A stretch of DNA of 64,000 nt, taken from an uncultured Candidatus Saccharibacteria bacterium (GTDB lineage: Bacteria > Patescibacteriota > Minisyncoccia > 2-02-FULL-40-12 > GWA2-44-9). Location of the stretch: positions 8,090-72,089 of the forward strand of contig CAZENF010000002.1 in the NCBI GenBank assembly GCA_964513645.1, read 5' to 3'. The notes under the pieces are model-generated. The model searched no databases. It was given only the letters and a program-made list of their open reading frames with translations, and was not told where the DNA came from. How positions within the stretch are numbered: the stretch's first letter is position 1; each line of letters begins with the position of its first letter. Shown piece by piece: positions 1-64,000 of the stretch. A program made the translations under genes and the position numbers.

Positions 1-1904
1 CTTTGCCCGGATGTATACACATCCAATAGCCATCCCTGGCCGCTAAAAGATAGGCTTTTGCTCAAAACCATAGCAGAACTTGCTCCATAATTGGAAGGTT
101 TTATCCATACTGAGATCGACATCGGACCCAGATTATTTAATAAAGATCCAGAAGTAGTGACCGCTGTATTTGCAGGACCGCCGAAATTTAAAGCTTGGCC
201 GATTTTGCCCGGAACTTTTGTCGGGCCGTTGGTAAGGGTGCCCGAGTTGCCGTTGCCGGATTTGTCGTCCATTTTGTTTGAGCTGTGGATGTCGGCTCCG
301 TCCATCGTCCAATAGCCGACGAGGCCGTTGGTAAGGGATTGGGTTTTGGAGGCGTTGAATTTGGTTTGGGTCTGCTGGTATAGGCGGGAAATCTCTTCTC
401 CGGAAAGAGCACGGTTATACACTCTGGCATCATCTAGAATAGCGTTATTGAGTATTGGCGTAGCAGCAGAATAATTATTGCCCATGCCGACAGTCCCGAC
501 TAAATCCGAAATAGTATCGCAAGCCTTACTGCTAATCAATGACCCATTTTTATAAAAATACATATTCCCTCCTGTATGAGTTAGGGTATACATGTTCCAT
601 TGATTCAGGACTGTTGGGCTCGAGACAACATTATTTAAAAAGGAAGTGCCTGAACATAGCCCGCATATATTTGAAGTCCCTTTGCCAATGGCAAAATAAC
701 CGCCGTGATTACCGGATGAATTATCAGAATCTTCTATGAACTCCTCTCCCTGTCCCTGAACACAGGCATTATTATCCGAGCCATTTGCCGTTGGATAAAC
801 CCAGACCGAGAATGTTCCGTCATTGGCAGACATGTAGCTTGAGAGTGGGGCTGTTGTACTGACATAACTTGATGCCGTACCATTGAATTTTAATCCCTGA
901 CCAACTTTGCCAGGCGCGATGGTCGGCGGCAGAGAACCATTCAAAGTGCCGTTAAAATTCTTGCCCGAACGGTCCTTGGCGATGGTACCGGATGAACCCA
1001 TATCCGCTCCATCAAATGTCCAGTATCCGGTCAGGCCTCTGGATAGTGGGTCACCGGTGGTCGATGAACCACCCGAAGTTGAATGATTAAATTTTGAACC
1101 CGAACCGATGGTGTAGAGACGCTGGATTTCGGTGGCAGATAAGACACGGTTGTAGATGCGCACATCGTCGATAGAACCATTAAAATTCTGGCTTAAAGAC
1201 TGCGCTTGATTACCTATTAAATTAGATGTTGATGAGAACGAAGGACGAGTGTAATTAAAGCTTGTTGCATCTTTAGAGCCATCAATATATAGATTAGCAG
1301 TGCCATTATTATCTGTCCAAACAATATGATGCCAGGATTTATCAAAAGCAACGCCAGTTGATAAAACATCATTCAAGGGCGTTGTGACGCCATTAGTTAG
1401 ATAAAGGTCCACCTTACCAGTATTACCACTCGCATCAGTTCCAAGCCCAAATAGCGTTGAACTATTACAAGGAGGGCCCCCATTACATTCTCCCCAGACA
1501 ACCTTGTCAGCTTGTTTATCGCCTTTGACCCATACCGATATCGAATAGGCAGTATTGTTAGCATAAAGAGGAAATGAGCTTGTGTTATTCGTTATTGCCA
1601 CGTAGCTATTCACTCCATTGAAATTAAGTGCCTGCCCGATTTTGCCCGGTATTGCTGTCGGACCGTTGGTGAGGGTGCCTGAATTGCCGTTGCCGGATTT
1701 GTCATCTGTCTTATTTGAACTCTGGTGGGTATCCAACCCGTCGAAGGTCCAATAGCCGACGAGGCCGCTGTTTAAGCCGAGGTATGTCGGAGCTTTAATG
1801 ATAGTGCCGGCTTCGGCTCCGAGAGGAGCAGTTAAGAAAAATACCAAGCACCAAATTACAAATCCCAAATAAGTTCCAATTTTAAAATTCCAAATTTTAA
1901 ACAT
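1..1904 (-). CDS. Secreted protein with repeated LamG/concanavalin-A-like lectin domains, N-terminus complete and C-terminus cut by the window edge
   Basis: ATG at 1904..1902 starts MFKIWNFKIGTYLGFVIWCLVFFLTAPLGAEA, a signal peptide. Two copies of the LamG-type motif LVGYWTFDG...DKSGNGN(S)GTL.NGPT..PGKIGQALNF are visible at about 1760 and about 320. The track shows no complete ORF of 60 aa or more in any other frame across 440-1900, which fits one open frame running off the edge. Confidence 0.6.
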   Translation of the reverse strand, partial: MFKIWNFKIGTYLGFVIWCLVFFLTAPLGAEAGTIIKAPTYLGLNSGLVGYWTFDGLDTHQSSNKTDDKSGNGNSGTLTNGPTAIPGKIGQALNFNGVNSYVAITNNTSSFPLYANNTAYSISVWVKGDKQADKVVWGECNGGPPCNSSTLFGLGTDASGNTGKVDLYLTNGVTTPLNDVLSTGVAFDKSWHHIVWTDNNGTANLYIDGSKDATSFNYTRPSFSSTSNLIGNQAQSLSQNFNGSIDDVRIYNRVLSATEIQRLYTIGSGSKFNHSTSGGSSTTGDPLSRGLTGYWTFDGADMGSSGTIAKDRSGKNFNGTLNGSLPPTIAPGKVGQGLKFNGTASSYVSTTAPLSSYMSANDGTFSVWVYPTANGSDNNACVQGQGEEFIEDSDNSSGNHGGYFAIGKGTSNICGLCSGTSFLNNVVSSPTVLNQWNMYTLTHTGGNMYFYKNGSLISSKACDTISDLVGTVGMGNNYSAATPILNNAILDDARVYNRALSGEEISRLYQQTQTKFNASKTQSLTNGLVGYWTMDGADIHSSNKMDDKSGNGNSGTLTNGPTKVPGKIGQALNFGGPANTAVTTSGSLLNNLGPMSISVWIKPSNYGASSAMVLSKSLSFSGQGWLLDVYTSGQ

Positions 1905-1909
1905 AAAAA

Positions 1910-2275
1910 TTATAAACTTTTTCCAGCTATCGAAGATAAAATCTTCTTGAGTTCAGTAGCTTCCTGAATTAATTTATTTCCCAAAATACTAAATTCATTA
2001 TCGTTGGTATCCATTATCAATCTTAACCAATAAATACTTTCTTTAGACTCCTTGCGAAAAATTTTTATTCTCATTAGAAAATCTTTTTTGCTTAATGATT
2101 CGTTAGCTTCTATATAATTAGCTCCGATGGAACCAGAAGATCTAATTACTTGTTTCACATATTCAGTATTAACGTTGGTCTTGGGTAATTTTTTTGAGAA
2201 CAAGGCAACATCCCGGGCAAAATTATAAGATCTTTCTTCTAAATCGTAAGGTTTGGAATTTGCTTTTTCTGCCAT
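1910..2275 (-). CDS. Four-helix-bundle protein (TIGR02436-like, the family often found in 23S rRNA intervening sequences)
   Basis: The 121-aa product has the characteristic SIGANYIEA...KDF...IA.KE..E..YWL motif pattern. Confidence 0.55.
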   Translation of the reverse strand: MAEKANSKPYDLEERSYNFARDVALFSKKLPKTNVNTEYVKQVIRSSGSIGANYIEANESLSKKDFLMRIKIFRKESKESIYWLRLIMDTNDNEFSILGNKLIQEATELKKILSSIAGKSL

Positions 2276-2323
2276 TGGAATTTATTTGGGATTTGATACT
2301 TGTTATTTGTAATTTATGGGCGG

Positions 2324-2920
2324 TTATTTCCATTTCCATGTATTCAAGGTCTGACTGATGAGATCGGTGGCGGTTTTGGGTCCAGTTACCTGGTACAATC
2401 GTCCGCTGTGGACGACCCAGACCTCAAAGGTCGCACCCATCGTGTCATCGTTGCCGTCAAAGACCAACGCTTGAGTATTATCGAGCTTGGCATCGCGGGG
2501 GTCATTGATAACCGTATCGGGCAGGTCCTGATGAATACGATCGGAGGTTAAAGCGCCTGGTTCATCGAACGGAAAAGAAAATATCTGGAAACCACTGCCA
2601 TTTTTATCTTCAACCGTTACCACGTCCTGCTTGTTGTTTCCGGGTTCATCTGTAACTTTAAATCCGTCCGGATATCGGATAGCAAACCCGGGACCAGCGA
2701 AATCTTTGCTTAAGGAATCAAAAACTATCGGCTGGGTAAATATTGCATCTGGCTGATTGGAAGTCTGATCTGTTGTCGCAAGAGGCGTTGGCGTTAAGTT
2801 GATTATCTGGGCCATTTTACTGTGGCTGGAGTAACGGAAATAGGCGCCCGCACCTACTGCGCCTAAGACGACCAGGACCAAAATAAATTTGCGCATATTA
2901 TTTAAAATACCAAATTCCAA
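2324..2920 (-). CDS. Hypothetical secreted or membrane-anchored protein
   Basis: The ORF has an N-terminal hydrophobic segment MRKFILVLVVLGAVGAGAYF. The start is ambiguous: a TTG at 2920 or the ATG at 2896. Confidence 0.45.
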   Translation of the reverse strand: MEFGILNNMRKFILVLVVLGAVGAGAYFRYSSHSKMAQIINLTPTPLATTDQTSNQPDAIFTQPIVFDSLSKDFAGPGFAIRYPDGFKVTDEPGNNKQDVVTVEDKNGSGFQIFSFPFDEPGALTSDRIHQDLPDTVINDPRDAKLDNTQALVFDGNDDTMGATFEVWVVHSGRLYQVTGPKTATDLISQTLNTWKWK

Positions 2921-2973
2921 GCGCCAAATTACAAATTAGAATTATTTGGAATTTGGGGTTTGTTATTTGGAAT

Positions 2974-3417
2974 TTACAAATTTAACTTGTTATCTTCTCT
3001 GTCCAAGACTTGGTTGACCAGTTTATCCGCGTCCGTGTTCTTGCCGCGTAGAACGTGTTTGAACTCAACTTTTCCGAAATCGAGTTTCAGATTGTGGACC
3101 TCGATGAACAATTTCTGGATGTTGTCGTCCTTTACTTTATACTCATGACTCAACTGTTTGACCAGAAGCTCGCTGTCCATATAAAAGATCAAGTGGCTTT
3201 TGGCAGCATTATCCCCGCCGACAAGCTGTTTAACTTTTTTTAAAGCAAAAATAACCGCCCGGTACTCGGCTTCATTGTTCGTGGTAATACCGATATATTC
3301 ACCGTATTCTGAAGCGCCCATCACCTGACCCTTGATAACGACACCAATCGCCGCCGGACCTGGATTGCCCCGCGAACCTCCGTCAGTATGGATTGTGAAC
3401 TTTAAACCTCTTTCCAT
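2974..3417 (-). CDS. rnhA: Ribonuclease H (RNase HI type)
   Basis: Motifs TDGGSRGNPGPAA and TNNEAEY match the RNase H fold, as does the ~147 aa length. Confidence 0.7.
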   Translation of the reverse strand: MERGLKFTIHTDGGSRGNPGPAAIGVVIKGQVMGASEYGEYIGITTNNEAEYRAVIFALKKVKQLVGGDNAAKSHLIFYMDSELLVKQLSHEYKVKDDNIQKLFIEVHNLKLDFGKVEFKHVLRGKNTDADKLVNQVLDREDNKLNL

Positions 3418-4235
3418 GGGATTTCGTTTAATGTTTTTACTTCAAAACCTGCCGCCTGTTTATGCCCGCCGCCGCCGTATCTCTTGGCCATTTGGCCGAC
3501 ATCAACAGAACCGTCAGACCTTAATGAAACAATTACCACATCTTTATCATAACTCCAACTGATAGACATCGGCGGAAGTTTTTTATACAAAACCTCGCAA
3601 ACACCTGAAGCATAGAGATGAGGAGCATTCACCGCATATGTTCTGTGACCTTCGAACGTTACCAGACGCGCTGTGTCCTCGACTATTTCCTTCATCATCC
3701 TGTTCTCATACCTGACGATTAAGGAGCCCTGTTCTGACATATTGTTCAACTTCTTATCTGATTCCATCTCGCCGGCTAAACGGTCCCAATTTTTAAAATT
3801 TAGATCCGTAAGGTCAAGAAAGGCACAGATTTCTTTTGTGTTCTTCATTTTGAACTGAAAAAGGTCACGGTCTTCGATATATAAGCAAAGCTGCGGGATT
3901 TTTTGGTCAGGGAAAAAATATTTCCAGGCCAGAACCGCGCCCGAATGAGAATTGTCAAAAAGGGGCTTCTGGGTCATCTCGGCCGCTTCTTTTCCGGTGG
4001 CATGATGGTCAATGATAGTAACCTCCCGGTTGTTTTTTAAAATTTCTTTCAGAACCGGCAGACTGACCGCAAAATCTATCAGATATACCCGCTTGCCCAC
4101 AATGTCTCGAGGCGCGGGGTCTTGATAATGGATTGGCCGGTATTCTGCCGTATCGCCGAATTTTTTCCAGGCCACCCAGGCGGCAGTAAAACCGTCACTG
4201 CAGCCGGCATGGTATAAGATGACTGTGTTTTTCAT
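3402..4235 (-). CDS. DHH/DHHA1 family phosphoesterase (NrnA-like nanoRNase/pAp phosphatase)
   Basis: A DHH motif TIIDHH and a C-terminal DHHA1 motif GGGGH..AAG are present. I place the start at ATG 4235 (MKNTVILYHAG), 1 nt after the pgk stop; the longer ORF in the track overlaps pgk. Confidence 0.65.
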   Translation of the reverse strand: MKNTVILYHAGCSDGFTAAWVAWKKFGDTAEYRPIHYQDPAPRDIVGKRVYLIDFAVSLPVLKEILKNNREVTIIDHHATGKEAAEMTQKPLFDNSHSGAVLAWKYFFPDQKIPQLCLYIEDRDLFQFKMKNTKEICAFLDLTDLNFKNWDRLAGEMESDKKLNNMSEQGSLIVRYENRMMKEIVEDTARLVTFEGHRTYAVNAPHLYASGVCEVLYKKLPPMSISWSYDKDVVIVSLRSDGSVDVGQMAKRYGGGGHKQAAGFEVKTLNEIPWKEV

Positions 4236-4236
4236 T

Positions 4237-5337
4237 TTATTTATAATATCCCAAAGCTTCGAGGCCCGGCATTCGTTTGCCGGCCAGAAATTCGAGCATT
4301 GCTCCCCCGCCGGTCGAAACAAAATCCAATTTATTAAAGATACCCAAATGGTCGACCGCTGAAATAGTATCTCCGCCACCGATAACCTTGTAGCCGCCGG
4401 ATGAGACAACAGCCATACCGACAGCATCAGTTCCGGCCGAGAATCTCGGATCTTCGAACAATCCGAGCGGGCCGTTCCAGATGACTATTTTTGAATTTTT
4501 AATTACTTTAGAGAACTTGGCAACGGTCTTAGGACCGATGTCGTATATTTTACTCTCAAAAATATTAAAATCTTCCGGCAGGACAAGTTTTGTGTCATCG
4601 AGGTCAAGACCAAAAAGAAGCTCTTTTGAATTAGCATCTGACATTGAAGTACCGATATCAACGCCTTTTTCTTTCAAGATATCATTGGCTACAACTCCGC
4701 CCAGAAGTATTTTTTCGGCTTTATCCGTAAAATTCTTCACGACCGGGACCTTTGTTTCGGCTTTGGCTCCGCCGATTACGATAATTTTTCCCTCTTTGGG
4801 CATATCAATCACTTCCTGAAGTTTAGCTGTTTCTTCCTGAACAAGCGGGCCCGGATAAGATGTCAGAAAATGCGTAACAGCTGAAACCGAAGCATGTTCG
4901 CGATGACAGACGGCAAATGCGTTGTTGGCGTAAACATCGAACCCGGTCGATAAATTTTTGGCAAATTCAGTATCATTCTCCTCTTCACCGGGCCAATTGC
5001 GCAGATTCTCGAGAAGATAAAGTTCTCCCGGTTTAAGACCGACAACGGTTTGATTTAATTTAGCAGGGTCATCAATAAAATTTATCTTATGGCCGAGAAC
5101 GCTTTCAAGTTCTTGAAGAAGCGGTTTGAACGATGGCTTGCCGTTTTCCTTTGGCCCGTCTTTTATATGAGCTATCATTACCACCCCACAATTTTCAAGA
5201 AGCCGGTCAATAGCCGGTTTTTGTTTTTCTATTCTAAATTTCTCGGCTATCTTTCCATCCGAAGCCGGCACATCAAAATCAACTCTTAACAGAATTTTTT
5301 TATAATTTTTACTTAAGATTTCAGGAAAAGATCTCAT
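4237..5337 (-). CDS. pgk: Phosphoglycerate kinase
   Basis: The N-terminal LLRVDFDVP motif and overall PGK-like sequence at ~366 aa. Confidence 0.9.
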   Translation of the reverse strand: MRSFPEILSKNYKKILLRVDFDVPASDGKIAEKFRIEKQKPAIDRLLENCGVVMIAHIKDGPKENGKPSFKPLLQELESVLGHKINFIDDPAKLNQTVVGLKPGELYLLENLRNWPGEEENDTEFAKNLSTGFDVYANNAFAVCHREHASVSAVTHFLTSYPGPLVQEETAKLQEVIDMPKEGKIIVIGGAKAETKVPVVKNFTDKAEKILLGGVVANDILKEKGVDIGTSMSDANSKELLFGLDLDDTKLVLPEDFNIFESKIYDIGPKTVAKFSKVIKNSKIVIWNGPLGLFEDPRFSAGTDAVGMAVVSSGGYKVIGGGDTISAVDHLGIFNKLDFVSTGGGAMLEFLAGKRMPGLEALGYYK

Positions 5338-6122
5338 GATAATAGCTGGCCGGCGGTGGCCATTAGGACCTTAACAAATTCCTCTTTGTTCACGCTCGCC
5401 GAACCGACAAGGACACCATTGATGTCTTTGTGTTTAAGAAATTCGGCGGCGTTCTTTGAATTGACGGAACCACCGTATAAAAATAAATTTCCAATTTCCA
5501 ATTTCCAATTTCCAATTAAGGTATCTCGGATTATTTTTATCGATTCGAGCGCGGAGTCAGGGGTATCAGGTTTGGCGCCGAGATTTGATGAGATTGCCCA
5601 AACCGGTTCATAAGCAACAAGACATTTACCTACCTCGTCGGATGTCAGGTCTTTAAAAGTATTCTTAACTTGCTCCTCGAGGAATTTTTTAAAACCTTCA
5701 TTCCTCTCTCTTTCACCGATACAGACAACCGGTGTCAGACCGTTACGCAGAGACGCCTTTAATTTTTTATTGACCAGTTCGTCCGATTCGCCAAGTTTCC
5801 AGCGTCTTTCAGAATGCCCGATGATAACGTACTCCACACCGAGACGAGTAAGCATCGGGCCAGAAACTTCGCCGGTCAGAGCACCCTTATCTTCGGTCGA
5901 GATGTCTTGGGCGCCCAAAGCGGCCTCGTGTTCAAGGTGAGACATATTCAGTTCTTTTGAAACTTCTTCCAGAAAAACAAAAGGCGGACAAAAAACCAGT
6001 CCGAACTTTTCTTTTTCGTTCAGCGAACCGAGATAATCATCGACGTATTCTAAAATATCCCTGGCTTCGGCCAGAGTTTGGGGAGACATTTTCCAATTGG
6101 CGATGATTGTTTTCTTGTCCAT
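5334..6122 (-). CDS. tpiA: Triosephosphate isomerase
   Basis: Motifs IANWKM, GHSERR and YGGSV are present. It overlaps pgk by 4 nt. Confidence 0.9.
   Translation of the reverse strand: MDKKTIIANWKMSPQTLAEARDILEYVDDYLGSLNEKEKFGLVFCPPFVFLEEVSKELNMSHLEHEAALGAQDISTEDKGALTGEVSGPMLTRLGVEYVIIGHSERRWKLGESDELVNKKLKASLRNGLTPVVCIGERERNEGFKKFLEEQVKNTFKDLTSDEVGKCLVAYEPVWAISSNLGAKPDTPDSALESIKIIRDTLIGNWKLEIGNLFLYGGSVNSKNAAEFLKHKDINGVLVGSASVNKEEFVKVLMATAGQLLS
5489..5516. repeat. (TTTCCAA)x4 heptamer tandem repeat inside the tpiA coding sequence
   Basis: Direct reading of the sequence; it encodes IGNWKLEIGNL. Confidence 0.7.
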
Positions 6123-7114
6123 TATATTTTGGCGTTCTTTAACATATTCGCGGCCTCGTCGGGATCAACGACATTTATCTCAACGCCGGTGCCGATCTCA
6201 AAACCGGCATCGATCTTCATGTGCGGGATGACTTCGACATGCCAGCGGTAGAATTCGTGCATTTCAGTATTGAAGTTGCTTGCCAAAGGCGCAGTATGAA
6301 TGAAAAAGTTAAAAGCCGGTTTGCCTAGCGCAACCTTGAGTCTCTGGATGCTTTGATGGAGCGCGTCAGCAAAAAGCGCGTCTTTGTGATCCGGCATTTG
6401 TTCGAAGTGGGCGTGATTCTCTTTGGGGAATATTCTTTGTTCATAGGGGTATTTTGAAACATAAGGGCAGAAGACCACGAACTCATCGTTCTCGTAGACG
6501 ACTCTGGTTTTCTGGGCAAGTTCCCAGTTGACCACTTCATCGTAAACTCTTTTTTTATTTTTTTTATAGTATTCGTGTGAACCGTTGATACTGTGATTAA
6601 CGTCGGGCGGGAGTATCGGCATCGTGATTATTTGGGAATGAGGATGAAAAATACTCGCTCCGGCTTCGGCACCGTGATTGTGGAAAATCAAAATATAACG
6701 GGTACACTCTATCTTCTTGGCAAGTTCGAGATAGCGACGTTTATAGACCTTAACCGCACCAGTTATATCTTCGACGCTAAAGTCATCGAACCTCCGCTCA
6801 TGATCACGGTACACCACCACTTCGTGGTCACCGACAGCTAAATGAGATTTGAAGGGGCCGACTTCAGTATCCTGACCGCAGACGCCGGCTTTTAAAGCCG
6901 GGTATTTGTTTTTTATAACCGCAATCTTCCAGTTCTTGTCATCCGGATATGTCCAGACGAGTTCCTGGCCGGTTTCGACGAGTTCCTCAAAAGGACATCC
7001 TTCCGGAGATTGATAAACATCCTGAACACTGCGCGAATCGGAACGTTTCGAACGGCCGGTCGCAAAAAGCACCCATTCGCCTGATACTAAATCTTGTCTG
7101 AATTCGTTTAACAA
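6122..7114 (-). CDS. galT: Galactose-1-phosphate uridylyltransferase family (HIT superfamily, GalT-like)
   Basis: FHNHGAEAGASIFHPHSQI compares with E. coli FENKGAAMGCSNPHPHGQI. An N-terminal ...GEWVLFATGRSKR and a CPF motif also match. Confidence 0.65.
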   Translation of the reverse strand: MLNEFRQDLVSGEWVLFATGRSKRSDSRSVQDVYQSPEGCPFEELVETGQELVWTYPDDKNWKIAVIKNKYPALKAGVCGQDTEVGPFKSHLAVGDHEVVVYRDHERRFDDFSVEDITGAVKVYKRRYLELAKKIECTRYILIFHNHGAEAGASIFHPHSQIITMPILPPDVNHSINGSHEYYKKNKKRVYDEVVNWELAQKTRVVYENDEFVVFCPYVSKYPYEQRIFPKENHAHFEQMPDHKDALFADALHQSIQRLKVALGKPAFNFFIHTAPLASNFNTEMHEFYRWHVEVIPHMKIDAGFEIGTGVEINVVDPDEAANMLKNAKI

Positions 7115-7123
7115 AACAAGGTC

Positions 7124-7218
7124 GTAGTATGTAGTATGTAGTATGTAGTATGGTTTTGGAATAAGATTCTTAAAACATTTTCTGATCCTTGCTACATGCT
7201 ACTTGATGCATGCTACTT
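7124..7218. repeat. (GTAGTAT)x4 tandem heptamer, followed by an inverted (ATGCTAC)-type repeat block
   Basis: 7124-7151 is gtagtat x4. 7191-7218 is gctacatgctacttgatgcatgctactt, which is the complement with G-U tolerance. It lies between the GT2 stop and the galT start. Confidence 0.7.
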
Positions 7219-7220
7219 AT

Positions 7221-7940
7221 TTAACTATACTTCCCCGTCATCAAACCCCACCTTATCTTAATTGTATCAAATAAAACTTCTTTGTAAGCTTCGAGGCCAA
7301 CATGAGAATTAGGATTGTTATGCCAATCCACCGGAAGTTCTTTTATTTTGAATTTGTACTTCAGGGCTATAGCCAGCATCTCAACATCAAAACCCCAGCG
7401 TTCTATCGTCAATTTCGGAAAGATCGTTTCGGCGGCTTTGGCGGTTACGAGCTTAAAACCTCTCTGGGTATCGTAAATTCCGGGTACGGCCATTATCTGA
7501 ATGAACAGATTTCCTAATTTACCGAAGATCCTCCGCCACAATGGCTCGCTGCCAGAAGAAATCTTATGTCCGCTGATGGCTATAGAACCAATGACGACCT
7601 GGTACCCTTGGTTAGTGTAAGGAAAAAACTTGTCGAGATGATCAATAGAGGTTGAGTTATCGGCATCAGTAAATACCCGGAAATCGCCTTTCGCCTCGAG
7701 CATTCCCTGTTTAACCGCATAGCCCTTGCCGTGGTTCTCCTGGTTCACAACAGCGCGGAGACCTTTTATCTCTGGCTCAAGTGATTTGACCACTTCTCCG
7801 GTCCGGTCTTTTATTCCGTCAATGATAACCAAAATCTCGTAATCATAACTCTGCCTTTTTAAATAGGCATCAATAGACTTGAGAGTCGAGGTTATAACAT
7901 TCTCTTCTTTGTAAGCCGGGATGATGACGCTTAGATACAT
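7221..7940 (-). CDS. Family 2 glycosyltransferase (DPM1-like)
   Basis: N-terminal VIIPAYKEE, a DAD motif, and GT2 architecture. Confidence 0.75.
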   Translation of the reverse strand: MYLSVIIPAYKEENVITSTLKSIDAYLKRQSYDYEILVIIDGIKDRTGEVVKSLEPEIKGLRAVVNQENHGKGYAVKQGMLEAKGDFRVFTDADNSTSIDHLDKFFPYTNQGYQVVIGSIAISGHKISSGSEPLWRRIFGKLGNLFIQIMAVPGIYDTQRGFKLVTAKAAETIFPKLTIERWGFDVEMLAIALKYKFKIKELPVDWHNNPNSHVGLEAYKEVLFDTIKIRWGLMTGKYS

Positions 7941-8021
7941 AGATAACTATTATAATACACCAGACCTGGATTGAGACCAACCCTTGACGAGTGACCAGAA
8001 ACCCTGTATTATCCTTCGGAT

Positions 8022-8900
8022 ATGGATGATTTCCCTATTATATATGTAAGGCCGGGTGATAAGGATTACCCCCAACTTCTGTCAAAAATAGCCGACCCGC
8101 CACAAGGGCTTTATTGCCGCGGGAACATTAAGCTTCTGAACACCTTTTGTTTCAGTATTGTCGGCACCCGCAAAATAACTTCTTACGGCCAGGAAGCGGT
8201 TGACCATATTGTCTCCGGGCTTGCCGGGACCGGCTGGACCATCGTCAGCGGACTCGCCTTGGGAGTTGATGCGGCCGCCCACCGAGCCGCTCTCGAAAAC
8301 GGTCTGCCGACCATTGCCGTCATCGGTTCTCCGGTAGATGACGAGGGTATCGCTCCGAGAACAAATCTTAAGCTTGCCAAAGAAATACTCGAAGCCGGCG
8401 GACTTATAATTTCTGAATACGAAAAACCCAATGAAGTATTTCCGGCAAATTACGCCATCCGGGACCGGATAACCAGCGGCTTGTCCAAGGGAGTCCTGAT
8501 AATTGAAGGCGCGGAGGAAAGCGGTTCTCTGATAACCGCCAAGTCGGCCGCTGACCAGAATCGAGATGTGTTTGCGGTCCCGGGAAATATTTTTTCAAAC
8601 GTTTCAAAGGGAACTAATGCCCTAATAAAAAGCGGTGCAAAGATGGTAACTTCGGCCGAAGACATAATCGAAGAATATTCAAAAAATGCCCAGCTTAAAC
8701 TACCCGCCAAAGTTGACATATCAACAAAAGATCCGGTTGGTCAAAAAATCCTTGCTATACTTGATGAAAAGGGCGAGCTCTCGGCAGATAAAATCATCAG
8801 AGAACTCGAGATGGAGCCGTCAAAAGTAATTTCATCCCTGTCGATGCTTGAATTAAACGACCGGATAAAAAATATTAACGGAAAATATAGATCAAATTAA
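8022..8900 (+). CDS. dprA: DNA processing protein DprA/Smf
   Basis: The GLALGVDAAAHRAAL Rossmann-like DprA core is present. Confidence 0.8.
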   Translation: MDDFPIIYVRPGDKDYPQLLSKIADPPQGLYCRGNIKLLNTFCFSIVGTRKITSYGQEAVDHIVSGLAGTGWTIVSGLALGVDAAAHRAALENGLPTIAVIGSPVDDEGIAPRTNLKLAKEILEAGGLIISEYEKPNEVFPANYAIRDRITSGLSKGVLIIEGAEESGSLITAKSAADQNRDVFAVPGNIFSNVSKGTNALIKSGAKMVTSAEDIIEEYSKNAQLKLPAKVDISTKDPVGQKILAILDEKGELSADKIIRELEMEPSKVISSLSMLELNDRIKNINGKYRSN

Positions 8901-8901
8901 A

Positions 8902-10992
8902 ATGAACCTCGTCATTGTCGAATCACCAACCAAAGCCAAAACCATTTCCCGCTTCCTGGGAGGAGATTTTGTCGTGAAATCATCCTACGGTCATGTCCGC
9001 GACTTACCCAAAAAAGAACTTGGCGTTGATACTGAACACGACTTTGAACCAAAGTATGTGATTCCGACCAAAGCCCGCAAAAATGTAACCGATCTTAAAA
9101 AAACGGCCGAGAAGTCTGACACGATAATTCTCGCAACTGACGAGGACCGCGAAGGCGAATCTATCTCCTGGCATTTGGTCAAAGCTCTCGGCTTGGATGG
9201 TTCGGGAACAAAAAAAACGACCGCCAAATTAAAAAATAAAGAACCAAAAAAAATAGAACGGATAGTCTTCCACGAAATAACCAAGTCCGCCATTGAACAT
9301 GCTTTGAAAAATCCCAGGACCATCGACCAAGACCTGGTTGATGCCCAGCAGGCCAGGCGCGTACTCGACCGCTTAGTAGGTTACAAACTCTCACCTTTTC
9401 TATGGAAAAAAGTGGCCAGAGGACTTTCAGCCGGACGCGTTCAATCAGTCGCGGTCAGATTAGTGGTTGAGAGGGAGCGGGAAATAGAAAAATTCAAAGC
9501 TGATGAATATTGGACCATAACCGCCAATTTATCGGCCGGTTCGGATGCCCAGAAAATATTTCCCGCAAATCTTATAAAGATAGGCGATAAATCTCTTGAA
9601 AAATTAGATATCAAAAACCAGGCAGAGGCCGATAAGATCGTAAAAGACCTCGAAAACGCAAAATATACGGTCCAAAATGTTGAACGGAACGAGGTCAGCC
9701 GCTCACCGATGTCGCCTTTTACAACCAGCACCCTCCAACAGGATGCGGCTAAAAAACTTCACTTCTCGGCAAAACAAACAATGATGTTCGCCCAGCAATT
9801 ATACGAAGGAGTTGAACTTGGTGCCGAAGGTTCTGTCGGTCTCATCACTTATATGAGAACTGATTCGGTCAATCTTTCCGAAGAGTCACTGACAAGAGCC
9901 AAAGATTTTATCACTAAAAGTTTCGGCGCTAATTATTTTGAACAAAGACGTTTTAAGACCAAATCAAAAACCGCCCAGGAAGCTCATGAAGCGGTCAGAC
10001 CGACCGAACCGGAACGCACACCGGACAGTGTCAGAACCTATCTTTCACCCCAGCAATTCAAACTTTACGAACTTATCTGGCGCCGTTTCACAGCTTCACA
10101 GATGACTAAAGCCGTATTTGATTCGACCGCGATCGATATTGCGACCAAGAATTATACTTTCCGGGCCAACGGCCAGACGATGAAATTCGATGGATTCCTC
10201 AAAGTTTATCCCGTTAAATACGAAGAAAATGAACTGCCGGTTGTAAAAGCCGGTGAGGAACTTGAGTTCAAAGAACTCAAACCGGAACAGCATTTCACCA
10301 AACCGCCAGCCAGATTCAACGAGGCTTCTATTATCAAAACTCTCGAAAAAGAAGGTATTGGCCGGCCGTCGACTTACGCTCCGATAATTTCTACTATCGT
10401 CGCCCGGAACTATGTGAACAAAGACCGTTCACGATACTTCCATCCGACCGAAATAGGCATCATGGTCAACGATCTTTTAGTTCAGCATTTCCCGAATATC
10501 GTCGATATAAAATTCACTTCAAAAATGGAAGGTCAGCTTGATGAGATAGCGGACGGAAAAATGAAATGGACCCCGGTCATCAGCGAATTCTATGGCCCGT
10601 TTGCCGAGAATTTGAAAGCTAAATATGAAGAAGTGTCTAAAGAAGAAGTGACCAAACAGGAAGACACCGGCCTACTTTGTGAAAAGTGCGGAAGTAAAAT
10701 GATAGTCAGAATGGGCCGCTATGGTAAGTTTATCGCCTGCTCCAACTTCCCGACCTGTAAAAATATATTAAAAGAAAAGAAAGAAGGAGCCGAACCGGAA
10801 AAGACCGGCGAGAAATGCGACAAATGCGGCGAAGGAGAGATGGTCATAAGAATAGGCCGATTCGGTAAGTTTATCGCCTGCAGTCGCTATCCTAAATGCA
10901 AAAATACAAAAAAGATACCCAAGAACCCCGAAGCATCTCCGGCTGAAGAACAAAAAAGCCCTCAAATTGAAAACGAACCGGCAAAAGAGTAG
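8902..10992 (+). CDS. topA: DNA topoisomerase I with C-terminal zinc ribbons
   Basis: A TOPRIM N-terminus MNLVIVESPTKAKTI and two C-terminal CxxC...CxxC zinc fingers. Confidence 0.92.
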   Translation: MNLVIVESPTKAKTISRFLGGDFVVKSSYGHVRDLPKKELGVDTEHDFEPKYVIPTKARKNVTDLKKTAEKSDTIILATDEDREGESISWHLVKALGLDGSGTKKTTAKLKNKEPKKIERIVFHEITKSAIEHALKNPRTIDQDLVDAQQARRVLDRLVGYKLSPFLWKKVARGLSAGRVQSVAVRLVVEREREIEKFKADEYWTITANLSAGSDAQKIFPANLIKIGDKSLEKLDIKNQAEADKIVKDLENAKYTVQNVERNEVSRSPMSPFTTSTLQQDAAKKLHFSAKQTMMFAQQLYEGVELGAEGSVGLITYMRTDSVNLSEESLTRAKDFITKSFGANYFEQRRFKTKSKTAQEAHEAVRPTEPERTPDSVRTYLSPQQFKLYELIWRRFTASQMTKAVFDSTAIDIATKNYTFRANGQTMKFDGFLKVYPVKYEENELPVVKAGEELEFKELKPEQHFTKPPARFNEASIIKTLEKEGIGRPSTYAPIISTIVARNYVNKDRSRYFHPTEIGIMVNDLLVQHFPNIVDIKFTSKMEGQLDEIADGKMKWTPVISEFYGPFAENLKAKYEEVSKEEVTKQEDTGLLCEKCGSKMIVRMGRYGKFIACSNFPTCKNILKEKKEGAEPEKTGEKCDKCGEGEMVIRIGRFGKFIACSRYPKCKNTKKIPKNPEASPAEEQKSPQIENEPAKE

Positions 10993-11006
10993 TATAGAGC
11001 TACTAT

Positions 11007-12743
11007 ATGGTTCCTGTTCTCGAAAAAATACTCGAAAACCAAAATTTCTCCGAATTAGACAAGAACCTGATACAAAAGGCTTACAATACCGCCGAACTCG
11101 CCCATCGCGGACAAAAACGCCTTTCAGGAGAAGATTACATAACCCATCCCTTGAGTGCGGCTTATTTTTTGATGGGCCTCGGCATGGATGCAACAACCAT
11201 TGCCGCCTGCATCCTTCACGACACGATTGAAGATACTGGCATTAGGCCTGAAGATATCAAGCGTGATTTCGGGCAGGAAGTACTTTTCCTGGTCGAAGGT
11301 GTGACAAAGCTCGGCAAAATAGAATATTCGCCTGATTTTCCAAATAAAAAAACCGCTTTAGAAAATATAAACTCTCTTAAAAAAATGCTTTTCGCAATGG
11401 CTGAAGATATACGGGTAATTATCATAAAGTTAGCCGACCGTTATCACAACTTGGAAACCCTGAAATATCAGAGCGATGTTTCTCAAAAAAGGATAGCTCT
11501 CGAAACACTTGAGATATATGCTCCCATCGCCGCCCGCCTCGGCATGGGAAAATTAAAAGGCCAGCTTGAGGATATGGCCTTTCCTTATGTTTACCCCAAA
11601 GAATATGCCTGGCTTGTAAAAAACATCAAAAGCAAATATAGAGATCTGGCCGATTATCTTGAAAGGACAAAACCTATAATCCGTAAAAACCTTACCGATA
11701 ACGGCATTACTATTATAGATATTCATTCACGGGCCAAACATTACTACAGTCTTTACAACAAAATCATAAAACACGGCATGGATTCGGAAAAAATATTCGA
11801 CCTGGTAGCAATGAGGGTACTCGTTCCGGATGTCAGGTCTTGCTACGAAGCTCTCGGCGTTATTCACAAATACTACAAACCCCTGCCTGGACTGGTCAAA
11901 GATTATATCGCAGTTCCTAAACCCAACGGTTATCAGTCTCTCCACACCACTATTTTCTGTGAAAAAGGTAAAATAGTCGAAATACAGATAAGAACTCCGG
12001 AGATGCATAAACATGCCGAGAACGGAATTGCCGCACATTGGGCATATTCTGAAAGCGGCAAAAGAAAGGTTTTTAAAGCAGACCTCGAGGAAACCCGCTG
12101 GGTGAATCAGCTTAAACAATTCCTTCAGGAAATGAAACCGAACGAAGGTTTGTCCGGTTTGAAAATTGATTTCTTTAAGAACCGGATATTCGCATTTACT
12201 CCAATGGGCGATGTTAAAGATCTACCAGAAGGGGCGACGCCTGTCGATTTTGCTTATGCCATTCATACTGGCCTGGGTCATTCTTTAAAAGGCGCGACTG
12301 TGAACGGAAAAATGGTTTCGCTTGAATATCATCTTCAAAACGGAGATGTGGTTGAAATAATAAAAGGCAAGACGTTGAAGCCTTCTTTTGACTGGCTGAA
12401 GATAGTAAAAACCAATGAAGCCAAGAAAAAAATAAAAGCATGGTTTGTAAATGAGGAAAAGAAATCTCATGAAGGCGAAAAAACAGACTTGGGTGATAAA
12501 AAATACAATAAGCCGAAGAAAAAGATAATTGTTAAACAAGTCAAAAAAGGAGTGCCGGTTATCCAAGGTCAGACCGGGTTAATGTATAAAATAGCCCGAT
12601 GTTGCAACCCTAAAACCGGAGACAAGATAAAAGGTTACATGACCTTAAATCAGGGGGTAAGTATTCATAACATTACCTGCTCAAACCTTAAAAAATCATC
12701 CTCAAACGGAAAAAGAATACTCAATGTAAAGTGGAAGATTTAA
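11007..12743 (+). CDS. RelA/SpoT-family (p)ppGpp synthetase/hydrolase
   Basis: An HD domain (HRGQKR.SGEDYITHP), a synthetase motif (RAKHYYSLYNKI) and a TGS-like GDVVEI segment. Confidence 0.85.
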   Translation: MVPVLEKILENQNFSELDKNLIQKAYNTAELAHRGQKRLSGEDYITHPLSAAYFLMGLGMDATTIAACILHDTIEDTGIRPEDIKRDFGQEVLFLVEGVTKLGKIEYSPDFPNKKTALENINSLKKMLFAMAEDIRVIIIKLADRYHNLETLKYQSDVSQKRIALETLEIYAPIAARLGMGKLKGQLEDMAFPYVYPKEYAWLVKNIKSKYRDLADYLERTKPIIRKNLTDNGITIIDIHSRAKHYYSLYNKIIKHGMDSEKIFDLVAMRVLVPDVRSCYEALGVIHKYYKPLPGLVKDYIAVPKPNGYQSLHTTIFCEKGKIVEIQIRTPEMHKHAENGIAAHWAYSESGKRKVFKADLEETRWVNQLKQFLQEMKPNEGLSGLKIDFFKNRIFAFTPMGDVKDLPEGATPVDFAYAIHTGLGHSLKGATVNGKMVSLEYHLQNGDVVEIIKGKTLKPSFDWLKIVKTNEAKKKIKAWFVNEEKKSHEGEKTDLGDKKYNKPKKKIIVKQVKKGVPVIQGQTGLMYKIARCCNPKTGDKIKGYMTLNQGVSIHNITCSNLKKSSSNGKRILNVKWKI

Positions 12744-12814
12744 TTCAAGTATCCTTAATATAAAATTATAAAGATTAATATTTTGATATGAATCTTTATT
12801 AATCTTTATTAATA

Positions 12815-13546
12815 CTATAATAATTCTCTTGTTATACCCTTCATCCATCCGGCTATTTGTCTTGCCAACATAGAACTTGATGAAACTCTTACTCTTAAGA
12901 GCCCAAATTTACCTCCCTTAAAACTGTGGATATTCTTCTTTTTATTAGCAGTTCTCTGAAAATATACATATCTAAAATTAATCTCCGGAAAACCTGTTAC
13001 TTCTGACCAGTATTCTATATTTTCGAGAGTTACTCTTTTTTGATCTTCAGAAGGTATGTTTTTCTTGTGTCTGTGGTCTTTTATGAAAAGGTCGAATTTA
13101 ATTTCTTTATCTTCAACGTTTCCTATCTCCTGAAGCCATTTTAAGAATATTTTTATCAGATAAGGATCAGTGTTTGTAAAATTAACCCCTTTGCGAAGCT
13201 GTCCTCCGTCATTCAATAATAATCTTTCATGCCAGCATAACATGATGCCCATTAACCAAAGTTCCTTTTTAGAAATTTTTCTTATTTCTTTAGCAGACGA
13301 GAGTTTTATATCCTCTATTATCTTTAAAGTTCTAACTTTTCTCTTTTCTGAATTACTTCGGGCAATGGCTATCATTTTGTTCTTTAATTTTTCTGCTTGA
13401 GGTCCGGTAAGTTTTGTGTTTTTTAACCAAAAAGCTATCGTCGACTTTGGAATGTGCATTGCGTTCTCGATCTCCGAATAAGAATACCCGCGTTTCCGCA
13501 TATCGATGACGATATTTTTTTTATAATTTTCTAAATATTGGCTCAT
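12815..13546 (-). CDS. HTH-domain protein, possibly a free-standing LAGLIDADG-like homing endonuclease
   Basis: The N-terminus has a resolvase-type HTH (SYSEIENAMHIPKSTIAFWLK). The segment YLIKIFLKWLQEIGNV resembles the conserved FLDKLVDEIGVGYV region of I-CreI-type enzymes. The surroundings are AT-rich. Confidence 0.35.
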   Translation of the reverse strand: MSQYLENYKKNIVIDMRKRGYSYSEIENAMHIPKSTIAFWLKNTKLTGPQAEKLKNKMIAIARSNSEKRKVRTLKIIEDIKLSSAKEIRKISKKELWLMGIMLCWHERLLLNDGGQLRKGVNFTNTDPYLIKIFLKWLQEIGNVEDKEIKFDLFIKDHRHKKNIPSEDQKRVTLENIEYWSEVTGFPEINFRYVYFQRTANKKKNIHSFKGGKFGLLRVRVSSSSMLARQIAGWMKGITRELL

Positions 13547-13777
13547 GTTCCTAAAATGTAGATTAAAATCTTTATTCGGGACAAAAATTTGATCTAAAAT
13601 ATCTATTTGACCTTCTGAAATTTATGTTATGAAATAGTATTAGACATGGTATATCATAACTAATTAAATAGTATCACTGTACAATATTTATTCAAAGTAG
13701 CTTATACACAGTCTATATTACTTAATTTTAGACTTATTTAGACCAGATATCAGATATTCTCAAATAAAAACCGGTAT

Positions 13778-14221
13778 TTAACCGGTATTTCTGACCCTGC
13801 ATTCAACGCTCAAGCATGGCTCATATCCATCTTTCACACCATAATCTGTTAAATATGTAGCATATGCTATCGGCAATTGTTCCAATAGGAGCAGAGATTT
13901 TGATCTTATATCCTCCATTGAATTAAATTCCGCCGGATCTACTCCACCTTTCCACCCATCTTCGATGAGCACATAGACCCAATTATGGGCTGTTCCGCTC
14001 CCCTGCCTGACGCTTACCTTGAGACAAGGATACAAAGCTTTTACCGCCTTTTTGACCAACCGGCATCTTATTTTCTTAAAGTCCTTGTAGCTTACTTTAT
14101 TGAAATCTATTGGCATTGCCGTTTTATGCGCCAGCTTATATCCGGGGTCGTTTTGTATCGCCTTCAGCATTAATTCAAAATCGGCTTTATCAACCTGATT
14201 AAGTCCGTTCGGACCACCCAT
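13778..14221 (-). CDS. Hypothetical protein
   Basis: A 147-aa ORF with no recognisable motif, followed by a CCGGT-taaat-ACCGG hairpin plus T-run terminator at 13757-13775. Confidence 0.4.
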   Translation of the reverse strand: MGGPNGLNQVDKADFELMLKAIQNDPGYKLAHKTAMPIDFNKVSYKDFKKIRCRLVKKAVKALYPCLKVSVRQGSGTAHNWVYVLIEDGWKGGVDPAEFNSMEDIRSKSLLLLEQLPIAYATYLTDYGVKDGYEPCLSVECRVRNTG

Positions 14222-14294
14222 ACATATTATCCTTGTCTATAAAACAGCTTGGGTCAGTTTATTATATTGATAAGCCAATTACAACTATCCATAA

Positions 14295-14330
14295 CCAAAA
14301 ACCCTCCGCTAACTAGCGGAGGGTTTTTGG
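14295..14330. terminator. Rho-independent terminator, bidirectional, 16-bp perfect stem
   Basis: ccaaaaaccctccgct-aact-agcggagggtttttgg, flanked by A and T runs, lies downstream of the parB stop. Confidence 0.7.
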
Positions 14331-14346
14331 TTAATACTCTGTGCTT

Positions 14347-15234
14347 CTAATCTATTATCTTCTTTGCCACTTTATTGAGTTCCTGGAGTGAAGCAAATTT
14401 GATAACAATATGACCACCTTTGTCAGTCGAGCGGATAAGCACGGGAACCCTTAACATCTCTCCGAGGTTCTTTTCGAGGGTCTGGAAGCGGTTAACTTCC
14501 TGGGAGGACAACTTAGCTTTTTTGGATTTAGATGGCTTGGAGGTAGAGGCCATTTGTTCTACATCTTTTGAGGATAGGCGGCCGCCCAAGATGTGGCTAT
14601 AGACCTCACGCTGCCTGGATTCATCATTAAAAGCGAGGAGGGCTCTGGCATGGGCGCGGGTCAAAATCCCGCTCCTTAAGGACTCTTTTATGTCTTTGGG
14701 GAGGTTCAGAAGACGTATGGCATTAGCTACAACTTCCCTTGATTTGCCAACCTTGTTTGCAACGTCCTGCTGGGTAAGCTTGAACTCCTTGATAAGCCGG
14801 TCATAAGCCTCGGCTTCTTCAACCGGATTGAGATCTTTTCTTTGGACATTCTCGATAAGAGCCACTTCGAGTTTGAGACTTTTACTGTTAAAATCATCCC
14901 TGATAACAACCGGCACTTGTGCTAATCCCGCAAGCTGGGATGCCCTCAAACGCCTCTCCCCGGCAATAAGCTGATAATAGACATTAAGTCCTCGTGAACT
15001 TTGTTCTTCCATTTTAGAAACTAATAACGGCTGCAGGACACCATATTTCTGGATAGAGCGGGAAAGTTCTTTCAAACCTTCCTGGTCAAAATCCTGACGA
15101 GGCTGGTCAGGGTTAGGTTTGATCTTGTTTATCTCCACATAAAACACATTCTCCTTGGGAGAATCTGGATGCATTTGTTTTGATCTTGGAATAAGAGATT
15201 CAAGGCCCCTGCCTAAACCAAAGGTTTTCTTCAT
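14347..15234 (-). CDS. parB: Chromosome partitioning protein ParB/Spo0J
   Basis: The LIAGERR motif and a ParB N-terminal domain with an HTH. Confidence 0.85.
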   Translation of the reverse strand: MKKTFGLGRGLESLIPRSKQMHPDSPKENVFYVEINKIKPNPDQPRQDFDQEGLKELSRSIQKYGVLQPLLVSKMEEQSSRGLNVYYQLIAGERRLRASQLAGLAQVPVVIRDDFNSKSLKLEVALIENVQRKDLNPVEEAEAYDRLIKEFKLTQQDVANKVGKSREVVANAIRLLNLPKDIKESLRSGILTRAHARALLAFNDESRQREVYSHILGGRLSSKDVEQMASTSKPSKSKKAKLSSQEVNRFQTLEKNLGEMLRVPVLIRSTDKGGHIVIKFASLQELNKVAKKIID

Positions 15235-15236
15235 AA

Positions 15237-16001
15237 TTAGCCTGTTAATTTAATTACCTCTTCCGCTAATCGCCGATATTCATCGGCGGCTTTTGAATTG
15301 GGACTGAACTGGATTATCGGCTTACCGTAACTTGGAGCTTCAGCCAGATCGATCGTTCTTGAGATAGATGTTTCGAACACTCTTCCAGTAAAATTCTTAT
15401 GGACCTCGTTCATTACATGGCGGTTCAATTGATTCCTCTTATCATACATTGTAAGCAATACCCCAAGTACTTGCAAATCCGGGTTGAGGCCCTGCTTTAC
15501 CAGATCAATAGCATAAACCAGTTGGCTAAGACCTTCTAAAGCATAGTACTCACACTGGACCGGTATCAGAACATGATCCGCAGCAGTTAAAGCATTTATC
15601 GTCAAAAGTCCGAGCGAGGGCGGACAGTCAATCAGAATATAGTCGTAATTCATCCTTAAAGAACCCAGGGCCTTCTTGAGGCGGTATTCCCTCTCCCCCA
15701 TCGATACAAGCTCAACCGTCGCTCCGGCAAGCGCTTGGGTCGCCGGAAGAACATCAAAACCGAAGATGGAGGTTTTCTTTATCATTGTCAGGGGGTTCTG
15801 GTCGTTAACGATCGCATGATAGACATTATCGCTCTCTAACGCTAAATTAATGCCCAAACCGCCGGTAGCGTTGGCCTGGGAGTCCATATCTACCAAAAGG
15901 ACGTATTTGCCCAAGGCAGCCAAATAAGCTCCGAGGTTAATGGCCGTGGTGGTTTTACCGACTCCGCCCTTGGCATTACAGATTGTGAGTATTCTTGCCA
16001 T
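15237..16001 (-). CDS. parA: Chromosome partitioning ATPase ParA/Soj
   Basis: The deviant Walker A KGGVGKTT is present. Confidence 0.9.
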   Translation of the reverse strand: MARILTICNAKGGVGKTTTAINLGAYLAALGKYVLLVDMDSQANATGGLGINLALESDNVYHAIVNDQNPLTMIKKTSIFGFDVLPATQALAGATVELVSMGEREYRLKKALGSLRMNYDYILIDCPPSLGLLTINALTAADHVLIPVQCEYYALEGLSQLVYAIDLVKQGLNPDLQVLGVLLTMYDKRNQLNRHVMNEVHKNFTGRVFETSISRTIDLAEAPSYGKPIIQFSPNSKAADEYRRLAEEVIKLTG

Positions 16002-16199
16002 TTATAACTTGCTGGCCGCTCCGCTAATCGCCTGGGGCGATTAAAGCGGTAAGCTCTTGGCCAATATCCAGCCCGAATCGCAACGATTCGTTGCGGGCGG
16101 GTTTCGTTAGAAGCTCCGTTCCTCCTTCACCATAGTTATACTATGGCTCAGTCCGGTACTCGCTTCTGCCTCAATCTTGGCCAAGCCAGCTGCGTTCTA
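16002..16199. repeat. MITE-like repeat element, copy A (198 bp) with imperfect terminal inverted repeats
   Basis: The left end ttataacttgctggccgct abuts the parA ATG. The right end tgcctcaatcttggccaagccagctgcgttctaa is 39/40 identical to the end of copy B at 24818-24973. Internal perfect hairpins include cgcaacg-att-cgttgcg and ccatagt-tata-actatgg. Confidence 0.55.
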
Positions 16200-16329
16200 A
16201 GTATTGATAAGTAAGTATTTTAATTTTATACTCTCCGCCCGAACTTTTCAAATCAAATAAGACTTATTTAAGAAATAAGTTCTTTATTTGAAAAAATCCG
16301 GAAAAGTGATAGAATTACAGGATATTGGG

Positions 16330-16414
16330 GCCCGAGTGGCGGAATTGGCATACGCGCACGACTCAAAATCGTGTGTCCTTACGGACTTGTGGGTTCAACT
16401 CCCACCTCGGGCAC
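16330..16414 (+). tRNA. tRNA-Leu (anticodon CAA)
   Basis: The acceptor gcccgag/ctcgggc, a long variable arm, and the anticodon loop ctCAAaa give a cloverleaf very close to E. coli tRNA-Leu. Confidence 0.85.
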
Positions 16415-16417
16415 ATT

Positions 16418-16455
16418 AAACATAAAGCTGACCCTTAGGGTCAGCTTTATGTTTC
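16418..16455 (+). terminator. Terminator hairpin after tRNA-Leu
   Basis: aaacataaagctgaccc-tta-gggtcagctttatgttt forms a 16-bp stem. Confidence 0.6.
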
Positions 16456-16468
16456 CCACCCCGTCTAC

Positions 16469-16496
16469 TTGCATTAAAAATAAAATAGTATATAAT
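16469..16496 (+). promoter_or_regulatory. Sigma70-like promoter (TTGCAT, 16-bp spacer, TATAAT) for the small ORF at 16525
   Basis: Direct reading. The -10 region is embedded in TAGTATATAAT, which recurs upstream of rpsP and of the rplK-insert ORF. Confidence 0.5.
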
Positions 16497-16524
16497 ATGA
16501 AGGTTGGCCTTCAGAGGAGCTTCC

Positions 16525-16755
16525 ATGGAAATTAGCGAGCGGCTGTTGACTGTCTGGATGTACAAGTTTTTACTTGGCAATCTTTCAAAAGAAAAGACGG
16601 AAAAACTCAAAAAAACAATCCTTGAAAGATACAGCAAGCGTCAAATGAATTCTAACCTTGAAAGACAGTTGGTAGCCGCATTCACTGTTAATCGCAAGTC
16701 CAGAGAATACTTAGGTGAGCTTCTCGACGACTGGGAGAGACGACTCTCCAGATAA
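16525..16755 (+). CDS. Hypothetical small protein (76 aa)
   Basis: An AGGAGC ribosome-binding site lies 6 nt upstream of ATG 16525. The ORF is followed by the terminator at 16754-16777. Confidence 0.4.
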   Translation: MEISERLLTVWMYKFLLGNLSKEKTEKLKKTILERYSKRQMNSNLERQLVAAFTVNRKSREYLGELLDDWERRLSR

Positions 16756-17280
16756 TGCCCTTCGGGGCATTTTTTGTTGAAAAAAATTAAAAGCTACGGC
16801 CGTCAGGATACCCAGAACAGCTCCAGCCACTATATCATACGGCCAGTGAACCCCGCCATATATTCTTGCAAAACCCATCAGACAGGCCGCGGTCAGATAC
16901 AGCCAGCCGTATTTTTTGTTATACAGCCAGACCGCCATTGCTAAAGCGAAGTAAAAAGCGGCATGCCCCGAAGGAAAAGAATATTCATTTTCCTTGGGAA
17001 GCAAAAGATGGACGCTCTGCAAAACCACAAACGGCCTTGGATGATGATAAAAGTACCTTATTATAACAACAAATATAAATCTTGAAACAAAAGCCGAAAC
17101 CAAAGCTAAGATAACCATCGGTCTATATTTCTTGCGTTCAAACCAGAGAAATACTCCTAAACTGGCAATAAGAACATATCCGAACTTATCAGCCGCAAAA
17201 ACCATCAGCTTATCAAGCAGCGGATTTTGGCCAGCCCAGGAATTTATCAATTGGAATAATATATAGTTCATCCCGTACAA
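16711..17280 (-). CDS. PAP2 family phosphatase (undecaprenyl-diphosphatase / phosphatidic acid phosphatase-like)
   Basis: Motifs KENEYSFPSGH and YGGVHWPYDIVAG are present, and the protein is multi-transmembrane. Confidence 0.7.
   Translation of the reverse strand: MYGMNYILFQLINSWAGQNPLLDKLMVFAADKFGYVLIASLGVFLWFERKKYRPMVILALVSAFVSRFIFVVIIRYFYHHPRPFVVLQSVHLLLPKENEYSFPSGHAAFYFALAMAVWLYNKKYGWLYLTAACLMGFARIYGGVHWPYDIVAGAVLGILTAVAFNFFQQKMPRRALSGESSLPVVEKLT
16754..16777 (+). terminator. Rho-independent terminator
   Basis: aatgccc-ttcg-gggcatt followed by tttttt. Confidence 0.65.
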
Positions 17281-17387
17281 AATCGCCGCTGCGCAGTTAG
17301 AAGGTCAATCGTTATTGCGCAAGAGTGACGTTATTTTTAATATAAATTTTGACTCGTTTAACCCGTACTGGCGATTTTGTACGGGAT

Positions 17388-18200
17388 TCACAAGTTTAAT
17401 TTTACCAGATTCATCAAAACAGTAGCAATTACTACCGGACCCATTCCGCCCGGAACTGGAGTGAAGAGCGAGGCTACGCTCGAAACTGAATCTCCGTCCA
17501 TATCCCCGACCATCTTGCCATCTTTTTTCTCATAACCAAAATCAAAGGCGACAACTCCCTTTTTTAACATATCGCCGGTTATAATGCCAGGTTTACCGAC
17601 GCCCGAAACCACAATGTCCGCTCTTTTGACTCCTTCTTCAAAATCTTTAGTCTTGCTTCTTATCCGGATAACTCTGGCTCCGGCTGCTTCAAGCCAATGA
17701 GCTATCGGTTTGCCGATAAGCATGCCTTGCCCAAACACGGCAACGGTCCTGTCTTTAACATTGATACCATTCCTCTCGATGATTATCCTGACCGCCTCTA
17801 CCGCTGGTGGAAATATTTTTGATGCATTTTCATAGAACAGTTCCTGACTTTCGTCCGACAAAACATCCACATCCTTGGAAACCGGTACCGAACTTAGTAC
17901 TTCGGAAGCATTAATATGTTCGGGTAATGGCAATTCGATTAAAACCCCGTCGGCCCTGGCTGAAATAGCCGCCGATTCCTCCTTTAGTTTTTGAGTAGTT
18001 ATATCTTCAGGAAATTCGCACATCTTAAAACTTACTCCGATCTTTTCCGCCGCCTTGCCTTTTAACTCAACAAATTTTTTAAATTCAGGGCTTGTCCCGA
18101 CTAAAACAGCTGCCAATTGCAGCTTTAGATCCTTGTCTTCAACTTCTTTTTTGAGCTGATTTAAAAGCTCTTCGGCGATAAGCCGACCCTGAATTATCAT
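17388..18200 (-). CDS. folD: Bifunctional methylene-THF dehydrogenase/cyclohydrolase
   Basis: FolD-like sequence at ~270 aa. It overlaps glyA by 4 nt. Confidence 0.88.
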   Translation of the reverse strand: MIIQGRLIAEELLNQLKKEVEDKDLKLQLAAVLVGTSPEFKKFVELKGKAAEKIGVSFKMCEFPEDITTQKLKEESAAISARADGVLIELPLPEHINASEVLSSVPVSKDVDVLSDESQELFYENASKIFPPAVEAVRIIIERNGINVKDRTVAVFGQGMLIGKPIAHWLEAAGARVIRIRSKTKDFEEGVKRADIVVSGVGKPGIITGDMLKKGVVAFDFGYEKKDGKMVGDMDGDSVSSVASLFTPVPGGMGPVVIATVLMNLVKLNL

Positions 18201-19351
18201 TTTCTTGAAAATATCTCTTTTATCCTGCGAGCTATTTTTACCATATCTTCCTCTTTCATGCCACGGGTCGTTACCGCCGGCGTACCAAGACGAATACCTG
18301 ACGGGTCCCAGGGACGGCGGGTGTCGAAAGGTATCATATTCTTATTGACGATTATCCCATCTTTTTCAAGTTTATCCGAAGCCTGCTGCCCGGTCAGGCC
18401 AAAAGGCGTAGTATCGATAAGAACCATGTGATTATCGGTGCCGCCTGAAATTACTTGAAAACCCTGGTTCTTCAGTTCCTCGGAGAGAGCTTTAGCGTTT
18501 TTAACAATCTGTTGGGCATATTCCTTAAATTCTGGCTTAAGCGATTCTTCTAACGCCACGCCGGTTGCGGCAATGGCATTCATATGAGGACCGCCCTGAA
18601 TGCCCGGGAAAACGGTTTTATCGACATTGTCGGCAAGGTTTCTTTTAGATATTATTATCGCGCTTCGAGGACCACGCAGGGTCTTGTGGGTCGTTGTGGT
18701 CACAATATCGGCATAAGGAAAAGGAGAAGGGTGAGCACCGCCGATAACCAAGCCTGCAATGTGGGCGATATCAGCCATTAAAAGCGCTCCGACAGAATCA
18801 GCTATTTCTTTAAATCTTTTGAAATCCAAAGTTCTCGAATAAGCGGAGGTTCCGGTAATTATTAGTTTCGGCCTGAAGCGTTTAGCGATCTCGGCAACGG
18901 TATCATAATTTATGAATCCGTCCTCACCGACGCCATAGTGTTCAAACTGGAATATCTTGCCGGTGATGCTGGCTGTATGACCATGGGTCAAATGACCGCC
19001 ATGTTCAAGAGACATCGAAAGTACCTCATCATTAATATTAAGCACCCCGAAATAGGCAGCGATATTGGCAATACTGCCCGAATAAGGCTGAACATTGACC
19101 GCGTATTCATCGGCATGAATATTAAAAGCTTTATACACCAGGTCCACAACCGTATCTTCGAGTTCATCTATGAATTGGTTACCTGCATAATAGCGTCGGT
19201 GAGGAGAACCCTCGGCGTATTTATTCGTAAAGACCGAGCCCAGCGCCCGCAGAACGTCATCCGAGACAAAATTCTCCGATGGTATCAGATTAATGACTTC
19301 CTTCTGGCGTTTTTCTTCTTTTTCGAGTATATCGAATATCTTGGATGACAT
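18197..19351 (-). CDS. glyA: Serine hydroxymethyltransferase
   Basis: Motifs LIPSENF, TNKYAEG and HGGHLTHGH are present. Confidence 0.92.
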   Translation of the reverse strand: MSSKIFDILEKEEKRQKEVINLIPSENFVSDDVLRALGSVFTNKYAEGSPHRRYYAGNQFIDELEDTVVDLVYKAFNIHADEYAVNVQPYSGSIANIAAYFGVLNINDEVLSMSLEHGGHLTHGHTASITGKIFQFEHYGVGEDGFINYDTVAEIAKRFRPKLIITGTSAYSRTLDFKRFKEIADSVGALLMADIAHIAGLVIGGAHPSPFPYADIVTTTTHKTLRGPRSAIIISKRNLADNVDKTVFPGIQGGPHMNAIAATGVALEESLKPEFKEYAQQIVKNAKALSEELKNQGFQVISGGTDNHMVLIDTTPFGLTGQQASDKLEKDGIIVNKNMIPFDTRRPWDPSGIRLGTPAVTTRGMKEEDMVKIARRIKEIFSRK

Positions 19352-19410
19352 CAGGTAGTGAATCTCCGATTTAAATTAGCCGCCAGGCAGTCGGAGATTC
19401 TACTACCTGA
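19352..19410. repeat. Palindromic hairpin repeat with CAGGTAGTGAAT-type arms (copy 1), abutting the glyA start codon
   Basis: tcaggtagtgaatctccga...tcggagattctactacctga forms an 18-19 bp stem with a 22-nt loop. The same arm 12-mers recur at 25437-25513. Confidence 0.6.
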
Positions 19411-19687
19411 CATTGGCTTTATAGTATCAAAAAGGATAATAGCAGTAAAACTTCCTCTCCGATTTCTCACCCCTTCGCCTCATCAACAAATCCTAAACTA
19501 TTTATTATGTTGTTATGCTCATACAGGAGCCATAACAACCATTTTTCCTACAAAAATTCAGTACCCCTCTAAAACATCGGACCGAATTTTTGTGAATAGT
19601 AAAAATTTCATAAATAGCTTATATTTGTCGTGACTCGGCTCAAAGGATTCGAGAATCGGCACAGAAGTTTTACCAATTATAGTTAGT

Positions 19688-19738
19688 AAAAAAAATCCCT
19701 TCCTTTGTCCTGAATATATCGAGGGACTCCAGAAGGGT
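19688..19738 (-). terminator. Rho-independent terminator for the 19756..20121 gene
   Basis: On the minus strand, cccttctggagtccctcgatatattcaggacaaaggaaggg is followed by tttttttt. Confidence 0.6.
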
Positions 19739-19755
19739 ATCCGTCATTTAGGCGA

Positions 19756-20121
19756 TTATTTTAGGTTGGCCTTGAGAAGCTTCAAAATTTCCTTTTCAAC
19801 GGCTTCTTTTTTTTGTTCATTAGATCTTTCATCTATTTCAGAAAGATATAAAGCGAATTTCAACTCATATATTTCCCGATGCCATTTCTTATCAAGATTA
19901 GGACATGTAAAACTATCATGTAAAACTTCGACTTTAGCAAGTGACTCGATAAAGCTCCGAGGACCAAGAATATTTCGTTCAACGACCATCCGGGTATTAC
20001 AAATACCGCATTTCATAGAATCTTTAACCCCGGGGTTAGGATAGGCACGACCAAAGTTACCATACCAACTTATTTTAAAACGATTTTGGGAAATCCTCGT
20101 TGGCACTAATGGATGCGGCAA
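19756..20121 (-). CDS. Hypothetical Cys-containing protein, start uncertain
   Basis: A 121-aa ORF from TTG. The frame stays open for a further 43 codons upstream and includes an AAGGAGG motif at about 20246-20252, but no ATG/GTG/TTG occurs there. Confidence 0.4.
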   Translation of the reverse strand: MPHPLVPTRISQNRFKISWYGNFGRAYPNPGVKDSMKCGICNTRMVVERNILGPRSFIESLAKVEVLHDSFTCPNLDKKWHREIYELKFALYLSEIDERSNEQKKEAVEKEILKLLKANLK

Positions 20122-20294
20122 CCCATGTCTTTTTTCAAATTCTTCTTTTTCTTTCGGATCTGTTATATGTTTCGCGCCTAGATCCTTTGCTATCTTTTTC
20201 GGGTCGAGTTTGTATTTTATTGTCCTCTTTTTCTTCTTAACCTGTATTCCTCCTTCAAAGAACCTTCAATATACTATCAAAATAAATTTGAATG

Positions 20295-20515
20295 GCAAGA
20301 TAGTTAATAATTTCGCAGACCATCTTTTTTCGAGGTTAAGCAAAAATCAAATTAACCGATAATTTATGTTTTATTCCACAAATTTGAGGGGAGTTCCTCC
20401 GCCTATTAGGCGGATAACAGGACGACGAGGCTCAAATTTGTTAACTAAATTTAGGTTAATTTGATTTTTGTACGAAGATAAAAAGTAGGTCGAGAAAATT
20501 ATTAACTATCTTGCT
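20295..20515. repeat. Long imperfect palindrome of 221 bp with nested perfect inverted repeats
   Basis: Outer IR: gcaagatagttaataattt (20295-20313) against 20497-20515. Middle IR: caaaaatcaaattaacc against ggttaatttgatttttg. Central hairpin: tccgcc-tatta-ggcgga near 20406. The right arm overlaps the tsaC stop codon. Confidence 0.6.
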
Positions 20516-21155
20516 ATAGACGCAGTAACTTGAGAAACTCCTCCGGTTTTGAGGGACCGACACGTGAGATCTTGGGTTTATCGCCGGTCAGGTCAAGGAT
20601 GGCCGAAGGTTCTGATTTGGGAAGAATGCCGACATCAAGAACAAGATCCGGCTGCCGGGAAAGTTTGCCGGAAAAAGAATCAATGATTTTGTGTATATTC
20701 CCTGTTCCTTCTTCACCCGAAATATTGGCCGAAGTGGAGACTATCGGATGACCGAACAATTTGAGAAGCTGGTCGACCAATGGATAGTCGGCAATCCTCA
20801 AACCGACGGTTTTGTGGCCTGAAGTAAGGATATCAGGAACAATGTCTTTTTTGTTTAAAACGACCGTAACTTTGCCCGGCCAGACTTTATGGAGAATATC
20901 TTCATCGCCCTTTTTAACATAGGCCAACTCCTTGGCCCATTTGATACTCCTGATGATCATCGGCAAAGGTTTGGAAAGCTGACGTTCCTTAATATCAAAA
21001 ACCTTTCTGACCGCTTTTTCATCCAGAGCATTGCCTCCGACGCCGTAAATAGTGTCCGTCGGATATACTATTACTCCTCCGGCCTCGAGAACTCTTACCG
21101 CTTCTTCGATAGCCGTAGAATAATCTTTGTTCAAATCCACCTGAATTATTTTCAC
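20514..21155 (-). CDS. tsaC: L-threonylcarbamoyladenylate synthase (YrdC/Sua5 family)
   Basis: The YrdC motifs VYPTDTIYGVGGNA are present. Confidence 0.8.
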   Translation of the reverse strand: MKIIQVDLNKDYSTAIEEAVRVLEAGGVIVYPTDTIYGVGGNALDEKAVRKVFDIKERQLSKPLPMIIRSIKWAKELAYVKKGDEDILHKVWPGKVTVVLNKKDIVPDILTSGHKTVGLRIADYPLVDQLLKLFGHPIVSTSANISGEEGTGNIHKIIDSFSGKLSRQPDLVLDVGILPKSEPSAILDLTGDKPKISRVGPSKPEEFLKLLRL

Positions 21156-21847
21156 GGGGTCATTTTGTTTAAAAAACTTTCGGCCGGAGGAATATCATGG
21201 GGATAGCCGATAGGATGCCAGAAACTGGAACGTATTGCTTTGAACTTATGGCCGTCTGCTATCATCTGCGAAATAGAGTCCGTCAGATAATGCTCTCCGT
21301 TGGAGTGGCGACGGGCGGGGTAGTTGAAAATATTATCATCTAAAATCAGGACTCCGGCGGAAACAAGATTCGTTTTAGGATTTTCCGGTTTTTCCTCAAT
21401 GCCTGTTATATAATTTTCAGCATCTACTTCTAAGACCCCGAATTTACGAGGGTTCTCGGCTTCAGAAACTAAAAGTGACCGGTGTTCTGAAGCAACACAT
21501 TTTTCGAGACCAACCCAACCATGGATATCATCGGCGTAGAGAAGGAGAAATTTCTCGCCTTTGTTTAAAAGATGGCGACATAAACTAAGGGCATGATAAG
21601 TCCCATGTTTTCCGTCCTGGACAACATAATCGATATTAAAACGTTCAAAACTTTTCCCGAAATAGTTCGTTATCTTATCTTGAAGATAGCCGACGACTAT
21701 CACCAGGTCAGTAACTTTTTCCGGCAAAGCAGTTATGATATGTTCCAAGATCGGCTTACCGGCAACAAGGACCATCGGCTTTGGAGTATCATTGGTGAGA
21801 GGTCTCAATCTTACCCCTTCACCTGCCGCCAAGATTATACATTTCAT
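21152..21847 (-). CDS. Sugar-phosphate nucleotidyltransferase (NTP_transferase family)
   Basis: The N-terminus MKCIILAAGEGVRLRPLT matches the NTP_transferase signature. Confidence 0.75.
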   Translation of the reverse strand: MKCIILAAGEGVRLRPLTNDTPKPMVLVAGKPILEHIITALPEKVTDLVIVVGYLQDKITNYFGKSFERFNIDYVVQDGKHGTYHALSLCRHLLNKGEKFLLLYADDIHGWVGLEKCVASEHRSLLVSEAENPRKFGVLEVDAENYITGIEEKPENPKTNLVSAGVLILDDNIFNYPARRHSNGEHYLTDSISQMIADGHKFKAIRSSFWHPIGYPHDIPPAESFLNKMTP

Positions 21848-21899
21848 GTGTTTGATTTATAAAAAGCCCTCTGCCGGGCTTTTTATATGTGTTTGTTGT

Positions 21900-22223
21900 T
21901 TATTGGGTCGGGGCGGTCGTAGCCGGGGCAGGCGCAGCTTCAGCTGTTAGTTCTTTTTTCTTAGGCTTCCAACTTTGCATCTTTTCCTTATTCCAAACCT
22001 TGTAATTGACCATTAGATTATTGACTGTCGGTGAAATCTGGGCACCTTTTGATATCCAGTATTCTATTCTATCCTTCTTAACCTTAAACTCTTTCTGGTG
22101 AGGATTATAATTACCCAAAAGCTCAAGGTATTTGCCCTTGACCCTGGAGGTATGTTCGAGGATAACGACCCTGAAATAGGCCTGTCCTCGCTTACCTGTC
22201 CTTTGTAATCTAATCATAAGCAT
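21900..22223 (-). CDS. rpsP: 30S ribosomal protein bS16 with a C-terminal extension
   Basis: MIRLQRTGKRGQAYFRVV matches the bS16 N-terminus. Confidence 0.85.
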   Translation of the reverse strand: MLMIRLQRTGKRGQAYFRVVILEHTSRVKGKYLELLGNYNPHQKEFKVKKDRIEYWISKGAQISPTVNNLMVNYKVWNKEKMQSWKPKKKELTAEAAPAPATTAPTQ

Positions 22224-22262
22224 GGATTATATACTAACAAAATTTATAAAATAAGCAAGGGA
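22224..22262 (-). promoter_or_regulatory. Promoter-like TTGTTAGTATATAAT motif directly upstream of rpsP (possible very short leader)
   Basis: The minus strand reads ccttgcttattttataaattttgttagtatataatcc-ATG. The same plus-strand 14-mer TATATACTAACAAA sits in the promoter of the rplK-insert ORF. Confidence 0.4.
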
Positions 22263-22275
22263 TTGCTCAAGGGGC

Positions 22276-22424
22276 TATCCATCTTCCGACACGCCTCCGG
22301 TGGGATAACTTGTCCCTAAGTTATCCCACCTCGGCTACAATCGCCCGGAGATTGGCCAATGGTGGACTTTGTCCGATATTATACCGTTGGCCAATCTCGG
22401 TGTCTCCAGTGTCTCAGATGGATA
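22276..22424. other. Highly structured intergenic element of about 150 nt (candidate ncRNA or palindromic repeat)
   Basis: A closing IR tatccatct/agatggata. A perfect 12-bp hairpin gtgggataactt-gtccct-aagttatcccac. A 16-bp hairpin ggagattggccaatgg...ccgttggccaatctcg. Confidence 0.3.
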
Positions 22425-22541
22425 ATCTCTTTCTCTTGTTTTCAAATAGTTTTGAAATTAATAAGACCTCGTTCGTTTGCAGGCAAAATTATTGTATTTT
22501 AATTCAAATCGTTATAAAATCTTGTTATCTTTGAAAATTTA

Positions 22542-22865
22542 GTGAAAGGGTCAAAATTGGCACTATATTTACTCTTTCTTTTAGTCGGATTTATACTTGG
22601 TTATTTTCTGAACTTATATCTAGCGGCTGTACTGGCTGGTATTGCTTGTGTTCTCATTTTTATTCTTATTGGGGATCTTTATTTTCATCCCGGACCCTCA
22701 GGAACATCAGGGGGTTTGGGTGTATTAATTCTGATAACCTTTCTGCTAACATTTCTTGTCGGTTTGTTCATCGGCTTTGCCCCAGCTCTGCCCTGGAACA
22801 AATTATATCACTGGCTGAATCCGCAAAAAATCTGGGAGTTCGTTAAAACACACATCTTTAGATAA
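22542..22865 (+). CDS. Hypothetical small membrane protein
   Basis: Hydrophobic segments are present. The ORF has a GTG start and the terminator 22904-22930 follows it. Confidence 0.4.
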   Translation: MKGSKLALYLLFLLVGFILGYFLNLYLAAVLAGIACVLIFILIGDLYFHPGPSGTSGGLGVLILITFLLTFLVGLFIGFAPALPWNKLYHWLNPQKIWEFVKTHIFR

Positions 22866-22903
22866 GGGGGAACAATAATCAACTACTTTGAGCGTCAATC
22901 AAA

Positions 22904-22930
22904 AACAGGATAACCAATCCTGTTTTTTCT
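22904..22930. terminator. Rho-independent terminator (bidirectional)
   Basis: aacaggat-aacca-atcctgtt followed by ttttttc. Confidence 0.6.
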
Positions 22931-22950
22931 TTTTTGCATATAAAAACAAA

Positions 22951-23322
22951 CTAAACTGATCCTGCTATTTCCGCTAGTTTAGAGACCTTTTCAGACCCAA
23001 CCTTAGGAGACATATAATCGACATAGCTTTTGAGTATTTTTTTAAAGACGTTATGGCTCACCTGGTCAAGTTCTTCATTACTATAAAGTTCTTTTATTAA
23101 ATCGTGTAAAATCTCGGCCTGTTCAGGGTCAGCATCTTTATTTTTTAAATTGGCCGCTAACCAGTCCTGCTGCTCTTTAGATAACTTCCCTTCAAGGGCC
23201 ATCATAAGATCTAACGCAAATTTGTTCTTAAAACTTGCCAGCGACCTCTGTTTTTCCTCTTCAGAAAAACCTAAAACATCATAAATTTTAAAGAGTATAT
23301 CTTTGTATTCTCCTTTTGCCAT
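22951..23322 (-). CDS. Hypothetical acidic protein
   Basis: ORF with a probable ATG start at 23322 (MAKGEYKDIL). A 45-aa upstream ORF (23343..23480) in another frame is possible. Confidence 0.4.
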   Translation of the reverse strand: MAKGEYKDILFKIYDVLGFSEEEKQRSLASFKNKFALDLMMALEGKLSKEQQDWLAANLKNKDADPEQAEILHDLIKELYSNEELDQVSHNVFKKILKSYVDYMSPKVGSEKVSKLAEIAGSV

Positions 23323-23481
23323 GTTTTTACATTGAAAAAGACTCTTCAACCAAATCGCCCAGTATTTCCATCGGCAATACCGGCAACTCTAAAGCCAGCT
23401 CGAGAATTTCCCAGCCCTGAGAAACTTCAAAGAGATCCATAGATGATTCAAAACCTTCAGCCATATCAAATTAATTATAGT

Positions 23482-24186
23482 TCACCAACCTTTTTTAGCA
23501 AGCGCATCTTGGGCGGCTTCCTGCTGGGCTTCCTGCTTGGAAAGACCCTGGCCCTCACCGGCTTTTTCCTTTTCAAGAAAAACTCCTATCTTGAAGTTCC
23601 GGGCATGGTCAGGGCCCCACTCTTCGAGAACTTCATAGGTCGGAGTGACGCCGACTTTTTCCTGAGCCTGCTCCTGGAACAAACTTTTAGCATCGCGGTA
23701 TAAACGTTTCTCGATTATCGAAGGAAGTTCCTTTAAAACAAACCTGGAAATAAATTTTTCAGAAGGTTCGTAACCTTGGTCAAGATAGATTGCGCCGATT
23801 AGCGCCTCAATCGCGTTGGCCAAGATATATTGCCTGGCCCGGCCGGTGTCTTTGGCCTCACCGCGCGAAAGCAGAACAAAATCATTCAGATCAAATTCGT
23901 TCGATATCTTGGAAAGTATATTTGCGTTGACCAAGGCCGCCCGCCAGTTGGTCATTTCCCCTTCCGGATTCGGATACTTGTTATAAAGATATTCGGTAAC
24001 AACCAACTCCAGAACCGCATCGCCCAAAAACTCAAGACGTTCATTGTGATCCAGACGCCATTTTGGATTCTCGTTGAGATATGAACGGTGGGTTAAGGCC
24101 TGCAGAAGCAGGTCCTTATCCTTAAATTCGAAGCCGATCTTGGCTTCAAGCTGAGATGTTTTATCTTCTGACATATCTATAACCAA
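23482..24186 (-). CDS. rnc: Ribonuclease III
   Basis: The signature ERLEFLGDAVLEL and a C-terminal dsRBD. Confidence 0.9.
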   Translation of the reverse strand: MVIDMSEDKTSQLEAKIGFEFKDKDLLLQALTHRSYLNENPKWRLDHNERLEFLGDAVLELVVTEYLYNKYPNPEGEMTNWRAALVNANILSKISNEFDLNDFVLLSRGEAKDTGRARQYILANAIEALIGAIYLDQGYEPSEKFISRFVLKELPSIIEKRLYRDAKSLFQEQAQEKVGVTPTYEVLEEWGPDHARNFKIGVFLEKEKAGEGQGLSKQEAQQEAAQDALAKKGW

Positions 24187-24253
24187 CTCCGAATATCAAA
24201 ATCCTAAATACTAAACAATACCGAATATATAATTTCAAAATTCAAAATGTTTT

Positions 24254-24305
24254 GAATTTAAATATTGGGATTTTGTATTTGTTTAGAATTTAAATATTGG
24301 GATTT
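24254..24305. repeat. Direct repeat, 2 x gaatttaaatattgggattt with a 32-bp period
   Basis: Direct reading. It lies between the nusB stop and the rnc start. Confidence 0.6.
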
Positions 24306-24316
24306 AGAAATTAATT

Positions 24317-24817
24317 TCATTCCTTATTACTAACCCCTTCTTTCTCTCCTGCTAGTTCGCCTGAATCTTTTGCGGGAGGAGCATCATCTTTACCCGGTTC
24401 CCCTATTTCACGATAAACAGTACCTAAAACACCGTTAACAAATTTACCCGAAGACTCACCGCCGAACGATTTAGCAAGTTCTATTGCTTCATTGATCGCA
24501 ACCTTAGGCGGGACTTCTTCCCTTTTGCCGAAAAGAAGTTCATACAGACCGAGACGAAGAACATTTCTGTCGACAACCGCAACTTGATTCAAAGGCCATT
24601 GAGGGGCGGCCTTTTCAATTATCTTATCGATAGCGCCGACGTGACTGATCGTCCCTTCGATCAGCTGATTAATGAATGAGGTATCTTCCATTCCGGAAGC
24701 GAATTCTTTGATATTCCTTTCAGTGATACCGGGAAGTTCTTCCATTTTTCTGCCCCGAAAATCCCACTCATAGAGGGTTTGCATCGCAACACTTCTTGAT
24801 AAATGCCTACTAGCCAT
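24317..24817 (-). CDS. nusB: Transcription antitermination factor NusB with a C-terminal extension
   Basis: A NusB-like N-terminus ([14 protein letters not shown]) and the [10 protein letters not shown] motif. Confidence 0.85.
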
Positions 24818-24973
24818 TTATAACTTGCTGGCCGCTCTCGTTTTAAGATTTTGCAAGGACGCTCTTGACCAATATTTTCGTTAAAAGTTCCGCTTGCTCG
24901 TCATCATATTGCAATATGTTTCCTCGCAATGCTCACCTTTGCCTCAATCTTGGTCAAGCCAGCTGCGTTCTAA
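24818..24973. repeat. MITE-like repeat element, copy B (156 bp)
   Basis: It shares the 19-nt left end (abutting the nusB ATG) and the 40-nt right end with copy A. The middle has diverged and carries a degenerate cttgaccaatatt motif. Confidence 0.55.
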
Positions 24974-24996
24974 ATTATAAAATTACTCATTTATTC

Positions 24997-25218
24997 TTAG
25001 CTTTGGCGCTTTTTCATCTTTTCCTGTTTCTTCAATTCTTTGGCCAAAACATTGACCACTTCTTTGCCCTGATAAAATCCGCAATGTTTGCAGACCAAAT
25101 GCGGCAAGGTCTTTTTCTTGCATTGGGAACAGTCAACTAATTTTAACGGCTTCAAGGCGAGGTGGCTTCGTCTGCGAAGCTGCTTGCCTTTGGCCATGTG
25201 GTGACGTGGTACTGCCAT
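24997..25218 (-). CDS. rpmF: 50S ribosomal protein bL32
   Basis: MAVPRHHMAKGKQLRRRSH... plus CxxC and CxxC zinc-ribbon motifs. I trimmed the track ORF to the MAV start. Confidence 0.8.
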   Translation of the reverse strand: MAVPRHHMAKGKQLRRRSHLALKPLKLVDCSQCKKKTLPHLVCKHCGFYQGKEVVNVLAKELKKQEKMKKRQS

Positions 25219-25436
25219 AATTGTTGAATTTTTTGGAGCTCTTTGTAGTGAACAAAAATTCACTACAATTATGAGCATCCCGCCTCATCTGGCCGTTAGA
25301 CTAGTGTTAAGTACCAAAAAAGACGAAGTCGAATTTGCAATTGTAAACTTTATCTAAAAATAAGCACCACCCCAGATGGAGCGGGGAGCCCACATTTAGT
25401 AATTATATCCTAACATAAATATTTAATCTTTGCAAA

Positions 25437-25513
25437 CCAGGTAGTAGATATTTGAGTTGGCTTTGCCTTAGTAATTTTCTTTAGAAAATTACATCTCAAA
25501 TATTCACTACCTG
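25437..25513. repeat. Palindromic hairpin repeat with CAGGTAGTGAAT-type arms (copy 2)
   Basis: ccaggtagtagatatttgag...ctcaaatattcactacctgg forms a 20-bp stem with an inner taattttc-ttta-gaaaatta hairpin. Confidence 0.6.
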
Positions 25514-25541
25514 GCAAATAAAAAGCTTCCCTAAAGGAAGC

Positions 25542-25745
25542 TTAGAATGGCAGGTCATCTATCCGTTTCAAGACTATTCTGAATTCTTCTTCCGTTGCTC
25601 CTATCGCCTCTCTGGTCAAGAGTGCATCCGGCGGAATATCGTCTCTAAAAGAATATTCTATGGCTTTGGCTATTAATTCGACGATGCGTTGTTCGGTTAC
25701 GGATTTTGTTTCAGACATTTCATTTCTTCTTAAAAACCCAATCAA
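25542..25745 (-). CDS. Hypothetical small protein
   Basis: A 67-aa ORF whose stop lies in the aagcttcc-ctaaa-ggaagctt hairpin terminator. Confidence 0.3.
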   Translation of the reverse strand: MIGFLRRNEMSETKSVTEQRIVELIAKAIEYSFRDDIPPDALLTREAIGATEEEFRIVLKRIDDLPF

Positions 25746-26238
25746 AACCCTTTTTCAGAAATTCGACCTTTTCTTCCTGCTGTCGTACCGCCATAACACC
25801 CTGGTTATAGGTTTTATATCTCTCAAGCGTCTCCTCCGCTTCTTTGATAGAATACTCATCACTCGGAATATTCATGACCAAATATTCTCCGTCAGACCTT
25901 TTTTCCCATTTAACCGTCCCGATAACAGGATAATCCAGAAATTTAAAAGCAAAGTGCTCATTGTCAGAGAACCATATCTCGCTTTCGAGTCGAACTTTTA
26001 TTTTAACATTATCCATTCTGGGCAGATAAAAAACAATTGCCGCCTTTTTGTCTCTTTTGGCTCCTAATATTTCCATTTCTCCGCCTTCGCCCGGCAAAGT
26101 TCCGACCTTTCCGCAAATGGATGTATCCATTGAGACGATATCGAAACGCTCAGTGTGATGATATTGCTTCTTAAACGGCATAGAAACACATGCAGGCGTC
26201 AGTAGTAATGAGAAGATGACCAACCTTGAGTTCCTCAA
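25720..26238 (-). CDS. Hypothetical lipoprotein
   Basis: The signal peptide ends in a lipobox-like LLLTPAC. Confidence 0.45.
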   Translation of the reverse strand: MRNSRLVIFSLLLTPACVSMPFKKQYHHTERFDIVSMDTSICGKVGTLPGEGGEMEILGAKRDKKAAIVFYLPRMDNVKIKVRLESEIWFSDNEHFAFKFLDYPVIGTVKWEKRSDGEYLVMNIPSDEYSIKEAEETLERYKTYNQGVMAVRQQEEKVEFLKKGFDWVFKKK

Positions 26239-26304
26239 CCTTATTCCTCGCCCTTTTTTAATGTTCTTAGGCTAATATTATAGAAACTAGTGTTTTTTCG
26301 CAAC

Positions 26305-26328
26305 TAAAAACCGCTTTCGCGGTTTTGA
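26305..26328. terminator. Rho-independent terminator (bidirectional)
   Basis: aaaaccgc-tttc-gcggtttt. Confidence 0.6.
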
Positions 26329-26344
26329 TAGCATCAAGTCTTGT

Positions 26345-26614
26345 TCAGACCGGACGCTTTAAAGAAAATTTGGAACTATATACTAATGTAAGCGCCAGTG
26401 TCAGCGAAAAAAAGAACTGTAGAAGAGCTTGGGTGTAATACCAGCTGAAATTCGGCATTAAACCTCCGTCCGAAGAAACAAAGTTAGAATGATAAGCCAG
26501 TGCTGCCAAAGAAACAGCAAAAATCAGCAAACTCACAAGGCCAACAGTCTTGTCTCTGGGTAAAAGCAGGCCGATTGCCAACCCGATAAGAGCAAAAATG
26601 ACGTGTCCTTCCAC
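26345..26614 (-). CDS. Hypothetical small membrane protein
   Basis: Three predicted hydrophobic helices. Confidence 0.4.
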   Translation of the reverse strand: MEGHVIFALIGLAIGLLLPRDKTVGLVSLLIFAVSLAALAYHSNFVSSDGGLMPNFSWYYTQALLQFFFSLTLALTLVYSSKFSLKRPV

Positions 26615-26755
26615 TTTTTCACCTCCGGGAACCTATTACCGCCCAGTATTAATACCATATTCATAAAATAAAGTCAAATTAAACAACTTATCAACAATTT
26701 TTCCTCGTTGTCCGAATTTCTATGAGTGGTAAAATTAAAATATAAATTTGATTTA

Positions 26756-29700
26756 ATGAAATTCACCCATTTACACACTCACTCCCATTACTCGCTCCTG
26801 GACGGACTCTCGAAAGTGGATGATCTGGTCAATCGGGCAAAAGAAATGGGAATGGAATCTTTAGCTTTGACCGATCATGGCGTCATGTATGGCGCCATTG
26901 AGTTTTATATGAAAGCCAAGAAGGCCGGCATCAAGCCGATAATCGGATGCGAGATCTATGTTTCAGAAAACTCAATGCACGATAAGCGTCCCAATATCGA
27001 TAATAAGCGTTATCACCTTATACTTTTAGCGAGAAGCACTGAAGGTTACAAAAACCTCATCCAAATTGTCAGTGCTGCACACATTGACGGCTACTATTAC
27101 AAGCCCAGAGTAGATAAGAACTTCCTTCGCGGTCATTCAGAAGGACTGATCGCATTATCAGCTTGCTTAGGTGGAGAATTATCGAGAACCCTCCAGACGA
27201 AAAGCTATGAAGATGCAAAAAAAACTGCTTTAGAACATCAGGAAATATTCGGTAAAGGAAACTATTACATAGAAATTCAGGTCCATCCCCACATAAACGA
27301 CCAGAACATCGTTACCCCAAAACTAATAAAGCTATCCAAAGAAACCGGCATACCGATGGTCGCCACCCAGGACTCTCATTATACCCATTCGGAAGATGCT
27401 CACGCGCATGACGTTCTTTTAGCCGTTCAAACTGGCAATAAACTTGATGACGCCGACCGACTGACAATGCGCGAAGACGACTTTTCCCTTCTTTCAGGAG
27501 AAAAAGTTTATGAAAAATTTAAAATCATCGGTGAAGAAGATGCTCGAACAGCAATAGAGAACACGAACAAAATAGCTAATGAGTGTGACTTGGAACTTAC
27601 CTTAGGTAAATTTATATTTCCGAATTTCGCTCTTGAGCCCGGTAAGACCGCAGATGAAATGTTGGCTGAATTGACCAAGGAAGGAATGAAAAAGCATGAC
27701 TTAGACAATGATCCCCAGGCCGAAGAAAGGAGATCATACGAACTTGGTGTCATTAAAAGTAAAAATTATGCTCCCTATTTCCTGGTTGTTGCCGATATCC
27801 TCCGTTTTGCCCATGAGCGCCACATATATACGACGGTCAGAGGTTCGGTCGCGGGTTCTCTGGTTGCTTACTTATCCGGCATAACTAACGTGGATCCGAT
27901 GGATTTCCAACTTCCATTTGAAAGATTCCTTAACCCTTTCCGGCCTTCCGCGCCTGATATCGACATGGATTTCGCCGATAACCGCCGGGAAGAAGTTGTT
28001 GAATATGCTAAACAAAAATACGGTTCGGATAAAGTGGCACAAATTGTCACCTTTGGTACGATGCTGGCCCGAGGTGCGGTCCGTGATGTTGCCAGAGCGC
28101 TTGGCAAACCCTACGAGACCGGCGACAAGATCGCTAAGCTGATACCAATGGGTTCTCAAGGCTTCCCGATGACAATAGACCATGCCATGGAGCTTGACCC
28201 TGAATTAAAAAACCTCTACCAACAGAACGTTGAGGCAAGAGAAATTTTAGATATAGCCAGGAAACTTGAAGGCACCGTCCGCCATGCATCCGTTCATGCG
28301 GCCGGAGTTGTTATAAGTCCTCAAAAGCTGACAGAATATACGCCCATCCAATATGACCCGAAAGAGAATAACAAACTTATCACCCAATATGATATGTACA
28401 CCGTCGGTGAAGATGGCGTTGGTCTGACCAAACTTGATTTTTTGGGCATCCGAAATTTGGCGATCCTCGAAAACGCGGTCCAATTGGTCAAAGAACATCA
28501 GAATAAAGATATAAATATCGAAGAGATACCTTTTAATGACAAGAAAACATTTGCAATGTTGGCCAAAGGCGAAACCGAAGGCCTTTTCCAATTAAATGGT
28601 TCCGGTATGACCAAATATCTCGTCGATCTTAAACCGACGACCATTCACGACATAAACGCCATGATCGCTTTATACCGGCCCGGCCCAATAAATAACATCC
28701 CAGAATACATTGCCCGCAAAAAAGGCCGGAGTTCAATAAAGTATTTTCATCCTAAAGCTGAAAAATTCCTTGATAAATCATATGGCATCCTGGTTTATCA
28801 GGACGACCTTCTTTTTACTGCAATGGAACTTGCCGGTTATGACTGGGAGTCCGTCGATAAATTCAGAAAGGCGGTTGGGAAAAAGATCCCGGCTGAAATG
28901 GCCAAGCAGCATGAGATATTCGTTCAGGGCTGTCAAAGCCATAGCGGAATTTCAAAAGAAAAAGCCGAACAGATCTGGAATCTTTTCGAACCTTTCCAGG
29001 GCTATGGTTTCAACAAAGCTCACGCTGCCTGTTACGGACGCGTCGCTTACCAAACCGCTTACATGAAAGCCAACTTTCCTTCTGAATACATGTGCGCCGT
29101 CCTAACCGCTGAATCAGGCGAAACAGAAAAGATCGCTGAAATAATTTCGGATTGCAAAAGGATGAATATTCCAGTCCTTCCGCCAGACATTAACAGTTCT
29201 TTTGAGAAATTCACGGTAATTAAAGGGGATAAAGACCAGATACGCTTCGGCCTCCTGACCATTAAAAACCTCGGTGAGAACATAGCCAAGGCGATAATCG
29301 CCGAACGGACAATGAACGGGCCCTTCAAAAACATCGATGATTTTGTGACGAGAGTTCAAAACAAAGATTTGAACAAAAAATCACTTGAAAGTCTTATAAA
29401 ATGCGGGGCCTTGGATAATTTTGAAGAAAGAAATACCTTGTTAAGCAACATTGAGGCGCTCTTGTCCCACTCCCGCGACAAACAAAAGCAAGCTTCGACC
29501 GGACAAATAAGTTTGTTCGGGGATTCCGTCGATGCCGCTTTGCCCGGATTACGGCTCATCCAAAACGAACCGGCTAAAAGCTGGGAAAAATTAATGTGGG
29601 AAAAAGAACTTCTGGGACTTTATGTCTCTGACCATCCCTTGAACAGTTACCAAACTCAATTCAAACTTGAGAAAGTTATGCCGATAAATACAATTTCGGT

Positions 29701-29965
29701 AAATACAACAGGGTCAATAAAGATCGGCGGCGTCATTACTAAGATCCAGAAAATAATGACCAAAACCGGCCGGCCGATGCTCTTCTCGCATGTTGAAGAC
29801 CTGACCTCAAAGATAGAACTCGTTGTTTTCCCTAACGTTCTTGAGAAAAACCCTGAAGTTTGGAAAGAGAACAATATTGTTATCGCCCGAGGCAAGGTCA
29901 ACGACCGCGACGGAGCGATAAAGCTGCTCTGCGATGACGTTAAGCCACTTACTCTGGGCGCTTAA
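26756..29965 (+). CDS. dnaE: DNA polymerase III alpha subunit
   Basis: A PHP domain (HLHTHSHYSLLDG), polymerase-core and OB-fold regions. The start is probably MKFTHLH at 26756; the track ORF starts at 26726. Confidence 0.9.
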   Translation: MKFTHLHTHSHYSLLDGLSKVDDLVNRAKEMGMESLALTDHGVMYGAIEFYMKAKKAGIKPIIGCEIYVSENSMHDKRPNIDNKRYHLILLARSTEGYKNLIQIVSAAHIDGYYYKPRVDKNFLRGHSEGLIALSACLGGELSRTLQTKSYEDAKKTALEHQEIFGKGNYYIEIQVHPHINDQNIVTPKLIKLSKETGIPMVATQDSHYTHSEDAHAHDVLLAVQTGNKLDDADRLTMREDDFSLLSGEKVYEKFKIIGEEDARTAIENTNKIANECDLELTLGKFIFPNFALEPGKTADEMLAELTKEGMKKHDLDNDPQAEERRSYELGVIKSKNYAPYFLVVADILRFAHERHIYTTVRGSVAGSLVAYLSGITNVDPMDFQLPFERFLNPFRPSAPDIDMDFADNRREEVVEYAKQKYGSDKVAQIVTFGTMLARGAVRDVARALGKPYETGDKIAKLIPMGSQGFPMTIDHAMELDPELKNLYQQNVEAREILDIARKLEGTVRHASVHAAGVVISPQKLTEYTPIQYDPKENNKLITQYDMYTVGEDGVGLTKLDFLGIRNLAILENAVQLVKEHQNKDINIEEIPFNDKKTFAMLAKGETEGLFQLNGSGMTKYLVDLKPTTIHDINAMIALYRPGPINNIPEYIARKKGRSSIKYFHPKAEKFLDKSYGILVYQDDLLFTAMELAGYDWESVDKFRKAVGKKIPAEMAKQHEIFVQGCQSHSGISKEKAEQIWNLFEPFQGYGFNKAHAACYGRVAYQTAYMKANFPSEYMCAVLTAESGETEKIAEIISDCKRMNIPVLPPDINSSFEKFTVIKGDKDQIRFGLLTIKNLGENIAKAIIAERTMNGPFKNIDDFVTRVQNKDLNKKSLESLIKCGALDNFEERNTLLSNIEALLSHSRDKQKQASTGQISLFGDSVDAALPGLRLIQNEPAKSWEKLMWEKELLGLYVSDHPLNSYQTQFKLEKVMPINTISVNTTGSIKIGGVITKIQKIMTKTGRPMLFSHVEDLTSKIELVVFPNVLEKNPEVWKENNIVIARGKVNDRDGAIKLLCDDVKPLTLGA

Positions 29966-30019
29966 AACTAAACCGTCGGGTCTTTTTTAACTCGGGCTTT
30001 TTTGTTATTATGATTCCTA

Positions 30020-31774
30020 ATGGTAAAAGACCTTGAGAAAATACGACACTCCCTTGCCCACCTTCTGGGTGCGGCTGTTTTGGAATTATACCCAGGCTCA
30101 AAACTCGCTATCGGCCCGGCCATCGATGACGGATTTTACTACGACATTGATATCAAAGGCAAAATTTCGGATGATGACCTGTCAAAGATAGAAGACAAGA
30201 TGAAAGATATCCTCAAGACCTGGGACAAATTCGAAGGCAAAGAAACTTCTGCCAAAGAAGCTCTGAAATTATTTAAAGATAATCCATTCAAAGAAGAACT
30301 GATAAAAGACCTTGACGAGAAGAAAGAAAAAATAACCCTATATACCTCGGGTGAATTTACCGACCTTTGCCGAGGCGGCCACGTTGAAAATGCCAAAGAC
30401 ATTAAGCCCGACTCTTTCAAATTATCCCATGTTGCCGGTGCTTACTGGCGTGGCAGCGAAAAGAATCCGCAGCTTACCAGAATATATGGTCTCGCCTTTG
30501 AAACCAAAACAGATCTCGAAAAACATCTGGTTATGCTCGAAGAAGCAAAAAAGCGCGACCACCGCAAACTCGGAAAAGAACTTAAGCTTTTTACTTTTAG
30601 TGATTATGTCGGGCCCGGTCTGCCTATTTGGCTGCCGAATGGCACTATCTTAATAGAGGAACTTGAAAAACTCGCCAAAGAAACCGAACTTAAAGCCGGT
30701 TACAAGCAAGTCCGCACCCCTCATATCGCAAAAGAGGAAATGTATAAAACATCAGGTCACCTGCCGTATTATGCCGAGAGCATGTTCCCGCCGATGGTAA
30801 TGAAGGAAGAGAATAGTGAAGAGGTCTACTACCTTAAAGCAATGAACTGTCCTCACCACCACCAGATATATGCGGCTGAAACAAGAAGTTACCGTGATCT
30901 GCCCTTGCGTCTGGCTGAATATGGCACCGTCTACCGCTATGAAAAAAGTGGCGAACTTTTCGGATTAATGAGGGTTCGAATGCTTTCAATGAATGATGCC
31001 CATATCTATACCATCGAAGAGCAGTTTGCTGACGAGTTCAGGGCGGTGAATGATATGTACCTACATTATTTTAAATTGTTCGGCATTGATAAATATGTAA
31101 TGAGGTTTTCAACTCACGATTCGAAAGAACTCGGCAAAAAATATATCGACAATCCTAAACTCTGGAAGAAAACCGAGGATATGGTCAGGACCGTATTAAA
31201 AGAGAGTGGAATAAATTATATTGAAGTACCGAACGAAGCAGCCTTTTATGGTCCCAAAATAGACGTCCAAATCTGGAGCTCAATTGGCCGAGAATTCACT
31301 ATTGCCACCAATCAGGTTGATTTTGCACAACCTGAAAGATTCGGCCTGACTTACGTTGACACTGATGGAAAAAATAAAACCCCGATCGTAATTCACCGAG
31401 CACCCTTAGGAACACACGAAAGATTTATCGGTTTTCTTATCGAGCATTACGCCGGCGCTTTTCCGGTCTGGCTCTCTCCTGTTCAGGCCATTGTTCTGCC
31501 GATATCCGAAAAACAATCTGAATATGCCGAAAAGGTTCTTAAAGAACTAAAGGAAAACGGTATCCGATCCGAAATCGATCTTTCCAATGAAACTCTCGGC
31601 AAAAAAATAAGGAATTCTGAAACGAGAAAAATCCCCTACCTGTTGGTGGTTGGAGACAAAGAGGTTCAGGCTGAAAAAGTTGCCGTCAGACAAAGAGGTA
31701 AGGGTGATGCAGGACAATTAAAACTTGGTGACTTCGTCAAAAAAATAAAAGAAGAGATCTCTCAAAAAACATAA
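30020..31774 (+). CDS. thrS: Threonyl-tRNA synthetase, short form lacking the N-terminal TGS domain
   Basis: A class II core (HRKLGKEL, MNCPHHHQIY) and an anticodon-binding domain. Confidence 0.92.
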   Translation: MVKDLEKIRHSLAHLLGAAVLELYPGSKLAIGPAIDDGFYYDIDIKGKISDDDLSKIEDKMKDILKTWDKFEGKETSAKEALKLFKDNPFKEELIKDLDEKKEKITLYTSGEFTDLCRGGHVENAKDIKPDSFKLSHVAGAYWRGSEKNPQLTRIYGLAFETKTDLEKHLVMLEEAKKRDHRKLGKELKLFTFSDYVGPGLPIWLPNGTILIEELEKLAKETELKAGYKQVRTPHIAKEEMYKTSGHLPYYAESMFPPMVMKEENSEEVYYLKAMNCPHHHQIYAAETRSYRDLPLRLAEYGTVYRYEKSGELFGLMRVRMLSMNDAHIYTIEEQFADEFRAVNDMYLHYFKLFGIDKYVMRFSTHDSKELGKKYIDNPKLWKKTEDMVRTVLKESGINYIEVPNEAAFYGPKIDVQIWSSIGREFTIATNQVDFAQPERFGLTYVDTDGKNKTPIVIHRAPLGTHERFIGFLIEHYAGAFPVWLSPVQAIVLPISEKQSEYAEKVLKELKENGIRSEIDLSNETLGKKIRNSETRKIPYLLVVGDKEVQAEKVAVRQRGKGDAGQLKLGDFVKKIKEEISQKT

Positions 31775-31775
31775 A

Positions 31776-31800
31776 ACCCCGCCTTGGCGGGGTCAGATAT
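31776..31800. terminator. Rho-independent terminator
   Basis: ccccgcc-ttgg-cggggtc followed by a T-rich stretch. Confidence 0.55.
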
Positions 31801-32212
31801 TTTTGCCTGAATGAGCGGCAAAGAAAGAAGCGATAATTATCAAGATAACCGCTATCCATCCGCTGCGGTTAAAGGTCTCGCCGGCGGTCAATCTCATGAA
31901 AAAAACATAATTCATAAGATTGGCAATTACCGTAACTATCAGTCCGGTCGATAGCCCGTTAAAATATTTTATTGACAGAACGAAACTATAAGTGGTCAGT
32001 ACGGTTGCCCAAGGGTAACAGAATATACTGTTAAACAACCAACCAGCAACGGTAAATGAAGCCAGGCTTTTAAACACATGGTCACAAAATGGGAGTTTGT
32101 AATTCCCGAATTTTATCCGGGAATAGATCACTTCAAAATTAAAAAAGTTGAACCATATCTGGGCAGATATGGCCAAACCGTAGATTTGGAGGAAGCGTAA
32201 CATGTCTTTCAT
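31793..32212 (-). CDS. Small polytopic membrane protein (GtrA-like?)
   Basis: Four hydrophobic segments. The family assignment is weak. Confidence 0.35.
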   Translation of the reverse strand: MKDMLRFLQIYGLAISAQIWFNFFNFEVIYSRIKFGNYKLPFCDHVFKSLASFTVAGWLFNSIFCYPWATVLTTYSFVLSIKYFNGLSTGLIVTVIANLMNYVFFMRLTAGETFNRSGWIAVILIIIASFFAAHSGKNI

Positions 32213-32985
32213 GAGTCACCCTCTCTGCGTTCTTTATATTTTCCGTAAAAAATATATCCCAAAAACAATACTGCTAACACTGTGACCGTTTGCCAATTAA
32301 GCTTATTGATAATTACGTGCCAGCCAAGGACCATATATGCGGTCTTGGCAATATCACAGATTATCAGAACAACAAGATATTTCTTATTGTTTATCGAACG
32401 ACAGGTTATCATTGCAACCGTTCTGGCAAAAGGTTCAGGACTTACGGCTAAAACTATAAAGGCAATGCCGCCGCCACGTTTTAATAATTTCCAGAATCTA
32501 TGGTCCTGGTCGAACATTTTGTTATACCATGTGATGACCTCGGATTGAACCCAGCTGATAAATTGTTTGCTTGTTAAACCTTTCCTTCTGACGAGTTGGG
32601 TTTCTATTTCTTTTTCTATTTTTTCTCCAATCTCTTTGCCGATCTCAATGGCTTCCTGAACCAGCTTTTCTTTTTCGGCTTTTTCGGCCAGATTTTTGGC
32701 AATATATACGCTCAAGCCGCCTATCCAGCCTAAAAACCAGTAAGAGTAGGCGAGCAACAAAAGAGAAATGGTCTCTGAAATTAAAAATATGGACCATAAA
32801 GATAGTTGGGGTATAAGCCAGGACATATCTCCAAGGTCAAAAATTCCCCAGAAGATAAGGCGGCGCCGGGTCAGTGTTGGTATAACATTGCCGTCAATAT
32901 ACAGCAGACAGACAAGGCCCATGACGACAAAAGGCCAGATGAAAGGCCACCTTTTTCGCCACTTAGTAAACCAGTTGATTTTCAA
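32209..32985 (-). CDS. Hypothetical membrane protein with a central coiled-coil
   Basis: N-terminal transmembrane helices, a KAEKEKLVQEAIEIGKEIGEKIEKEIE segment, and it overlaps the downstream gene by 4 nt. Confidence 0.4.
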   Translation of the reverse strand: MKINWFTKWRKRWPFIWPFVVMGLVCLLYIDGNVIPTLTRRRLIFWGIFDLGDMSWLIPQLSLWSIFLISETISLLLLAYSYWFLGWIGGLSVYIAKNLAEKAEKEKLVQEAIEIGKEIGEKIEKEIETQLVRRKGLTSKQFISWVQSEVITWYNKMFDQDHRFWKLLKRGGGIAFIVLAVSPEPFARTVAMITCRSINNKKYLVVLIICDIAKTAYMVLGWHVIINKLNWQTVTVLAVLFLGYIFYGKYKERREGDS

Positions 32986-33031
32986 TGTACATCCTTCAAA
33001 AAACGGGGATATTCGGCTATACTAACCGAAA

Positions 33032-33928
33032 ATGGATAAAAAAACCACCGGGCAAAAGATTATCGTTATTGTCGGCCCAACTGCATCCGGAAAATCAGAC
33101 TTAGCCATTAAATTAGCCAAAAAACTCGGAGGTGAGATAATTTCGGCTGACAGCCGGCAAGTTTACCGTGGAATGGATATTGGGACTGGTAAAGTAACCA
33201 AAAAAGAACAAAAAATCGTGAAACATCACCTTATTGATATAATTTCCCCAAAAAACCAGTTCACGGTTTCAGAGTTTAAAAGATTGTCTGAAAAAGTGTT
33301 GGAAAAACTTTACACTCAAGGTAAGGTTCCCATAATTGTGGGCGGGACTGGGCTGTATATCGATGTTCTGACCGGCAGAATGGCTATCGCGGAAGTCCCG
33401 CCCAATAAAAAACTACGCGCGGAACTTGAGAAACAAACAGCAGAACAACTTTTCAAACATTTAGAAAAAATTGATCCGGCAAGAGCTGTCGATATCGACC
33501 GCCACAACAAGAGACGCCTGATAAGAGCTCTCGAAATAGTCGTCTCAACAAAAAAAACAATTCCCAAGAACACACCGATAAATAATTACCAGATACTATG
33601 GTTAGGGTTGAGACCTGCTAATTTGGAAAAAAGAATCAAAGATCGTTTAAACGAACGTCTCGAACACGGAATGGTATCAGAGACAAAAAAACTCCGCCAG
33701 AACGGTGTCACCTGGAAAAGACTCGACGACTTCGGCCTTGAATATAGATGGGCAGCAAGATCTTTAAAAAAAGAACTGGCCGAAAAAGAATTTCAGGAAA
33801 ACCTTTATAAGGATATTGTTCGATATTCAAAACGCCAGATGACCTGGTTCAAAAAAAACAAAGAGATACACTGGATAAAAAACTTAAAAGAGGCGGAGAG
33901 ACTGGTCTCTAACTTTCTTCGGGCTTAG
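33032..33928 (+). CDS. miaA: tRNA dimethylallyltransferase
   Basis: P-loop GPTASGKS and the SADSRQVYRGMDIGTGK motif. Confidence 0.9.
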   Translation: MDKKTTGQKIIVIVGPTASGKSDLAIKLAKKLGGEIISADSRQVYRGMDIGTGKVTKKEQKIVKHHLIDIISPKNQFTVSEFKRLSEKVLEKLYTQGKVPIIVGGTGLYIDVLTGRMAIAEVPPNKKLRAELEKQTAEQLFKHLEKIDPARAVDIDRHNKRRLIRALEIVVSTKKTIPKNTPINNYQILWLGLRPANLEKRIKDRLNERLEHGMVSETKKLRQNGVTWKRLDDFGLEYRWAARSLKKELAEKEFQENLYKDIVRYSKRQMTWFKKNKEIHWIKNLKEAERLVSNFLRA

Positions 33929-34136
33929 AGTCACTGGGTCCTAAAATTTCTGACTCTGGAGGAGTTTCTCTTTTCTTTTTTTCATCGTGTAGCCTTTCAT
34001 GCTCTCTTTCCATTGCCTGTCGTCTCCTTTCTTCCGCAAGTTCCCGTTCTATCTTCTCCTGCTGATGAAATTGTTTCTCCCCTCTCGAAACCTCACTGAA
34101 ACCTACCAATTTTGCGAAAAATTTTCTCATGATTAT

Positions 34137-35687
34137 CTATTTTAACATTTCTTTTAATATTCCTTCAACAACTTGAGGATTGGCTTTGCCTTTTGATTCA
34201 CGCATAACCATACCGATAAGGAATTTTAGAGGTGCTTCGTTCCCGGCTTTATAATCAAAAACTGCTTTGGTATTTCCGGCGATAACCTTTGCCACGATTT
34301 TATTGAGTTCTCCGGTATCAGAAACTTGACCAAGATCCTTTTCTCTCATTATTTCTTCAGGATGATTGCCGGTTTCCGCCATTACTTTAAGGACTTCCTT
34401 GGCTCCGGTTGAGGAAAGTTCTTTGTGAAATACCAAGACCATCAGTTCGGCAAACGCCTCAGCTGATATTTTTATACTTTCTATCGCTTCGTCCATTTCT
34501 GCTCCAGATGCCTTAAGAAGCCCAGGAAATTCAGTAATTATATAATTCGCGGCAAGAGAGTGGAGTTTTTCCAAGACGTGGGGTTCGTCAGGTTCACCGC
34601 CTTCGAGACCCTTTTTCTTATGGTAATCTTTGGCCGCCGCATCAAGTTCACTTGCCGTTTCTTCATAGTAATTACCGAGATGTTTTGAAAAGACGAAAAT
34701 ATCGATCTGGTTATCGGCTAAACCGTAATTTTTCTTGAAACGTTCGCGACGGCCCGAAGGCAATTCCGCCATCTCCGTCCTTATTTCTTCTATAGCAAAT
34801 GGTAGCGGCCCGCTTTGCTCCAAAGGAGCAAGCGAGGCTCGCCCATCCACATTTATGTGGATGGGCGGTAGGTCTGGTTCGGGAAAATAGCGATAATCAT
34901 GTGCTTCTTCTTTTGAACGCTGGCTGAATGTCTGTTTCTTATTCTCGTCCCAACCTCGTGTTTCCTGTTTTACCTTCTCTCCGTTATCAAGGAGTTCCGA
35001 CTGTCTCTTAATCTCATAGTCAACCGCATCTGCAGCGAATTTAATTGAATTCAGGTTCTTTATCTCAACCTTTGTCCCCCATTTTCCGGCAACGCCAGTC
35101 ATAGAAATATTGACCTCAACCCGCATTTCGCCCTTTTCCATATTCGCTTCTGAAATATTCAAATACTGCCAGATAAGTTGAAGCTCAGAGGCAAAATCTC
35201 TTACCTCTTGGCCGGTCTCAAAATCAGGCTCGGTAACAAGTTCCATCAACGGAACTCCGGCTCGGTTATAGTCGACAAGCGAATAATCCTTACCTGGCAG
35301 ATGGTAAAGACGTCCTGCATCTTCTTCCAGGTGAATTCGCGTAATTCGGAATTTTTTGCCTTTTATCTCAAGTTTCCCGTCATAACATAAAGGTTTTTGA
35401 TATTGAGAGATTTGATATCCTTTAGGCAGATCGGGGTAAAAATAATTTTTACGTTCAAAAAAAGTATCTTTTTCTATCTTGCAGTTCAAGGCCAGGCCGG
35501 CCATGATAACTTTGTTTACCGCCTCCCCGTTTATAACCGGCAAAGTCCCCGGATGACCCATACATATCGGACAAACATTAATGTTCGGGTGTTTTTCATC
35601 CGGGTCATTTAAAGAATCACAAAACATTTTTGTCTTGGTTCTTAGTTCGGCGTGTATTTCCAATCCTATCACCGGCTTATATGGCAT
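34137..35687 (-). CDS. gatB: Asp/Glu-tRNA amidotransferase subunit B
   Basis: MPYKPVIGLEIHAEL and a C-terminal GatB/YqeY domain. Confidence 0.92.
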   Translation of the reverse strand: MPYKPVIGLEIHAELRTKTKMFCDSLNDPDEKHPNINVCPICMGHPGTLPVINGEAVNKVIMAGLALNCKIEKDTFFERKNYFYPDLPKGYQISQYQKPLCYDGKLEIKGKKFRITRIHLEEDAGRLYHLPGKDYSLVDYNRAGVPLMELVTEPDFETGQEVRDFASELQLIWQYLNISEANMEKGEMRVEVNISMTGVAGKWGTKVEIKNLNSIKFAADAVDYEIKRQSELLDNGEKVKQETRGWDENKKQTFSQRSKEEAHDYRYFPEPDLPPIHINVDGRASLAPLEQSGPLPFAIEEIRTEMAELPSGRRERFKKNYGLADNQIDIFVFSKHLGNYYEETASELDAAAKDYHKKKGLEGGEPDEPHVLEKLHSLAANYIITEFPGLLKASGAEMDEAIESIKISAEAFAELMVLVFHKELSSTGAKEVLKVMAETGNHPEEIMREKDLGQVSDTGELNKIVAKVIAGNTKAVFDYKAGNEAPLKFLIGMVMRESKGKANPQVVEGILKEMLK

Positions 35688-35715
35688 AATTAATTAATTT
35701 ATCACGATTTTACCA

Positions 35716-35740
35716 ATAAAAAAAGCCCCTATCAGGGCTG
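35716..35740 (-). terminator. Rho-independent terminator overlapping the thyX stop codon
   Basis: On the minus strand, agccc-tgata-ggggct followed by ttttttt. Confidence 0.65.
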
Positions 35741-36640
35741 TATTAATTTTAGTTTTTTTAATTTTCCCACGAACTCATCTTTCTCCCTCTTATTGTTCAT
35801 GTATAAGGTTAGGCTTGCCAAGGTCTGCTCTTCTGTTCTTGGCCAGGCAAATTTTTGAATGATATTTATTTCTGGACCAGATAATGTCATAGAATCAACT
35901 CTGTAATCCAAAAAGGCCTTGTAAGCGATCGGCACAGATTCTTGAACGATATGCCCAAGACTTTGTCCATAAACCTGAATTTCATGCTGGGCATGACTAT
36001 CCAATCGTAAACGGAGAAAATGCATTAAATTGTGAAGATCTATCTTCCAATACCATTGGGTGTAATTCGCGACCGAAAGACCGATCCTGGCCAATTCTCT
36101 GGCCAGATTCAGGTCAAGGAATTTCCTGTATTTATCGTATTGCGAGACATATTCGGATTTTAGTACATCGAGTATAAACTGCTGCTGATCCGAACTAAGT
36201 TCGTCTCCCCTTCCTTGTCTGTTGCCGGAAGATTGGCTCCGAATCTGAGAAATATCCGGAATATAAAACTCATCAAGCATTTCCGAATAACGTCCTGAGT
36301 ACTCGTTCACGCTCGCCATCCGATGCCGAATCCACTGACGGGCAACGAAAATAGGCATCTTACAGTGAAATTTAAACTCGACCATTTCAAAAGGCGTCGT
36401 ATGAGCATGCCGCAATAGATAGCGTATAAGACCCTCATTGGTATTAATCTTTTTTGTACCTTCGCCGTAGGAAACGCGAGCAGCCTGGGCAATAGCTTGA
36501 TCATTACCCATATAATCAACAAGGTAAACGAAACCATGGTCAAGACATTTTACAGGACGGTTGAGCCATTTCTCGGCGCCCTCGCTAACAGATCTCAAGG
36601 TTGTATGATATTCCTCTATGATCCTATCCGGCAGATCCAC
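35732..36640 (-). CDS. thyX: Flavin-dependent thymidylate synthase
   Basis: The ThyX RHRxxS motif appears as QWIRHRMASVNEYSGRY. Confidence 0.9.
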   Translation of the reverse strand: MDLPDRIIEEYHTTLRSVSEGAEKWLNRPVKCLDHGFVYLVDYMGNDQAIAQAARVSYGEGTKKINTNEGLIRYLLRHAHTTPFEMVEFKFHCKMPIFVARQWIRHRMASVNEYSGRYSEMLDEFYIPDISQIRSQSSGNRQGRGDELSSDQQQFILDVLKSEYVSQYDKYRKFLDLNLARELARIGLSVANYTQWYWKIDLHNLMHFLRLRLDSHAQHEIQVYGQSLGHIVQESVPIAYKAFLDYRVDSMTLSGPEINIIQKFAWPRTEEQTLASLTLYMNNKREKDEFVGKLKKLKLIQP

Positions 36641-36692
36641 TTATAGACTCCTTTTTAAAGTACGGTGTCAGAATATTACCAAAGATTTTTAA

Positions 36693-36721
36693 ATAAAAAA
36701 AGCCCTTCGTAATTAAGGGCT
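36693..36721 (-). terminator. Rho-independent terminator
   Basis: On the minus strand, agccctt-aattacg-aagggct followed by ttttttt. Confidence 0.6.
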
Positions 36722-37382
36722 ATTTCGGATCTATTTCCAATACTTTCGACAAAATTTCCCAGACATCATCAAATATCACCTTCGGATCGCGATTGCCGTC
36801 AACAATATGACAATTGGGGTACATATTTGCAAACTGGGTATAGTTATCCCGAACCTGAAGTTGTTTTGTGGGATTTTCGAATTCATCTTTCGGACGATTC
36901 GCGGCTTTGGCCCGCTCGCTAAATACCTCGATAGGGATATCGAAGATGATATTGGCATCTGGCCAAACAAAAGGAACTTCAGCTCCTAAAAAGAATTGCC
37001 ACTGTATCTCCATTAGGTGACGAATATCGCCGATATGACTCGCGCCGAAAACAACTGACAATGGACCACGATCCATCATCACTGATTCACCTCTTTCAAG
37101 AGCCGGTATGACGTTTCGCTTGTAATCATGAACTCTGTCCCGGAAATACCAGGCCTGAAATTCATAAGAATGCATTTCGCCAAGTCTATAGAGCTTGTGG
37201 CGACCAAACAAGACATCATATATCTCCTTATCTACCGGTTCTTTGAGATATTGAACCTTTAATTTGGGAAAATAAGCTGACAAATATTTCTTTACTCTGT
37301 CGTACTGTTCGCTTTTCCCGGAAAAATCTATTCCTTCAAAACTAACAAATTTGCCTGAGTAAGGTTTTGGCACGATATTCAT
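36720..37382 (-). CDS. Thymidylate kinase-like (d)NMP kinase
   Basis: The P-loop FEGIDFSGKSEQ resembles the Tmk signature xEGxDGxGKxT. It sits between thyX and the dCMP deaminase. Confidence 0.5.
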   Translation of the reverse strand: MNIVPKPYSGKFVSFEGIDFSGKSEQYDRVKKYLSAYFPKLKVQYLKEPVDKEIYDVLFGRHKLYRLGEMHSYEFQAWYFRDRVHDYKRNVIPALERGESVMMDRGPLSVVFGASHIGDIRHLMEIQWQFFLGAEVPFVWPDANIIFDIPIEVFSERAKAANRPKDEFENPTKQLQVRDNYTQFANMYPNCHIVDGNRDPKVIFDDVWEILSKVLEIDPK

Positions 37383-37439
37383 CCTTTTAAATAGCTTAAG
37401 AGATTTTACAAAAAAAATTGATTCTAAACAAGTTCATAA

Positions 37440-37856
37440 CTAAAAGTTGTGCAGGATGAGCTTAGAGATCTTTATTTTCCCTCTCTCAAGAACTTCCAAC
37501 CCTTCACCTGAACGGTAATTCGAAAAATAACAGACTTGAGACGCACCGGAATTAACGATCATCTTAGCACACATTTTACAAGGTGAACGGGTCACAAAAA
37601 TAACCTTGTCAGGATCATAGGTAGAGCATTTTATTAAAGCATTCAATTCGGCATGGATACAGCCGCATTTGCCTGGCTCCGAAGAATCACAAGCATTTGA
37701 AAAACCACGGGCATTGCCATTATAGCCGTATGAGTAAACTCTCTGAAAGTCACTCGAGGTAATTATACAACCGACCTTCAACCTCTCACAGGTACTCCTG
37801 GAGGATAAAAGCAGGGCAAATTTCATTAAAACTGATTCGATAGATTCCCTTTCCAT
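37440..37856 (-). CDS. dCMP/cytidine deaminase family zinc enzyme
   Basis: Zinc-binding motifs HAELNAL and PCKMCA. Confidence 0.75.
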   Translation of the reverse strand: MERESIESVLMKFALLLSSRSTCERLKVGCIITSSDFQRVYSYGYNGNARGFSNACDSSEPGKCGCIHAELNALIKCSTYDPDKVIFVTRSPCKMCAKMIVNSGASQVCYFSNYRSGEGLEVLERGKIKISKLILHNF

Positions 37857-37919
37857 AATCTAATCCTGGCCTGAATCATTAAAAAAGTCAAAAACGGCTT
37901 ATGGTCACTTTTAAAGGTA

Positions 37920-37947
37920 TTTACAAAATATAAGTTTATGTTACAAT
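37920..37947 (+). promoter_or_regulatory. Sigma70-like promoter TTTACA, 16-bp spacer, TACAAT
   Basis: Direct reading. A GGAGAG ribosome-binding site lies 6 nt before ATG 37976. Confidence 0.5.
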
Positions 37948-37975
37948 GTCATAGTGACACTTGGGAGAGATTTTC

Positions 37976-38152
37976 ATGAACTACGTTGTTATTCGCCCAA
38001 ATGGATCCGAGCAAAAAAAGATTTGGTGGCCTATAGCCGTTTTTCCAACTTTAGCAGAGGTAATCGAAATCGCCCAGAAAGAATTCCCGGGAACCCCTCT
38101 CGACAAGCTGAGAATTACTGAAGCCGTAACTCTCGAACAAAAGTCGCTATAA
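37976..38152 (+). CDS. Hypothetical small protein (58 aa)
   Basis: A good promoter and ribosome-binding site, with a terminator-like hairpin at 38170-38198. Confidence 0.4.
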   Translation: MNYVVIRPNGSEQKKIWWPIAVFPTLAEVIEIAQKEFPGTPLDKLRITEAVTLEQKSL

Positions 38153-38193
38153 CCACAACTGACACTACAAGCACGGTATAAAACTGTGCTTTT

Positions 38194-38238
38194 TTATTTA
38201 ACTTCAACCCCCATTGAGCGAGCAGTACCTTCGACGAA
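38194..38238. repeat. Duplicated copy of the rplK 3' end (last 13 codons plus stop)
   Basis: The 28-bp core cccattgagcgagcagtaccttcgacga is identical at 38211-38238 and 38820-38847. The minus strand encodes [13 protein letters not shown], against the rplK end [14 protein letters not shown]. Confidence 0.7.
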
Positions 38239-38359
38239 AACCCAAGAAAACTACAAAAACACTGTTTTCTGTCTTTGTATAATATTGCCGTGGATTAAAA
38301 TAAGGTCAACAAAAAAGTGCGAGATTATCGCACTAATAATTATTTCCAAACTTTATAAA

Positions 38360-38707
38360 TTACCAAGCTCCACCTTCACAAAAAGTGTCTTCATATCTGT
38401 GATAACCGCCTTTACTATTTTGCGTTTTTATTTTTTTAAGTTCTTCTATCTTATCTGGGGTTAATCCACTATTTAGAATGATTTTTAAACTATTCCTACT
38501 AATGTCAAAGACGGATCGATCTATGCACATTTTTTGACCAAAATATGAAAGACCGTGTCTATCAAAATTATAACTGTATCCGTCCGGCCAAGGAATCACG
38601 ACAATAACTCCTGGGATGAGAATTTGTTTAACTTTTCGCTTGAAATAACATGCAGTTTCACCATCAGGGTGTACAATATAAAATGTAGCCCTGATTTTAC
38701 CAAACAT
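38360..38707 (-). CDS. Hypothetical protein of 115 aa carried on an insert between the rplK 3'-end duplicates
   Basis: It has its own promoter-like TTTGTTAGTATATAG, an AAGGAGA ribosome-binding site 7 nt from the ATG, and a downstream hairpin gtgcga-taatc-tcgcac with a T-run. The sequence (MFGKIRATFYIVHPDGETACYF...) is unrecognised. Confidence 0.45.
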   Translation of the reverse strand: MFGKIRATFYIVHPDGETACYFKRKVKQILIPGVIVVIPWPDGYSYNFDRHGLSYFGQKMCIDRSVFDISRNSLKIILNSGLTPDKIEELKKIKTQNSKGGYHRYEDTFCEGGAW

Positions 38708-38801
38708 GCCACTTCTCCTTGTTAATGAACGTGTTCTATATACTAACAAAGCATTTGACTAAATGTCAAGTGCTTTGTGTTTGAGATTATTTATCTTACT
38801 T

Positions 38802-39221
38802 TTACTTCACCTCAATCCCCATTGAGCGAGCAGTACCTTCGACGATCTTCATCGCCGCATCGACATCATTCGCATTCAAATCATTCATTTTCTTTTCGGC
38901 TATTTCTTTGACCTGGGCCTTAGTAACTTTGCCGACTTTGTCCTTATTAGGCGTTCCGGAACCCTTGTCTATTCCGGCGGCCTTGCGGAGCAAGAATGCG
39001 GCCGGAGGAGTTTTAAGTTTGAACTCAAAAGTCCTGTCTTCATAGATAGTTATTTCCACCGGCATGACTTCGCCGATATTGTTCTTGGTCGCCTCATTCA
39101 CCTGTTGCATGAACTGCTGAAGGTTTATTCCTTGAGGACCCAAAGCCTGACCGATCTTAGCCGGTTCAAGCGCTCCGCCGGTTACTTGAATTTTTACTTG
39201 TGTTTTTATTTTTTTTGCCAT
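38802..39221 (-). CDS. rplK: 50S ribosomal protein uL11
   Basis: [37 protein letters not shown]. Confidence 0.92.
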
Positions 39222-39305
39222 TTTTGTCTATAAGCGTAGCGAATAGCTACAAAAATGAGCACCTCGCCGAAGCCATAGCGAAGGCGGGTAGCCCAAATAT
39301 TATCT

Positions 39306-39851
39306 CTATAGTTTTTTGATCTGCAAGAAATCCAGTTCAACCGGTGTTTCCCGGCCGAATATCGTCACCAATACCTTAACCCTTCCCCGTTCCATGTCAA
39401 TCTCGGAAACTTTGCCATCGAAATCCTTGAACGGGCCGTCGTTGATCTTAACCCTGTCTCCAACCTGAACATCTATCTTGTATTTAGGTTCTTCCACGCC
39501 CATCCTCTTCATCAAGCCGTCAACTTCGGTTGAGGCCAAAGGAGTAGGGATGGTTCCAGCGCCGATAAAACCTGTGACGTTAGGAGTATTTCTGACGACA
39601 TACCAAGATGCATCGTCGACTATCATTTCAACCAGAACATATCCGGGGTATATCTTCTCTTCTATGATCTCCCTTTTGCCACCTTTTATCTTTATCTTTT
39701 TCTCTTTGGGAACGATGACACTGAAGATGCGGTCCTCAAAACCAAGTGAATCAACACGCTGTTTAAGGTTCCTGGCAACGGTATCCTCGTACCCAGAATA
39801 GGTATGGATGGCGTACCAATGGCGTTCTCCGGTTGCAACTTGTTTAGGCAT
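39306..39851 (-). CDS. nusG: Transcription termination/antitermination factor NusG
   Basis: An NGN domain and the KOW motif GDRVKINDGPFKDFDGKV. Confidence 0.9.
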   Translation of the reverse strand: MPKQVATGERHWYAIHTYSGYEDTVARNLKQRVDSLGFEDRIFSVIVPKEKKIKIKGGKREIIEEKIYPGYVLVEMIVDDASWYVVRNTPNVTGFIGAGTIPTPLASTEVDGLMKRMGVEEPKYKIDVQVGDRVKINDGPFKDFDGKVSEIDMERGRVKVLVTIFGRETPVELDFLQIKKL

Positions 39852-39852
39852 G

Positions 39853-40041
39853 CTATTGTTTCAAAATTAATTTATTCAAAGCAAGCTGAAGAAGATAATC
39901 TACTCCGCCCAAAAACAGAGCCACAAAAAGACTTAAACCTATGACAACAAATGTATATTGTACGGTCTGTTCCCTGGTCGGCCAGGTAACCTTTGAAAGC
40001 TCGATTCTGACGTCTTTTAAGAATTCGACTAATTTATTCAT
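39853..40041 (-). CDS. secE: Preprotein translocase subunit SecE
   Basis: A 62-aa single-transmembrane protein in the conserved secE-nusG-rplK order. Confidence 0.75.
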   Translation of the reverse strand: MNKLVEFLKDVRIELSKVTWPTREQTVQYTFVVIGLSLFVALFLGGVDYLLQLALNKLILKQ

Positions 40042-40049
40042 AATTTTTC

Positions 40050-40074
40050 GATTTTAAAACGCCCCTCGGCGTAT
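40050..40074 (-). terminator. Rho-independent terminator downstream of gyrB
   Basis: On the minus strand, acgcc-gaggg-gcgt followed by tttaaaa. Confidence 0.5.
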
Positions 40075-40116
40075 TAACCTACATAATACTCCCCTTGAAT
40101 TAATAAGTCAATTGTA

Positions 40117-42261
<2,145 letters not shown>

Positions 42262-42431
42262 TTATTTCAAACGATTATCCCGCGTTCTGGAGAGGTTTTT
42301 GGCCCTGCATTACTTGGCCAATATCTCCACGGCGGGATAATACTTTATAACTAAATTCTATCATTTTTACATCTAAAAATCAACCCCAAAATGTGGCTAA
42401 TTTTCCAACAAAAAACGCCCGTTTAAAGGCG

Positions 42432-42713
42432 CTATTTGAACATTAAATGGAAGTTAAATACCAAGGTTCCAACAATAATACCAATTACATAATAGACCAA
42501 TGAACCGGCAATAAACACACCCGACAGACTACCTTCACCCACATTCAATATAATCCACCATATTAGGGCTGCTCCGACTATAAAGACAAATAAACCAAAG
42601 AATGTCAGATAAGCGGCGGTGAATATCCCGGCAAGTATCAAAAGGATGGCCAAGAGAGCTAATAATGGCCTGCCTTCGTTGTGCTCGAGAAGTTGTTCAA
42701 GAAATTCTTCCAA
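42432..42713 (-). CDS. Hypothetical small membrane protein
   Basis: Two to three hydrophobic helices. Confidence 0.4.
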   Translation of the reverse strand: MEEFLEQLLEHNEGRPLLALLAILLILAGIFTAAYLTFFGLFVFIVGAALIWWIILNVGEGSLSGVFIAGSLVYYVIGIIVGTLVFNFHLMFK

Positions 42714-42785
42714 AATTTACTCCGATCTCAAAAAGCTGTTGAAGAATATACTAAAATATTTACCGGATGTCAAGCTATGGGTAAA

Positions 42786-42810
42786 TTAAAAATGCCCGTA
42801 TTGGGCATTT
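42786..42810 (-). terminator. Rho-independent terminator
   Basis: On the minus strand, aatgccc-aatac-gggcatt followed by ttttaa. Confidence 0.6.
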
Positions 42811-42813
42811 GAT

Positions 42814-43164
42814 TCAGTTACTCTTCCTGTCTTTGGGATACAATATCGTCTCTCCTTTCAGAGCCCATCCCCCTTCGAGAGAATTATGGTCAATATCGAC
42901 CTCATAGTGTGTTTGGTCATTCTCAAAGATAAAACGGTGAGATATCTCATTTTTCTCCGAATCTTCAAACGAACTTTTTTGGATAAGATCTTTAAGTTCG
43001 AGGGTCCGGCCTTCTATGTTCTCCACAAAAACCAGAGGGATTTTTGCTCCACCGCAGACAATCACATCGTTTCCGGTAACGATAGGTTCCTGGCGTAAAA
43101 ATAATGTCATTTTCTTTTCGTAAAATATCATCCTGGCCGATTCAATGATCATTATCGGTACCAA
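42814..43164 (-). CDS. Hypothetical protein
   Basis: A 116-aa ORF upstream of pheS with no recognised motif. Confidence 0.4.
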   Translation of the reverse strand: MVPIMIIESARMIFYEKKMTLFLRQEPIVTGNDVIVCGGAKIPLVFVENIEGRTLELKDLIQKSSFEDSEKNEISHRFIFENDQTHYEVDIDHNSLEGGWALKGETILYPKDRKSN

Positions 43165-43210
43165 TTTTCAAGTTACTCCGTAATCATATTCCCAATAACG
43201 GAGGCAGCTG

Positions 43211-44377
43211 TCAACGCAATTCAGCTTTGAATTGCAGAGCAGTTTCGTCGTAGATTTTTTTCTGGACAGGTTCGATTTCTTCCGTAGTCAGAGTTCTTTC
43301 GGGAGAACGGTAAACTATCCGGTATGTGTAGCTCATCTTATCCGGGCCGAATTTTTTGGCATTTTCATATTTATCCAAAAGCTCTACCTGCTCAATCAGC
43401 TCCCCCCCCAGATCACGGATAAGATCAAAATAGTTGTTGGGTATGAAATCTTTATTTACCACAAAAGAAATATCTCTCGTTATCGGCGGATATTTGGAAA
43501 CTTCTTTGAATTTATTTCCCAGTTTAAGTTGTTTTATGACCCGTGGATCTTTGGACCAGAGCAAACGTATGTCCGGAAGCTCCATTGAAGCGATGGCCAG
43601 ACGCTCGAGACCAAAACCGAAAGCCCAGCCGTTATAGCCCTTGAGTCCCATATTCTCTAAAACAGATTTACGGACCAGGCCTGAACCGAGCATTTCTATC
43701 CATTGACCATTGATCTCCGCTTCCATTTCGAAACTCGGATCGGTGTAAGGAAAATTGTGATCATAGAACCTGAAATTAGCTTTAAAAACGTTGGTCGCGA
43801 TATCAGATAAAGCATTTTTAAGATCGGCAGCGGTTATTATTTTTTTCTCATCCGGCGCTATTAGCCAAGCTCCGAACTGATGAAAAACATTCATATGCCG
43901 GCGATCGATCTCGTCCTTACGATAAACTTTACCGTAACAGATCGCGCCTAAAGTTTCCTTGTTCTCGATTCTTTTTTTAATTTCCGGATGGTTCAGATAA
44001 TAGTACCAGAACACTGTGTCGTGTGTTCTTAAAACATGAGTATCGTCAAGATAATAAGTATCGGACTTAGATCGGGCCGGATGCTCCGGTGGCATATTAA
44101 AAAGGTCGAACAAGATATTGGTCGGCACTATTTCCGGTACCTGAATGACATCAAATCCTTTAAGGCTTTTTACGCTCGAAGCTCGAAAGACTATTTCCTT
44201 AAGAGGGCTGCCCTCGGTCCGAGACAAATCCGGCATGGTCAAAAAACGTTTTATTCTCTCGGAGTCAGGGTCGGTTTTTTTATTTAAAACCTTGAGAAGC
44301 TCCTCAGAATCTTTATCCATTTTTACCTCGAGATATTTCATAGATAATTTTTTATCACATATCCCTCTCTGAATCAA
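43211..44377 (-). CDS. pheS: Phenylalanyl-tRNA synthetase alpha subunit
   Basis: A class II core with FYDHNFPYTDPSFEMEAEINGQWIEMLGSG. An alternative start at 44341 (MKYLEV) would avoid the overlap with the upstream gene. Confidence 0.9.
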   Translation of the reverse strand: MIQRGICDKKLSMKYLEVKMDKDSEELLKVLNKKTDPDSERIKRFLTMPDLSRTEGSPLKEIVFRASSVKSLKGFDVIQVPEIVPTNILFDLFNMPPEHPARSKSDTYYLDDTHVLRTHDTVFWYYYLNHPEIKKRIENKETLGAICYGKVYRKDEIDRRHMNVFHQFGAWLIAPDEKKIITAADLKNALSDIATNVFKANFRFYDHNFPYTDPSFEMEAEINGQWIEMLGSGLVRKSVLENMGLKGYNGWAFGFGLERLAIASMELPDIRLLWSKDPRVIKQLKLGNKFKEVSKYPPITRDISFVVNKDFIPNNYFDLIRDLGGELIEQVELLDKYENAKKFGPDKMSYTYRIVYRSPERTLTTEEIEPVQKKIYDETALQFKAELR

Positions 44378-44732
44378 CGGAGATTTTTGAATACATATAG
44401 ATCCAAAATTCAGCCAGCATGGTCAGAATTATCGCCGCAAAACCTGTATACCAATGAAGGATTCCGTATTTTTTAAAAAAAACAATTATCAAAGCCAGGA
44501 GCGCGACAAAAAATCCTCTTCTCAATGCATCCGAGGTCCGGTCATGAGAAAAAAGATTGAGGATGAAAAAAACTATCGCTCCACAGCCCCATAAAAAAGC
44601 AGATAACGAGGCAAAGAAAAGTAGCTTAACTGTTCCAGTTGCAGTGAACGGGTCAAAAGTGACCGAAACTATCCCAAGACTTATTGCCGCCAAGGCAGTC
44701 AAGGGAATTAATCCAAAGAACAGCTTATTCAT
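44355..44732 (-). CDS. Hypothetical polytopic membrane protein
   Basis: Four hydrophobic helices. Confidence 0.4.
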   Translation of the reverse strand: MNKLFFGLIPLTALAAISLGIVSVTFDPFTATGTVKLLFFASLSAFLWGCGAIVFFILNLFSHDRTSDALRRGFFVALLALIIVFFKKYGILHWYTGFAAIILTMLAEFWIYMYSKISVDSERDM

Positions 44733-45229
44733 GTCCTGTGTTGTAATTCATATATCATCAATTTTATCTTGTTCGGGTCAGGCATATCCCGGATAATGAA
44801 CTCTTCATCCGTTCCTGCTGACTGGATCTGGATAGAACCGAAGTTCAAGACAGTTCTGATGATGCCGTTAATCGTAATGGTTATATCCTGGACCTTATCG
44901 ATGCTCAAGGTCGAGACCTCTCTCCTAAAAAAACCATTTTGTTTGATATCGATTATCCTTCTGTCGGTAATGACCAGAACATCCAGATAGTAATTGGTCC
45001 AAACGGAAAAGAACATCATCCAGGCGATAAGAAGTATCAGCGAATAAACGCCACTAAACAGGGCGGTATTATTGCCAGGTATATTTACTTCCATCTTAAG
45101 AATGGCAAAGAGAAGCGGAGGTAGAATAACGAAAAAAATAAGAAAAAGACTGTGAAAAACCAGGCTAAGTTTGTAACGCCTGACTTTTAAATATACCTTT
45201 TCCGCCGGTTCGAGGTCGAGCATTGTCAT
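44729..45229 (-). CDS. Membrane-flanked bacterial PH domain protein (YdbS/YdbT-like, bPH_2)
   Basis: Two N-terminal transmembrane helices and the VITDRRIIDIKQNGFFRREVSTLSIDKVQDI motif. Confidence 0.55.
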   Translation of the reverse strand: MTMLDLEPAEKVYLKVRRYKLSLVFHSLFLIFFVILPPLLFAILKMEVNIPGNNTALFSGVYSLILLIAWMMFFSVWTNYYLDVLVITDRRIIDIKQNGFFRREVSTLSIDKVQDITITINGIIRTVLNFGSIQIQSAGTDEEFIIRDMPDPNKIKLMIYELQHRT

Positions 45230-45250
45230 CGAGGGGCCACAATCATTTCA

Positions 45251-45377
45251 GATGAATCCTAATAAAGAAGTCCCTGTCGGATTAGCTTCCGAGAGATTTG
45301 CTTCTTTATTAGGATTCATCGATAACAGATTATCGGCCGATCGCTTTAGCGGTCGTAGCCGATAGATTATCTGTTAG
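45251..45377. repeat. Two tandem long hairpins
   Basis: Hairpin 1: a 20-bp perfect IR gatgaatcctaataaagaag (45251-70) against 45301-20, with a 30-nt loop. Hairpin 2: gataacagattatcggc against gccgatagattatctgtta, with an inner cgatcgc-ttta-gcggtcg hairpin. Confidence 0.6.
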
Positions 45378-45395
45378 AAATGACTGGGGTCGATG

Positions 45396-45683
45396 TTAAA
45401 CCGAATTTAAATAAAAAACCGCTGACATAACCATCATTACCCACAAAACAGCCGAGACACAATAATATATCAGCGAAGCTTTAGCCATTATAAAATCATC
45501 GACACCGAATCTCCGCCAATGATATGAAAATATATAGCTCATTATCCCGAAAAATAAACCAAAAATACCGATAAAAACCCAGGACAACTGGGGTGTTATA
45601 AACGAAAAATAGCCGCTTAAATTAACCGCCGGAATGAACTGGTTATAATTAACCTGTGGTTGGGTTAAAGGAAGCTGGGTCAT
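45396..45683 (-). CDS. Hypothetical small membrane protein
   Basis: Three hydrophobic helices. Confidence 0.35.
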   Translation of the reverse strand: MTQLPLTQPQVNYNQFIPAVNLSGYFSFITPQLSWVFIGIFGLFFGIMSYIFSYHWRRFGVDDFIMAKASLIYYCVSAVLWVMMVMSAVFYLNSV

Positions 45684-45691
45684 ATAAATTG

Positions 45692-45765
45692 CGCGGGCGA
45701 CGGGACTCGAACCCGCGACCTCTGCCGTGACAGGGCAGCGCTCTAACCAATTGAGCTACGCCCGC
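45692..45765 (-). tRNA. tRNA-Asp (anticodon GTC)
   Basis: The minus strand reads gcgggcgtagctcaattggttagagcgctgccctGTCacggcagaggtcgcgggttcgagtcccgtcgcccgcg, a canonical cloverleaf. Confidence 0.85.
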
Positions 45766-45861
45766 CTGCGCCAGCCACGGCTGGCTACGGCGGATAGGCC
45801 CGTAAGACAGCAGAGACTGATTATCCAATATTAACCTTGAAATTCTAACACATTTTCCTTT

Positions 45862-45888
45862 AAATTAAAACCCCGCCTAAGCGGGGCT
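45862..45888 (-). terminator. Rho-independent terminator directly after the guaB stop
   Basis: On the minus strand, ccccgc-ttag-gcgggg followed by ttttaattt. Confidence 0.6.
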
Positions 45889-47353
45889 ATCTGTCCCAAG
45901 ATTCCTTTTTTGAGCTCTCGGACAATTTTTTAAGGAAATACGAGGGAGCTGTCATAAATATCCTTTTGGCATCTTCAAGATTCATGGATCCCATATAGCT
46001 GACCATTGAGGCGAGATGTCCTGCGATATCCCGCAATATCGGAACGGCCGAACCGCGGTATTCTACCTGCTTCTCTATTCCCTCCGGACTTAGCCGGGAG
46101 GTTGTTTCATACGGATCGTCGGCCTCTTCCGCTCTTAACCTTTCATACATAGCTTCCCGCGAAGCCATGCCCCTGAAACTTTTAACTTTATTCCCGCGAG
46201 AATTTCTGAAAACAAGTCCAGGTGTTTCATCAGTCCCGGCAAGCATCCCGCCGAGCATTACCGAATCACCGCCCAGAATAAGAGCCAGGCCGATGTGGCC
46301 GTCCCTTTTTATACCACCGTCGGCACAAACCGGGATATCAGAAACAACCGAACATGAATAGACCGCCTCGGCTTGGGTCACACCGACATTGGTGTTAAAC
46401 CTCGTAGTACAGGCCGAACCGGGACCCAAACCAATTTTTACACCCGCAACTCCCATCTCCTGATATAGCTTAGCGGCCATAGGTAAAACAATATTCCCGA
46501 CGACCAGATCAACCTTATTCCCTGAAAAGGTGTTTAAAAACGCCTCGGCGGCATGTTTACCGACATCAGATTGAAAATTGGCAATATCCATGACTATCAC
46601 ATCGACACCCGATTTGATAAGTTCAGACGACCTTTCAATATAATCACCAGTGGCACCAACAGCCGCTCCGACCATCAACTGACCATTCTCATCCTTGTTC
46701 GCCAGAGGAAATTTCTCGAGATTATCGATATCAACTGAAGCTATAAGGCCCCGTAATGTGAAGTTATCGTCGACTAATGGCAGTTTCTCAATGCGATTAG
46801 CGTCCATAAGATTTCTGGCTAAATTCCGAGATATCTCCGATAACTTGGCGGTTATCAAATTTTCCCCGGCAGTCATTCTGTTTTCAACTACAGTATCGTC
46901 GGGACAATATCTTACATCCCGGCTTGTCAGCATCCCGACGAGCCGCCCGTTCTGGTCAACAACAACCAGACCACCGACTTTGTTTTTGTCCATTATATTC
47001 CTGGCCTCACCTATTGTAGACTTAGGCGAAATACTATAAGGATTCTCGATAATGAAATTTTCTTCTCTTTTAACTTCTTTGACCTTCAAACATTGATCCT
47101 CGATACTTAAGTAACGGTGAATAATGCCAAGACCGCCTTCTTTAGCAACGGCAACGGCCATGCGAGCACCAGTAATGGTGTCCATGTTCGCAGACACAAT
47201 CGGCAGATTTAGCTTAATATTTTTGGAGAAATTCGAAACCAGAGAAATGTCTTTACGGCTCTTGGCAGTGCCCCAACCTGGTTTTATAAGAAAATCGTCA
47301 AAAGTGCACCCGGCCAGAACGTTTGCCAGCCATTGGCGCTCTAAGCTTCTCAT
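45887..47353 (-). CDS. guaB: IMP dehydrogenase with a CBS pair
   Basis: A TIM-barrel core with GGLGIIHRY and the catalytic loop ...GIGPGSICTT-like GLGPGSACTTR. Confidence 0.92.
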   Translation of the reverse strand: MRSLERQWLANVLAGCTFDDFLIKPGWGTAKSRKDISLVSNFSKNIKLNLPIVSANMDTITGARMAVAVAKEGGLGIIHRYLSIEDQCLKVKEVKREENFIIENPYSISPKSTIGEARNIMDKNKVGGLVVVDQNGRLVGMLTSRDVRYCPDDTVVENRMTAGENLITAKLSEISRNLARNLMDANRIEKLPLVDDNFTLRGLIASVDIDNLEKFPLANKDENGQLMVGAAVGATGDYIERSSELIKSGVDVIVMDIANFQSDVGKHAAEAFLNTFSGNKVDLVVGNIVLPMAAKLYQEMGVAGVKIGLGPGSACTTRFNTNVGVTQAEAVYSCSVVSDIPVCADGGIKRDGHIGLALILGGDSVMLGGMLAGTDETPGLVFRNSRGNKVKSFRGMASREAMYERLRAEEADDPYETTSRLSPEGIEKQVEYRGSAVPILRDIAGHLASMVSYMGSMNLEDAKRIFMTAPSYFLKKLSESSKKESWDR

Positions 47354-47392
47354 ATCTTCCCTTTTTAAAGGTACTTAACGGATAATTAATAT

Positions 47393-47421
47393 CAAAAAAA
47401 ACCGCTTTTGGGAAGCGGTTT
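47393..47421 (-). terminator. Rho-independent terminator
   Basis: On the minus strand, aaccgctt-cccaa-aagcggtt followed by tttttttt. Confidence 0.65.
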
Positions 47422-47884
47422 AATCTTTGTCTAACTCCGGGTGCCAGAGAATCTTTTCAATTTTGCGGGTATTATCGTATGTGTAATCATGTTCAACGGG
47501 TACGCCTTCATTGAATGAGCTGTTACTGACGGCCTTATTGTTGCCGATATAAAATCCGATGTGGCTATGTTCTACTCCATCGCCAAAATCTTTTTTTTCC
47601 CAAACAAGAACTGCTCCCGGCTGGAAATTGGTTGTTTCCGACCAACCAGAACTCAAAAGATCCTCAACTGTTCTTTCTACTGTTGCATGGATGTCTGAAA
47701 TGAGCTTGTTAATATACAAGATCGATGACACGAATACGGCGCAGCTTAAGCGGCCGTTATCGAGGATATCTTTCTCAACACCGTCAGATTCAACATACAA
47801 ATTCCGGAACATCATATTCCGCGGTTGAACTGAATTACCTATCATGGTCAGATAGTTTTTCTTTTGAAGTAACCTCAACGGCAT
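47420..47884 (-). CDS. Putative NlpC/P60-like or permuted papain-fold hydrolase
   Basis: A Cys (SCAVFVSS) and a HSHIGFYIGN His motif. The assignment is weak. Confidence 0.35.
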   Translation of the reverse strand: MPLRLLQKKNYLTMIGNSVQPRNMMFRNLYVESDGVEKDILDNGRLSCAVFVSSILYINKLISDIHATVERTVEDLLSSGWSETTNFQPGAVLVWEKKDFGDGVEHSHIGFYIGNNKAVSNSSFNEGVPVEHDYTYDNTRKIEKILWHPELDKD

Positions 47885-47922
47885 GGTTTTTATTTTAAAA
47901 AATCTTTTGTCAGTTTACCAAA

Positions 47923-47960
47923 TAAAACCACCTCTTTGCAATAAGCAAAGAGGTGGTTTT
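47923..47960. terminator. Strong bidirectional terminator with a 16-bp perfect stem
   Basis: aaaaccacctctttgc-aata-gcaaagaggtggtttt. Confidence 0.7.
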
Positions 47961-47970
47961 AATATTTACT

Positions 47971-50900
47971 CTAATATGGCGCGACTTCACGCCACTGGGG
48001 CAGTTTCTGGCCGATATAGAGATTGTTTTGATAGGTACATGAACCAGCATTATCAGTTGCGGTCAAAGAAACAGGAAAAGAACCGTTACCCGTAAATACA
48101 ACGCTGTAAGGCCCTTGAGTCCCTGTACCGGCCGGTGTCGGTACACCGGTTCCAAAATTCCAACTCCATGTCTTTCCCGATGAACTAGGGGCAAATACGG
48201 TCGAATCGGTAAAAGTAACAGGCGAACCGGATACTGGACTTGCCGGACTATAAGTAAAGGCGGTTTGAGGAAATGCATGAACCGGAGTCGTCCAACTTGC
48301 CTGCGATGCCGGCGGATTTACGCCATTAATATATGTACTCATCTTAACCCATGGCGACCAAACTCCGCTTGAATTCTGAACTCTGCCCCAGGCGGTATAT
48401 GTCGTATTCCAGACCATCTGACATGTCGTCTGTGGGCGGGTATCGGTCGGATTTAAAGTTACATTCGTGGAATTGTTGACCGGACAATTCGAAGTACTGC
48501 TTGAAAAAGTAGAGCCGCTGGTTATCGCTACCGGCACAGTTCCAGACTCCCATTCAGGATTCATGCTTGCACTGGCAACATTCGGATCGCTGACCAAATC
48601 ATTATCAATCATTGCTTGATAATTGATAGCGTTGAGACTTCCCGGATCTGTATAGATTCCCGAGACGGTAGCATGGACACCGGCACTGCAATAATAACCA
48701 TTGTTAACAGTCACGGTCATATTTGAAACACTTGGAGTCGGCACCGCGACATTGACAGTTACCTGGTCGGTGGCAATTCCTGCCGATCCATTACATGATA
48801 AAGTGTAAGTCGTATTCGCTATCAGGTTTGCGGTCGCAAGTGAGGTATTAACTATCGGGCCGTTAATGAAGTACCACTTCTGATTTGACGGTCGCCAGAC
48901 CGCAACTTCGGCCTTGCCTTTACTGTGATAGTATCCAGGGACAGGAACATCACCCGGAATACCGAGTTTTAAATTATAAGAGGCGGTGTAATTGCTTTCC
49001 GAGGTATATATAAACCAGTCCCCGGTACTTGGACGATATACGGCCAGGTCGGCCTTGCCGTCGCCGGTATAGTCTGCAGGTACCGGAATATCGGTTGCGG
49101 TGGCTAAGGCCAAGGTATAGCTGAGGCCGGCAGTCCAATTGCTGTTTGAAGTAAGTACCCACCAGGTTGTACTGGAAGGACGCCAAACAGCCATATCCGT
49201 TTTCCCGTCTCCGGTATAGTCTGCCTGAACAGGAACATCACCGGTCGTACCCCATGCTCTTGTAAAATATGTCTTATTGTTGTCATCGGAATTTAAAACA
49301 TACCAATAACCGGTATCCGGCTGGCCTGCACCAGAACGCCAAACAGCTAAATCTGCTTTCCCGTCACCGGTATAATCGCCTGGAACTGCAAGATCAAAAG
49401 TGGGAGTAGCTCCAAGACCCCAGCTAATATAAGGAGAAGGTGGGACAAGAACTGTATACCAACTCGTATAATTACTTTCCGAGGTCAGAACATACCAAGG
49501 ACCAGAACCGCTTCGCCATTCGCCAATATCTGTTTTTCCGTCACCGGTAAAATCAGCCATAGTCGGAACATCATAATAAGGACTATAAGCCAAAGTGAAC
49601 GGTATCGGAGTAACGTCGGTAACACCGTTTGGCGGAGAATAATCTATCGTCCAGCCGGAAGTTGCACTGTTAAAAATTGCAAGGTCTGTCAAGCCATCCC
49701 CGTTAAAATCACCCGACAACGGTGAACCTATCGCAGCTTTAAGATTAAGAGTTGTCGAATCGACTATTTGCTCGGCTGATTCGGGACGGCCGCCGGCAAC
49801 GCCAAATTGAAGCGAATAGGACGCTGGCCCAGGAGAAATAGTGCAACTATCGACGCTCGAACAGTTTACTCCGGTAGTTCCGCACCATCTTAAATTAGTA
49901 GAAGTGCCGGAATTAACACTGCAAGGACCGTTTGAAAAAGCTCCTGCTCCATTCGACTGACAAGTTGCATCAGCTGTCGCAGCGTTGGCATTGATAGTTA
50001 TCGCTGTGTCTGTGGAGTTACCGCCTGGATCAACACAGGTCAGATAAAAAGTTTTGCTTGGAGTTGTTATCGGACCCGTGGAATAAGTTCCGGAAGTTTG
50101 TCCATTATATAATTTTGCACTAAGTATCATGGTTCCGGGATCATACAAAGAAGTATCCAGACCGAGCGGGTAAGTTGGCGGTACGGTGCTGGTATAAAGT
50201 AAATTTCCATTTTGATAATATTTAACGGTTCCAAACTCAACCGCCACTCGCAAAAGGTCTCCGGCTGTATACGCTGCCAAAGGTCCTGCTTTCAAACTCC
50301 CTCCTTCGAATATATACAGATTGCCATCGACGTTGGGATATATCCCGTAATCAATGTCAGTATAGCTTTGATTTGAATCGCCATTTCCAAGTCCGGCAAT
50401 TTTATATTTAGTGGTATCGCCGACCACAAACTCAACATAGCCATCCCCCGAGGATATGGTTTGAATTGAAGAAGCACCTGTATCCCAGGCAGCCACTCCA
50501 CCTGTTTTAGTTATGGAACTTGCACCCACAGTGATATTTGCTGACGGTAGAATATTTTGCCATTGAACATTTGCGGCAGTCGGAGATACAAGTCCTGTTC
50601 CGATGTGGACATTGGATAAAGTCGCTCCGATACTGTAGAAAGATGAATCGAACAACAAAGGATAGGTCGGGAGGTTGGGGCTTGTGAACAAAAGCATCCC
50701 GTTCTTAAAATATTTAACCACACCCTTCTGTATTGCAACCCTGAAAATATCGCCTGCAACATAAGTCCCGACCGCAGCCCCGCCGTTTTGGAAAGCTGCG
50801 TTCTCTATGATATAGACATGGCCGTCTCCAGCAGCATAGAGAGCATATTTCATCTCAACATAACTCGGCGTGGTATCACTCGAGCTAAACCCTCCCATTT

Positions 50901-52161
50901 TATAAGCAGTGTTCTCAACGGTAGTAAATTCGACATAGCCGTCGCCGGAAGCGATAGTCTGGGTAGATGAGGCGCCTGCATCCCAGACATTATTTGTACC
51001 TCCGGTTTTGGTCAAAGTATTCCCGGTCACCGTTAAGGCGGTTACGTTCTGCCAAGTCGCATTGGACGGCGCACTCGTTGCCAGAGCACAGTATTGGGAA
51101 TTGGGACAAGGATTAGAAGCACCTCCGCACCATCTCAAATTAGTAGAAGCTCCCGAATCAACCGTGCAAGGACCATTTGAATAAGCTCCGGCTCCATTAG
51201 ATTGGCAGGTAATATCAGCTACCGGCGCTGGAACCAAAAGATTAAAATTAGTCTGAAAATTTACCCAGCCGGAAGATAAAGTTGTTAGGCCATTATAGAG
51301 ATAACCGGAAATATCATTATCGATGACCGGGGTTGTGTAGGGCAACTGGAAACGGACGGTAAAAACCGTAGTTCTGCTGTTTCCTGAAACAGAAGTAGTA
51401 CAAGCATCGAGATGGATGTTGGCGTCGCCATAACCTGGCTGAACCGCCGCATGGCCGCCTCCGGTACAGGCCCGGTAATCCTGATAGCCGTTCCAAGCAT
51501 CTAAATAATACCAGGTCAAATATCCCCTGTATAAAGGAGCGTTCTCACCTTGAAGATTTATAAGAACATATTCATGAGTGATATTCGCGCTCCCGGTGGA
51601 ATCGGAGCCGGTAATCGTAATATTATACTGGGTCGTATTGTCGGTCGTAACCAAAGGAGAACTGATGGTAACATTGTCTACGGTTGGGGGAGGGGCGGCG
51701 TATGCGGCCTGGGCATAATAAGCTGCCTGCCCATAATAAGTCGACTGGGCGTAGTAGGATGATTGGGAATAGCCATACGTTCCTTGGGCATAAGGATATG
51801 TTGCTTCGGCATAAGGATATGTTCCTTGGGCATAAGGATATGTTGCTTCGGCATAAGGATATGCTGCTTCGGCATAAGTTATAATACAAGATTCAAAAGG
51901 CCCGCAAGCATAAGCAGGGGCCGCACATCCGCCGCACGAATAAGTCGTCCCATAACAAGGGTCGTCGTTTCTTGTAGCACAAGAAGTACACACGTCAGAA
52001 CTATAAACCGGGTTGTCTCCGCAAGGAGGATCGTTATTACCATGACATGTGTATCTTAAAAGACACACCATTGACGAAGCGTCTTTAACGCTTAAAGACA
52101 AGCTCAGAAATATAACAGCCACAGGAACTAAGACCAAAAAAACAGCATACCGATGTTTCAT
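47971..52161 (-). CDS. Giant secreted protein of 1396 aa with a Cys-rich N-domain, Tyr-rich tandem repeats, a duplicated module and six FG-GAP/VCBS-like repeats
   Basis: N-terminal transmembrane/signal segment. A Cys-rich block DDPCYGTTYSCGGCAAPAYACGPFESC. YPYAEAT x5 and YYAQ-type repeats. A CQSNGAGAxSNGPCxVxSGxSTNLRWCG module occurs twice. Repeats DFNGDGLTDLAIF, DFTGDGKTDIGEWR, DYTGDGKADLAVWR, DYTGDGKTDMAVWRP and DYTGDGKADLAVYRP follow. Confidence 0.7.
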   Translation of the reverse strand: MKHRYAVFLVLVPVAVIFLSLSLSVKDASSMVCLLRYTCHGNNDPPCGDNPVYSSDVCTSCATRNDDPCYGTTYSCGGCAAPAYACGPFESCIITYAEAAYPYAEATYPYAQGTYPYAEATYPYAQGTYGYSQSSYYAQSTYYGQAAYYAQAAYAAPPPTVDNVTISSPLVTTDNTTQYNITITGSDSTGSANITHEYVLINLQGENAPLYRGYLTWYYLDAWNGYQDYRACTGGGHAAVQPGYGDANIHLDACTTSVSGNSRTTVFTVRFQLPYTTPVIDNDISGYLYNGLTTLSSGWVNFQTNFNLLVPAPVADITCQSNGAGAYSNGPCTVDSGASTNLRWCGGASNPCPNSQYCALATSAPSNATWQNVTALTVTGNTLTKTGGTNNVWDAGASSTQTIASGDGYVEFTTVENTAYKMGGFSSSDTTPSYVEMKYALYAAGDGHVYIIENAAFQNGGAAVGTYVAGDIFRVAIQKGVVKYFKNGMLLFTSPNLPTYPLLFDSSFYSIGATLSNVHIGTGLVSPTAANVQWQNILPSANITVGASSITKTGGVAAWDTGASSIQTISSGDGYVEFVVGDTTKYKIAGLGNGDSNQSYTDIDYGIYPNVDGNLYIFEGGSLKAGPLAAYTAGDLLRVAVEFGTVKYYQNGNLLYTSTVPPTYPLGLDTSLYDPGTMILSAKLYNGQTSGTYSTGPITTPSKTFYLTCVDPGGNSTDTAITINANAATADATCQSNGAGAFSNGPCSVNSGTSTNLRWCGTTGVNCSSVDSCTISPGPASYSLQFGVAGGRPESAEQIVDSTTLNLKAAIGSPLSGDFNGDGLTDLAIFNSATSGWTIDYSPPNGVTDVTPIPFTLAYSPYYDVPTMADFTGDGKTDIGEWRSGSGPWYVLTSESNYTSWYTVLVPPSPYISWGLGATPTFDLAVPGDYTGDGKADLAVWRSGAGQPDTGYWYVLNSDDNNKTYFTRAWGTTGDVPVQADYTGDGKTDMAVWRPSSTTWWVLTSNSNWTAGLSYTLALATATDIPVPADYTGDGKADLAVYRPSTGDWFIYTSESNYTASYNLKLGIPGDVPVPGYYHSKGKAEVAVWRPSNQKWYFINGPIVNTSLATANLIANTTYTLSCNGSAGIATDQVTVNVAVPTPSVSNMTVTVNNGYYCSAGVHATVSGIYTDPGSLNAINYQAMIDNDLVSDPNVASASMNPEWESGTVPVAITSGSTFSSSTSNCPVNNSTNVTLNPTDTRPQTTCQMVWNTTYTAWGRVQNSSGVWSPWVKMSTYINGVNPPASQASWTTPVHAFPQTAFTYSPASPVSGSPVTFTDSTVFAPSSSGKTWSWNFGTGVPTPAGTGTQGPYSVVFTGNGSFPVSLTATDNAGSCTYQNNLYIGQKLPQWREVAPY

Positions 52162-52682
52162 TGAATTGAGACTAATAATATTTTTACTTTAATATTGTCT
52201 TTTGTTGTCTGCTCCATCTCTATTCTACCCTGGTAAATTACGCCTTGAATTTCTATGATGGCAGATCTTTCATCCCTGATGCCGCCCAACAATTTCCAGT
52301 CGTTGGAGTAAAGCACTTTAAAATAATCGAAATACGGTTGAGGAAGATTGCTTTTGATATCGAAATTAAATTCGTATCCATTTTTACCATTTTCGTATTG
52401 TACTTCTCTGGCTTGAAAGTTAGTGGCATTATTTGGTTTTAAAAAATTAAGTTCTGTCTGGAACGTGGCCGCACTTTTTTCTGACGCAATCGGAGGAATA
52501 ACAAGCTTTCCTGCATAACCGGAAATATTGAGTGATAAATTAGTATCCGGACTGGGAGCAGGTGTAGCCGAATTTACCAATAAATGACTGTCTTGTTTCT
52601 GGGTCTCGTACTTTGAGATCATAAAAAAAACCGAGGCCGCCAAAATCATCAAACCGAATATAATACCTTTTTTATCATTCAT
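52158..52682 (-). CDS. N-terminally membrane-anchored partner protein of 174 aa, paralogue of 54749..55279
   Basis: It overlaps the upstream giant gene by 4 nt. Its KPNNATNFQAREVQYENGKNGYEFNF compares with KINGATNLRISKVNYINGKQGYTDSF in the 176-aa paralogue. Confidence 0.5.
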   Translation of the reverse strand: MNDKKGIIFGLMILAASVFFMISKYETQKQDSHLLVNSATPAPSPDTNLSLNISGYAGKLVIPPIASEKSAATFQTELNFLKPNNATNFQAREVQYENGKNGYEFNFDIKSNLPQPYFDYFKVLYSNDWKLLGGIRDERSAIIEIQGVIYQGRIEMEQTTKDNIKVKILLVSIQ

Positions 52683-52732
52683 ATTTTAATAAAATGTAAA
52701 TTCTCTAAACTATATATATTATAACGCACCCC

Positions 52733-52781
52733 TAAAAATAAAAAAGCCGGTTTAGCAACCTTCTGATCGCTAAACCGGCTT
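52733..52781 (-). terminator. Rho-independent terminator with a 13-bp stem
   Basis: aagccggtttagc...gctaaaccggctt, followed by a T-run on the minus strand. Confidence 0.65.
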
Positions 52782-52796
52782 GAAATTTGAGGTGCA

Positions 52797-53276
52797 TTAT
52801 TTGAGCACCCCGTAGAACTTGATCCAGCCGCTGACACTTACTTCTTTGTTTGACCTAAAACCTACAAACTTATTGCCATCCAGTCCGTTAACTTCCAACT
52901 CGATACTTTTGGGATCGACTTCCATGTTTGAGTTCCGTACAACAATAACCCAGCACTTGTAACCACTGTGAATGTCGTTCCAAGACAAATCACAATGATC
53001 GGATCCTGGCCTGTTCTCCATAATAGCAATCTCGGTGTAAGCATCCGGTGGCCCTGGCACAGATCCAACCTCGGCCTTAAGGACCCCTTTCCCGAAATCA
53101 TTCAGGTCCACTTCGTAGCCACCCCACGGACCCGGCCAGTTAGTTCCAAAGATCTGCCGGAGCTGATATTCGGACGGCGTGTTATGAGCACTTGGAGCTA
53201 CGGGATTGAGGGATCCCCGATCGCAACCAGCAATCAATGGGACCACTAAAACCAGGGCCACGGAAAATAACTTCAT
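52797..53276 (-). CDS. Hypothetical lipoprotein
   Basis: A signal peptide with the lipobox LIAGC. Confidence 0.5.
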   Translation of the reverse strand: MKLFSVALVLVVPLIAGCDRGSLNPVAPSAHNTPSEYQLRQIFGTNWPGPWGGYEVDLNDFGKGVLKAEVGSVPGPPDAYTEIAIMENRPGSDHCDLSWNDIHSGYKCWVIVVRNSNMEVDPKSIELEVNGLDGNKFVGFRSNKEVSVSGWIKFYGVLK

Positions 53277-53411
53277 TACATCCTCCTAATTTCAGACTTT
53301 TTTAAGGATATCTTGTAAATGACCTATATGGATGAATTATACCACAAATTACCCAAAAAAGCAACGAGTTCTCCGGTTCCTGCCAAAGACACGATAAAAC
53401 GTATTTAATCC

Positions 53412-54752
53412 TCAAGGTATCGGCGGCCTCTGGCCTCTAAGAATGGAGTCGACGAGGTAGACGAAACCTTTGCCGATAAGGACGATTATAAACCCGATAA
53501 GAGCCCAGAAGAGGATATTCTTGGCCTTTTGGATCTCACCAGGGTTACCTCTCGAAAAGACGAACCTTATGCCGGCGTATAGGATAAGGATGACTATTAA
53601 TGAACCTGCGATGTTTAATATCCAATTGGAGATGAGGGTTATTAGTCCAAAGATATCATAAGGCTGGCCGTAGAGAGGATTTACTATCCTCCAGGGGATG
53701 CTGACGGGTTGGCCGGGGTTGATAGGGCCCGGACCATTATTACAAGCACTGCTACCTGTCTGGCAAATGGTAACATTGGCGGACTGGGTTATGGTATAGT
53801 CGGGCCACAAAGCCCCCCCGTCACATTCTATCTTTGCGTAGTAATATTTAGTCCCGGTCGATTGGGGAGGATAAAAAGTAAAATTAGCACTTTCGTTTAA
53901 GTTCACTAATTGTTGAGTATTATCGAAATTAGCTACCCGCCGATAAATGAGAGGAACACCATTATCGTCAAAAATTGACCACAAAACATCTGTTGGCGGA
54001 TTACCAAAGGTGCTGTTGCACTTACCCCAGTCTATCAGTAAGGCCGGATAGACGTTTATACCGACTGTGGCATTTAGATTATCTCCGGAATTAGCTTGTT
54101 TTGGTTGAATATCAAATGTGACATCGACTCCAGGAATGGCTTGTGGGTTGGGAGTTGAGGTGGGGGGAATAGGCGTTGGGGTGGTATATGTTGCTTGAGC
54201 ATAATAGGCTGATTGGGCATAGTAGGATGATTGAGAATAGCCCGGGCCATATGATGCTTGGGCATAGTAGGCAGCTTGGGCATAGTAGGCAGCTTGGGCA
54301 TAGTAGGCAGCTTGGGCATAGTAAGTCGATTGACCGTAGTATGCGGACTGGCCATAATAGGATGACTGACCGTAGTATGTTGATTGGGCATAGTAAGATG
54401 CCTGACTATAGTAAGACGCTTGAGCATAGTAGCTTGACTCTGAATAATACGCCGCCTCTGAATACGCGGCAACGCAACTATAAAAAGGTCCACAGGATCT
54501 TCCGGCTGAACATCCACCGCAGGTATAGGTTGCACCGCCACAGGGATCATCTGTTCTTTGAACGCATGTCCCGCTGCAAGCTGACATGACCGGACAATCA
54601 CCACAAAAACCGGTTCCAGGCCCGCAGTTAGGAGAACATTGGTAGCCAGTAATGCAGGAGGTCTGGGCAGAAACATACCCGCTAAAATACAAAAACGCCA
54701 GGATTACCAAGATAAAGGTTAAGATCGTTGTGAAAAGATATTTTTGTCTCAT
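53412..54752 (-). CDS. Secreted Cys-rich / Tyr-repeat protein with a C-terminal two-helix hairpin resembling VirB2/TrbC-type pilins
   Basis: The N-terminal domain is paralogous to the 1396-aa protein (DDPCGGATYTCGGCSAGRSCGPFYSC). It carries (S/A)YYAQ x~14 repeats. The C-terminus GLITLISNWILNIAGSLIVILILYAGIRFVFSRGNPGEIQKAKNILFWALIGFIIVLIG has two transmembrane helices separated by a short charged loop. Confidence 0.55.
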   Translation of the reverse strand: MRQKYLFTTILTFILVILAFLYFSGYVSAQTSCITGYQCSPNCGPGTGFCGDCPVMSACSGTCVQRTDDPCGGATYTCGGCSAGRSCGPFYSCVAAYSEAAYYSESSYYAQASYYSQASYYAQSTYYGQSSYYGQSAYYGQSTYYAQAAYYAQAAYYAQAAYYAQASYGPGYSQSSYYAQSAYYAQATYTTPTPIPPTSTPNPQAIPGVDVTFDIQPKQANSGDNLNATVGINVYPALLIDWGKCNSTFGNPPTDVLWSIFDDNGVPLIYRRVANFDNTQQLVNLNESANFTFYPPQSTGTKYYYAKIECDGGALWPDYTITQSANVTICQTGSSACNNGPGPINPGQPVSIPWRIVNPLYGQPYDIFGLITLISNWILNIAGSLIVILILYAGIRFVFSRGNPGEIQKAKNILFWALIGFIIVLIGKGFVYLVDSILRGQRPPIP

Positions 54753-55279
54753 GGAAGGGTCACAATATATATATCGATATCAACCTTGCCGTTTCCTTTG
54801 GGATAAAATACGATCCGGCTTTGATAATTAAAAGTTTTTAGATCGATAACGGACAAAGCGTTGTTGTGGGCCGCATACACAACCTGCCAATCCTGATTAG
54901 AATTAAATTTTAAAGAATATTCGGAAAAGACATTTTCCATTGACCGGCCTACTTCAAAAGAATCAGTATAACCTTGTTTACCATTGATATAATTAACTTT
55001 GCTAATGCGGAGATTCGTTGCACCGTTAATTTTAAAAATATTAAAAACTGGGGGTAATGAATTTACTCCTGTTCGAGAAGCGACTCTCGGAAAGTCTATA
55101 TTGTCACCGAGTACGGAATTTCTCACACCGGAAACGGAGGGCAACGGTGATTTAGGCCCAATTTTGTCGGAATTCGTTTGGGTCCTACTCTTGATTATAA
55201 TGAGATACGAGGACCCTAAAGCCATGATTATAATAAACGTGCTTATTATAATAGTTTTCTTGGAGGCCATACTATTCAA
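54749..55279 (-). CDS. Membrane-anchored partner protein of 176 aa, paralogue of 52158..52682
   Basis: A 4-nt overlap with the upstream gene, an N-terminal transmembrane segment, and colinear similarity to the 174-aa protein. Confidence 0.5.
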   Translation of the reverse strand: MNSMASKKTIIISTFIIIMALGSSYLIIIKSRTQTNSDKIGPKSPLPSVSGVRNSVLGDNIDFPRVASRTGVNSLPPVFNIFKINGATNLRISKVNYINGKQGYTDSFEVGRSMENVFSEYSLKFNSNQDWQVVYAAHNNALSVIDLKTFNYQSRIVFYPKGNGKVDIDIYIVTLP

Positions 55280-55328
55280 TTTTATCTAAATTTTGACAAG
55301 CAAACAAGTACAAAGTCAACAATGAGTT

Positions 55329-56528
55329 CTACTTAAAACATTTTGTTTTCCAGGGTTCGGGTAAGGCGTTGCACATATTGATGAAATCCGAAGAGCCCTG
55401 ATGAAAATTATATTTTGAATAGAAAAGGAGTTCATTGTAACAAGTGTCCCCCACTCCGAACTCCTCGGCTGCCCGGCAAAAGGCAACCGATTTATCTATA
55501 AGCCGGTAGTCCGTTTCTATGAACCTGGAGGCCGAATCGGCAAAACATTGGCCTTTGATATTCTGGGGTAAAGCCCGACATAGAGTTTCAATTGTCGGCT
55601 GGTCAAAATTCACCTGAACCGGTATCACAAAGAACATTGCACTCAAACATCTGTTCTTTAAATTTTGGTCCCGGGTAAAGGAACAAAATTTGACCAGGCC
55701 GTCCGGAGTTAATATCTGACTACGTGATAGCGGCCAGGATTCATTGTGGCATGAGGCCGCAGGAATACTTGAGAACTTGTCGCACAACTTAAAAGCCGCC
55801 GCCGGTGTGTGGGGAGCGATATTTTTCACCAAAGCAAAATCTTCATCTTCAAGCGGTTGGAATATTTGCATAAAATTCCCGTCGTAACATACCTGAAGAA
55901 AATTGCGTCCGTCCGGTTTAACCGCGACTTTCTGGCAAAGGTCATTGGACTTTTTAGCATCCGCTTCGGTAATATACATCAGAAGATGTCCCAATGCATG
56001 GTAACAACTGGCCTGCTCCATTCCGGTCGGATGCCAATTCTGTCTTTCTTCACAGACCCCCTGAAGTTGGGGCAAAATGCTGTTTATTTGACTGTCATCA
56101 AGCGCCTCCGTCCTGAATCTCTCCTGAAAAGCCCCGTGGATACAGCCATTAGAACAGAGCCCGCTCGGACACTCGGTCACAACATCCGCCCATTTCGAAG
56201 GATCTTTTTTTGTTTCCCGCGCACTTAAGTTATGACCCAGAACATGACAGAACACATAACTTTTGTCCTCGTCCTGAACAAGTCTGGTAACCTGAAAAGC
56301 ATCTTGCATTGAAATATAGTCCATCAGTTTCGGTATCTCGGTGTCATAGCAGGTCGGTTTATAAGATTCTTTGGAACACTTAACCACGATCTGGTCGGCA
56401 TATTCCTGAAGGGTTTTGACAGATCCGGTTTTAGAGATCTTAAAAAAATAAATACCGTAAGCCGAGGCCGCTCCGACAAGGATTATAAATAGAGAAAGGT
56501 AAAAAGTTTTGGATGAAAAAAGTTTCAT
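55329..56528 (-). CDS. Secreted Cys/His-rich protein, paralogue family member 1
   Basis: An N-terminal transmembrane segment, FCHVLGHNL and CYHALGHLL motifs, and about 22 Cys. Confidence 0.5.
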   Translation of the reverse strand: MKLFSSKTFYLSLFIILVGAASAYGIYFFKISKTGSVKTLQEYADQIVVKCSKESYKPTCYDTEIPKLMDYISMQDAFQVTRLVQDEDKSYVFCHVLGHNLSARETKKDPSKWADVVTECPSGLCSNGCIHGAFQERFRTEALDDSQINSILPQLQGVCEERQNWHPTGMEQASCYHALGHLLMYITEADAKKSNDLCQKVAVKPDGRNFLQVCYDGNFMQIFQPLEDEDFALVKNIAPHTPAAAFKLCDKFSSIPAASCHNESWPLSRSQILTPDGLVKFCSFTRDQNLKNRCLSAMFFVIPVQVNFDQPTIETLCRALPQNIKGQCFADSASRFIETDYRLIDKSVAFCRAAEEFGVGDTCYNELLFYSKYNFHQGSSDFINMCNALPEPWKTKCFK

Positions 56529-56532
56529 AAAT

Positions 56533-58032
56533 TTATTGACCGGAACAGAATTTTTGATAATCTTTGTCGACCGATGAACAGATCTCGGTCCTCTTTTGAG
56601 AATTGTACCAAATGCTCAACCTCGTCAAAATATATCTGTAACACTCGTTTCGTTCATCGTCCTTAAGTTCGGGCCGTTTACAAAATGCCAAACCCTTAAC
56701 ATATTCTTTGCCAGGTTCTCCGTATTTCATGTGTCCGCCGGCCAATCCTTCTACACACGGCAGTCTTAGGTCACCAGAAACAGAGTGGCATAAATTTATT
56801 CCATCCAAAATATCAAAATCCTGGCTACGAGTATGCAATCTTATGTATTCATGGAACAAACTTACCGCGGTCATTTCCTTAACCGTGTAGCCGAAGAGCT
56901 CGAGATTTTCCTTATCACCATCAGAAGGAATTGTTTCGATCTTTTTTACTTCTTCTTTAAAATTCTCACGATAAAGAATTTCAATTGCCGGAAGCATATT
57001 GGTATAGCAAGCTTCCTTGTTGTTTATCGGCTGGGTTTTACAGAAAGAAAAAGGGTCTTTAGCCAACTCATCTAATTGATATTTATCATTGTGAGACAGG
57101 ATCTCAATAGAGTTATAGGCCCCGGAAATGCAGCGGTACCTTTCCATCGGATTGCTTGCCACGCCATCACATATCTTCAATCCGGGTTTGATCATTTTTT
57201 CAGGGTCTCCCCAGGCCTCGGTATCGTCGCCATCCACTGTCCCGTGGCCTATTCCATGAAAACACGCTCCCCCGGCATCGGAGGTTTGTCCGCTTAGTTG
57301 TTTTTGGGCATAATCACAAAATTCTTTGGCCTTGGACGGGTCTCCGGTTTTTTTCAAAAGCGCTTCCATAAAACCATGATAAAAACCATAAGCGCAGTAT
57401 GATGTCTTGGGGCTTAATTTGATATCTTGATGTTGAGAAAATCTTTCATAAGCCGCCTGACCGAGACGATGAACAAAACCGTGGCAGTTGGCGGCAAAAT
57501 ACGGGTCAGACTCGTAAAGCTGGGCTAATTGCTGGAAAGCAACGTCAAGACCTTTGGTTTCGAGGGTGTTGTCCAAGGAATCTTCCCAGCATTGGATCTT
57601 GTCGTTTTGTTGAGGATCATTGCAGTTAATTTTTACGGCCGAACCGTTACGGTCGAGAACATTTATCACTCCTCTTGAAGAAGGATCTAAGTGGTTATGA
57701 AATTTCCAGCTGCCGATCCTATCAAATTTAAAACTCCATGATTTATCGGGGTCTACCGGGTGCTTCGGGTCAAATTCAGGATAAATGTCGTGTGTCGGAT
57801 GCGGATCGGAAGCAGGCCAGAATGCTTGGTCTAATTGGGTCGTAAAGATTACAGTATCTCCCTGGTTGATGGTCAATGTTGAAGGGAAAAAACCGTCTTT
57901 GGTCATAGAAACGGTATAATTTTTGGAATTAGCAGGAAAATATTTATAAAAAAATCCAAAAACATAAATGAGAGTTAAGAAAAGAACCAAGACGATTATT
58001 TTAAGCTTCGTGTTTTGTAAAATTTTTATCAA
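56533..58032 (-). CDS. Secreted protein with a cupredoxin-like N-domain plus a Cys/His-rich domain, paralogue family member 2
   Basis: N-terminal transmembrane segment. TINQGDTVIFTT...WPASDPHPTHDIYPEF...SWSFKF..GSWKFHNHLDP is a cupredoxin/EfeO-like beta-sandwich pattern. It also carries CHGFVHRLG and CFHGIGHG. Confidence 0.5.
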   Translation of the reverse strand: MIKILQNTKLKIIVLVLFLTLIYVFGFFYKYFPANSKNYTVSMTKDGFFPSTLTINQGDTVIFTTQLDQAFWPASDPHPTHDIYPEFDPKHPVDPDKSWSFKFDRIGSWKFHNHLDPSSRGVINVLDRNGSAVKINCNDPQQNDKIQCWEDSLDNTLETKGLDVAFQQLAQLYESDPYFAANCHGFVHRLGQAAYERFSQHQDIKLSPKTSYCAYGFYHGFMEALLKKTGDPSKAKEFCDYAQKQLSGQTSDAGGACFHGIGHGTVDGDDTEAWGDPEKMIKPGLKICDGVASNPMERYRCISGAYNSIEILSHNDKYQLDELAKDPFSFCKTQPINNKEACYTNMLPAIEILYRENFKEEVKKIETIPSDGDKENLELFGYTVKEMTAVSLFHEYIRLHTRSQDFDILDGINLCHSVSGDLRLPCVEGLAGGHMKYGEPGKEYVKGLAFCKRPELKDDERNECYRYILTRLSIWYNSQKRTEICSSVDKDYQKFCSGQ

Positions 58033-58047
58033 AGATGTGATGATTTT

Positions 58048-59484
58048 TTATTTTACCGGGGCACATTTCTTATTATATTTAACATCGATCTGAGAACAAA
58101 TATATTTTTGTTTCTCTGCTGGGTAAATGTTGCTTTCCTGCCAGATCAAATTATTATAACAAGCGATTTTTTGTTCTTCGGTAAGAAGAGGGTTAGCGCA
58201 AAACGCTAAGGGCTTGGTATATTCCAGATCAGGCGTACCAACCTCGATCAAACCCTCAATGTATCCTTCAATACACGGGGTGACCAGTCTTTTCTGAAGA
58301 GATTGGCAAACTTTTACCTGTTTTGAATAATCAGCCAGGTCCCACCCCGATTGTCCGTTAACATCCGACAAACTTCTCATGGTAGAAATGGCGTATTCAT
58401 CCTCTTTTATTGCTTCGACAAATTTAATAGCTTTTAAGAAATCGGAGTTGCTTATCGCCATTAGGTACGTGTTCATCTCCTCATAGCAAGTCAGTTTGGC
58501 ATAATCTTTTTCTAAGCTCCGACAATAAAAAAGAGGGTCGGACTCGTTCTTGCGCAACTTTCCTTGATTATATGCAATTGCCATTGCATTGAACACTCCG
58601 CTTCCGCAGCGGTTAAGCATCTGGGGGTTAGGCGCAACCTTTTCGCACAAGGCCAGAGCAGGCATCACGACCGATCTTTCATTCGGCCAATCATTGTCAT
58701 CATCAACCGCGCCATGACCGATACCATGATAACATTTCCCCAAAGTATCAGCACTTACATTTTTCATCTTATCGTAGGCATAATTACAAAAATCCCTTGC
58801 CACACTCAAGTCATTAGTTTCATGAAGAAGAGTTTGCATAAAGCCGTGATAAAATCCGAAACTGCAATAAGAAACTTTTTCCGGTAAGGTAAAGTTTTTG
58901 TGTTCAGAAAATAAATAATACGCTTTTTCTCCCAACTTATGGACCAAGCCGTGGCAGTAGTATTTAAAATCCGGGTCATTGTTATATGAGTCCGAGATCA
59001 TATTAAATGTTCCTTCCAATCCTTTGCTCTCAATAATAGAATCGATGTTGGTGTCCCAGCATTGAGCCCTATTTTCCTCCGAAACATGTACGCAATCAAC
59101 ATAAGGAATCTTACCGTCAGAGCCACGAACTTTGACTATCCCCTGGTAGTAAGGATCGAGGTGGTCATGGAATTTCCAATTACCGGCTTTATCGAACTTA
59201 AAGCTCCAAGATTTATCAGAGTCTATCGGACGTTTGGGATCAAATTCCGGGTACAAGGTGTGGGTCGGATGGATATCCGAAGCCGGCCAGAATGGTTTCG
59301 TAAGTCGGGTAGTGAAAACTACCATGTCGCCCTGGTTAATAGTTATGTTTGAGGGTGAAAAGCCGTCTTTGGTTAGAGAAATGTAGTAAGTGGCTGGCGA
59401 CTGATGGATAAAAAATTTAAACAGGTAAAAAGCCCCTAAAACAGCACAAAAAAGAATGAGAAGTAAGATCAGACGGTATTTCAT
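58048..59484 (-). CDS. Secreted protein with a cupredoxin-like N-domain plus a Cys/His-rich domain, paralogue family member 3
   Basis: Colinear with the 499-aa paralogue: ITINQGDMVVFTT...WPASDIHPTHTLYPEF, CHGLVHKLG and CYHGIGHG. Confidence 0.5.
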   Translation of the reverse strand: MKYRLILLLILFCAVLGAFYLFKFFIHQSPATYYISLTKDGFSPSNITINQGDMVVFTTRLTKPFWPASDIHPTHTLYPEFDPKRPIDSDKSWSFKFDKAGNWKFHDHLDPYYQGIVKVRGSDGKIPYVDCVHVSEENRAQCWDTNIDSIIESKGLEGTFNMISDSYNNDPDFKYYCHGLVHKLGEKAYYLFSEHKNFTLPEKVSYCSFGFYHGFMQTLLHETNDLSVARDFCNYAYDKMKNVSADTLGKCYHGIGHGAVDDDNDWPNERSVVMPALALCEKVAPNPQMLNRCGSGVFNAMAIAYNQGKLRKNESDPLFYCRSLEKDYAKLTCYEEMNTYLMAISNSDFLKAIKFVEAIKEDEYAISTMRSLSDVNGQSGWDLADYSKQVKVCQSLQKRLVTPCIEGYIEGLIEVGTPDLEYTKPLAFCANPLLTEEQKIACYNNLIWQESNIYPAEKQKYICSQIDVKYNKKCAPVK

Positions 59485-59493
59485 CGACGATAA

Positions 59494-60699
59494 TTATCCC
59501 ACCCTTAATACTTTTTTGCATTCGGCCTTGTGAATTTCAGGCACCGTAGAACAAAATGACTTATAGTATCCGGGGTCTTTGATATAGTAGCTGACCATTC
59601 CAAAGAGATCTTCAAAACAAGGGTACTGGTAAACCTGGTCCGAAATAGAATTGCAAAACCTTATTGCACCGTCCGGCTTATTCTCCCCTCCCCAGTATAG
59701 AGAGGCGGTCGAATTTTCAATGCACGCCTGTGTTCCGTTCTTGTCATTTGCCAAAAGGCACCAAGCATAAACTTTCTGAAATTGTTCGGTTGTCATATCT
59801 GCAACATTTCTGATGTCCCGGTTCTGAGCCAGGACAATGAACTCTTTGCCAAATCCTCCGTAGCAAATATTCCGGTTTGGATCCGATAGCGGTAATTTAG
59901 AACAATACTGAAATGCTTTTGAGAAATCAGCCGGGCCGGGATGATTAATATCCGCTCCGGCAAATTCGAAAAGATACGGCGTTAAATAGGTATAGCACAT
60001 TAATTTCGCCCCGGAAGGGATTAAGTCCGTATCGCAGGGGGTCAGAGCATCATTCTTGGTAAAGTATATCTTTCTCTGACGCCCCCATGCGATCTTGTCG
60101 TGGAATCCCCCGCTTATCATCTCCATTATCGAACCTCCGACACATTGCGGATATTCCTGATAATTATATTCCGGCGTACCGGTCTTTTGGCACATCTCCA
60201 CCGTTTTTTTAAGGTCGTAATCCAGATACGCCAGGATACCATGACCAAGTCCGTGGAAACACATGGTATAGGCACCTGACCCCCCCGGAGCATGTCTGCA
60301 GGCATCAGAGATTGCGTCAAGAGCACTTTCGCCCTTATCAAAAAAGAGTCCAACCACGATAGAGTGCGAACAGGCGTTCCTGAAATCTTGGGTACATTTA
60401 TAAATACCTTTCAAACCTTCTTTTTTATACAAAACATCGCCGATCGCATGACCAAGGAGATGGAAGTCCGTATTCGGAGGCAAGTCAGCGGTTTTTAAAA
60501 CCTCAAAAGCATATTCAGGACTTTTTTGATTTGCGAGGTCCTCAAAATATTTTTTAAGCTCACTGAAAGACTGGGAATGTTTTTTCACGTCCTGAAGTTC
60601 TGGATAAGATGTTTTCTTAGAAGAGTAAGACCATACTAAAAGACCTGCCACCAGAACCAATAAAAAAAGACCTGAAAATATTTTATAAGACAGTTTCAT
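59494..60699 (-). CDS. Secreted Cys/His-rich protein, paralogue family member 4
   Basis: An N-terminal transmembrane segment with FHLLGHAIG and CFHGLGHG. Confidence 0.5.
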   Translation of the reverse strand: MKLSYKIFSGLFLLVLVAGLLVWSYSSKKTSYPELQDVKKHSQSFSELKKYFEDLANQKSPEYAFEVLKTADLPPNTDFHLLGHAIGDVLYKKEGLKGIYKCTQDFRNACSHSIVVGLFFDKGESALDAISDACRHAPGGSGAYTMCFHGLGHGILAYLDYDLKKTVEMCQKTGTPEYNYQEYPQCVGGSIMEMISGGFHDKIAWGRQRKIYFTKNDALTPCDTDLIPSGAKLMCYTYLTPYLFEFAGADINHPGPADFSKAFQYCSKLPLSDPNRNICYGGFGKEFIVLAQNRDIRNVADMTTEQFQKVYAWCLLANDKNGTQACIENSTASLYWGGENKPDGAIRFCNSISDQVYQYPCFEDLFGMVSYYIKDPGYYKSFCSTVPEIHKAECKKVLRVG

Positions 60700-60723
60700 T
60701 AAAATATCCCGGCAAAGAATGGT

Positions 60724-61206
60724 TTATTTGGAACTTCGTGGTTTAGGGATCGATTTTGGCGTTCCGTTGAAGAAAACAGGGGCTGTATAACGGATCTCGG
60801 CCGCGGTGAATTTTTTAGTTCCCGTTATATTATCCGTAGCAATTATAACAACATTTGAATTGTTCGGATTATAGAGATCGGCAAGACTACCTTCTAAAGA
60901 ACCGGATTTCAAATTAGTCGGCGTATATTTACCATCTGGAGGAGGTATCAAGGTTATTTTTACAAATTTGGTATTGGAATTTGTTATAACCGATACCACT
61001 TCAGTTGGACCATAGGATTTGCCGTCAATCATGACCGTACCAGCAACAGATAGTTGAGTTTCGGTTATTCCGGCTATTTTACCCCTAAATTCAGAACTTT
61101 TTATATTGTCATTTTTAGACGGGAGACCTTTTGCAAAAAGTAAAACGACTGCGATCAGAAAGATCATTATCGCTATACTTGTCCCTTTCCGGCGTCGGGT
61201 ATGCAT
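60724..61206 (-). CDS. Hypothetical secreted protein
   Basis: An N-terminal transmembrane anchor followed by an S/T/N-rich domain. Confidence 0.4.
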   Translation of the reverse strand: MHTRRRKGTSIAIMIFLIAVVLLFAKGLPSKNDNIKSSEFRGKIAGITETQLSVAGTVMIDGKSYGPTEVVSVITNSNTKFVKITLIPPPDGKYTPTNLKSGSLEGSLADLYNPNNSNVVIIATDNITGTKKFTAAEIRYTAPVFFNGTPKSIPKPRSSK

Positions 61207-61221
61207 AATTTAAGTATAAAT

Positions 61222-62655
61222 TTAGTTCCGAATATTATCAATAACGGAACTGATATGAGCTTTGAGGTCCTGAATCTTGATCCTGTCCTGCTTGGCAGTA
61301 TCCCTGTCACGAATCGTAACAGTATCTTTCAGCTCGGGTTTTTCTCCCAAAGTATCAAAATCGATGGTGATAGACAAAGGTGTACCTATCTCGTCTTGCG
61401 AGTAATAACGTTTACCGATGTTTCCCCGGTCGTCCCAGACAACGTTGAAGTGTTTCTTGAGGTCTTTATAGATCTCTCTGGCTTTTTCGACGAGTTCAGG
61501 CTTATTTTTAAGCAGAGGAAAAACCGCCGCTTTGTACGGCGCAAGCTTCGGGCTAAGTTTTAAAACGACCCTGTCCCCGTCCTCGTGATAAGCGTCGCAT
61601 AGAACAGCCAAAGCAATGCGGTCAACTCCGGCTGAAGGTTCTATTACATAGGGAACAAAAACTTCCCCGGAGTCAGGATCCCTGAACGACATATCCTGGC
61701 CTGAACTTTTCTGATGAGACTGGAGGTCAAAATCTCCCCGGTTGGCGATGCCTTCTATTTCTTTGGTGCCGAACGGGAAATCATATTCAATGTCGATGGT
61801 TTCTTTTGAATAATGGGCTCTTTCTTCTTTGGTCTGTTCTCTTTTGTGAACGTTTTTTAAGCCTATTTTCTTGTACCATTCAAAACGTGAAGCAACCCAT
61901 TCTTTAAAATATTTCTCATCTTCACCTGGTTTAACAAAATATTCTAACTCCATCTGTTCGAATTCCCTTGTCCGGAAAATATAATCTTTAGGGTTTATTT
62001 CATTACGAAAAGCTTTGCCTATCTGGGCAATACCGAACGGAACCCTAACTCTTGTTGAGTCGACGACATTATTGAAGTTAACAAAAATACCTCCGGCAGT
62101 TTCCGGACGAAGATAAGCAACCGAGGCGGTGTCTTCGGCCGGTCCGACAAATGTTTTGAACATTAAATTAAATGATTTGGCTTCAGTAAATTCTTTTCCT
62201 CCACAAACTTCGCATCCATTTTCCTTCAATTCCAAGGTTCTTTTTTTAAGAATTCTCTTACCCTCCTCTGCTACCTGCTCTCCAATGCTTTTTTCTATAT
62301 TTCTTTTGGGTCGGAATTGGTCTTCGGGTTTATATATATCTTCGGGCCTATATCTTTTATGACATTTCTTGCACTCAATTAATGGGTCTGAAAATCCTCC
62401 GACATGGCCGGAAGCAACCCAGGCTTGAGGATTCATTATCAAAGCGGCCGATAAGCCGACGACATCATCTCTTTCCCGAACAACCGACTTCCACCACTCC
62501 TGTTTAAGATTAAATTTGAGTTCTGCTCCAAGCGGCCCGAAATCATAAAAACCTCCGATGCCACCGTATATCTCGGAACCCGGAAATATAAAACCGCGCC
62601 GTTTGCATAAGGCAACTACTTTATCCAACAAATTTTGCTCTTTATTTTTTTCCAT
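61222..62655 (-). CDS. glyQS: Glycyl-tRNA synthetase (alpha2 single-chain type)
   Basis: A class II core with FPGSEIYGGIGGFYDFGPLG and an anticodon-binding domain. Confidence 0.92.
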   Translation of the reverse strand: MEKNKEQNLLDKVVALCKRRGFIFPGSEIYGGIGGFYDFGPLGAELKFNLKQEWWKSVVRERDDVVGLSAALIMNPQAWVASGHVGGFSDPLIECKKCHKRYRPEDIYKPEDQFRPKRNIEKSIGEQVAEEGKRILKKRTLELKENGCEVCGGKEFTEAKSFNLMFKTFVGPAEDTASVAYLRPETAGGIFVNFNNVVDSTRVRVPFGIAQIGKAFRNEINPKDYIFRTREFEQMELEYFVKPGEDEKYFKEWVASRFEWYKKIGLKNVHKREQTKEERAHYSKETIDIEYDFPFGTKEIEGIANRGDFDLQSHQKSSGQDMSFRDPDSGEVFVPYVIEPSAGVDRIALAVLCDAYHEDGDRVVLKLSPKLAPYKAAVFPLLKNKPELVEKAREIYKDLKKHFNVVWDDRGNIGKRYYSQDEIGTPLSITIDFDTLGEKPELKDTVTIRDRDTAKQDRIKIQDLKAHISSVIDNIRN

Positions 62656-62671
62656 ACTACCTGATACTATT

Positions 62672-64000
62672 TTATTGTACTATTCCCTGCCCCGGCCGGT
62701 CAGACAGGTCATTTGTCGTAACCGGGTCTCTGGTAATTGTAATCGTCTGATTTGAAAAACTGTCAGTTCCGGCAAACTTGGGTCCGCCGATAAGCTGGAT
62801 GGAATTTCCTTTGTCGCTGTCTGCCGGTATAACTTTGACCCTGAAACTGGCTTCATACTTGCTACCAAGAGTTCCGGTCCCGTAAGGCAGTTTGGGCAGG
62901 TCCCAGACAACCGTCCCGGTGCTTGAATTATAGGCCGGTGACGGAAGGCCGTTGTTAGCCCATACCATATTATCCCATTGTACATTAGCCGGGAGCTTTG
63001 CGGAAACCTCGACGTTATTAATATCATTGCCGGGATTGGTCAGTTGCCAGTGAACATTGAACGAGGTCATATCTCCTACGTGCATCGGCAAAGGACCGAC
63101 CGACTGGAAATTCGGGTCATTATAGTAGACCGATTGGTTTAAGGCCGGCTGACTGCTTATTTTGGTGACAAGATTGGAAGATGCCGAGATTTGATTGCCG
63201 TCAAAACCTTCCGGAACATTCGGAGTCATGAATACGGATGAAACTTTTACGAAACGGTCCTGGGAAGAACCAGGTATTGCAGATGAGAAAGTCGGCTTGA
63301 GAGAGACTGAAAAATTTATCTGGCCGCTCATTCCAGGAACAAAATTATTAAAATCAGAAATAGTGGTCGAATCCCAGGTGATTGTTTTGGCCGAACTGTC
63401 ATATAGACCGCCGTTGGTGTTGAGGGTTCCAAGATTGAAAGTATCTCCTTCAAGTTTTACAACCAGGTTCATGCCCGAAAAATTTATATTTGAATTATTC
63501 GAATATTGGACGGTATAGGATAGGTTATCACCAAGAGAAGCGGTATAATCTGTCGAGTTATTTACTTGCATCCCCAAACCAAGAATGGGGTTCGATATCA
63601 CGGTTGTGGCCGAAGACTTCTGATAGTCAACGTAATCGCTGTCCAATTTTCGTTTCAGGATTACAGAGACCATTTTGTTGTCACCCTCGCTGCCGGTTAA
63701 AATTCCATTGACGGTTATCCTTCCGCCTTTGCCCTTTTTTATCGTATCAATATGCCAAGTATTATCACCGAGAACTGGCTGTGGGTCATAGCTTTTTGGA
63801 CGAAAACCGTCGGGATAATCAAACTCGACCATCAGATCAGAGAGATCGTCATCAGAAGTATTTCTATAATCGAGGATATACTGGGCGGTAGAACCCGAAA
63901 CAGAATTAGGTGGAGCGACCAGGGTTAAAGTTATCGGAGTTTTAACTATTGTGGTCGAAAAGGTTATGCTTTTCTCAAAATTAGAACTTAAGCTTCCCGC
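62672..64000 (-). CDS. Repeat-rich secreted/surface protein, N-terminus beyond the window
   Basis: I translated 63833-64000 on the minus strand by hand and found no stop, so the ORF continues upstream of the M at 63832. It is S/T/N-rich with beta-sandwich-like repeats. Confidence 0.5.
   Translation of the reverse strand, partial: AGSLSSNFEKSITFSTTIVKTPITLTLVAPPNSVSGSTAQYILDYRNTSDDDLSDLMVEFDYPDGFRPKSYDPQPVLGDNTWHIDTIKKGKGGRITVNGILTGSEGDNKMVSVILKRKLDSDYVDYQKSSATTVISNPILGLGMQVNNSTDYTASLGDNLSYTVQYSNNSNINFSGMNLVVKLEGDTFNLGTLNTNGGLYDSSAKTITWDSTTISDFNNFVPGMSGQINFSVSLKPTFSSAIPGSSQDRFVKVSSVFMTPNVPEGFDGNQISASSNLVTKISSQPALNQSVYYNDPNFQSVGPLPMHVGDMTSFNVHWQLTNPGNDINNVEVSAKLPANVQWDNMVWANNGLPSPAYNSSTGTVVWDLPKLPYGTGTLGSKYEASFRVKVIPADSDKGNSIQLIGGPKFAGTDSFSNQTITITRDPVTTNDLSDRPGQGIVQ

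Follow-up and report, generated by a model that had tools for sequence, protein, structure and literature searches.

The 64-kb window (by which we mean the whole stretch of DNA that was analysed) carries two homologous copies of a small intergenic element, one in front of the partitioning gene parA and the other in the spacer between rpmF (ribosomal protein L32) and nusB. In both cases the sense strand of the element is the minus strand. The NusB protein of the window is 79-95% identical to those of Yanofskybacteria MAGs, and the window itself looks Yanofskybacteria-like. The features relevant to the two copies (with helices numbered P1 to P5 and scores taken from the covariance models, CM, described below) are the following:

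15237-16001, minus strand: parA (Pfam AAA_31 and ParA families), start codon adjoining copy A
16002-16200, minus strand: element copy A in the parA 5' leader (CM 136.8 bits, E 1e-33), 3' end adjoining the ATG
16002-16016, minus strand: copy A, 3' strands of P2 (GCCAGC) and P1 (GUUAUAA), the final 15 nt ahead of the parA AUG
16021-16049, minus strand: copy A, variable hairpin P5, whose stem sequence differs among copies with pairing kept
16056-16064, minus strand: copy A, 3' strand of P3, UUGGCCAAG (covariation)
16068-16101, minus strand: copy A, extra 34-nt hairpin within the P3 extension, present in no other copy
16102-16108, minus strand: copy A, near-invariant loop strand AACGAAA (alignments)
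16109-16167, minus strand: copy A, P4 arm with base helix, GA/GA-flanked internal loops and apical hairpin (helices 5-8 covary)
16168-16172, minus strand: copy A, near-invariant loop strand GAGGC (alignments)
16173-16184, minus strand: copy A, 5' strand of P3, UUGGCCAAG, with the 3-bp extension AUU (covariation)
16185-16200, minus strand: copy A, 5' strands of P1 (UUAGAAC) and P2 (GCUGGC) (pairing and compensatory changes)
16223-16251, minus strand: promoter-like TTGAAA-17-TAAAAT (consensus match and conservation at the empty parA site of a relative)
24317-24817, minus strand: nusB (Pfam NusB), start codon adjoining copy B
24818-24973, minus strand: element copy B in the rpmF-nusB spacer (CM 164.6 bits), 3' end adjoining the nusB ATG
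24818-24832, minus strand: copy B, 3' strands of P2 and P1, ending at the nusB AUG
24837-24857, minus strand: copy B, P5 hairpin with weak pairing, its subtype shared with the copy at locus L017
24883-24940, minus strand: copy B, P4 arm
24958-24973, minus strand: copy B, 5' strands of P1 and P2
24997-25221, minus strand: rpmF (Pfam Ribosomal_L32p), with 23 nt between its stop codon and the 5' end of copy B

The 19-mer TTATAACTTGCTGGCCGCT (given for the plus strand), which forms the 3' end of the element, occurs exactly twice in the window (16002-16020 and 24818-24836), each time touching a CAT (the minus-strand ATG), and two matches to it were obtained in 0 of 100 shuffles. The opposite ends (16167-16200 and 24940-24973) are identical at 33 of 34 positions (chance expectation 0, again from 0/100 shuffles), with the similarity reaching 42 nt at 90% (repeat family D13). 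An earlier, sequence-only reading had described two elements sharing both ends before parA and nusB, with an identical 19-nt terminus at each ATG and three perfect hairpins inside copy A, all of which are present. Some of its measures had to be amended: the near-identity of the right ends stands (one mismatch) over 34 nt as written and not over 40 nt, and copy A starts at 16002 as described and ends at 16200 instead of 16199, giving 199 nt (versus 156 nt for copy B). The middles, considered by that reading to have diverged, are homologous (77% column identity over the whole alignment), with a 34-nt hairpin inserted in copy A relative to copy B and helix substitutions that remain paired. What it took for a terminal inverted repeat does consist of complementary ends; by nature, these are the closing helix (P1/P2) of an RNA-type fold.

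A third copy was not found in the window by two covariance models, even with their filters switched off. A 28-nt similarity (repeat family D10) in the 392-nt spacer at 20122-20513, upstream of the ORF at 19756-20121, does not belong to the family; a long nested inverted repeat seen there (20292-20517; 38-nt arms 82% complementary, inner 24-nt arms 88%) is no member either. Periodic repeats of 18 nt and 21 nt (families D1 and D4; 51682-51878 and 54168-54467) are situated inside large minus-strand ORFs and probably encode repetitive protein segments.

The order upstream of parA is TTGAAA-17-TAAAAT, 22 nt, copy A and the parA ATG. The only site returned by consensus promoter scanning precedes copy A, and its sequence recurs at the empty site of a relative; we regard TTGAAA-17-TAAAAT as a candidate parA promoter. 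Because copy A is placed between this putative promoter and the ATG, it would constitute a 5' leader. Thus, the 'promoter position' assigned to both copies by the sequence-only reading was not upheld, as copy A lies between the parA promoter-like site and the ATG, and copy B between rpmF and nusB. Both are co-oriented with the downstream gene in leader or spacer position, and therefore should be transcribed as its leader. An internal promoter was considered and rejected: the TTGRCC of P3 could pass for a -35 box on either strand, and a matching -10 position is not conserved across subtypes.

Two further observations concern the neighbourhood of copy A. A tRNA-Leu(CAA) gene (16330-16414, plus strand) diverges from it, with a promoter-like TTGAAA-16-TAGAAT upstream and a terminator-like hairpin downstream, and at locus L017 a divergent tRNA-like sequence lies 12 nt from the 5' end of the copy. 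Two ORFs at 12815-14221 (minus strand), between parB and a convergent relA-like gene, encode 243 aa (with an N-terminal HTH that weakly matches Pfam HTH_SB, below the cut-off) and 147 aa (no Pfam match); in the syntenic relative L037 relA comes immediately after parB, and the two ORFs may be a separate mobile insertion.

Outside the window, further copies reveal that the two belong to a repeat family, as the sequence-only reading had proposed. A 23-mer from the 5' part retrieved seven true copies in five Patescibacteria MAGs (including three Yanofskybacteria and one labelled Wildermuthbacteria, whose contig was possibly misassigned by MAG binning); an eighth match, in a Saccharibacteria coding region, was discarded as a chance match. 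An independent pattern from the 3' part gave 27 loci in groundwater metagenomes, and searches with covariance models, trained first on 21 and later on 27 distinct copies, brought the family to 29 non-redundant members (no fewer than 28 of them distinct). The more divergent members (L009 3877-4041, three in L025, L021 3574-3758 and L036 8137-8313) have wholly different P1, P2 and P3 sequences and retain the pairing (e.g., UGAAAUAGUUGCGUG with CACGCAACUAUUUCA). All copies are intergenic and span 120-201 nt; no long ORF can be read in the element, and its GC content (0.43-0.54, versus a window average of approx. 0.40-0.44) is found within AT-rich flanks. As the loci were selected for containing the element, their copy density is biased; the figures from unbiased sequence are two copies in the 64-kb window and one in the neighbourhoods around the nusB genes of relatives.

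Screening the whole window against Rfam 15 at the gathering thresholds yielded two tRNAs and no match to the element, and when the two copies and some divergent ones were scanned permissively, nothing relevant came up. A phage or plasmid origin was likewise without a match in two pattern scans of viral contigs and in blastn searches of phage and plasmid collections. No description was encountered in the literature, and the covariance-model searches produced no decayed fragments. This element of Yanofskybacteria-like Patescibacteria, approx. 155-200 nt in length, is previously undescribed and absent from Rfam.

Folding of the aligned copies (RNAalifold on a MAFFT alignment) gave a Y-shaped structure with a three-way junction, in which P1 (AAC with GUU) and P2 (GCUGGC with GCCAGC) are the closing helices, P3 (UUGRCCAAG with UUGGYCAAG) continues as the long P4 arm, and P5 is a hairpin free to vary in sequence while keeping its pairing. 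Compensatory changes were present in 16 of the 40 pairs of this alignment, and in the 27-sequence alignment double changes supported 33 of 42 pairs, with 98% of the cells paired (a combination reached by 0/500 shuffles; slid controls attained 30-39%). The copies of the window themselves illustrate the covariation, as P3 contains G-C in copy A and A-U in copy B. An alignment made with a covariance model is biased towards the structure of that model; the MAFFT result and a 3-bp extension of P3 that the model did not contain agree with it. This extension, proposed by eye, is an independent check because its columns were unpaired in the model used to build the alignment: it proved 100% paired, and two of its three pairs (27-193 and 29-157) show five double changes each (AU to UA, UA to CG).

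The unpaired positions are nearly invariant (GAGGC opposite AACGAA, and GA opposite GA beside the apical hairpin), and the periphery is dispensable or expandable, as seen from the 34-nt insert of copy A, a 45-nt insert in the L017 copy and a shortened P4 (L025 2893-3012). The fold is strand-specific: in all of the 21 copies compared, the sense strand folded at lower energy than its complement (mean -61.8 versus -49.1 kcal/mol), and the consensus helices hold 52 G-U pairs against three A-C. Copy A is predicted to fold at -85.8 kcal/mol (z -6.2) and copy B at -45 kcal/mol (z -3.8; opposite strand z -1.1). The folding of both copies had been suggested earlier as a check, and the family carries a strongly covarying single-strand fold. 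Differences between orthologous copies were seen in a single pair (L008 and L030), where every stem substitution stays paired; such conservation is compatible with a host-selected and with a selfish function alike. Readings of the loops as a boxA-like GCUUUUAAC or as kink-turns were dropped as resemblances only.

The placement of the element follows a strict rule. Among the 28 distinct copies that could be scored (one further copy being cut by a contig end), 27 have their 3' end at most 6 nt from an ORF boundary. In 16 copies a sense ATG is found at -1 to +3 nt of the 3' end, and the genes behind them are varied (parA, nusB, RF1, mreB, priA, nusG, rplK, ruvA, fusA, metK, rpmF, a sugar transferase and two unknowns). 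In another 11 the stop codon of a convergent ORF is located at -6 to +1, several times inside the terminal TTATAA of the element, and such stop-abutting copies are intercalated between the stop codon and an intrinsic terminator, as at L003 and L008. Two copies lie 18-26 nt from a start codon, one of them (L021 3769-3934) being at the same time the sense member of a head-to-head pair. Three such pairs, each combining unlike subtypes, fill intra-operon spacers among the 29 copies. The order at L025, for instance, is rpsG, a reversed copy, a forward copy, fusA, a reversed and a forward copy and the next gene, and L001 has a single reversed copy between rpsG and fusA. The distance from the 5' end to the next gene is looser (usually 3-200 nt). 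The rule of orientation and distance is real and only partly explained. As a separate observation, the release factors encoded at L005 (336-1076) and L003 (2419-3141) are only approx. 240-247 aa long, and the L005 protein matches Pfam PCRF from profile position 100, hence its N-terminal domain is missing.

Shine-Dalgarno-like sites precede only 6 of the 57 genes of the window, and -10-like hexamers peak 6-8 nt before the ATGs (200 spacer-preceded genes from the window and related loci), which together suggest that leaderless or near-leaderless mRNAs are frequent and that leaderless or Shine-Dalgarno-independent initiation may be widespread. With six such sites in 57 genes, the absence of a Shine-Dalgarno site was rejected as a special feature of the element.

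Comparisons with syntenic loci expose a patchy distribution. Locus L009 reads secE-element-nusG-element-rplK; in the window, which has a NusG 88% identical to that of L009, secE and nusG are separated by 1 nt and nusG and rplK by an unrelated 84-nt spacer, and neither gap holds an element. The rpmF-nusB spacer measures 11-14 nt in L036, L041 and L044 (NusB 85-90% identical), and in L038, L042/L043 (95% identical) and L046 it is occupied by unrelated AT-rich palindromic or tandem repeats; L036 has a divergent family member upstream of rpmF. The parA site of L037 is empty, with TTGAAA-17-TAAAAT followed by the ATG 12 nt later. Given these empty syntenic sites in close relatives, gains and losses of the element occur on the timescale at which species diverge. 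The insertion polymorphism that the sequence-only reading had advised looking for is thus found: relatives with 85-95% identity in NusB or NusG have no element at the orthologous sites. Both halves of its alternative (a mobile or palindromic element, or a conserved structured leader) received support, from the family and its insertion polymorphism and from the covarying fold. The word 'mobile' refers here solely to presence and absence. With every boundary offset considered for 20 copies, we detected no consistent flanking repeat of at least 4 nt, no duplication in comparisons of empty with filled sites, no solo ends, ends split around an ORF or larger parent element in the 450 kb scanned, and no transposase-like gene linked to the element in the annotated loci.

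Other sequences occupy some of the same spacers. The 84-nt nusG-rplK spacer of the window (39222-39305) contains hairpins and stands exactly where L009 has its element; it may represent another kind of leader or another repeat. The rnc-nusB spacer of the window (24248-24311) is filled with AT-rich tandem or palindromic repeats (GGGATTT and ATAAAGTT motifs), and repeats of the same kind fill the rpmF-nusB spacer of relatives (L042 1-120, L046 7790-7905, L038 9885-10000). These repeats form a class of their own, the second in these genomes to colonise spacers and one unrelated to the element.

We reason that the element is probably selfish, MITE-like and mobilised in trans, with its RNA fold under selection, and that in the window it came to reside in the parA leader and the rpmF-nusB spacer. 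It would spread selfishly, moved by an enzyme acting in trans, and its fold would be kept because the RNA (or a single strand) is needed for the spread or for harmless residence. Within a leader, P1/P2 would hold the 15 nt just ahead of the AUG. We favour a scenario in which cutting or trimming of the leader at the base of P1 would restore a near-leaderless mRNA, in a lineage where Shine-Dalgarno sites are mostly missing. Such a cut would explain why sense copies occur only directly before AUGs and only antisense copies behind stops, since cleavage of a sense copy behind a stop codon would remove the terminator; we infer that it is the most economical account of the distance and orientation rules. 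Leader processing alone does not explain the antisense copies that abut stop codons. It is quite unlikely that the fold is in itself the processing signal (self-cleaving, or mimicking the substrate of a host RNase), through which the element excises at the RNA level and the leaderless mRNA is regenerated; a bacterial 'punctuation' of this kind would allow a selfish element to live before essential genes where translation does not rely on Shine-Dalgarno sites. The element may also be the RNA partner of an undiscovered RNA-dependent mobility system.

These inferences have to be weighed against other accounts of the same data. To ordinary promoter or leader conservation in two paralogous or co-regulated operons, or to chance, we give practically no weight: the two copies do share their orientation and their place before start codons, but the shuffles reproduced neither end, dozens of copies exist elsewhere, before unrelated genes and behind stop codons, and relatives lack the element at the orthologous sites. 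The data leave no room for an ordinary conserved leader, a riboswitch-type regulon or chance, nor for the opposing scenario named by the sequence-only reading (no further copies, and ends explained by the conservation of paralogous leaders). A cis-regulatory RNA module of benefit to the host (for instance one that senses a global signal or binds a regulatory protein), recruited to many housekeeping genes to control the translation or stability of the adjacent one, seems unlikely. The downstream genes are functionally unrelated and are found without the element in close relatives, 11 of the 28 copies point at a convergent gene, which leaves them nothing downstream to regulate, and no Rfam family matches, even though the near-invariant unpaired nucleotides and the complex junction resemble aptamers or protein-binding RNAs, the nucleotides right before the AUG are covered by P1/P2, the stem changes between the L008 and L030 orthologues all keep pairing, and decayed fragments were not found.

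The fold might instead act as single-stranded DNA, as a recombination or transposition substrate for an HUH enzyme or a tyrosine recombinase (modelled on REP/REPIN, the ends of IS200/IS605 and integron attC sites). Several traits would suit such a role: the fold is specific to one strand and DNA hairpins tolerate G-T pairs, the ends carry AAC...GTT like attC R boxes, the copies sit at ORF boundaries and include three head-to-head pairs, target-site duplications are missing as in IS200/IS605, and several P5 loops are C(GAA)G, a loop that is stable in DNA too. Known single-stranded DNA substrates need short hairpins only, whereas here all 160 nt are structured with conserved internal loops; moreover, the element is longer than attC sites, no conserved 4-5 nt target is present 5' of it, and the flanks are core genes in conserved synteny, with neither cassette arrays nor an integrase in the annotated loci. 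We consequently deem this role improbable. Still less can be said for a multi-copy gene for a trans-acting RNA (the scaffold or guide of an RNA-guided or ribonucleoprotein system, to which the neighbours would be irrelevant), a reading that is very unlikely. It draws on the precedent of HEARO, which proved to be the IscB omega RNA, on the mobile and highly structured nature of an RNA with variable and conserved modules, on the intact copies in contexts without a downstream gene, and on the AT-rich, -10-like boxes upstream of most copies. Yet the element is not followed by an intrinsic terminator, the annotated loci show no conserved partner gene, and head-to-head pairs leave only 10-16 nt for promoters. 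Compared with the flanks of other copies, a copy's own flanks are neither more complementary nor more identical to its interior, and the idea of a guide RNA was rejected on this ground. The selfish, trans-mobilised element with a selected RNA fold is hence the explanation that we retain.

To our knowledge, the tiny and tightly packed genomes of Patescibacteria have almost no described non-coding RNAs or small mobile elements. The element presented here has as much covariation support as accepted RNA classes, and sits with single-nucleotide precision at the start codons of essential genes (parA, nusB, nusG, rplK, fusA, mreB). If it is merely a selfish repeat, it offers a useful strain marker and shows how streamlined genomes tolerate insertions before core genes; if its RNA is active (in processing, regulation or mobility), it represents a new RNA class and a route into Shine-Dalgarno-free translation initiation in an uncultured phylum. 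In either case, the covariance model is directly usable for a census of complete genomes.

Among known systems, the label 'MITE-like' given by the sequence-only reading applies in part (criteria from PMC10969869). The element is non-coding, intergenic, below 500 bp and multi-copy (two copies in the window, 29 non-redundant in total), it is polymorphic in insertion (empty orthologous sites in relatives), and its termini fall in the 4-30 bp range of terminal inverted repeats, UUAGAAC..GCUGGC pairing with GCCAGC..GUUAUAA and covarying as P1/P2. Flanking direct repeats (20 copies), AT-richness (GC 0.43-0.54) and, in the 450 kb scanned, a parent IS were not found, and target duplications are known to fade with age (PMC10969869). 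ERIC/IRU sequences of Enterobacteriaceae are similar in being intergenic imperfect palindromes of 100-200 nt, present in either orientation and in strain-variable copy number (PMC10969869); they are transcribed with flanking genes, as the element should be, and their copies at gene 3' ends alter mRNA decay (PMC10969869). The element differs from them in its host phylum, in the lack of any sequence or Rfam match, in having a three-way junction with invariant internal loops where ERIC is one long hairpin, and in the strict placement of its 3' end at ORF boundaries, a rule not described for ERIC. Correia repeats of Neisseria (CREE/NEMIS) also are small, directly upstream of genes, co-transcribed and strain-variable, and their terminal inverted repeats form an RNA helix that is cut by RNase III (PMC10969869). 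They possess TA target duplications, internal promoters and an IHF site, whereas in the element we found neither a duplication nor a conserved internal promoter.

The REP/BIME/REPIN sequences resemble the element in being intergenic, often just past stop codons in operons, in forming inverted pairs and in probably being moved in trans (partly from PMC2817692). REPs, however, are simple hairpins of 20-40 nt and REPINs symmetric doublets, whereas the element is approx. 160 nt long, asymmetric and strand-specific, with only three head-to-head pairs among the 29 copies. Integron attC sites are structure-conserved, sequence-variable and strand-specific folds between ORFs with AAC...GTT ends. The element shares with them (e.g., the Vibrio VCRs) the conserved structure with variable sequence, the stop-to-start placement and these ends, yet it is longer (155-201 nt), has a conserved interior and is gained or lost alone and not as an ORF plus element; from the attC definition (RYYYAAC/GTTRRRY, 57-141 bp, cassette arrays near intI) only AAC/GTT fit, as no integrase was found in the annotated loci and the copies are isolated or in inverted pairs among core genes. 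The pattern expected of riboswitches and other cis-regulatory leaders (related genes, sense orientation, conservation between orthologues) was not observed, and the 5' flanks share no fixed tetramer or pentamer such as the 4-5 nt target expected beside the left end of an IS200/IS605-type non-autonomous element or omega RNA carrier. With HEARO/omega RNA the element has in common a mobile, multi-copy and extensively covarying RNA structure first noticed as a repeat, and it departs from it in having no adjacent IscB/TnpB-like ORF, no Rfam match and no guide-like relation to its flanks. Overall, the element behaves like the small intergenic repeats ERIC, Correia, BOX and REP (PMC10969869), with a fold that is far more elaborate and better conserved.

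Follow-up and report, generated by a model that had tools for sequence, protein, structure and literature searches.

Very small mobile hairpin elements of Patescibacteria and a longer form with the same ends that carries a GIY-YIG nuclease gene

Several kinds of small palindromic or hairpin-forming repeats are known in Bacteria. Miniature inverted-repeat transposable elements (MITEs), such as the Correia elements (CREE) of Neisseria, are short non-coding units with terminal inverted repeats and a target-site duplication, present in many dispersed copies often next to genes and folding as hairpins when transcribed; Correia hairpins in mRNAs are cut by RNase III and can supply promoters. REP/REPIN elements with their RAYT genes, and palindrome-associated elements of the IS200/IS605 type, are small hairpin-forming repeats with a GTAG-containing conserved end and an obligatory imperfection in the stem, which persist across whole lineages together with a small nuclease-type gene; they are moved by Y1 (HUH) enzymes and make no target-site duplication. 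Rickettsia palindromic elements are small palindromic selfish elements tolerated in or at coding sequences because the reading frame survives; they insert in frame inside genes and have no known encoded enzyme. Free-standing or intron-encoded GIY-YIG homing endonuclease genes (phage T4 Seg proteins, I-TevI) are selfish elements that carry a GIY-YIG catalytic domain and insert without destroying host coding sequence; they have extra DNA-binding domains, home to one cognate allele by repair, and are not known to have inverted ends or duplications. Finally, small single-domain GIY-YIG proteins of the UPF0213/YhbQ type are ordinary chromosomal genes of unknown role, not described as bounded by inverted repeats.

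The two hairpins considered here lie in a 64,000-nucleotide stretch of DNA (hereafter the window; contig CAZENF010000002.1 of assembly GCA_964513645.1, from an uncultured Candidatus Saccharibacteria bacterium), which is low in GC (about 43%) and gene-dense. They belong to a family of 56-76-nt elements found almost only in Patescibacteria (CPR bacteria), with several copies per genome and a full-length form of about 320 bp that has the same ends around one tiny GIY-YIG nuclease ORF. Compared with Correia elements, the short copies are much smaller (56-76 nt against roughly 100-155 nt), have a 4-bp YATR duplication rather than TA, are strongly linked to start codons, and share their ends with a partner encoding a GIY-YIG nuclease and not a DDE transposase. 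In contrast with REP/REPIN and IS200/IS605 elements, a variable 4-bp duplication is present and the linked ORF is GIY-YIG. Unlike the Rickettsia elements, the family sits at gene boundaries and has an ORF-bearing form. As opposed to homing endonucleases, the protein is the bare 84-88-aa domain, the targets are many unrelated sites, the copies have inverted repeats and duplications, and deletion derivatives have multiplied. The features of the window are the following:

19352..19409, minus strand: element 1, a 58-nt non-autonomous (MITE-like) copy reading CAGGTAGTAGAATCTCCGA-CTGCCTGGCGGCTAATTTAAA-TCGGAGATTCACTACCTG in sense orientation; it is the AG-left isoform, with its GC-rich interior hairpin first, co-directional with glyA.
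19410..19413, minus strand: upstream copy of the flanking direct repeat (ATGT), whose ATG (19413-19411) is the predicted original, promoter-proximal start codon; orthologues have a single ...caaATGTC... at this site.
19348..19351, minus strand: downstream copy of the direct repeat ATGT, containing the present glyA start codon (19351-19349).
19351..19413, minus strand: a 20-codon uORF (MSGSRISDCLAANLNRRFTT*) running from the upstream ATG copy through the whole hairpin, with a stop UGA overlapping the glyA AUG (UGAUG).
18197..19351, minus strand: glyA (serine hydroxymethyltransferase, 384 aa), an intact ORF followed by folD.
19418..19426, minus strand: a -10-like box (TACTAT / TATAAA) 4-7 nt upstream of the upstream ATG copy, without a Shine-Dalgarno sequence; this leaderless-type start context is inferred only.
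25437..25514, plus strand: element 2, a 78-nt non-autonomous copy including the outer C...G pair, C-CAGGTAGTAGATATTTGAG...CTCAAATATTCACTACCTG-G, whose interior forms two small hairpins.
25433..25436, plus strand: left copy of the 4-bp target-site duplication CAAA of element 2.
25515..25518, plus strand: right copy of this duplication, forming on the minus strand part of the T-tract of the terminator-like hairpin at 25543-25523.

The observation that first drew attention to these loci, made by a sequence-only reading, is confirmed: both are strong hairpins with shared termini. On the plus strand element 1 reads CAGGTAGTGAATCTCCGA...TCGGAGATTCTACTACCTG, and on the minus (glyA mRNA) strand it is followed directly by the glyA ATG. 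As RNA it folds at -35 kcal/mol (z = -5.0, with 0 of 200 shuffles as good), and the minimum-free-energy stem runs on through AUGU/AUGU, so the start codon lies inside it, as had been claimed. Element 2 folds at -37.5 kcal/mol (z = -6.0) and is also listed among the inverted repeats of the window. The terminal motif CAGGTAGT occurs six times in the window against 0.7 expected, and four of these are the four arm ends. Some details of the sequence-only reading are corrected: element 1 had been extended to 19410, but this base belongs to the flanking repeat; arms of unequal length are not a family trait, the single-base bulge of element 1 being its own indel; and the short direct repeats flanking both elements (on the plus strand, ACAT for element 1 and CAAA for element 2) had gone unnoticed. 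Its interpretation, which left a choice between small palindromic mobile elements, protein-binding palindromes and translational control hairpins, is partly supported: the two hairpins do form a repeat family and the mobile-element option holds, whereas an operator or a hairpin evolved as a glyA-specific translational control device is not supported.

The absence of further copies genome-wide had been set beforehand as a refuting condition, and it fails decisively. A scan of one genome per species with CAGGTAGTAGA-N25-55-TCACTACCTG returned at least 119 stretches, against an estimate of about 8 by chance. About 100 of these have a long stem, and nearly all of those carrying a lineage name are from Yanofsky-, Portnoy-, Harrison-, Giovannoni-, Gottesman-, Pacei- and Saccharibacteria MAGs, with several copies per genome and up to 10 or more per MAG. 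Most hits outside CPR-labelled bins lack a stem: those in Paenarthrobacter, Bryobacteraceae and alphaproteobacteria have none and match the chance expectation, while one Verrucomicrobiae MAG gives palindromic arrays of an 11-mer, which is a different feature. The family consensus is C-CAGGTAGT-AG-AAnTTCGAc ... gTCGAAnTT-TC-ACTACCTG-G (with GA in place of AG, and CT in place of TC, in the other isoform), with 19-21-nt arms and an interior of two small hairpins. The arms are of equal length and differ by an AG/GA swap, giving a G.T wobble plus an A.C mismatch, and this asymmetry is never lost in 129 non-redundant arm pairs. The rest of the arms covary, with 98.9% of cells paired, 12 of 18 pairs showing changes on both sides, and 279 cells with such changes against 50 in shuffles—although the scan required exact termini and right arms were chosen by complementarity, both of which inflate apparent conservation and pairing.

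The copies behave as insertions. In 101 copies, flank positions -5 to -2 on the left equal +1 to +4 on the right in 75-85% of cases against 39-42% expected, while positions -6, -1 and +5 show no excess; position -1 is C and +0 is G, so that the unit is C-CAGG...CCTG-G with a 4-bp duplication and a YATR preference. Element 2 fits exactly (CAAA/CAAA), whereas element 1 deviates from the consensus, its ATGT/ATGT abutting CAGG/CCTG in a register shifted by one base, its outer pair being T...A, and one arm having a 1-nt indel. Orthologous sites are empty: an exact-protein lookup of the glyA product found no record, but a homology search placed it closest to Yanofskybacteria proteins, and four orthologues at 80-85% identity (loci L120, L122, L123 and L124) read ...tataaattcaaATGTCc... 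with no element. Copies are also nested in one another. In a Portnoybacteria MAG they sit in the AAAA/TTTT of another copy's arm, again with 4-bp duplications, and one nested copy (in loci L078/L126) is absent from 12 otherwise homologous full-length copies.

The full-length form was recognised in L078 (190-575) and in a further locus, L061 (642-947), where the same ends enclose an 86-88-aa ORF. This ORF matches the GIY-YIG domain (Pfam PF01541, E = 6.5e-13 and 1.7e-17), and its closest solved relatives by sequence are UPF0213 proteins (PDB 1zg2 and 1ywl, E = 3.8e-5 and 1.5e-3), of similar size and single-domain. A metagenome scan with the two proteins found 502 relatives among 600 stretches. 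Among the best 80 loci, which are the closest relatives of one query, 67 of 81 hits have complementary flanking arms and 14 lack the repeats, giving 61 unique copies of 304-363 nt (median 319) with an ORF of 84-88 aa; nearly all carry the family ends. The duplication is TATG/TATG in 35 copies, and a host ORF begins at the ATG of the right-hand duplication in 37, the typical arrangement being TATG-[element]-TATG. The outer bases of the two ends change together (CCAGGTAG/CTACCTGG, CCGGGTAG/CTACCCGG, CCAGGCAG/CTGCCTGG, CCAAGCAG/CTGCTTGG, CCCGGTAG/CTACCGGG). The protein is well conserved across 48 unique sequences, including the catalytic Tyr, Tyr, Arg, Glu and Asn (YxY, LYIGYT, R, EHN and RREKYLK positions), and forms at least 892 clusters at 90% identity, none of which is named as anything more than a nuclease or endonuclease. 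A search for pairs of family ends 420-6000 nt apart in 0.97 Mb of element-rich sequence found no larger unit, every pair joining ends of separate, already-identified copies; sizes fall into two main classes, up to 90 nt and 251-420 nt, with 13 intermediate copies. Viral contigs gave neither a DNA match nor a protein relative, so there is no sign of a phage vehicle. By tblastn the 64-kb window encodes no GIY-YIG homologue, and elements 1 and 2 thus depend on a source elsewhere or may be immobile relics.

Of 102 short copies, 29 have an ATG within 0-3 nt of an end that opens an ORF of at least 60 codons, against a control of 1.3% per side. In the orientation where the duplication reads TATG, 27 of 29 short copies have the GC-rich interior hairpin first, which is the orientation of the ORF in the full-length form; insertion, or survival after insertion, is therefore orientation-specific. 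Upstream of the left ATG copy, a TANNNT box with a 5-9-nt spacer is present in 33 of 95 unique flanks (35%), against 9.9% of all YATG sites and 21% of approximate gene starts, while SD-like motifs occur in 2% of these flanks against 7-11%. Many genes of the window itself show the same -10-then-ATG arrangement. From this it is inferred that the preferred targets are start codons of leaderless-type genes, although the inference rests on -10-like boxes alone, and a two-hexamer promoter scan calls no minus-strand promoter upstream of element 1. In the full-length form, the flank ATG is in frame with the nuclease ORF in 28 of 38 copies, 27 of them without a stop, usually 30 nt upstream, so that the left repeat is read as MPGSENST... 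Five further copies lack an own-ATG ORF of at least 70 codons: in four loci (L130, L172, L186, L188) there is no internal ATG at all and the ORF must start at the flank ATG, and in L195 the first internal ATG lies inside the conserved GIY motif. Database gene calls are often 98-102 aa rather than 88, consistent with that start. A sister subfamily (CCGGG ends, duplication TGGA) sits at the last codons of long dockerin-like ORFs, where the repeat re-creates ...W-T-G-stop. Both arrangements preserve the host protein while placing the element's ORF in a translated position.

These results support, with good confidence, the view that both hairpins are non-autonomous, MITE-like copies of a transposable-element family. 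The analysis itself establishes the terminal inverted repeats, the 4-bp duplication with its YATR preference (most often TATG), the full-length form with a single GIY-YIG ORF, the short forms as internal-deletion derivatives whose abutting ends explain why they fold as hairpins, and the two insertions in the window, that of element 1 at the glyA start codon, where duplication of ATGT regenerated an intact ATG, and that of element 2 at CAAA in the T-tract of a terminator. What is inferred is how the family works: it would target YATG at the starts of genes with a -10 box 6-8 nt upstream and no Shine-Dalgarno sequence, the host promoter and the upstream duplicated ATG would drive expression of the element's own ORF, and the host gene would be translated from the regenerated ATG at the right end. 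The most speculative step is that the GIY-YIG protein itself makes the staggered cuts, or alternatively that another enzyme does so; it is the only ORF of the partner that shares the ends, and its transposase activity is inferred only. The data require staggered 4-bp handling of a YATR target, recognition of both ends, and an obligatory difference between the two ends. One model that fits the fixed orientation relative to the non-palindromic TATG is that the nuclease makes 4-nt cohesive cuts at element junctions and at targets, resealed by host ligase or repair, which predicts precise excision; equally possible is a structure-specific mode, in which the enzyme would cut at the base of a hairpin or cruciform extending through the self-complementary YATR. 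However, GIY-YIG enzymes are hydrolytic nucleases with no known strand-transfer activity, an 88-aa protein has no obvious DNA-binding domain, and transposition and cleavage are on present evidence inferred from sequence alone.

Among the alternatives, the main one, although unlikely, is that the hairpins are MITEs moved by an unidentified conventional (DDE-type) transposase, with the GIY-YIG gene as a passenger, for example a homing endonuclease gene invading the loop of the hairpin element and spreading among copies. Inverted terminal repeats with a short target-site duplication are the usual signature of DDE transposition, GIY-YIG enzymes are known as homing nucleases and not as transposases, and short copies show a wider target spectrum than ORF-bearing ones; yet no larger unit with these ends was found in the 0.97 Mb examined, the ORF fills the whole interior, is usually in frame with the flank ATG through the left repeat and sometimes has no start codon of its own, and the outer bases of the ends vary together with the ORF-bearing copies. 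Movement as single-stranded hairpins by a Y1 (HUH) transposase or RAYT is very unlikely. The GTAG near the 5' end, the strictly conserved internal mismatch (129 of 129 copies) and a Y1_Tnp fragment near glyA in a relative (L120) would speak for it, but the 4-bp flanking duplications vary from copy to copy, which Y1 transposition is not known to produce, the Y1 fragment occurs only in L120/L121, has no such repeats around it and is absent from the window and from all element loci, and the enclosed ORF is GIY-YIG in 61 unique copies. Elements derived from IS200/IS605 have different subterminal hairpins at the two ends and a fixed target tetranucleotide on one side only, whereas here the two ends are inverted copies of each other and the matched flanks vary.

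A dedicated cis-regulatory RNA of glyA, evolved in place to sequester the start codon and with element 2 as a second such regulator, is likewise very unlikely. The stem is very stable and is predicted to include the AUG, and glyA and folD often carry leaders, but this reading is contradicted by the four empty orthologous sites, and against it also speak the presence of the same element next to unrelated genes in many Patescibacteria lineages, the duplications and nested copies, and element 2, which is not upstream of a start codon and abuts a terminator. Neither is there an Rfam match: with Rfam 15 only two tRNAs reach gathering score in the window, and a permissive scan of 19250-19800, around element 1, gave nothing meaningful at E up to 10. 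Least likely are operators for a dimeric DNA-binding protein controlling a regulon; the termini are conserved and near-palindromic, and many copies lie at promoters or start codons, but the neighbouring genes have no common function, the conserved parts lie 20-280 nt apart, and duplications, nested insertions and ORF-bearing forms argue against it. Integron attC-like or ribozyme-like readings, considered from the three-way shape and the conserved mismatch, were dropped because the cores (RYYYAAC...GTTRRRY in attC) do not match the termini CCAGGTAG/CTACCTGG, the interior varies or is replaced by an ORF, and the copies are solitary and lie next to housekeeping genes. An internal promoter in the short form (TTCGAC-N18-TAAAAT) was set aside because interiors are too variable.

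Literature searches on the sequence itself, on GIY-YIG proteins in connection with transposons, MITEs, CPR bacteria or inverted repeats, and on UPF0213/YhbQ found no description of this element, nor was any annotation describing it found. As hairpin repeats these are a new family of MITEs, a class already described, whereas the ORF-bearing partner is unlike any described prokaryotic transposon. It is possible, though held only tentatively and as somewhat less likely than not, that the roughly 320-bp unit is an autonomous transposon whose only protein is its mobilising enzyme. This would make it a new class of prokaryotic transposable element and the smallest autonomous one known, using a nuclease fold not previously linked to elements with inverted ends and target-site duplications, borrowing the promoter and start codon of a leaderless host gene for its own ORF and handing a regenerated start codon back, with the sister subfamily doing the equivalent at stop codons. 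The whole system is small enough to synthesise, and a minimal nuclease that recognises defined ends could be of practical use. Patescibacteria genomes would contain a previously unrecognised, abundant mobile-element family hidden by current annotation, its ORFs being labelled "GIY-YIG nuclease", "putative endonuclease" or even, for one cluster, "excinuclease ABC subunit C". Recognising it corrects gene starts, because many calls are 10 residues too long or include the element, and explains recurrent 60-70-nt hairpins at gene starts. The precise placement at start and stop codons also bears on how these reduced bacteria initiate translation, and the element could serve as a natural reporter of leaderless initiation in an uncultured phylum.

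Within the window, element 1 is a deletion derivative of the minority (AG-left) isoform. Among 23 comparable short copies, 20 have a uORF that stops inside the element, abuts the host ATG or fuses in frame with it; translation as an in-frame N-terminal extension concerns only 3 of 23 and is not the rule. In the working model, transcription of glyA would start at or near the upstream AUG, placing the hairpin at the extreme 5' end of the transcript, and a ribosome starting there would read the 20-codon uORF through the stem, melting it, and stop at UGAUG, which would allow re-initiation on glyA; the transcription start is unproven, in line with the negative promoter scan. Sequestration of the start codon is thus real as a predicted structure, but it is the by-product of an insertion, as would be any effect on glyA translation. 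RNase III, whose gene rnc lies in the window at 23482-24186, could also process such a stem, as it does for Correia elements. Element 2 lies in the T-tract directly after the terminator-like hairpin of the upstream minus-strand gene and is probably neutral.

A subfamily with CCGGG ends and the duplication TGGA is found at the very 3' end of long ORFs that end ...DLIDFSI(M/L)AYYWTG* (dockerin-like repeats), in loci L141, L151, L155, L160, L165, L166, L173, L174, L187, L190, L198, L202 and L205 (L numbers designate the individual loci compared), where the left repeat of the element (ACC GGG TAG) re-creates the last two codons and the stop. In some of these loci the GIY-YIG gene downstream has lost its repeats, and may therefore be immobilised. 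More distant small GIY-YIG genes (L040 7156-7395, L044 356-598 and L115 4-225) are flanked by unrelated inverted repeats, CCTGTTAGAGATA...TATCTCTAACAGG and ACCCCCTCACTC...GAGTGAGGGGGT, which suggests that the architecture combining inverted repeats with a GIY-YIG gene is broader than the one family studied here. Finally, at locus L029 (950-1030), a related element with different outer ends (CCCCGTAGTAGGATTTCGAC...TCGAAATTTCACTACGGGG) is inserted in the loop hairpin of a standard copy, and only the GTAGT(AG/GA)...ACTAC core is shared.

In one Verrucomicrobiae MAG (L017, L031, L034, L057, L066, L073, L074, L080, L084, L087, L103, L108 and L111), long palindromes built from tandem 11-mers (GGTCACTACCT / AGGTAGTGACC) occur at many loci of this single genome; they were picked up by the search pattern by chance and represent a different repeat system. 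In the closest named relative (Yanofskybacteria, loci L120/L121), a 157-aa N-terminally truncated Y1_Tnp (IS200-like) ORF (188-661) lies next to the syntenic NTP-transferase gene, but it is not linked to the hairpin family. In the same relative, a reverse transcriptase (RVT_1) and a bAvd-like gene sit between glyA and folD (5403-6771), an arrangement that looks like a diversity-generating retroelement, while in the window glyA and folD overlap instead.

Within the window itself, an exact 25-nt repeat, GAGCGGCCAGCAAGTTATAAATGGC, is present on the minus strand at 15997-16021 and 24813-24837, and spans the start codons of two unrelated genes, i.e., the ORF at 15237-16001 and the ORF at 24317-24817, which we took to be nusB. 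No such repeat is expected by chance (expected number 0), and it may be either another small repeat or a shared start-region signal. A solitary CAGGTAGT (62656-62663, minus strand) lies directly before the ATG of the ORF at 61222-62655 and is preceded by TAGTAT, and may be either due to chance or a remnant of an element end. Two nested imperfect inverted repeats (24 nt at 88% and 19 nt at 84%) are located at 20341-20470, in the intergenic region between the Sua5/YrdC-family (Pfam PF01300) gene and a 121-aa ORF, and are unrelated in sequence to the family studied here. More generally, many genes in the window (e.g., the ORFs at 7221-7940, 30020-31774, 33032-33928, 58048-59484 and 60724-61206) have a TATAAT-like box 6-9 nt before the ATG and no Shine-Dalgarno sequence, while a minority have clear AGGAGG sites, suggesting widespread leaderless-type starts in this genome.

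Follow-up and report, generated by a model that had tools for sequence, protein, structure and literature searches.

Among the systems in which a gene end is duplicated or displaced, four are close enough to compare with the locus described here. In Escherichia coli, e14 and phage 21 insert into icd and leave the icdC pseudogene (PMC13626634). Streptococcal ICEs and IMEs target ribosomal protein genes, where tandem arrays (accretion) and decayed, integrase-less remnants occur; rplK is not among the targets reported in the accessible part of that survey (PMC5357655). The remaining two are the Rhs, CDI and Vibrio T6SS arrays and the integron cassettes. In this work, we analyzed a DNA stretch of 64,000 nucleotides (the window), within which the end of rplK is present twice, with a small expression unit between the copies. 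On balance, we consider the repeat to be a scar of recombination between strains in a hypervariable intergenic slot, and not the footprint of a self-mobile element.

Anatomy of the repeat and of the DNA between its copies

An earlier note on this DNA had reported a repeat of about 45 bp of the rplK terminus with a 28-bp perfect core. Both are present: the direct repeat measures 46 nt (42/46 identical, start-to-start spacing 608 nt), its longest exact run is 29 nt, and the 28-nt core has two exact matches (38210-38237 and 38818-38845), a result seen in 0/100 dinucleotide shuffles. The location given by the note was right, its positions being off by 1-2 nt and the spacer measuring 562 rather than 563 bp. 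The features are as follows, from rplK to the deaminase gene.

38802-39221, minus: rplK (uL11), 139 aa, intact (Pfam Ribosomal_L11_N, E 5e-19; Ribosomal_L11, E 3e-32; ORF list)
38800-38845, minus: repeat copy A, the working rplK terminus; exact 29-nt run at 38817-38845
38715-38801, minus: leader with a hairpin (38778-38746, -15.9 kcal/mol), an embedded promoter-like site and a ribosome-binding site
38769-38740, minus: promoter-like TTGACA-18-TAGTAT with an upstream TG, within the leader
38720-38714, minus: ribosome-binding site AAGGAGA, six nt ahead of the ATG at 38707
38360-38707, minus: 115-aa ORFan including stop (coding 38707-38363; ORF list; best coding frame of six)
38310-38334, minus: intrinsic terminator of the 115-aa ORF (7-bp stem, 5-nt loop, T-run; stem 38334-38316, then TTTTTTG)
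38279-38322, minus: slot-end motif, 44 nt, dCMP-deaminase-promoter-like TTGACC-17-AATATT; also upstream of the L093 deaminase gene, inverted in the L103 slot
38238-38278, minus: putative and weak 5′ relic of a second-type dCMP-deaminase gene, ending at the joint ...TTCTTGGGTTT|TCGTCGAAGG (38238|38237)
38192-38237, minus: repeat copy B, an orphaned, untranslated rplK terminus (last 13 codons); exact 29-nt run at 38209-38237
38169-38201, plus: terminator of the convergent 58-aa ORF (9-bp stem and T-run)
37976-38152, plus: 58-aa ORFan with promoter-like site 37920-37947 (10/12, with TG) and ribosome-binding site GGGAGAG; best coding frame of six
37857-37895, minus: second deaminase-promoter-like region, directly upstream of the working dCMP-deaminase gene; colinear with L093
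37440-37856, minus: dCMP deaminase, 138 aa, conserved downstream border of the variable slot (Pfam dCMP_cyt_deam_1, E 5e-19; synteny)

The last 13 rplK codons and the stop fall inside copy A, and rplK is preserved, as the note had proposed, because the upstream module brings its own copy of the terminus. The note was equally right that the downstream copy encodes the terminal rplK residues on the minus strand; there, an in-frame stop lies 5 codons upstream of VEGT and a start codon is absent. Beyond the exact run, similarity extends only towards the 3′ end of the gene, with none on the 5′ side, and the four mismatches all lie in the last 17 nt, against none in the preceding 29 nt (Fisher p=0.015). 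Three of these differences are synonymous and one exchanges Ile and Val, without any frameshift, and the nonfunctional copy B is 91% identical to the working tail. Direct inspection of the core revealed no evident dyad symmetry. The same sample has also been assembled independently, and the resulting Logan contig L001 (SRR12313479) matches the window at 100% identity along 1747 nt, including both copies and the joint. As its k-mers (k=31) are longer than the exact run of 29 nt, the repeat does not stem from a collapse during assembly.

Every part of the expression unit claimed for the spacer was recovered, namely the promoter-like site with its hairpin leader, the ribosome-binding site, the 115-aa ORF and the terminator. 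The GC content of the insert is 0.33-0.35, compared with 0.40-0.47 nearby, and the GC3 of the ORF is 0.25, compared with 0.40-0.52 in neighboring genes. The 115-aa protein probably owes its expression to a promoter of its own as well as to read-through from rplK. It had been described as lacking a recognizable family, and comparison with Pfam, PHROGs, PADLOC, NCBIfam and the sequences of the PDB likewise gave no family or match. The protein is a singleton: apart from itself, neither word-indexed searching of 5.8 billion clusters nor exhaustive searching of 1.84 billion representatives with HMMER recovered a true homologue; two further weak matches were dismissed as spurious, being short alignments to repeats in giant proteins. 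An AlphaFold 2 model built without an alignment was unusable (pLDDT 39). A search for known RNA families (Rfam) was negative for the window and for five related loci.

Two regions of the locus resemble a deaminase promoter. Both 38322-38279 and 37895-37857 align with the deaminase promoter region of the relative L093 (scores 23-24 and 21.5, respectively), and 0 of 300-500 shuffles were as good; aligned with each other, the two copies scored 13.5, which 12/300 shuffles equaled and is not significant. The window has a single occurrence of the 44-nt motif, which is otherwise confined to the slots downstream of rplK in L093 and L103, while 757 kb of non-clade DNA gave 2 matches at the laxer threshold of 17. 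Its inverted orientation in L103 raises the separate point that it may be a movable regulatory motif and not a marker of synteny. The putative deaminase relic reaches p of about 0.005-0.016 against L095 only, other relatives being not significant. On the far side of the joint, the T-run of the 58-aa ORF terminator is complementary to copy B at its AAATAAAA end, a layout as expected for a bidirectional terminator formerly shared with rplK; the 58-aa ORF is also a singleton.

The window carries two alternative versions of the slot in tandem, each with an rplK tail first and a deaminase-promoter-like element last. Module A (38845-38238) consists of rplK tail A, the hairpin/promoter leader, the 115-aa ORFan, its terminator, the deaminase-promoter-like motif and possibly a deaminase 5′ stub, and module B (38237-37857) of rplK tail B, the bidirectional terminator, the convergent 58-aa ORFan and the working deaminase promoter.

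The slot behind rplK in related genomes

The host is an L1-less, Yanofskybacteria-like Parcubacterium. The earlier note had remarked on the absence of the expected neighbor rplA, and this gene indeed does not adjoin rplK, nor did an L1 query find anything in the 64-kb window. Since none of the related genomes examined has rplA behind rplK, its absence is a trait of the lineage and not a result of the insertion; CPR bacteria are often without L1, according to the accessible portion of the literature.

The locus runs in the order rplK, variable slot, dCMP deaminase, thymidylate kinase, ThyX and then gatB. The slot is hypervariable, as 13 relatives with L11 proteins 74-89% identical have unrelated slot sequences of 76-1384 nt. 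The leader behind tail A is colinear with L093 (75.6% over 516 nt, reaching 87 nt past the stop) and is conserved in L093 and L180, each time ahead of a different, unrelated ORF; these two relatives, whose NusG proteins are 93.4% and 92.3% identical, have module-A-type tails and leaders. L093 and L094 are identical for 549 nt and then split right after ...ATGGG inside the rplK tail, and L181 and L182, contigs from two samples, both stop at ...GCCCGCTCT. Strain-level polymorphism begins within the rplK tail in other genomes as well.

An empty site or a single-module relative of the host species was found in none of the collections searched, the closest rplK being 81% identical at the DNA level. 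The clusters of L11, the deaminase and the ORFans are singletons, a hypothetical L11 ending in ...GVEVK is missing from a collection of 15 billion proteins, and the 29-nt core is absent from metagenome contigs, as is a 24-nt part of it from viral contigs. Ungapped and gapped scans of ~170 rplK loci detected no comparable distant repeat and no cargo-bearing tail duplication, for which reason a conserved regulatory repeat was rejected. The unrelated, high-GC L167 has a cargo-less tandem of the rplK tail (38/41 aligned nt identical), the copy lying ~35 nt past the stop. Two weak, proximal possible tail relics in L099 and L105 reach significance only in a search restricted to the first 150 nt (p<=0.004 in 3 loci, versus 1 in a control segment); none was found in L180, L183 or L093.

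Origin of the duplicated gene end

The insertion-type rearrangement at the rplK 3′ end proposed in the earlier note holds, but its autonomous or mobile, homing-type character does not. The insert encodes only the 115-aa ORFan and has no nuclease or recombinase domain; Pfam recognized no recombinase among the 30 other ORFs of the window (64 kb of the 283-kb contig); and no second copy of the cassette appeared in any collection searched. Nor does the insert look like DNA of a foreign element: it shares homology at its distal end with the promoter region of the dCMP-deaminase gene in a relative, and therefore resembles a piece of this chromosomal locus as it exists in another strain. Homology to the locus in relatives is found at the ends of both modules, and the old tail B is kept, untranslated, directly downstream of a module A that has its own tail.

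According to the recombination reading, two closely related strains would have had identical rplK bodies but differing versions of tail plus slot. DNA of one strain would have recombined into the other by one crossover in identical flanking sequence, with an illegitimate joint at 38238|38237 at the other end, so that one module came to lie beside the other instead of replacing it, rplK now using tail A and tail B being left as an untranslated orphan. The pathway may have been homology-facilitated illegitimate recombination, plausibly following natural DNA uptake; in this regard, dprA adjoins topA in the window (8022-10992), and DprA loads RecA onto imported single-stranded DNA. The same pathway has been proposed for displaced modules in Vibrio T6SS arrays (PMC5361080). 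As the tails differ only by synonymous or Ile/Val changes and without a frameshift, they appear to have diverged as working gene ends in separate strains, and the merger would therefore be recent. We infer the parental alleles rather than having seen them, since no single-module relative is present in any collection. As to direction, the cues conflict: codon preference (GAA/GTT/AAA vs GAG/GTG/AAG) makes tail B native-like, whereas the leader synteny with L093 and L180 points to module-A-type tails.

A 29-nt exact run followed by a diverged gene end is, on the other hand, the classic attL/attR signature of insertion by an integrase. A tyrosine or serine integrase could have inserted a small element, with an attP mimicking the rplK terminus, at an attB within the final 45 nt of the gene, copy A being attL (the element-encoded end) and copy B attR (the original end), and the element would now be integrase-less, either as a decayed island or as a cis-mobilizable unit served by an integrase in trans. 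Several observations are in line with this possibility: (i) the direct repeat has similarity only towards the 3′ end, as with e14 in icd/icdC, (ii) ICEs and IMEs show the same pattern at the 3′ ends of rplL, rpsI and rpmG in the accessible part of their description, (iii) the GC content of the insert is low, (iv) breakpoints at the same codons recur in L093 and L094, and (v) L099 and L105 may contain decayed tail copies. Against it, besides the lack of an integrase in the insert and among the 30 ORFs, no integrase-bearing element occupies the site in ~20 related loci, neither related elements nor the same att core were found at this target elsewhere (metagenome, viral, phage and plasmid collections; ~170 rplK loci), no phage, plasmid or viral contig matched the insert, the core lacks evident dyad symmetry, and homology of the distal end to a chromosomal deaminase promoter is unexpected for an element arm. 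We regard integration as unlikely. Were site-specific excision to occur, the circular junction would read ...CTTGGGTTT + core + ATTGAGGTG and the empty site ...GATGAAGA + core + GTTGAAGTT; rplK joined to tail B, the empty site, would begin as GATGAAGA + core + GTTGAAGTTAAATAA, and a circle or tandem would give CTTGGGTTT + core + ATTGAGGTGAAGTAA. Two other types of element were rejected: an insertion sequence or MITE, as no inverted repeats were found at the insert ends, the repeat is 46 nt long and imperfect and no transposase is present in the insert or among the 30 window ORFs; and an integron cassette, as the only 3′ structure is the 7-bp-stem terminator with its T-run and an integrase was not found among the window ORFs.

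It is also tempting to speculate, although we think it a long shot, that the last rplK codons and the leader form a docking platform in L1-less Parcubacteria, on which integrase-less ORFan cassettes are stacked by a trans-acting recombinase. Such a platform would be integron-like but anchored in a ribosomal protein gene, recombination taking place at the end of that gene; in this case, the window would represent the first array of two cassettes, and the L093/L094 fork, the L181/L182 ends and the faint relics of L099/L105 would be further traces.

An in-situ tandem duplication of the segment from the rplK tail to the deaminase start, followed by divergence of the copies and replacement of their contents, would be expected to produce the tail-content-promoter layout twice, and L167 demonstrates that rplK tails can occur in tandem. 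Still, the contents of the two copies show no relationship to each other and lie on opposite strands, the promoter copies are not significantly alike, and the synonymous or conservative changes of a 91% identical nonfunctional tail are not expected of neutral decay, all of which makes this origin very improbable. An assembly chimera of the locus versions of two co-occurring strains is extremely improbable: the source is a metagenome-assembled genome, and the Logan contigs L012 and L001 from the same sample break inside rplK, but L001 crosses both copies and the joint, real k-mers longer than the exact run tie each copy to its own flanks, and the joint sequence is unique. Finally, we give scarcely any credence to a free-standing homing-endonuclease-type gene copied into the rplK end by double-strand-break repair, in spite of its small, self-contained expression unit of atypical composition at a highly conserved gene, as the 115-aa protein has no LAGLIDADG, GIY-YIG, HNH, His-Cys or PD-(D/E)XK nuclease match in Pfam, PHROGs, NCBIfam or PDB and no homologue among 1.84 billion cluster representatives, whereas homing genes exist in many copies, and homing via break repair does not duplicate its target.

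Significance and comparison with known systems

The locus provides a clean, dated example of how new small genes can be added beside an essential, highly expressed gene of a CPR bacterium without damaging it, the added DNA bringing a spare copy of the gene end. The usual place of rplA appears in this L1-less lineage as a hotspot of strain-level gene turnover, whose conserved leader would express whichever gene lands behind it. As CPR bacteria are uncultured, scars of this type belong to the few direct traces of how they recombine and of the origin of their many ORFans. This significance is limited in that duplication of a target end on insertion is well known, a single instance with cargo was found and the cargo has no assignable function.

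As in the icd locus occupied by e14 or phage 21, the insert supplies a new 3′ end, the essential gene stays intact, the original end is orphaned at the far side, and most differences between the two ends are synonymous or conservative (PMC13626634). However, e14, a 15-kb prophage, encodes an integrase and excises upon SOS induction, unlike the insert described here (0.6 kb, recombinase absent), whose far end resembles chromosomal DNA of the same locus in relatives. The target, the 3′ end of a ribosomal protein gene flanked by direct repeats, is shared with the streptococcal ICEs and IMEs of rplL, rpsI, rpmG and rpmE; these elements, as far as the accessible part of the survey describes them, have tyrosine or serine integrases and mobilization genes, none of which is present here, and the host here belongs to the CPR (PMC5357655). 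With integron cassettes, the locus has in common small single-ORF units behind a conserved leader or promoter, with cargo that differs between genomes. In contrast to them, it showed no IntI, attI or folded site of attC type; its 3′ hairpin is that of an ordinary terminator, and what is repeated is the end of a gene and not an attC. In the Rhs, CDI and Vibrio T6SS effector-immunity arrays, as in our preferred explanation, a module enters through homology in a conserved upstream gene, an integrase is not involved, and the old 3′ piece is pushed downstream as an orphan together with its companion gene (PMC5361080). Whereas the tips of those arrays are polymorphic toxins whose orphan immunity genes are kept by selection, the duplicated tip here is the invariant end of L11, a ribosomal protein, and two ORFans make up the cargo.

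The duplicated rplK terminus and its setting

The end of rplK is present twice in the window, and the features of the locus are the following.

38802-39221, minus strand: rplK, last in the order gyrB, secE, nusG, rplK
38800-38845: copy A, the rplK end itself (tail A)
38192-38237: copy B, the downstream copy of that end (tail B)
between the copies: promoter-like TTGACA-18-TAGTAT, embedded in a hairpin
6 nt before the ATG of the 115-aa ORF (ORF115, minus strand): ribosome-binding site AAGGAGA
after ORF115, between the copies: canonical terminator
order after rplK: ORF115, a convergent 58-aa ORF (plus strand), dCMP deaminase, thymidylate kinase, thyX, gatB

The two ends form a direct repeat of 46 nt with 42 of 46 positions identical, including an exact run of 29 nt. 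An earlier note on this DNA had reported such a repeat with coordinates off by 1-2 nt; the repeat itself is real, and the 28-nt core named there occurs exactly twice in the 64 kb, a number reached in none of 100 shuffles. Copy A is the real rplK end, and copy B, which has an in-frame stop five codons upstream and lacks a start codon, is therefore an orphan fragment. Assembly collapse was ruled out: both copies lie within 1747 nt over which a Logan contig of SRR12313479 is 100% identical, and k=31 is longer than the exact run.

The 562 bp separating the copies do hold, as had been claimed, a self-contained expression unit with an ORFan, from promoter-like site to terminator. ORF115 lies in the frame with the best coding score of the six (GC3 0.25), and it shares with the 58-aa ORF the possession of a promoter-like site, a ribosome-binding site, a terminator and the best coding score in its own frame. 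As placed, ORF115 could be transcribed from the promoter-like site before it as well as by read-through out of the rplK operon. Neither protein had a homologue or family in any library searched; the 115-aa protein is a singleton among 1.84 billion representatives, and its AlphaFold model was unusable.

By NusG, which belongs to a cluster at 90% identity with Candidatus Yanofskybacteria, Taylorbacteria and Paceibacterota as its named members, the host is a Parcubacterium of the CPR. The absence of rplA had been noted beside the insertion, to which it proves unrelated: all relatives fetched have deoxynucleotide genes and gatB behind rplK, and not rplA, an L1 query found no match in the window, and L1 is often absent from CPR bacteria (10.1101/2022.01.07.475337), so that the missing rplA is a lineage trait.

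Two slot versions in tandem

Aligned with L093, one of the metagenome contigs carrying an rplK locus (L-numbers), the window matches for 87 nt beyond the rplK stop, through the hairpin and promoter to the ribosome-binding site (75.6% over 516 nt); the same leader is found in L180, and the ORF that follows it differs in the window, L093 and L180. Two further segments align with the sequence that precedes the L093 deaminase gene: 38322-38279, past the terminator of ORF115 (score 23-24, none of 300-500 shuffles as good), and 37895-37857 (score 21.5, 0 of 300), which lies directly upstream of the window's own deaminase and within a 441-nt colinear match to L093. The 44-nt motif at 38322-38279 occurs once in the window and elsewhere only in the rplK-downstream slots (from the rplK stop to the next conserved gene) of L093 and, inverted, L103; as a control, 757 kb of DNA from outside the clade gave 2 matches with the threshold relaxed to 17. 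In L103 this deaminase-promoter-like motif (3481-3518) lies 58 nt past the rplK stop and points back at rplK. Given the homology of both module ends to the L093 locus, we read the region as two modules.

38845-38238: module A, rplK tail at the start, deaminase-promoter-like element at the end
38237-37857: module B, rplK tail at the start, deaminase-promoter-like element at the end

The last 41 nt of module A share TTCTTGGGTT with L095 (p about 0.005-0.016; other relatives not significant), a hint only that they may be a stub of the 5' end of a second-type deaminase. Tail B ends in AAATAAAA, and the complement of this sequence is the T-run in the convergent 58-aa ORF's terminator. A bidirectional terminator that had formerly served rplK too would naturally have this layout, so module B likewise looks like a once-native arrangement.

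The slot in relatives

In the relatives compared (NusG 86-94% and L11 74-89% identical to those of the window), the slot holds the following.

L095, L101, L014: 76-126 nt; in L095 and L101 essentially empty, a second-type deaminase coming directly next
L002, 7141-7746: 606 nt, non-coding
L100, 3421-3929: 509 nt, non-coding
L093: 88-aa membrane-like ORF
L183: 113-aa ORF
JGI 3300071358: 132-aa ORF, opposite strand
L180: signal-peptide-like ORF
L013: 1.4 kb, including a dCTP-deaminase-like gene

The slot is hypervariable: when 13 slots were compared all against all by BLAST, they had almost no sequence in common. Forks at strain level occur as well: L093 and L094, from two samples, are identical over 549 nt and fork directly after ...TCCATGGG, within the last five rplK codons; L096 and L097 fork right behind the terminator hairpin, and L181 and L182, again from two samples, both stop at ...GCCCGCTCT.

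The slots of L002 and L100 are comparatively GC-rich (0.45-0.49), mutually unrelated and devoid of a convincing ORF, with no Rfam match even at E<=0.01. Further on, the rplK-to-gatB interval (L002, L013, L093, L095, L099-L106) is a mosaic of deoxynucleotide genes, with two types of dCMP deaminase that share only 28-34% identity, ThyX in some loci and ThyA plus DHFR in others, a dCTP-deaminase-like gene in one, and a thymidylate kinase only 31-46% identical across loci, whereas the flanking gatB and nusG reach 60-93%. The ThyX called in L093 (5379-6995) has 538 aa and that of the window 302, an excess that may be an insertion or an intein, and a patatin gene lies between thyX and gatB.

Other rplK ends also show peculiarities. 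In L096 (1499-2005), the near-identical sister of L097, AAA replaces the stop TAA and extends the product to 168 aa through the terminator hairpin. In L099 (2375-2540; Ga0209542_10009741), a stretch of about 170 nt that spans the rplK end and the sequence behind it has five occurrences of CTCAATGGG or the complementary CCCATTGAG. One inverted occurrence base-pairs with the coding tail, so that the final five codons and the stop sit within a hairpin (111-nt fold, -41 kcal/mol, z=-4.0), and the downstream terminator is made of the same motif. The unrelated high-GC genome of L167 (1860-1990; Ga0307405_10087098) has a clean rplK-tail tandem in which 38 of 41 aligned nt agree and the three that differ are all synonymous; the copies have no cargo between them, and an apparent rplA start follows.

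Elsewhere, L002 78-1031 contains a LAGLIDADG ORF (242 aa) with a group I intron (RF00028, 57.8 bits) behind it; in several Yanofskybacteria contigs the two come immediately after the IMP dehydrogenase gene. Within the window, a leader of about 165-207 nt is repeated at 15994-16200 and 24810-24973, directly upstream of two unrelated minus-strand genes (parA/soj-like, 15237-16001; nusB-like, 24317-24817), with blocks of 28 nt (96%) over the start codon and 42 nt (90%) at the distal end, and matches no Rfam family. Long 18- and 21-nt tandem-repeat arrays lie inside large minus-strand ORFs (51682-51878, 54168-54467), one of which (53412-54752) has a T4SS-pilin-like C-terminus.

Origin of the tandem

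The two tails differ at 4 of the last 17 nt and at 0 of the 29 before (Fisher p=0.015). Three differences are synonymous third-position changes and the fourth is ATT/GTT (Ile/Val), with neither frameshift nor stop across 14 codons; by calculation from the codon table, a random single-base change there would be synonymous in only about 22% of cases, so the tails diverged in separate lineages, each while still serving as a functional gene end. Some synonymous positions within the identical 29 nt vary among relatives, and the sharp switch from identity to divergence resembles the L093/L094 fork, from which the parents were probably conspecific strains with the same rplK body and different versions of tail plus slot. 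We infer that the merger was recent.

The tandem could have arisen from a linear piece of one strain's locus by homology-facilitated illegitimate recombination, that is, one homologous crossover in identical flanking sequence and one illegitimate joint, at 38238|38237. With module A as the incoming one, the crossover would lie in the rplK body; with module B, in the deaminase gene and those downstream of it. DprA, which loads RecA on imported single-stranded DNA, is encoded in the window beside topoisomerase I, so that DNA uptake by transformation is plausible. Tail B uses genome-preferred codons (GAA, GTT, AAA) and tail A non-preferred ones, which together with the low GC of module A suggest that A is foreign; however, A-type tails with the same leader occur in L093 and L180, among the closest relatives by NusG.

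Integration at an att site in the rplK 3' end would explain the exact core with similarity continuing only toward the gene end, the pattern that integrases leave at gene 3' ends. In L099 and L105, faint relics of the tail close behind rplK hint at repeated events; they reach p about 0.001 only when no more than the first 150 nt are searched, and p<=0.004 is reached by 3 of 156 loci against 1 in a control segment. However, the insert lacks a recombinase and none was recognised in 30 window ORFs, no integrase-bearing element sat at the rplK site in about 20 related loci, neither core nor insert recurred in metagenome, viral, phage or plasmid collections, and the far end of the insert is homologous to relatives' chromosomal DNA. 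We consider such integration unlikely, the weight left to it reflecting those relics and a screen that covered 64 of 283 kb. In-situ tandem duplication followed by decay is argued against by tail differences acquired in separate lineages and by two promoter copies without significant mutual similarity. A homing endonuclease was rejected, as homing does not duplicate its target and the singleton ORF115 product matches no nuclease family. Of the earlier proposal, an insertion that preserves rplK through a spare terminus is upheld, and an autonomous mobile or homing element is not.

Recombination between strains, as preferred here, has precedents: homology-facilitated illegitimate recombination is described for naturally transformable bacteria and has been proposed for displaced modules in Vibrio T6SS arrays and in Rhs/CDI loci (PMC5361080; PMC3240628). 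The integrase-made counterpart is e14 in icd, leaving the orphan icdC (PMC13626634); streptococcal ICEs and IMEs lie in rplL, rpsI and rpmG, with tandem and decayed elements among them (PMC5357655). These att-site systems have an exact core and gene-endward similarity, as at rplK in the window. The event adds a new case to a known kind, target-end duplication or 3'-end displacement. What is unusual is where it lies: in a gene for a ribosomal protein, in a CPR bacterium that lacks L1, and at a hotspot of strain-level variation that has a conserved leader.

Follow-up and report, generated by a model that had tools for sequence, protein, structure and literature searches.

Probably independent modules of exported proteins, juxtaposed in a 16-kb co-directional stretch of a Candidatus Saccharibacteria contig

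Based on the gene neighbourhoods of other genomes, the twelve genes g12 to g1 at positions 47,971-64,000 of the window (the whole 64-kb stretch of DNA analysed) are probably independent modules of exported proteins that have come to lie side by side, a reading which has an extracytoplasmic metal-binding role of the g9-g8-g7-g6 array as its putative mechanism. Three sets can be told apart: the g9-g8-g7-g6 array, two copies of a two-gene cassette, and single genes. The survey covered, by tblastn, 71 loci from other species carrying the g6-g9 family, together with 18 metagenome loci having g4-like pilins. Homologues of g1, g3, g4 and g10 are found in none of the 71 array loci, and genes like g2 and g5 in three only (L022, L026 and L042), 2 to 4 kb downstream of the array. 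In the 18 pilin loci, array members, cupredoxins and g2/g5-like genes are all absent. The modules are regarded as independent because, these three loci aside, they do not occur together, and because the common direction of the genes is regional. A preliminary description of this DNA had proposed a single dedicated modular apparatus, setting conservation of the neighbourhood beforehand as the test. As a whole the neighbourhood is conserved in 0 of the 71 and 0 of the 18 loci, and by synteny the proposal appears largely refuted; gene order is conserved for the Cys/His array and for a two-gene cassette (g5-g4 and g2-g1), each on its own. Since cassettes lie near the array in three loci, array and cassettes may belong to a loose surface-gene neighbourhood.

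The array genes all lie on the minus strand. The first, g9 (59494..60699; 401 aa; subfamily A), encodes an N-terminal membrane anchor and an all-alpha Cys/His domain with HxxxH at H80-H84 and CFHGLGHG at residues 147-154. Then come g8 (58048..59484; 478 aa) and g7 (56533..58032; 499 aa, TTG start), both of subfamily B, in which a Cys-less cupredoxin stands between the anchor and the helical domain; in g7 it occupies residues 36-127 (nt 57652-57927), with H78, H81, H112 and H114. The helical motifs are H178-H182 and CYHGIGHG 251-258 in g8, and H184-H188 and CFHGIGHG 257-264 in g7. The last gene, g6 (55329..56528; 399 aa; subfamily C), has the anchor and the all-alpha Cys/His domain with H95-H99 and CYHALGHL 175-182. 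The paralogy claimed earlier for these four genes is borne out by the family HMM, which matches all of them (E 1e-78 to 1e-186; g6, 7e-90), while the motif C[FY]HG[IL]GHG ascribed to all four is exact in g7, g8 and g9 and not in g6. The fusion of two of them to a cupredoxin-like domain agrees with the profile evidence for g7 and g8 (cupredoxin profile A2 against g8, E 3e-47). Between g7 and g8 the identity is 39% (E 1e-133), and the similarity of g9 to g6 and to g8 is weak. The window paralogues are 44-59% identical to orthologues elsewhere, compared with at most 39% to their own neighbours; the top match of g8 in another lineage reaches 50%, and the best orthologue of g6 56%. Subfamily C, the g6 type, is present in 53 of the 71 loci. 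The four genes are the minimal form (A-B-B-C) of a Patescibacteria-wide tandem array.

On the whole, the family counts 418 members, spread over 72 loci, with a median of 5 copies of at least 300 aa per locus (range 1 to 15), and 325 of 343 copies share the strand of the anchor gene. Five subfamilies recur in a recognisable gene order, one of them keeping 49-59% identity across lineages. A profile search gives 5,569 representatives at 50% clustering. Conservation of the array extends over Patescibacteria, mainly Parcubacteria/Paceibacteria. Among the fusion proteins, which carry 2 to 8 helical domains per chain, some end in the same cupredoxin; one family fusion is to a GH3 hydrolase. In other genomes stand-alone copies of the array cupredoxin extend the array, a short cupredoxin-like gene precedes subfamily A, and the subfamilies D and E together with c1, all three absent from the window, are added to A-B-C. 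The c1 family is found in 25 loci, always adjoining a cupredoxin-bearing gene, and consists of small anchored proteins with a signal peptide, a beta-rich domain, an invariant Trp, conserved acidic residues and a C-terminal membrane helix. An invariant His follows the AxA-like cleavage site and is the predicted first mature residue. This His and the membrane helix recall the histidine-brace YcnI/CopC type, a likeness bearing on those other genomes only, but c1 has no Pfam DUF1775 or CopC match and no PDB sequence match. Recurrent array neighbours include GT-C (PMT_2) glycosyltransferases, TPR proteins and membrane proteins of no assigned family, and further neighbours include a GT2/methyltransferase and glycosyltransferase, carbamoyltransferase and GDSL-like genes. 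A DsbA-like gene adjoins the array in five loci and an ArsR-type regulator in two lineages only; no metal transporter is a recurrent neighbour. Patescibacteria genomes are well under 1 Mb, and many of them hold 4 to 15 tandem copies of 400-500 aa each, amounting to about 5-20 kb of sequence. So large an investment in small genomes points to an important role on the cell surface, the place where Patescibacteria meet their hosts, for a family that is undescribed yet widely conserved in the group.

The helical domain of about 350 aa is all-alpha and solenoid-like, and one N-terminal helix tethers each protein. Two invariant HxxxH motifs lie on neighbouring helices: over 344 sequences H184 is conserved at 99%, H188, H259 and H263 at 97% each, and G262 at 100%. 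In the same sequences six Cys positions are conserved at 100% and four more at 96-99%, and neighbouring Cys are lost together (phi 0.95, 0.87 and 0.70), from which we infer that the neighbour-paired Cys are disulfide staples. The domain has no relative in Pfam, NCBIfam or PDB, and no mention of it was found in the literature. A resemblance can be seen to the Helicobacter cysteine-rich proteins, which have Sel1-like repeats with one disulfide per helix pair, in the secreted alpha-helical repeat architecture and the conserved neighbouring Cys pairs; neither the Sel1 and TPR profiles nor the Hcp structures gave a match. The signature HxxxH ... CxHGxGH with paired Cys can serve as a reusable marker of the family.

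The domain fused in g7 and g8 has the cupredoxin beta-sandwich fold and matches amicyanin at E 1.8e-9, with Asp (Asn in g7) at the position of Cys92, while His95 and Met98 of amicyanin fall on non-conserved residues in the HMM alignment. A type 1 (blue) copper cupredoxin is rejected, as the His-Cys-His-Met ligand set is absent. Across 14 domains no Cys is invariant, and H43, H46, H77 and H79 are, arranged as HPxH and HxH. Unlike amicyanin and plastocyanin, the array cupredoxin is without the Met and the second loop His, and has HPxH on one strand region and HxH at the ligand loop. It also differs from the Cys-less Cupredoxin_1/EfeO/FtrB type (PF13473), since g7 and g8 score 15.0 and 16.1 bits, below the gathering threshold of 27, and since its partner, in the same chain or encoded alongside, is a helical domain of no known relative; about a third of the homologues listed have a precomputed PF13473 match. 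A His-rich site beside a cupredoxin without blue-copper ligands makes a concrete hypothesis.

From these sequence features we tentatively suggest an extracytoplasmic metal-binding role for the g6-g9 array, as our leading guess among several possibilities. The array proteins would be grouped on the membrane's outer face, their putative His sites would bind a transition metal, copper-like, and the array would then be an extracytoplasmic metal-handling or redox module. The copper reading gains strength from the c1, D and E members of other genomes, while an envelope-building role fits equally well given the GT-C glycosyltransferase, TPR and membrane-protein neighbours and the GH3 fusion. Somewhat unlikely, though deserving attention, is a structural role, in which the array proteins give the cell envelope an alpha-solenoid coat or scaffold hardened by disulfides, wall-associated or like an S-layer, and the His serve for packing or cross-linking. 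Their solenoid-like all-alpha make-up, their high copy number with up to 8 domains per chain, the GH3 fusion and the GT-C, GT2/methyltransferase and TPR neighbours are all in line with such a coat; however, the Pfam scan finds no SLH or other wall-binding domain, and the persistent fusion or adjacency to a His-rich cupredoxin speaks for a site. We favour a functional site over packing because the four His are kept at 97-99% across five subfamilies otherwise less than 25% identical to one another, which is more typical of such a site. A far-reaching form of the metal-binding reading, which we consider unlikely as a whole, would make the A-B-C array (with D, E and the N-terminal-His c1 elsewhere) an unrecognised Patescibacteria-specific extracytoplasmic metalloprotein complex, with a new alpha-solenoid fold stapled by disulfides, a centre of four His and a re-engineered cupredoxin free of Cys, capturing or exchanging copper, another metal or electrons at the host interface; in addition, large adhesins would be sorted or anchored by a new route, defined by the g2/g5-type partner and by P-x-[FW]-x-E-[VI]-x-P as a C-terminal tag. 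An enzymatic role of the array proteins, with glycans or peptides of the envelope or the host as substrates, is improbable; such an enzyme could be, e.g., a hydrolase or oxidase that depends on His and has the cupredoxin as an auxiliary domain. The conserved His motifs, the GH3 fusion and the glycosyltransferase, carbamoyltransferase and GDSL-like neighbours would suit an enzyme, but the proteins have no likeness to any catalytic fold in PDB, and apart from His and Cys the 344 sequences keep no set of acidic or nucleophilic residues at a level of at least 75%.

The other recurring module is the two-gene cassette, present in the window as two diverged minus-strand copies. Copy 2 begins with g5 (54749..55279; 176 aa), a small N-terminally anchored protein having no Cys and no Pfam or PDB match, which overlaps g4 (53412..54752; 446 aa) by 4 nt. 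Copy 1 begins with g2 (52158..52682; 174 aa), 25% identical to g5 (E 1.7e-12), and overlaps g1 (47971..52161; 1396 aa) by 4 nt (ATGA). The protein g4 has a signal/anchor, a 12-Cys module, Tyr-rich (S/A)xYYxQ repeats (nt 54195-54432, by TRF), a Pro/Thr linker and a further domain some 130 aa long; at its C-terminus stands a VirB2-like pilin hairpin of two helices (residues 351-444, nt 53421-53702). In g1 a signal and the same Cys-rich and Tyr-rich module (residues 1-156) are followed by two internal repeats, noted by eye in the translation, by FG-GAP repeats at about 790-1060 and a PKD domain at 1303-1377, and the protein ends in PQWREVAPY (nt 47974-48000, by motif search). The two N-termini are 40% identical over about 190 aa (E 1.6e-25). 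The Pfam matches of g1 exceed their thresholds for FG-GAP (5e-17, 61.7 bits against 22.1), FG-GAP_3 (1e-14, 55.0 against 26.9) and PKD (7e-8, 32.8 against 23.5), and it has no PDB sequence relative. Its architecture suggests an adhesin-like protein: it shares FG-GAP repeats, a PKD domain and a signal peptide with the multidomain surface adhesins, and differs from them in the N-terminal Cys-rich and YYxQ stalk, the coupled small partner gene, the C-terminal P-x-W-x-E-V-x-P, and in having neither an LPXTG motif nor a C-terminal membrane helix. Thus the giant FG-GAP protein with its partner, the shorter paralogue with a pilin-like C-terminus and the paralogous second partner are all as originally described.

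Residues 369-433 of g4 match PF18895 T4SS_pilin (37.0 bits against a gathering threshold of 26.6, E 3.7e-9), while NCBIfam NF045849 scores below its cut-off. Hydropathy places helices at 373-391 and 410-428, and the C-terminal alignment is strongly conserved. The VirB2/TrbC-like pilins (PF18895) of Patescibacteria form arrays of 2-11 genes (bioRxiv 10.1101/2025.01.22.634366; PMC12102498). By sequence g4 is a member of these VirB2-like pilins, its homologues sharing the C-terminus only, where g4 is 47-76% identical to pilin-array members; a long N-terminal extension is likewise common among g4-like pilins (264-794 aa). It differs in that it stands outside a pilin array, has its N-terminal half in common with g1, which is no pilin, and follows a g2/g5-type gene, a kind unseen in the 18 pilin-array loci. 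With the pilin HMM g4 is the sole PF18895 gene of the window, and no other T4SS Pfam domain is found among the 20 window ORFs scanned. Elsewhere, a g2/g5-like gene lies directly upstream of a Cys-rich exported protein in L022, L026 and L042. The pattern P.[FWY].E[VIL].P occurs three times in 426,154 residues, each time at the C-terminus of a protein following a g2/g5-like gene. The pairs g5-g4 and g2-g1 are two diverged copies of a cassette that recurs in other genomes, and the cassette with its C-terminal tag provides a second reusable marker. It would work as a translationally coupled pair, the first gene encoding the small anchored protein and the second the large exported protein, the latter combining the shared Cys-rich and Tyr-rich stalk with a variable distal part; g4 would be held in the membrane by its pilin hairpin.

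The layout of the region bears further on whether the twelve genes make one apparatus for the cell surface or host attachment, expressed together, which we regard as very improbable. All twelve, including glyS, are on the minus strand; this upholds the strand claimed for the other genes and removes the exception once made for glyQS. Of the window's 66 ORFs, 56 are on the minus strand, and an unbroken run of 29 such ORFs goes from position 33.9 kb to the window end, among them the housekeeping gatB, thyX, gyrB and IMP dehydrogenase genes; co-directionality is a trait of the region and not peculiar to the cluster. Exported or anchored proteins are encoded by 10 of the 12 consecutive genes, g1-g10 each having one N-terminal hydrophobic segment by hydropathy, and all named homologues are from Patescibacteria; secretion and a CPR-type genome had both been foreseen. 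The translational overlaps reported as general are confined to g2/g1 and g5/g4, other junctions being gaps of 4 to 135 nt. From g12 to g5 the spacing is tight (4-49 nt) and no terminator precedes 52781, which favours joint expression, as do, for a single apparatus, the cassettes near three arrays and one array (L092) with a type IV pilus cluster immediately upstream of it. Both 17-bp hairpins described as terminators are present on the minus strand: a palindromic one with a T-rich tail ends g2-g1 (47923..47961), and an intrinsic-terminator-like one (52744..52781; 17 pairs, 8 GC, followed by TTTTATTTTT) closes the g12-to-g3 unit upstream of g2. Their role as module boundaries stands in part only, since the sole internal one divides g3 from g2 and not the array from the remainder, the hairpin search finding none between g6 and g5. 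Against one apparatus stand the two surveys above, the housekeeping glyS inside the unit, and the order g12-glyS-array shared with L005, which is without g5 to g1; three co-occurrences in 71 loci are, by a rough estimate, about what chance gives with some 700 genes per genome. For annotation, the result cautions against taking secreted-protein genes that run in one direction in a CPR genome for a single machine. It is extremely improbable that the array diversifies rapidly and, as variable pilin arrays do, supplies variable surface proteins with which hosts are recognised or immunity is evaded: tandem surface paralogues in 1 to 15 copies would suit this, but the subfamilies are ancient, orthologous and conserved in order, and identity across lineages (44-59%) exceeds that within a genome (at most 39%).

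Consistent with independent modules, g3, g10, g12 and glyS are linked to neither array nor cassette. No significant Pfam or NCBIfam match is found for g2, g3, g5, g6, g9, g10 or the helical domain, and the last 60 residues of all twelve proteins lack an LPXTG-like motif with a C-terminal membrane helix; the earlier failure to match described systems holds for most of the proteins and not for g4. The predicted lipoprotein g3 (52797..53276, minus strand; 159 aa) has, as expected of it, a lipobox, IAGC at residues 15-18 (Cys18), after a hydrophobic stretch, and is lineage-specific, as is g10 (60724..61206, minus strand; 160 aa), the small secreted protein noted before, which is N-terminally anchored and has no Cys. 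The latter is unrelated to the short cupredoxin-like gene preceding subfamily A elsewhere. The housekeeping glyS (61222..62655, minus strand) encodes a class II glycyl-tRNA synthetase (Pfam tRNA-synt_2b and HGTP_anticodon, read on the identical gene in L001), is 50-53% identical to the copies in L005 and L006, and also lies between g12 and the array in a Yanofskybacteria relative. The repeat-rich surface protein g12 (62672..64000, minus strand) proves to carry DUF11 repeats (PF01345, E 2.7e-7), its ORF running past the window edge, and its homologue upstream of glyS in L005 is 46% identical.

Between 47971 and the window end we count twelve ORFs, all on the minus strand, which read in the direction of transcription as g12 (62672 to beyond 64000, with a DUF11 domain in Pfam), glyS (61222-62655), g10 (60724-61206), an array of four Cys/His-rich tandem genes, namely g9 (59494-60699), g8 (58048-59484), g7 (56533-58032, from a TTG start) and g6 (55329-56528), then a cassette of one small and one large gene, g5 (54749-55279) and g4 (53412-54752), then g3 (52797-53276), and finally a second such cassette, g2 (52158-52682) and g1 (47971-52161). 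The intergenic gaps from g12 to g5 are 4 to 49 nt long, while g3 is flanked by gaps of 135 and 114 nt, and a hairpin of 17 bp with a T-rich tail is located both between g3 and g2 (52744-52781) and after g1 (47923-47961). Each of g1 to g10 has one N-terminal hydrophobic segment, with two more at the C-terminus of g4. The preliminary description of the region is mostly correct, as its twelve ORFs, paralogies, hairpins and N-terminal hydrophobic segments are all borne out; however, the glycyl-tRNA synthetase gene, which it excepted from the minus strand as glyQS, lies on that strand too, and the 4-nt overlaps said to join the pieces occur at both cassette pairs (g5/g4 and g2/g1) and at no other junction. 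The motif C[FY]HG[IL]GHG ascribed to all four array genes is found as an exact CxHGxGHG in g7, g8 and g9, but reads CYHALGHL in g6. Co-directionality, taken as a feature of the cluster, is instead regional, with 56 of the 66 window ORFs on the minus strand and an unbroken run of 29 minus ORFs from 33.9 kb to the window end, which takes in gatB, thyX, gyrB and the IMP dehydrogenase gene.

On the whole, few of these proteins fall into known families. Besides DUF11, Pfam assigns FG-GAP and PKD domains to g1 and PF18895 (T4SS_pilin) to the C-terminus of g4, gives Cupredoxin_1 in g7 and g8 at sub-threshold level only, and has no significant match for g2, g3, g5, g6, g9 and g10; no window protein scores above the NCBIfam cut-offs, and PDB sequence searches return nothing significant for the g2/g5 profile or for g1 itself. 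Paralogy is evident between the N-termini of g1 and g4 (40% identical), g7 and g8 (39%) and g2 and g5 (25%), and is weak for g6/g9 and g8/g9, while one family HMM matches all four array genes with E 1e-78 or better.

The region had been read as one apparatus, a reading said to fail if the gene neighbourhood were not conserved in related genomes. Among 71 array loci from a scan of one genome per species, the neighbourhood as a whole is not conserved: g1, g3, g4 and g10 are present in none (0/71), and the g2/g5 cassette in three (3/71), which by a rough estimate is about chance level for small genomes. In a Yanofskybacteria locus (L005), g12, glyS and the array follow the same order as in the window, without g5 to g1, and in no other locus examined is the array followed by a g5-g4-g3 arrangement. 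Strong terminators were also described as standing only at module boundaries; both hairpins exist, but the sole strong internal one stands between the two cassette copies. Since no strong terminator separates array and cassette, co-transcription of g6 with g5-g4-g3 is possible. We conclude, from sequence comparison, that the "supercluster" is probably a lineage-specific juxtaposition. The array and the cassette are real, recurrent and mostly undescribed sub-units.

The array is widely distributed. In a word-indexed database g7 has 548 and g9 has 1099 homologues, and those that are named all belong to Patescibacteria, their annotations reading hypothetical, "plastocyanin" or "cupredoxin domain-containing". 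The profile of the helical domain, an all-alpha Cys/His domain, retrieves 5,569 representatives (50% clustering, E<=1e-3). Clustering of the ORFs of 72 loci, the window included, places 418 proteins in one family; copies of at least 300 aa have a median of 5 and a maximum of 15 per locus, with four or more in 47 loci, and 325 of 343 are co-directional. Stricter clustering divides the family into subfamily A (the g9 type, 42 loci, usually single copy and usually first), B (cupredoxin plus helical domain, including g7 and g8, 69 loci), C (the g6 type, 53 loci), D (about 344 aa, 29 loci) and E (a stand-alone cupredoxin of about 133 aa, 23 loci), with a recognisable order along the loci of A, D, then C and B, then E, of which the window holds the minimal set A-B-B-C. 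As the window genes are 44-59% identical to orthologues in other lineages and at most 39% to their neighbours, the paralogues are ancient rather than recent duplicates or variable antigens. We found no description of this family in the literature on Patescibacteria/Parcubacteria cupredoxins, blue copper proteins and CPR cysteine-rich families. A short cupredoxin-like gene precedes subfamily A elsewhere; g10 was considered as its relative and proved unrelated on comparison. The NCBI gene call for g7 (P0001, 457 aa) begins 42 codons 3' of the TTG start used here, leaving out 57907-58032 and with it the membrane anchor; because all 29 aligned homologues have the anchor, the public call looks N-terminally truncated.

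AF2 models are confident for g7 (pLDDT 88.6) and g9 (pLDDT 92.5), and comparison with PDB libraries gives no relative for the helical domain. Aligned by profile to amicyanin (E 1.8e-9), the array cupredoxin has Asp (Asn in g7) at the position of the copper ligand Cys92 and non-conserved residues at those of His95 and Met98, and it carries four invariant His in FWPASDxHPTH and HDH (H78, H81, H112 and H114 in g7). The array is an undescribed family which joins a variant cupredoxin to a domain without known relative. In an alignment of 344 members from all subfamilies (MAFFT --auto), nearly every position with a conservation of >=75% is His, Cys or Gly; in g7 numbering these are H184 and H188 (HxxxH), H259-x2-G262-H263, partly H219, and Cys 213, 239, 257, 288, 301, 331, 342, 415, 426, 451, 464, 485 and 496. 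Where one Cys is missing, its neighbour tends to be missing too (phi 0.95 for 485/496, 0.87 for 137/148 and 0.70 for 415/426), the pattern expected if each pair formed one disulfide staple, which would fit an extracytoplasmic site. A DsbA-like gene neighbours the array in five loci, and CPR are reported to carry MdbA/VKOR-type disulfide machinery (bioRxiv 10.1101/335083).

Beyond further copies of itself (2 to 8 in one chain), the helical domain has two fusion partners. One is the Cys-less cupredoxin of the array; the other, seen in a single protein, is a GH3 hydrolase with HEAT/LRV repeats. In that protein, P0275 (3580 aa, from an ENA contig of 831 kb), eight tandem helical domains precede the GH3 glycoside hydrolase domain and the repeats. 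Chains of 1.2 to 2.1 kaa with 4 to 6 copies are known from several other proteins. The commonest neighbour outside the family is c1, a protein family of about 175 aa found in 25 loci (L006 4170-4697, L012 12713-13231 and 23 others) and absent from the window, always adjoining a cupredoxin-bearing gene. It has a signal peptide, an invariant Trp and a C-terminal membrane helix, and the residue that follows its AxA-like cleavage site, and is thus predicted to begin the mature protein, is an invariant His. In these features c1 resembles YcnI, CopC and other histidine-brace copper proteins, but neither Pfam nor a PDB search with the c1 profile places it among them. TPR proteins, GT-C glycosyltransferases, two paired uncharacterised membrane proteins and other uncharacterised proteins also recur beside the array. 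In L092 (1-21284; GCA_022563395.1, 671-kb contig), a complete type IV pilus cluster (PilO, PilB, PilT, PilC, five pilins and PilD) has the array immediately on its downstream side. This array opens with a short cupredoxin-like gene, continues with A and then B, and has more members after them; genes for GT2/methyltransferase and PMT_2 glycosyltransferase proteins are scattered between its own. Given conservation and gene context, an extracytoplasmic metal-binding (copper-type) or redox role would be the likeliest function of the array, a tentative choice made over a structural envelope scaffold, which appears doubtful, and an envelope enzyme, which appears quite improbable. An ArsR/SmtB-type (HTH_5) regulator divergently adjoins the array in L094 (9068-9421), with a homologue less than 10 kb from the array in L041 (18078-18419); being limited to two lineages, it was dropped as a recurrent partner and gives no evidence for metal regulation. 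The scale of the array, with 5,569 representatives and up to 15 tandem copies, merits biochemical study.

The cassette pairs a small N-terminally anchored protein without Cys (g2, g5) with a large exported one (g1, g4), the two genes being translationally coupled. Both large proteins have a signal, a module of 12 Cys and (S/A)xYYxQ repeats. Pairs of a g2/g5-like gene and a protein with a Cys-rich N-terminus are also present in L022, L026 and L042, the L022 protein (L022_16) likewise having YY repeats. All ORFs examined, 426,154 residues in total, contain the motif P.[FWY].E[VIL].P just three times, always at the extreme C-terminus of the protein after a g2/g5-like gene: PQWREVAPY in g1 (window 47974-48000), PRFREVIP in L022_16 (14038-15357) and PEFEEIAP in L042_16 (13748-15925). 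Possibly the motif is a tag for sorting or processing, of a kind not yet described. The Tyr-rich repeats are S/A-x-Y-Y-x-Q in g4 (window 54195-54432) and a 7-residue YPYA(E/Q) form with a 21-nt unit in g1 (51775-51878), and such repeats recur, without the rest of the cassette, in exported proteins of Patescibacteria that are otherwise unrelated: a type IV pilin, an LTD protein, an S8 protease with PG_binding_1 and a further family, c6. The repeat appears to be a stalk or linker module of general use. What is unusual about g1 is its N-terminal stalk and its C-terminal tag; in other respects it is an ordinary adhesin-like giant of the CPR.

Unlike g1, g4 ends in a VirB2-like pilin hairpin and is a new member of the known PF18895 pilins. 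Its C-terminal relatives, 47-76% identical, sit in multi-pilin arrays of 2 to 9 genes such as have been described for Patescibacteria (bioRxiv 10.1101/2025.01.22.634366), and these arrays have neither a g2/g5-like gene nor a member of the Cys/His family. A gene of about 240 aa preceding the large pilins was rejected as a g2/g5 relative (hhalign probability 1%). The pilin loci L074-L091 were considered as virB4-type T4SS clusters and dropped, as Pfam identifies the genes flanking the pilin arrays as gyrA, CBS, methyltransferase and solute-binding genes. The gyrA adjoining one of them (L074 1-2328) has an intein-splicing match over residues 39-75 that stays below threshold, with 31.9 bits where the cut-off is 35.8 (E 1.3e-7).

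Elsewhere in the window, a large exported-type protein of >634 aa (2-1904, minus strand) runs off the window start and has two Laminin_G_3/concanavalin-like lectin domains (E 2.7e-43). In addition, a low-GC island (12001-14000, 0.346 against about 0.42 elsewhere) adjoins parB and parA (14347-16001) and holds an unassigned ORF of 147 aa and one of 243 aa (12815-13546, minus strand), the latter with a weak transposase-type HTH match.
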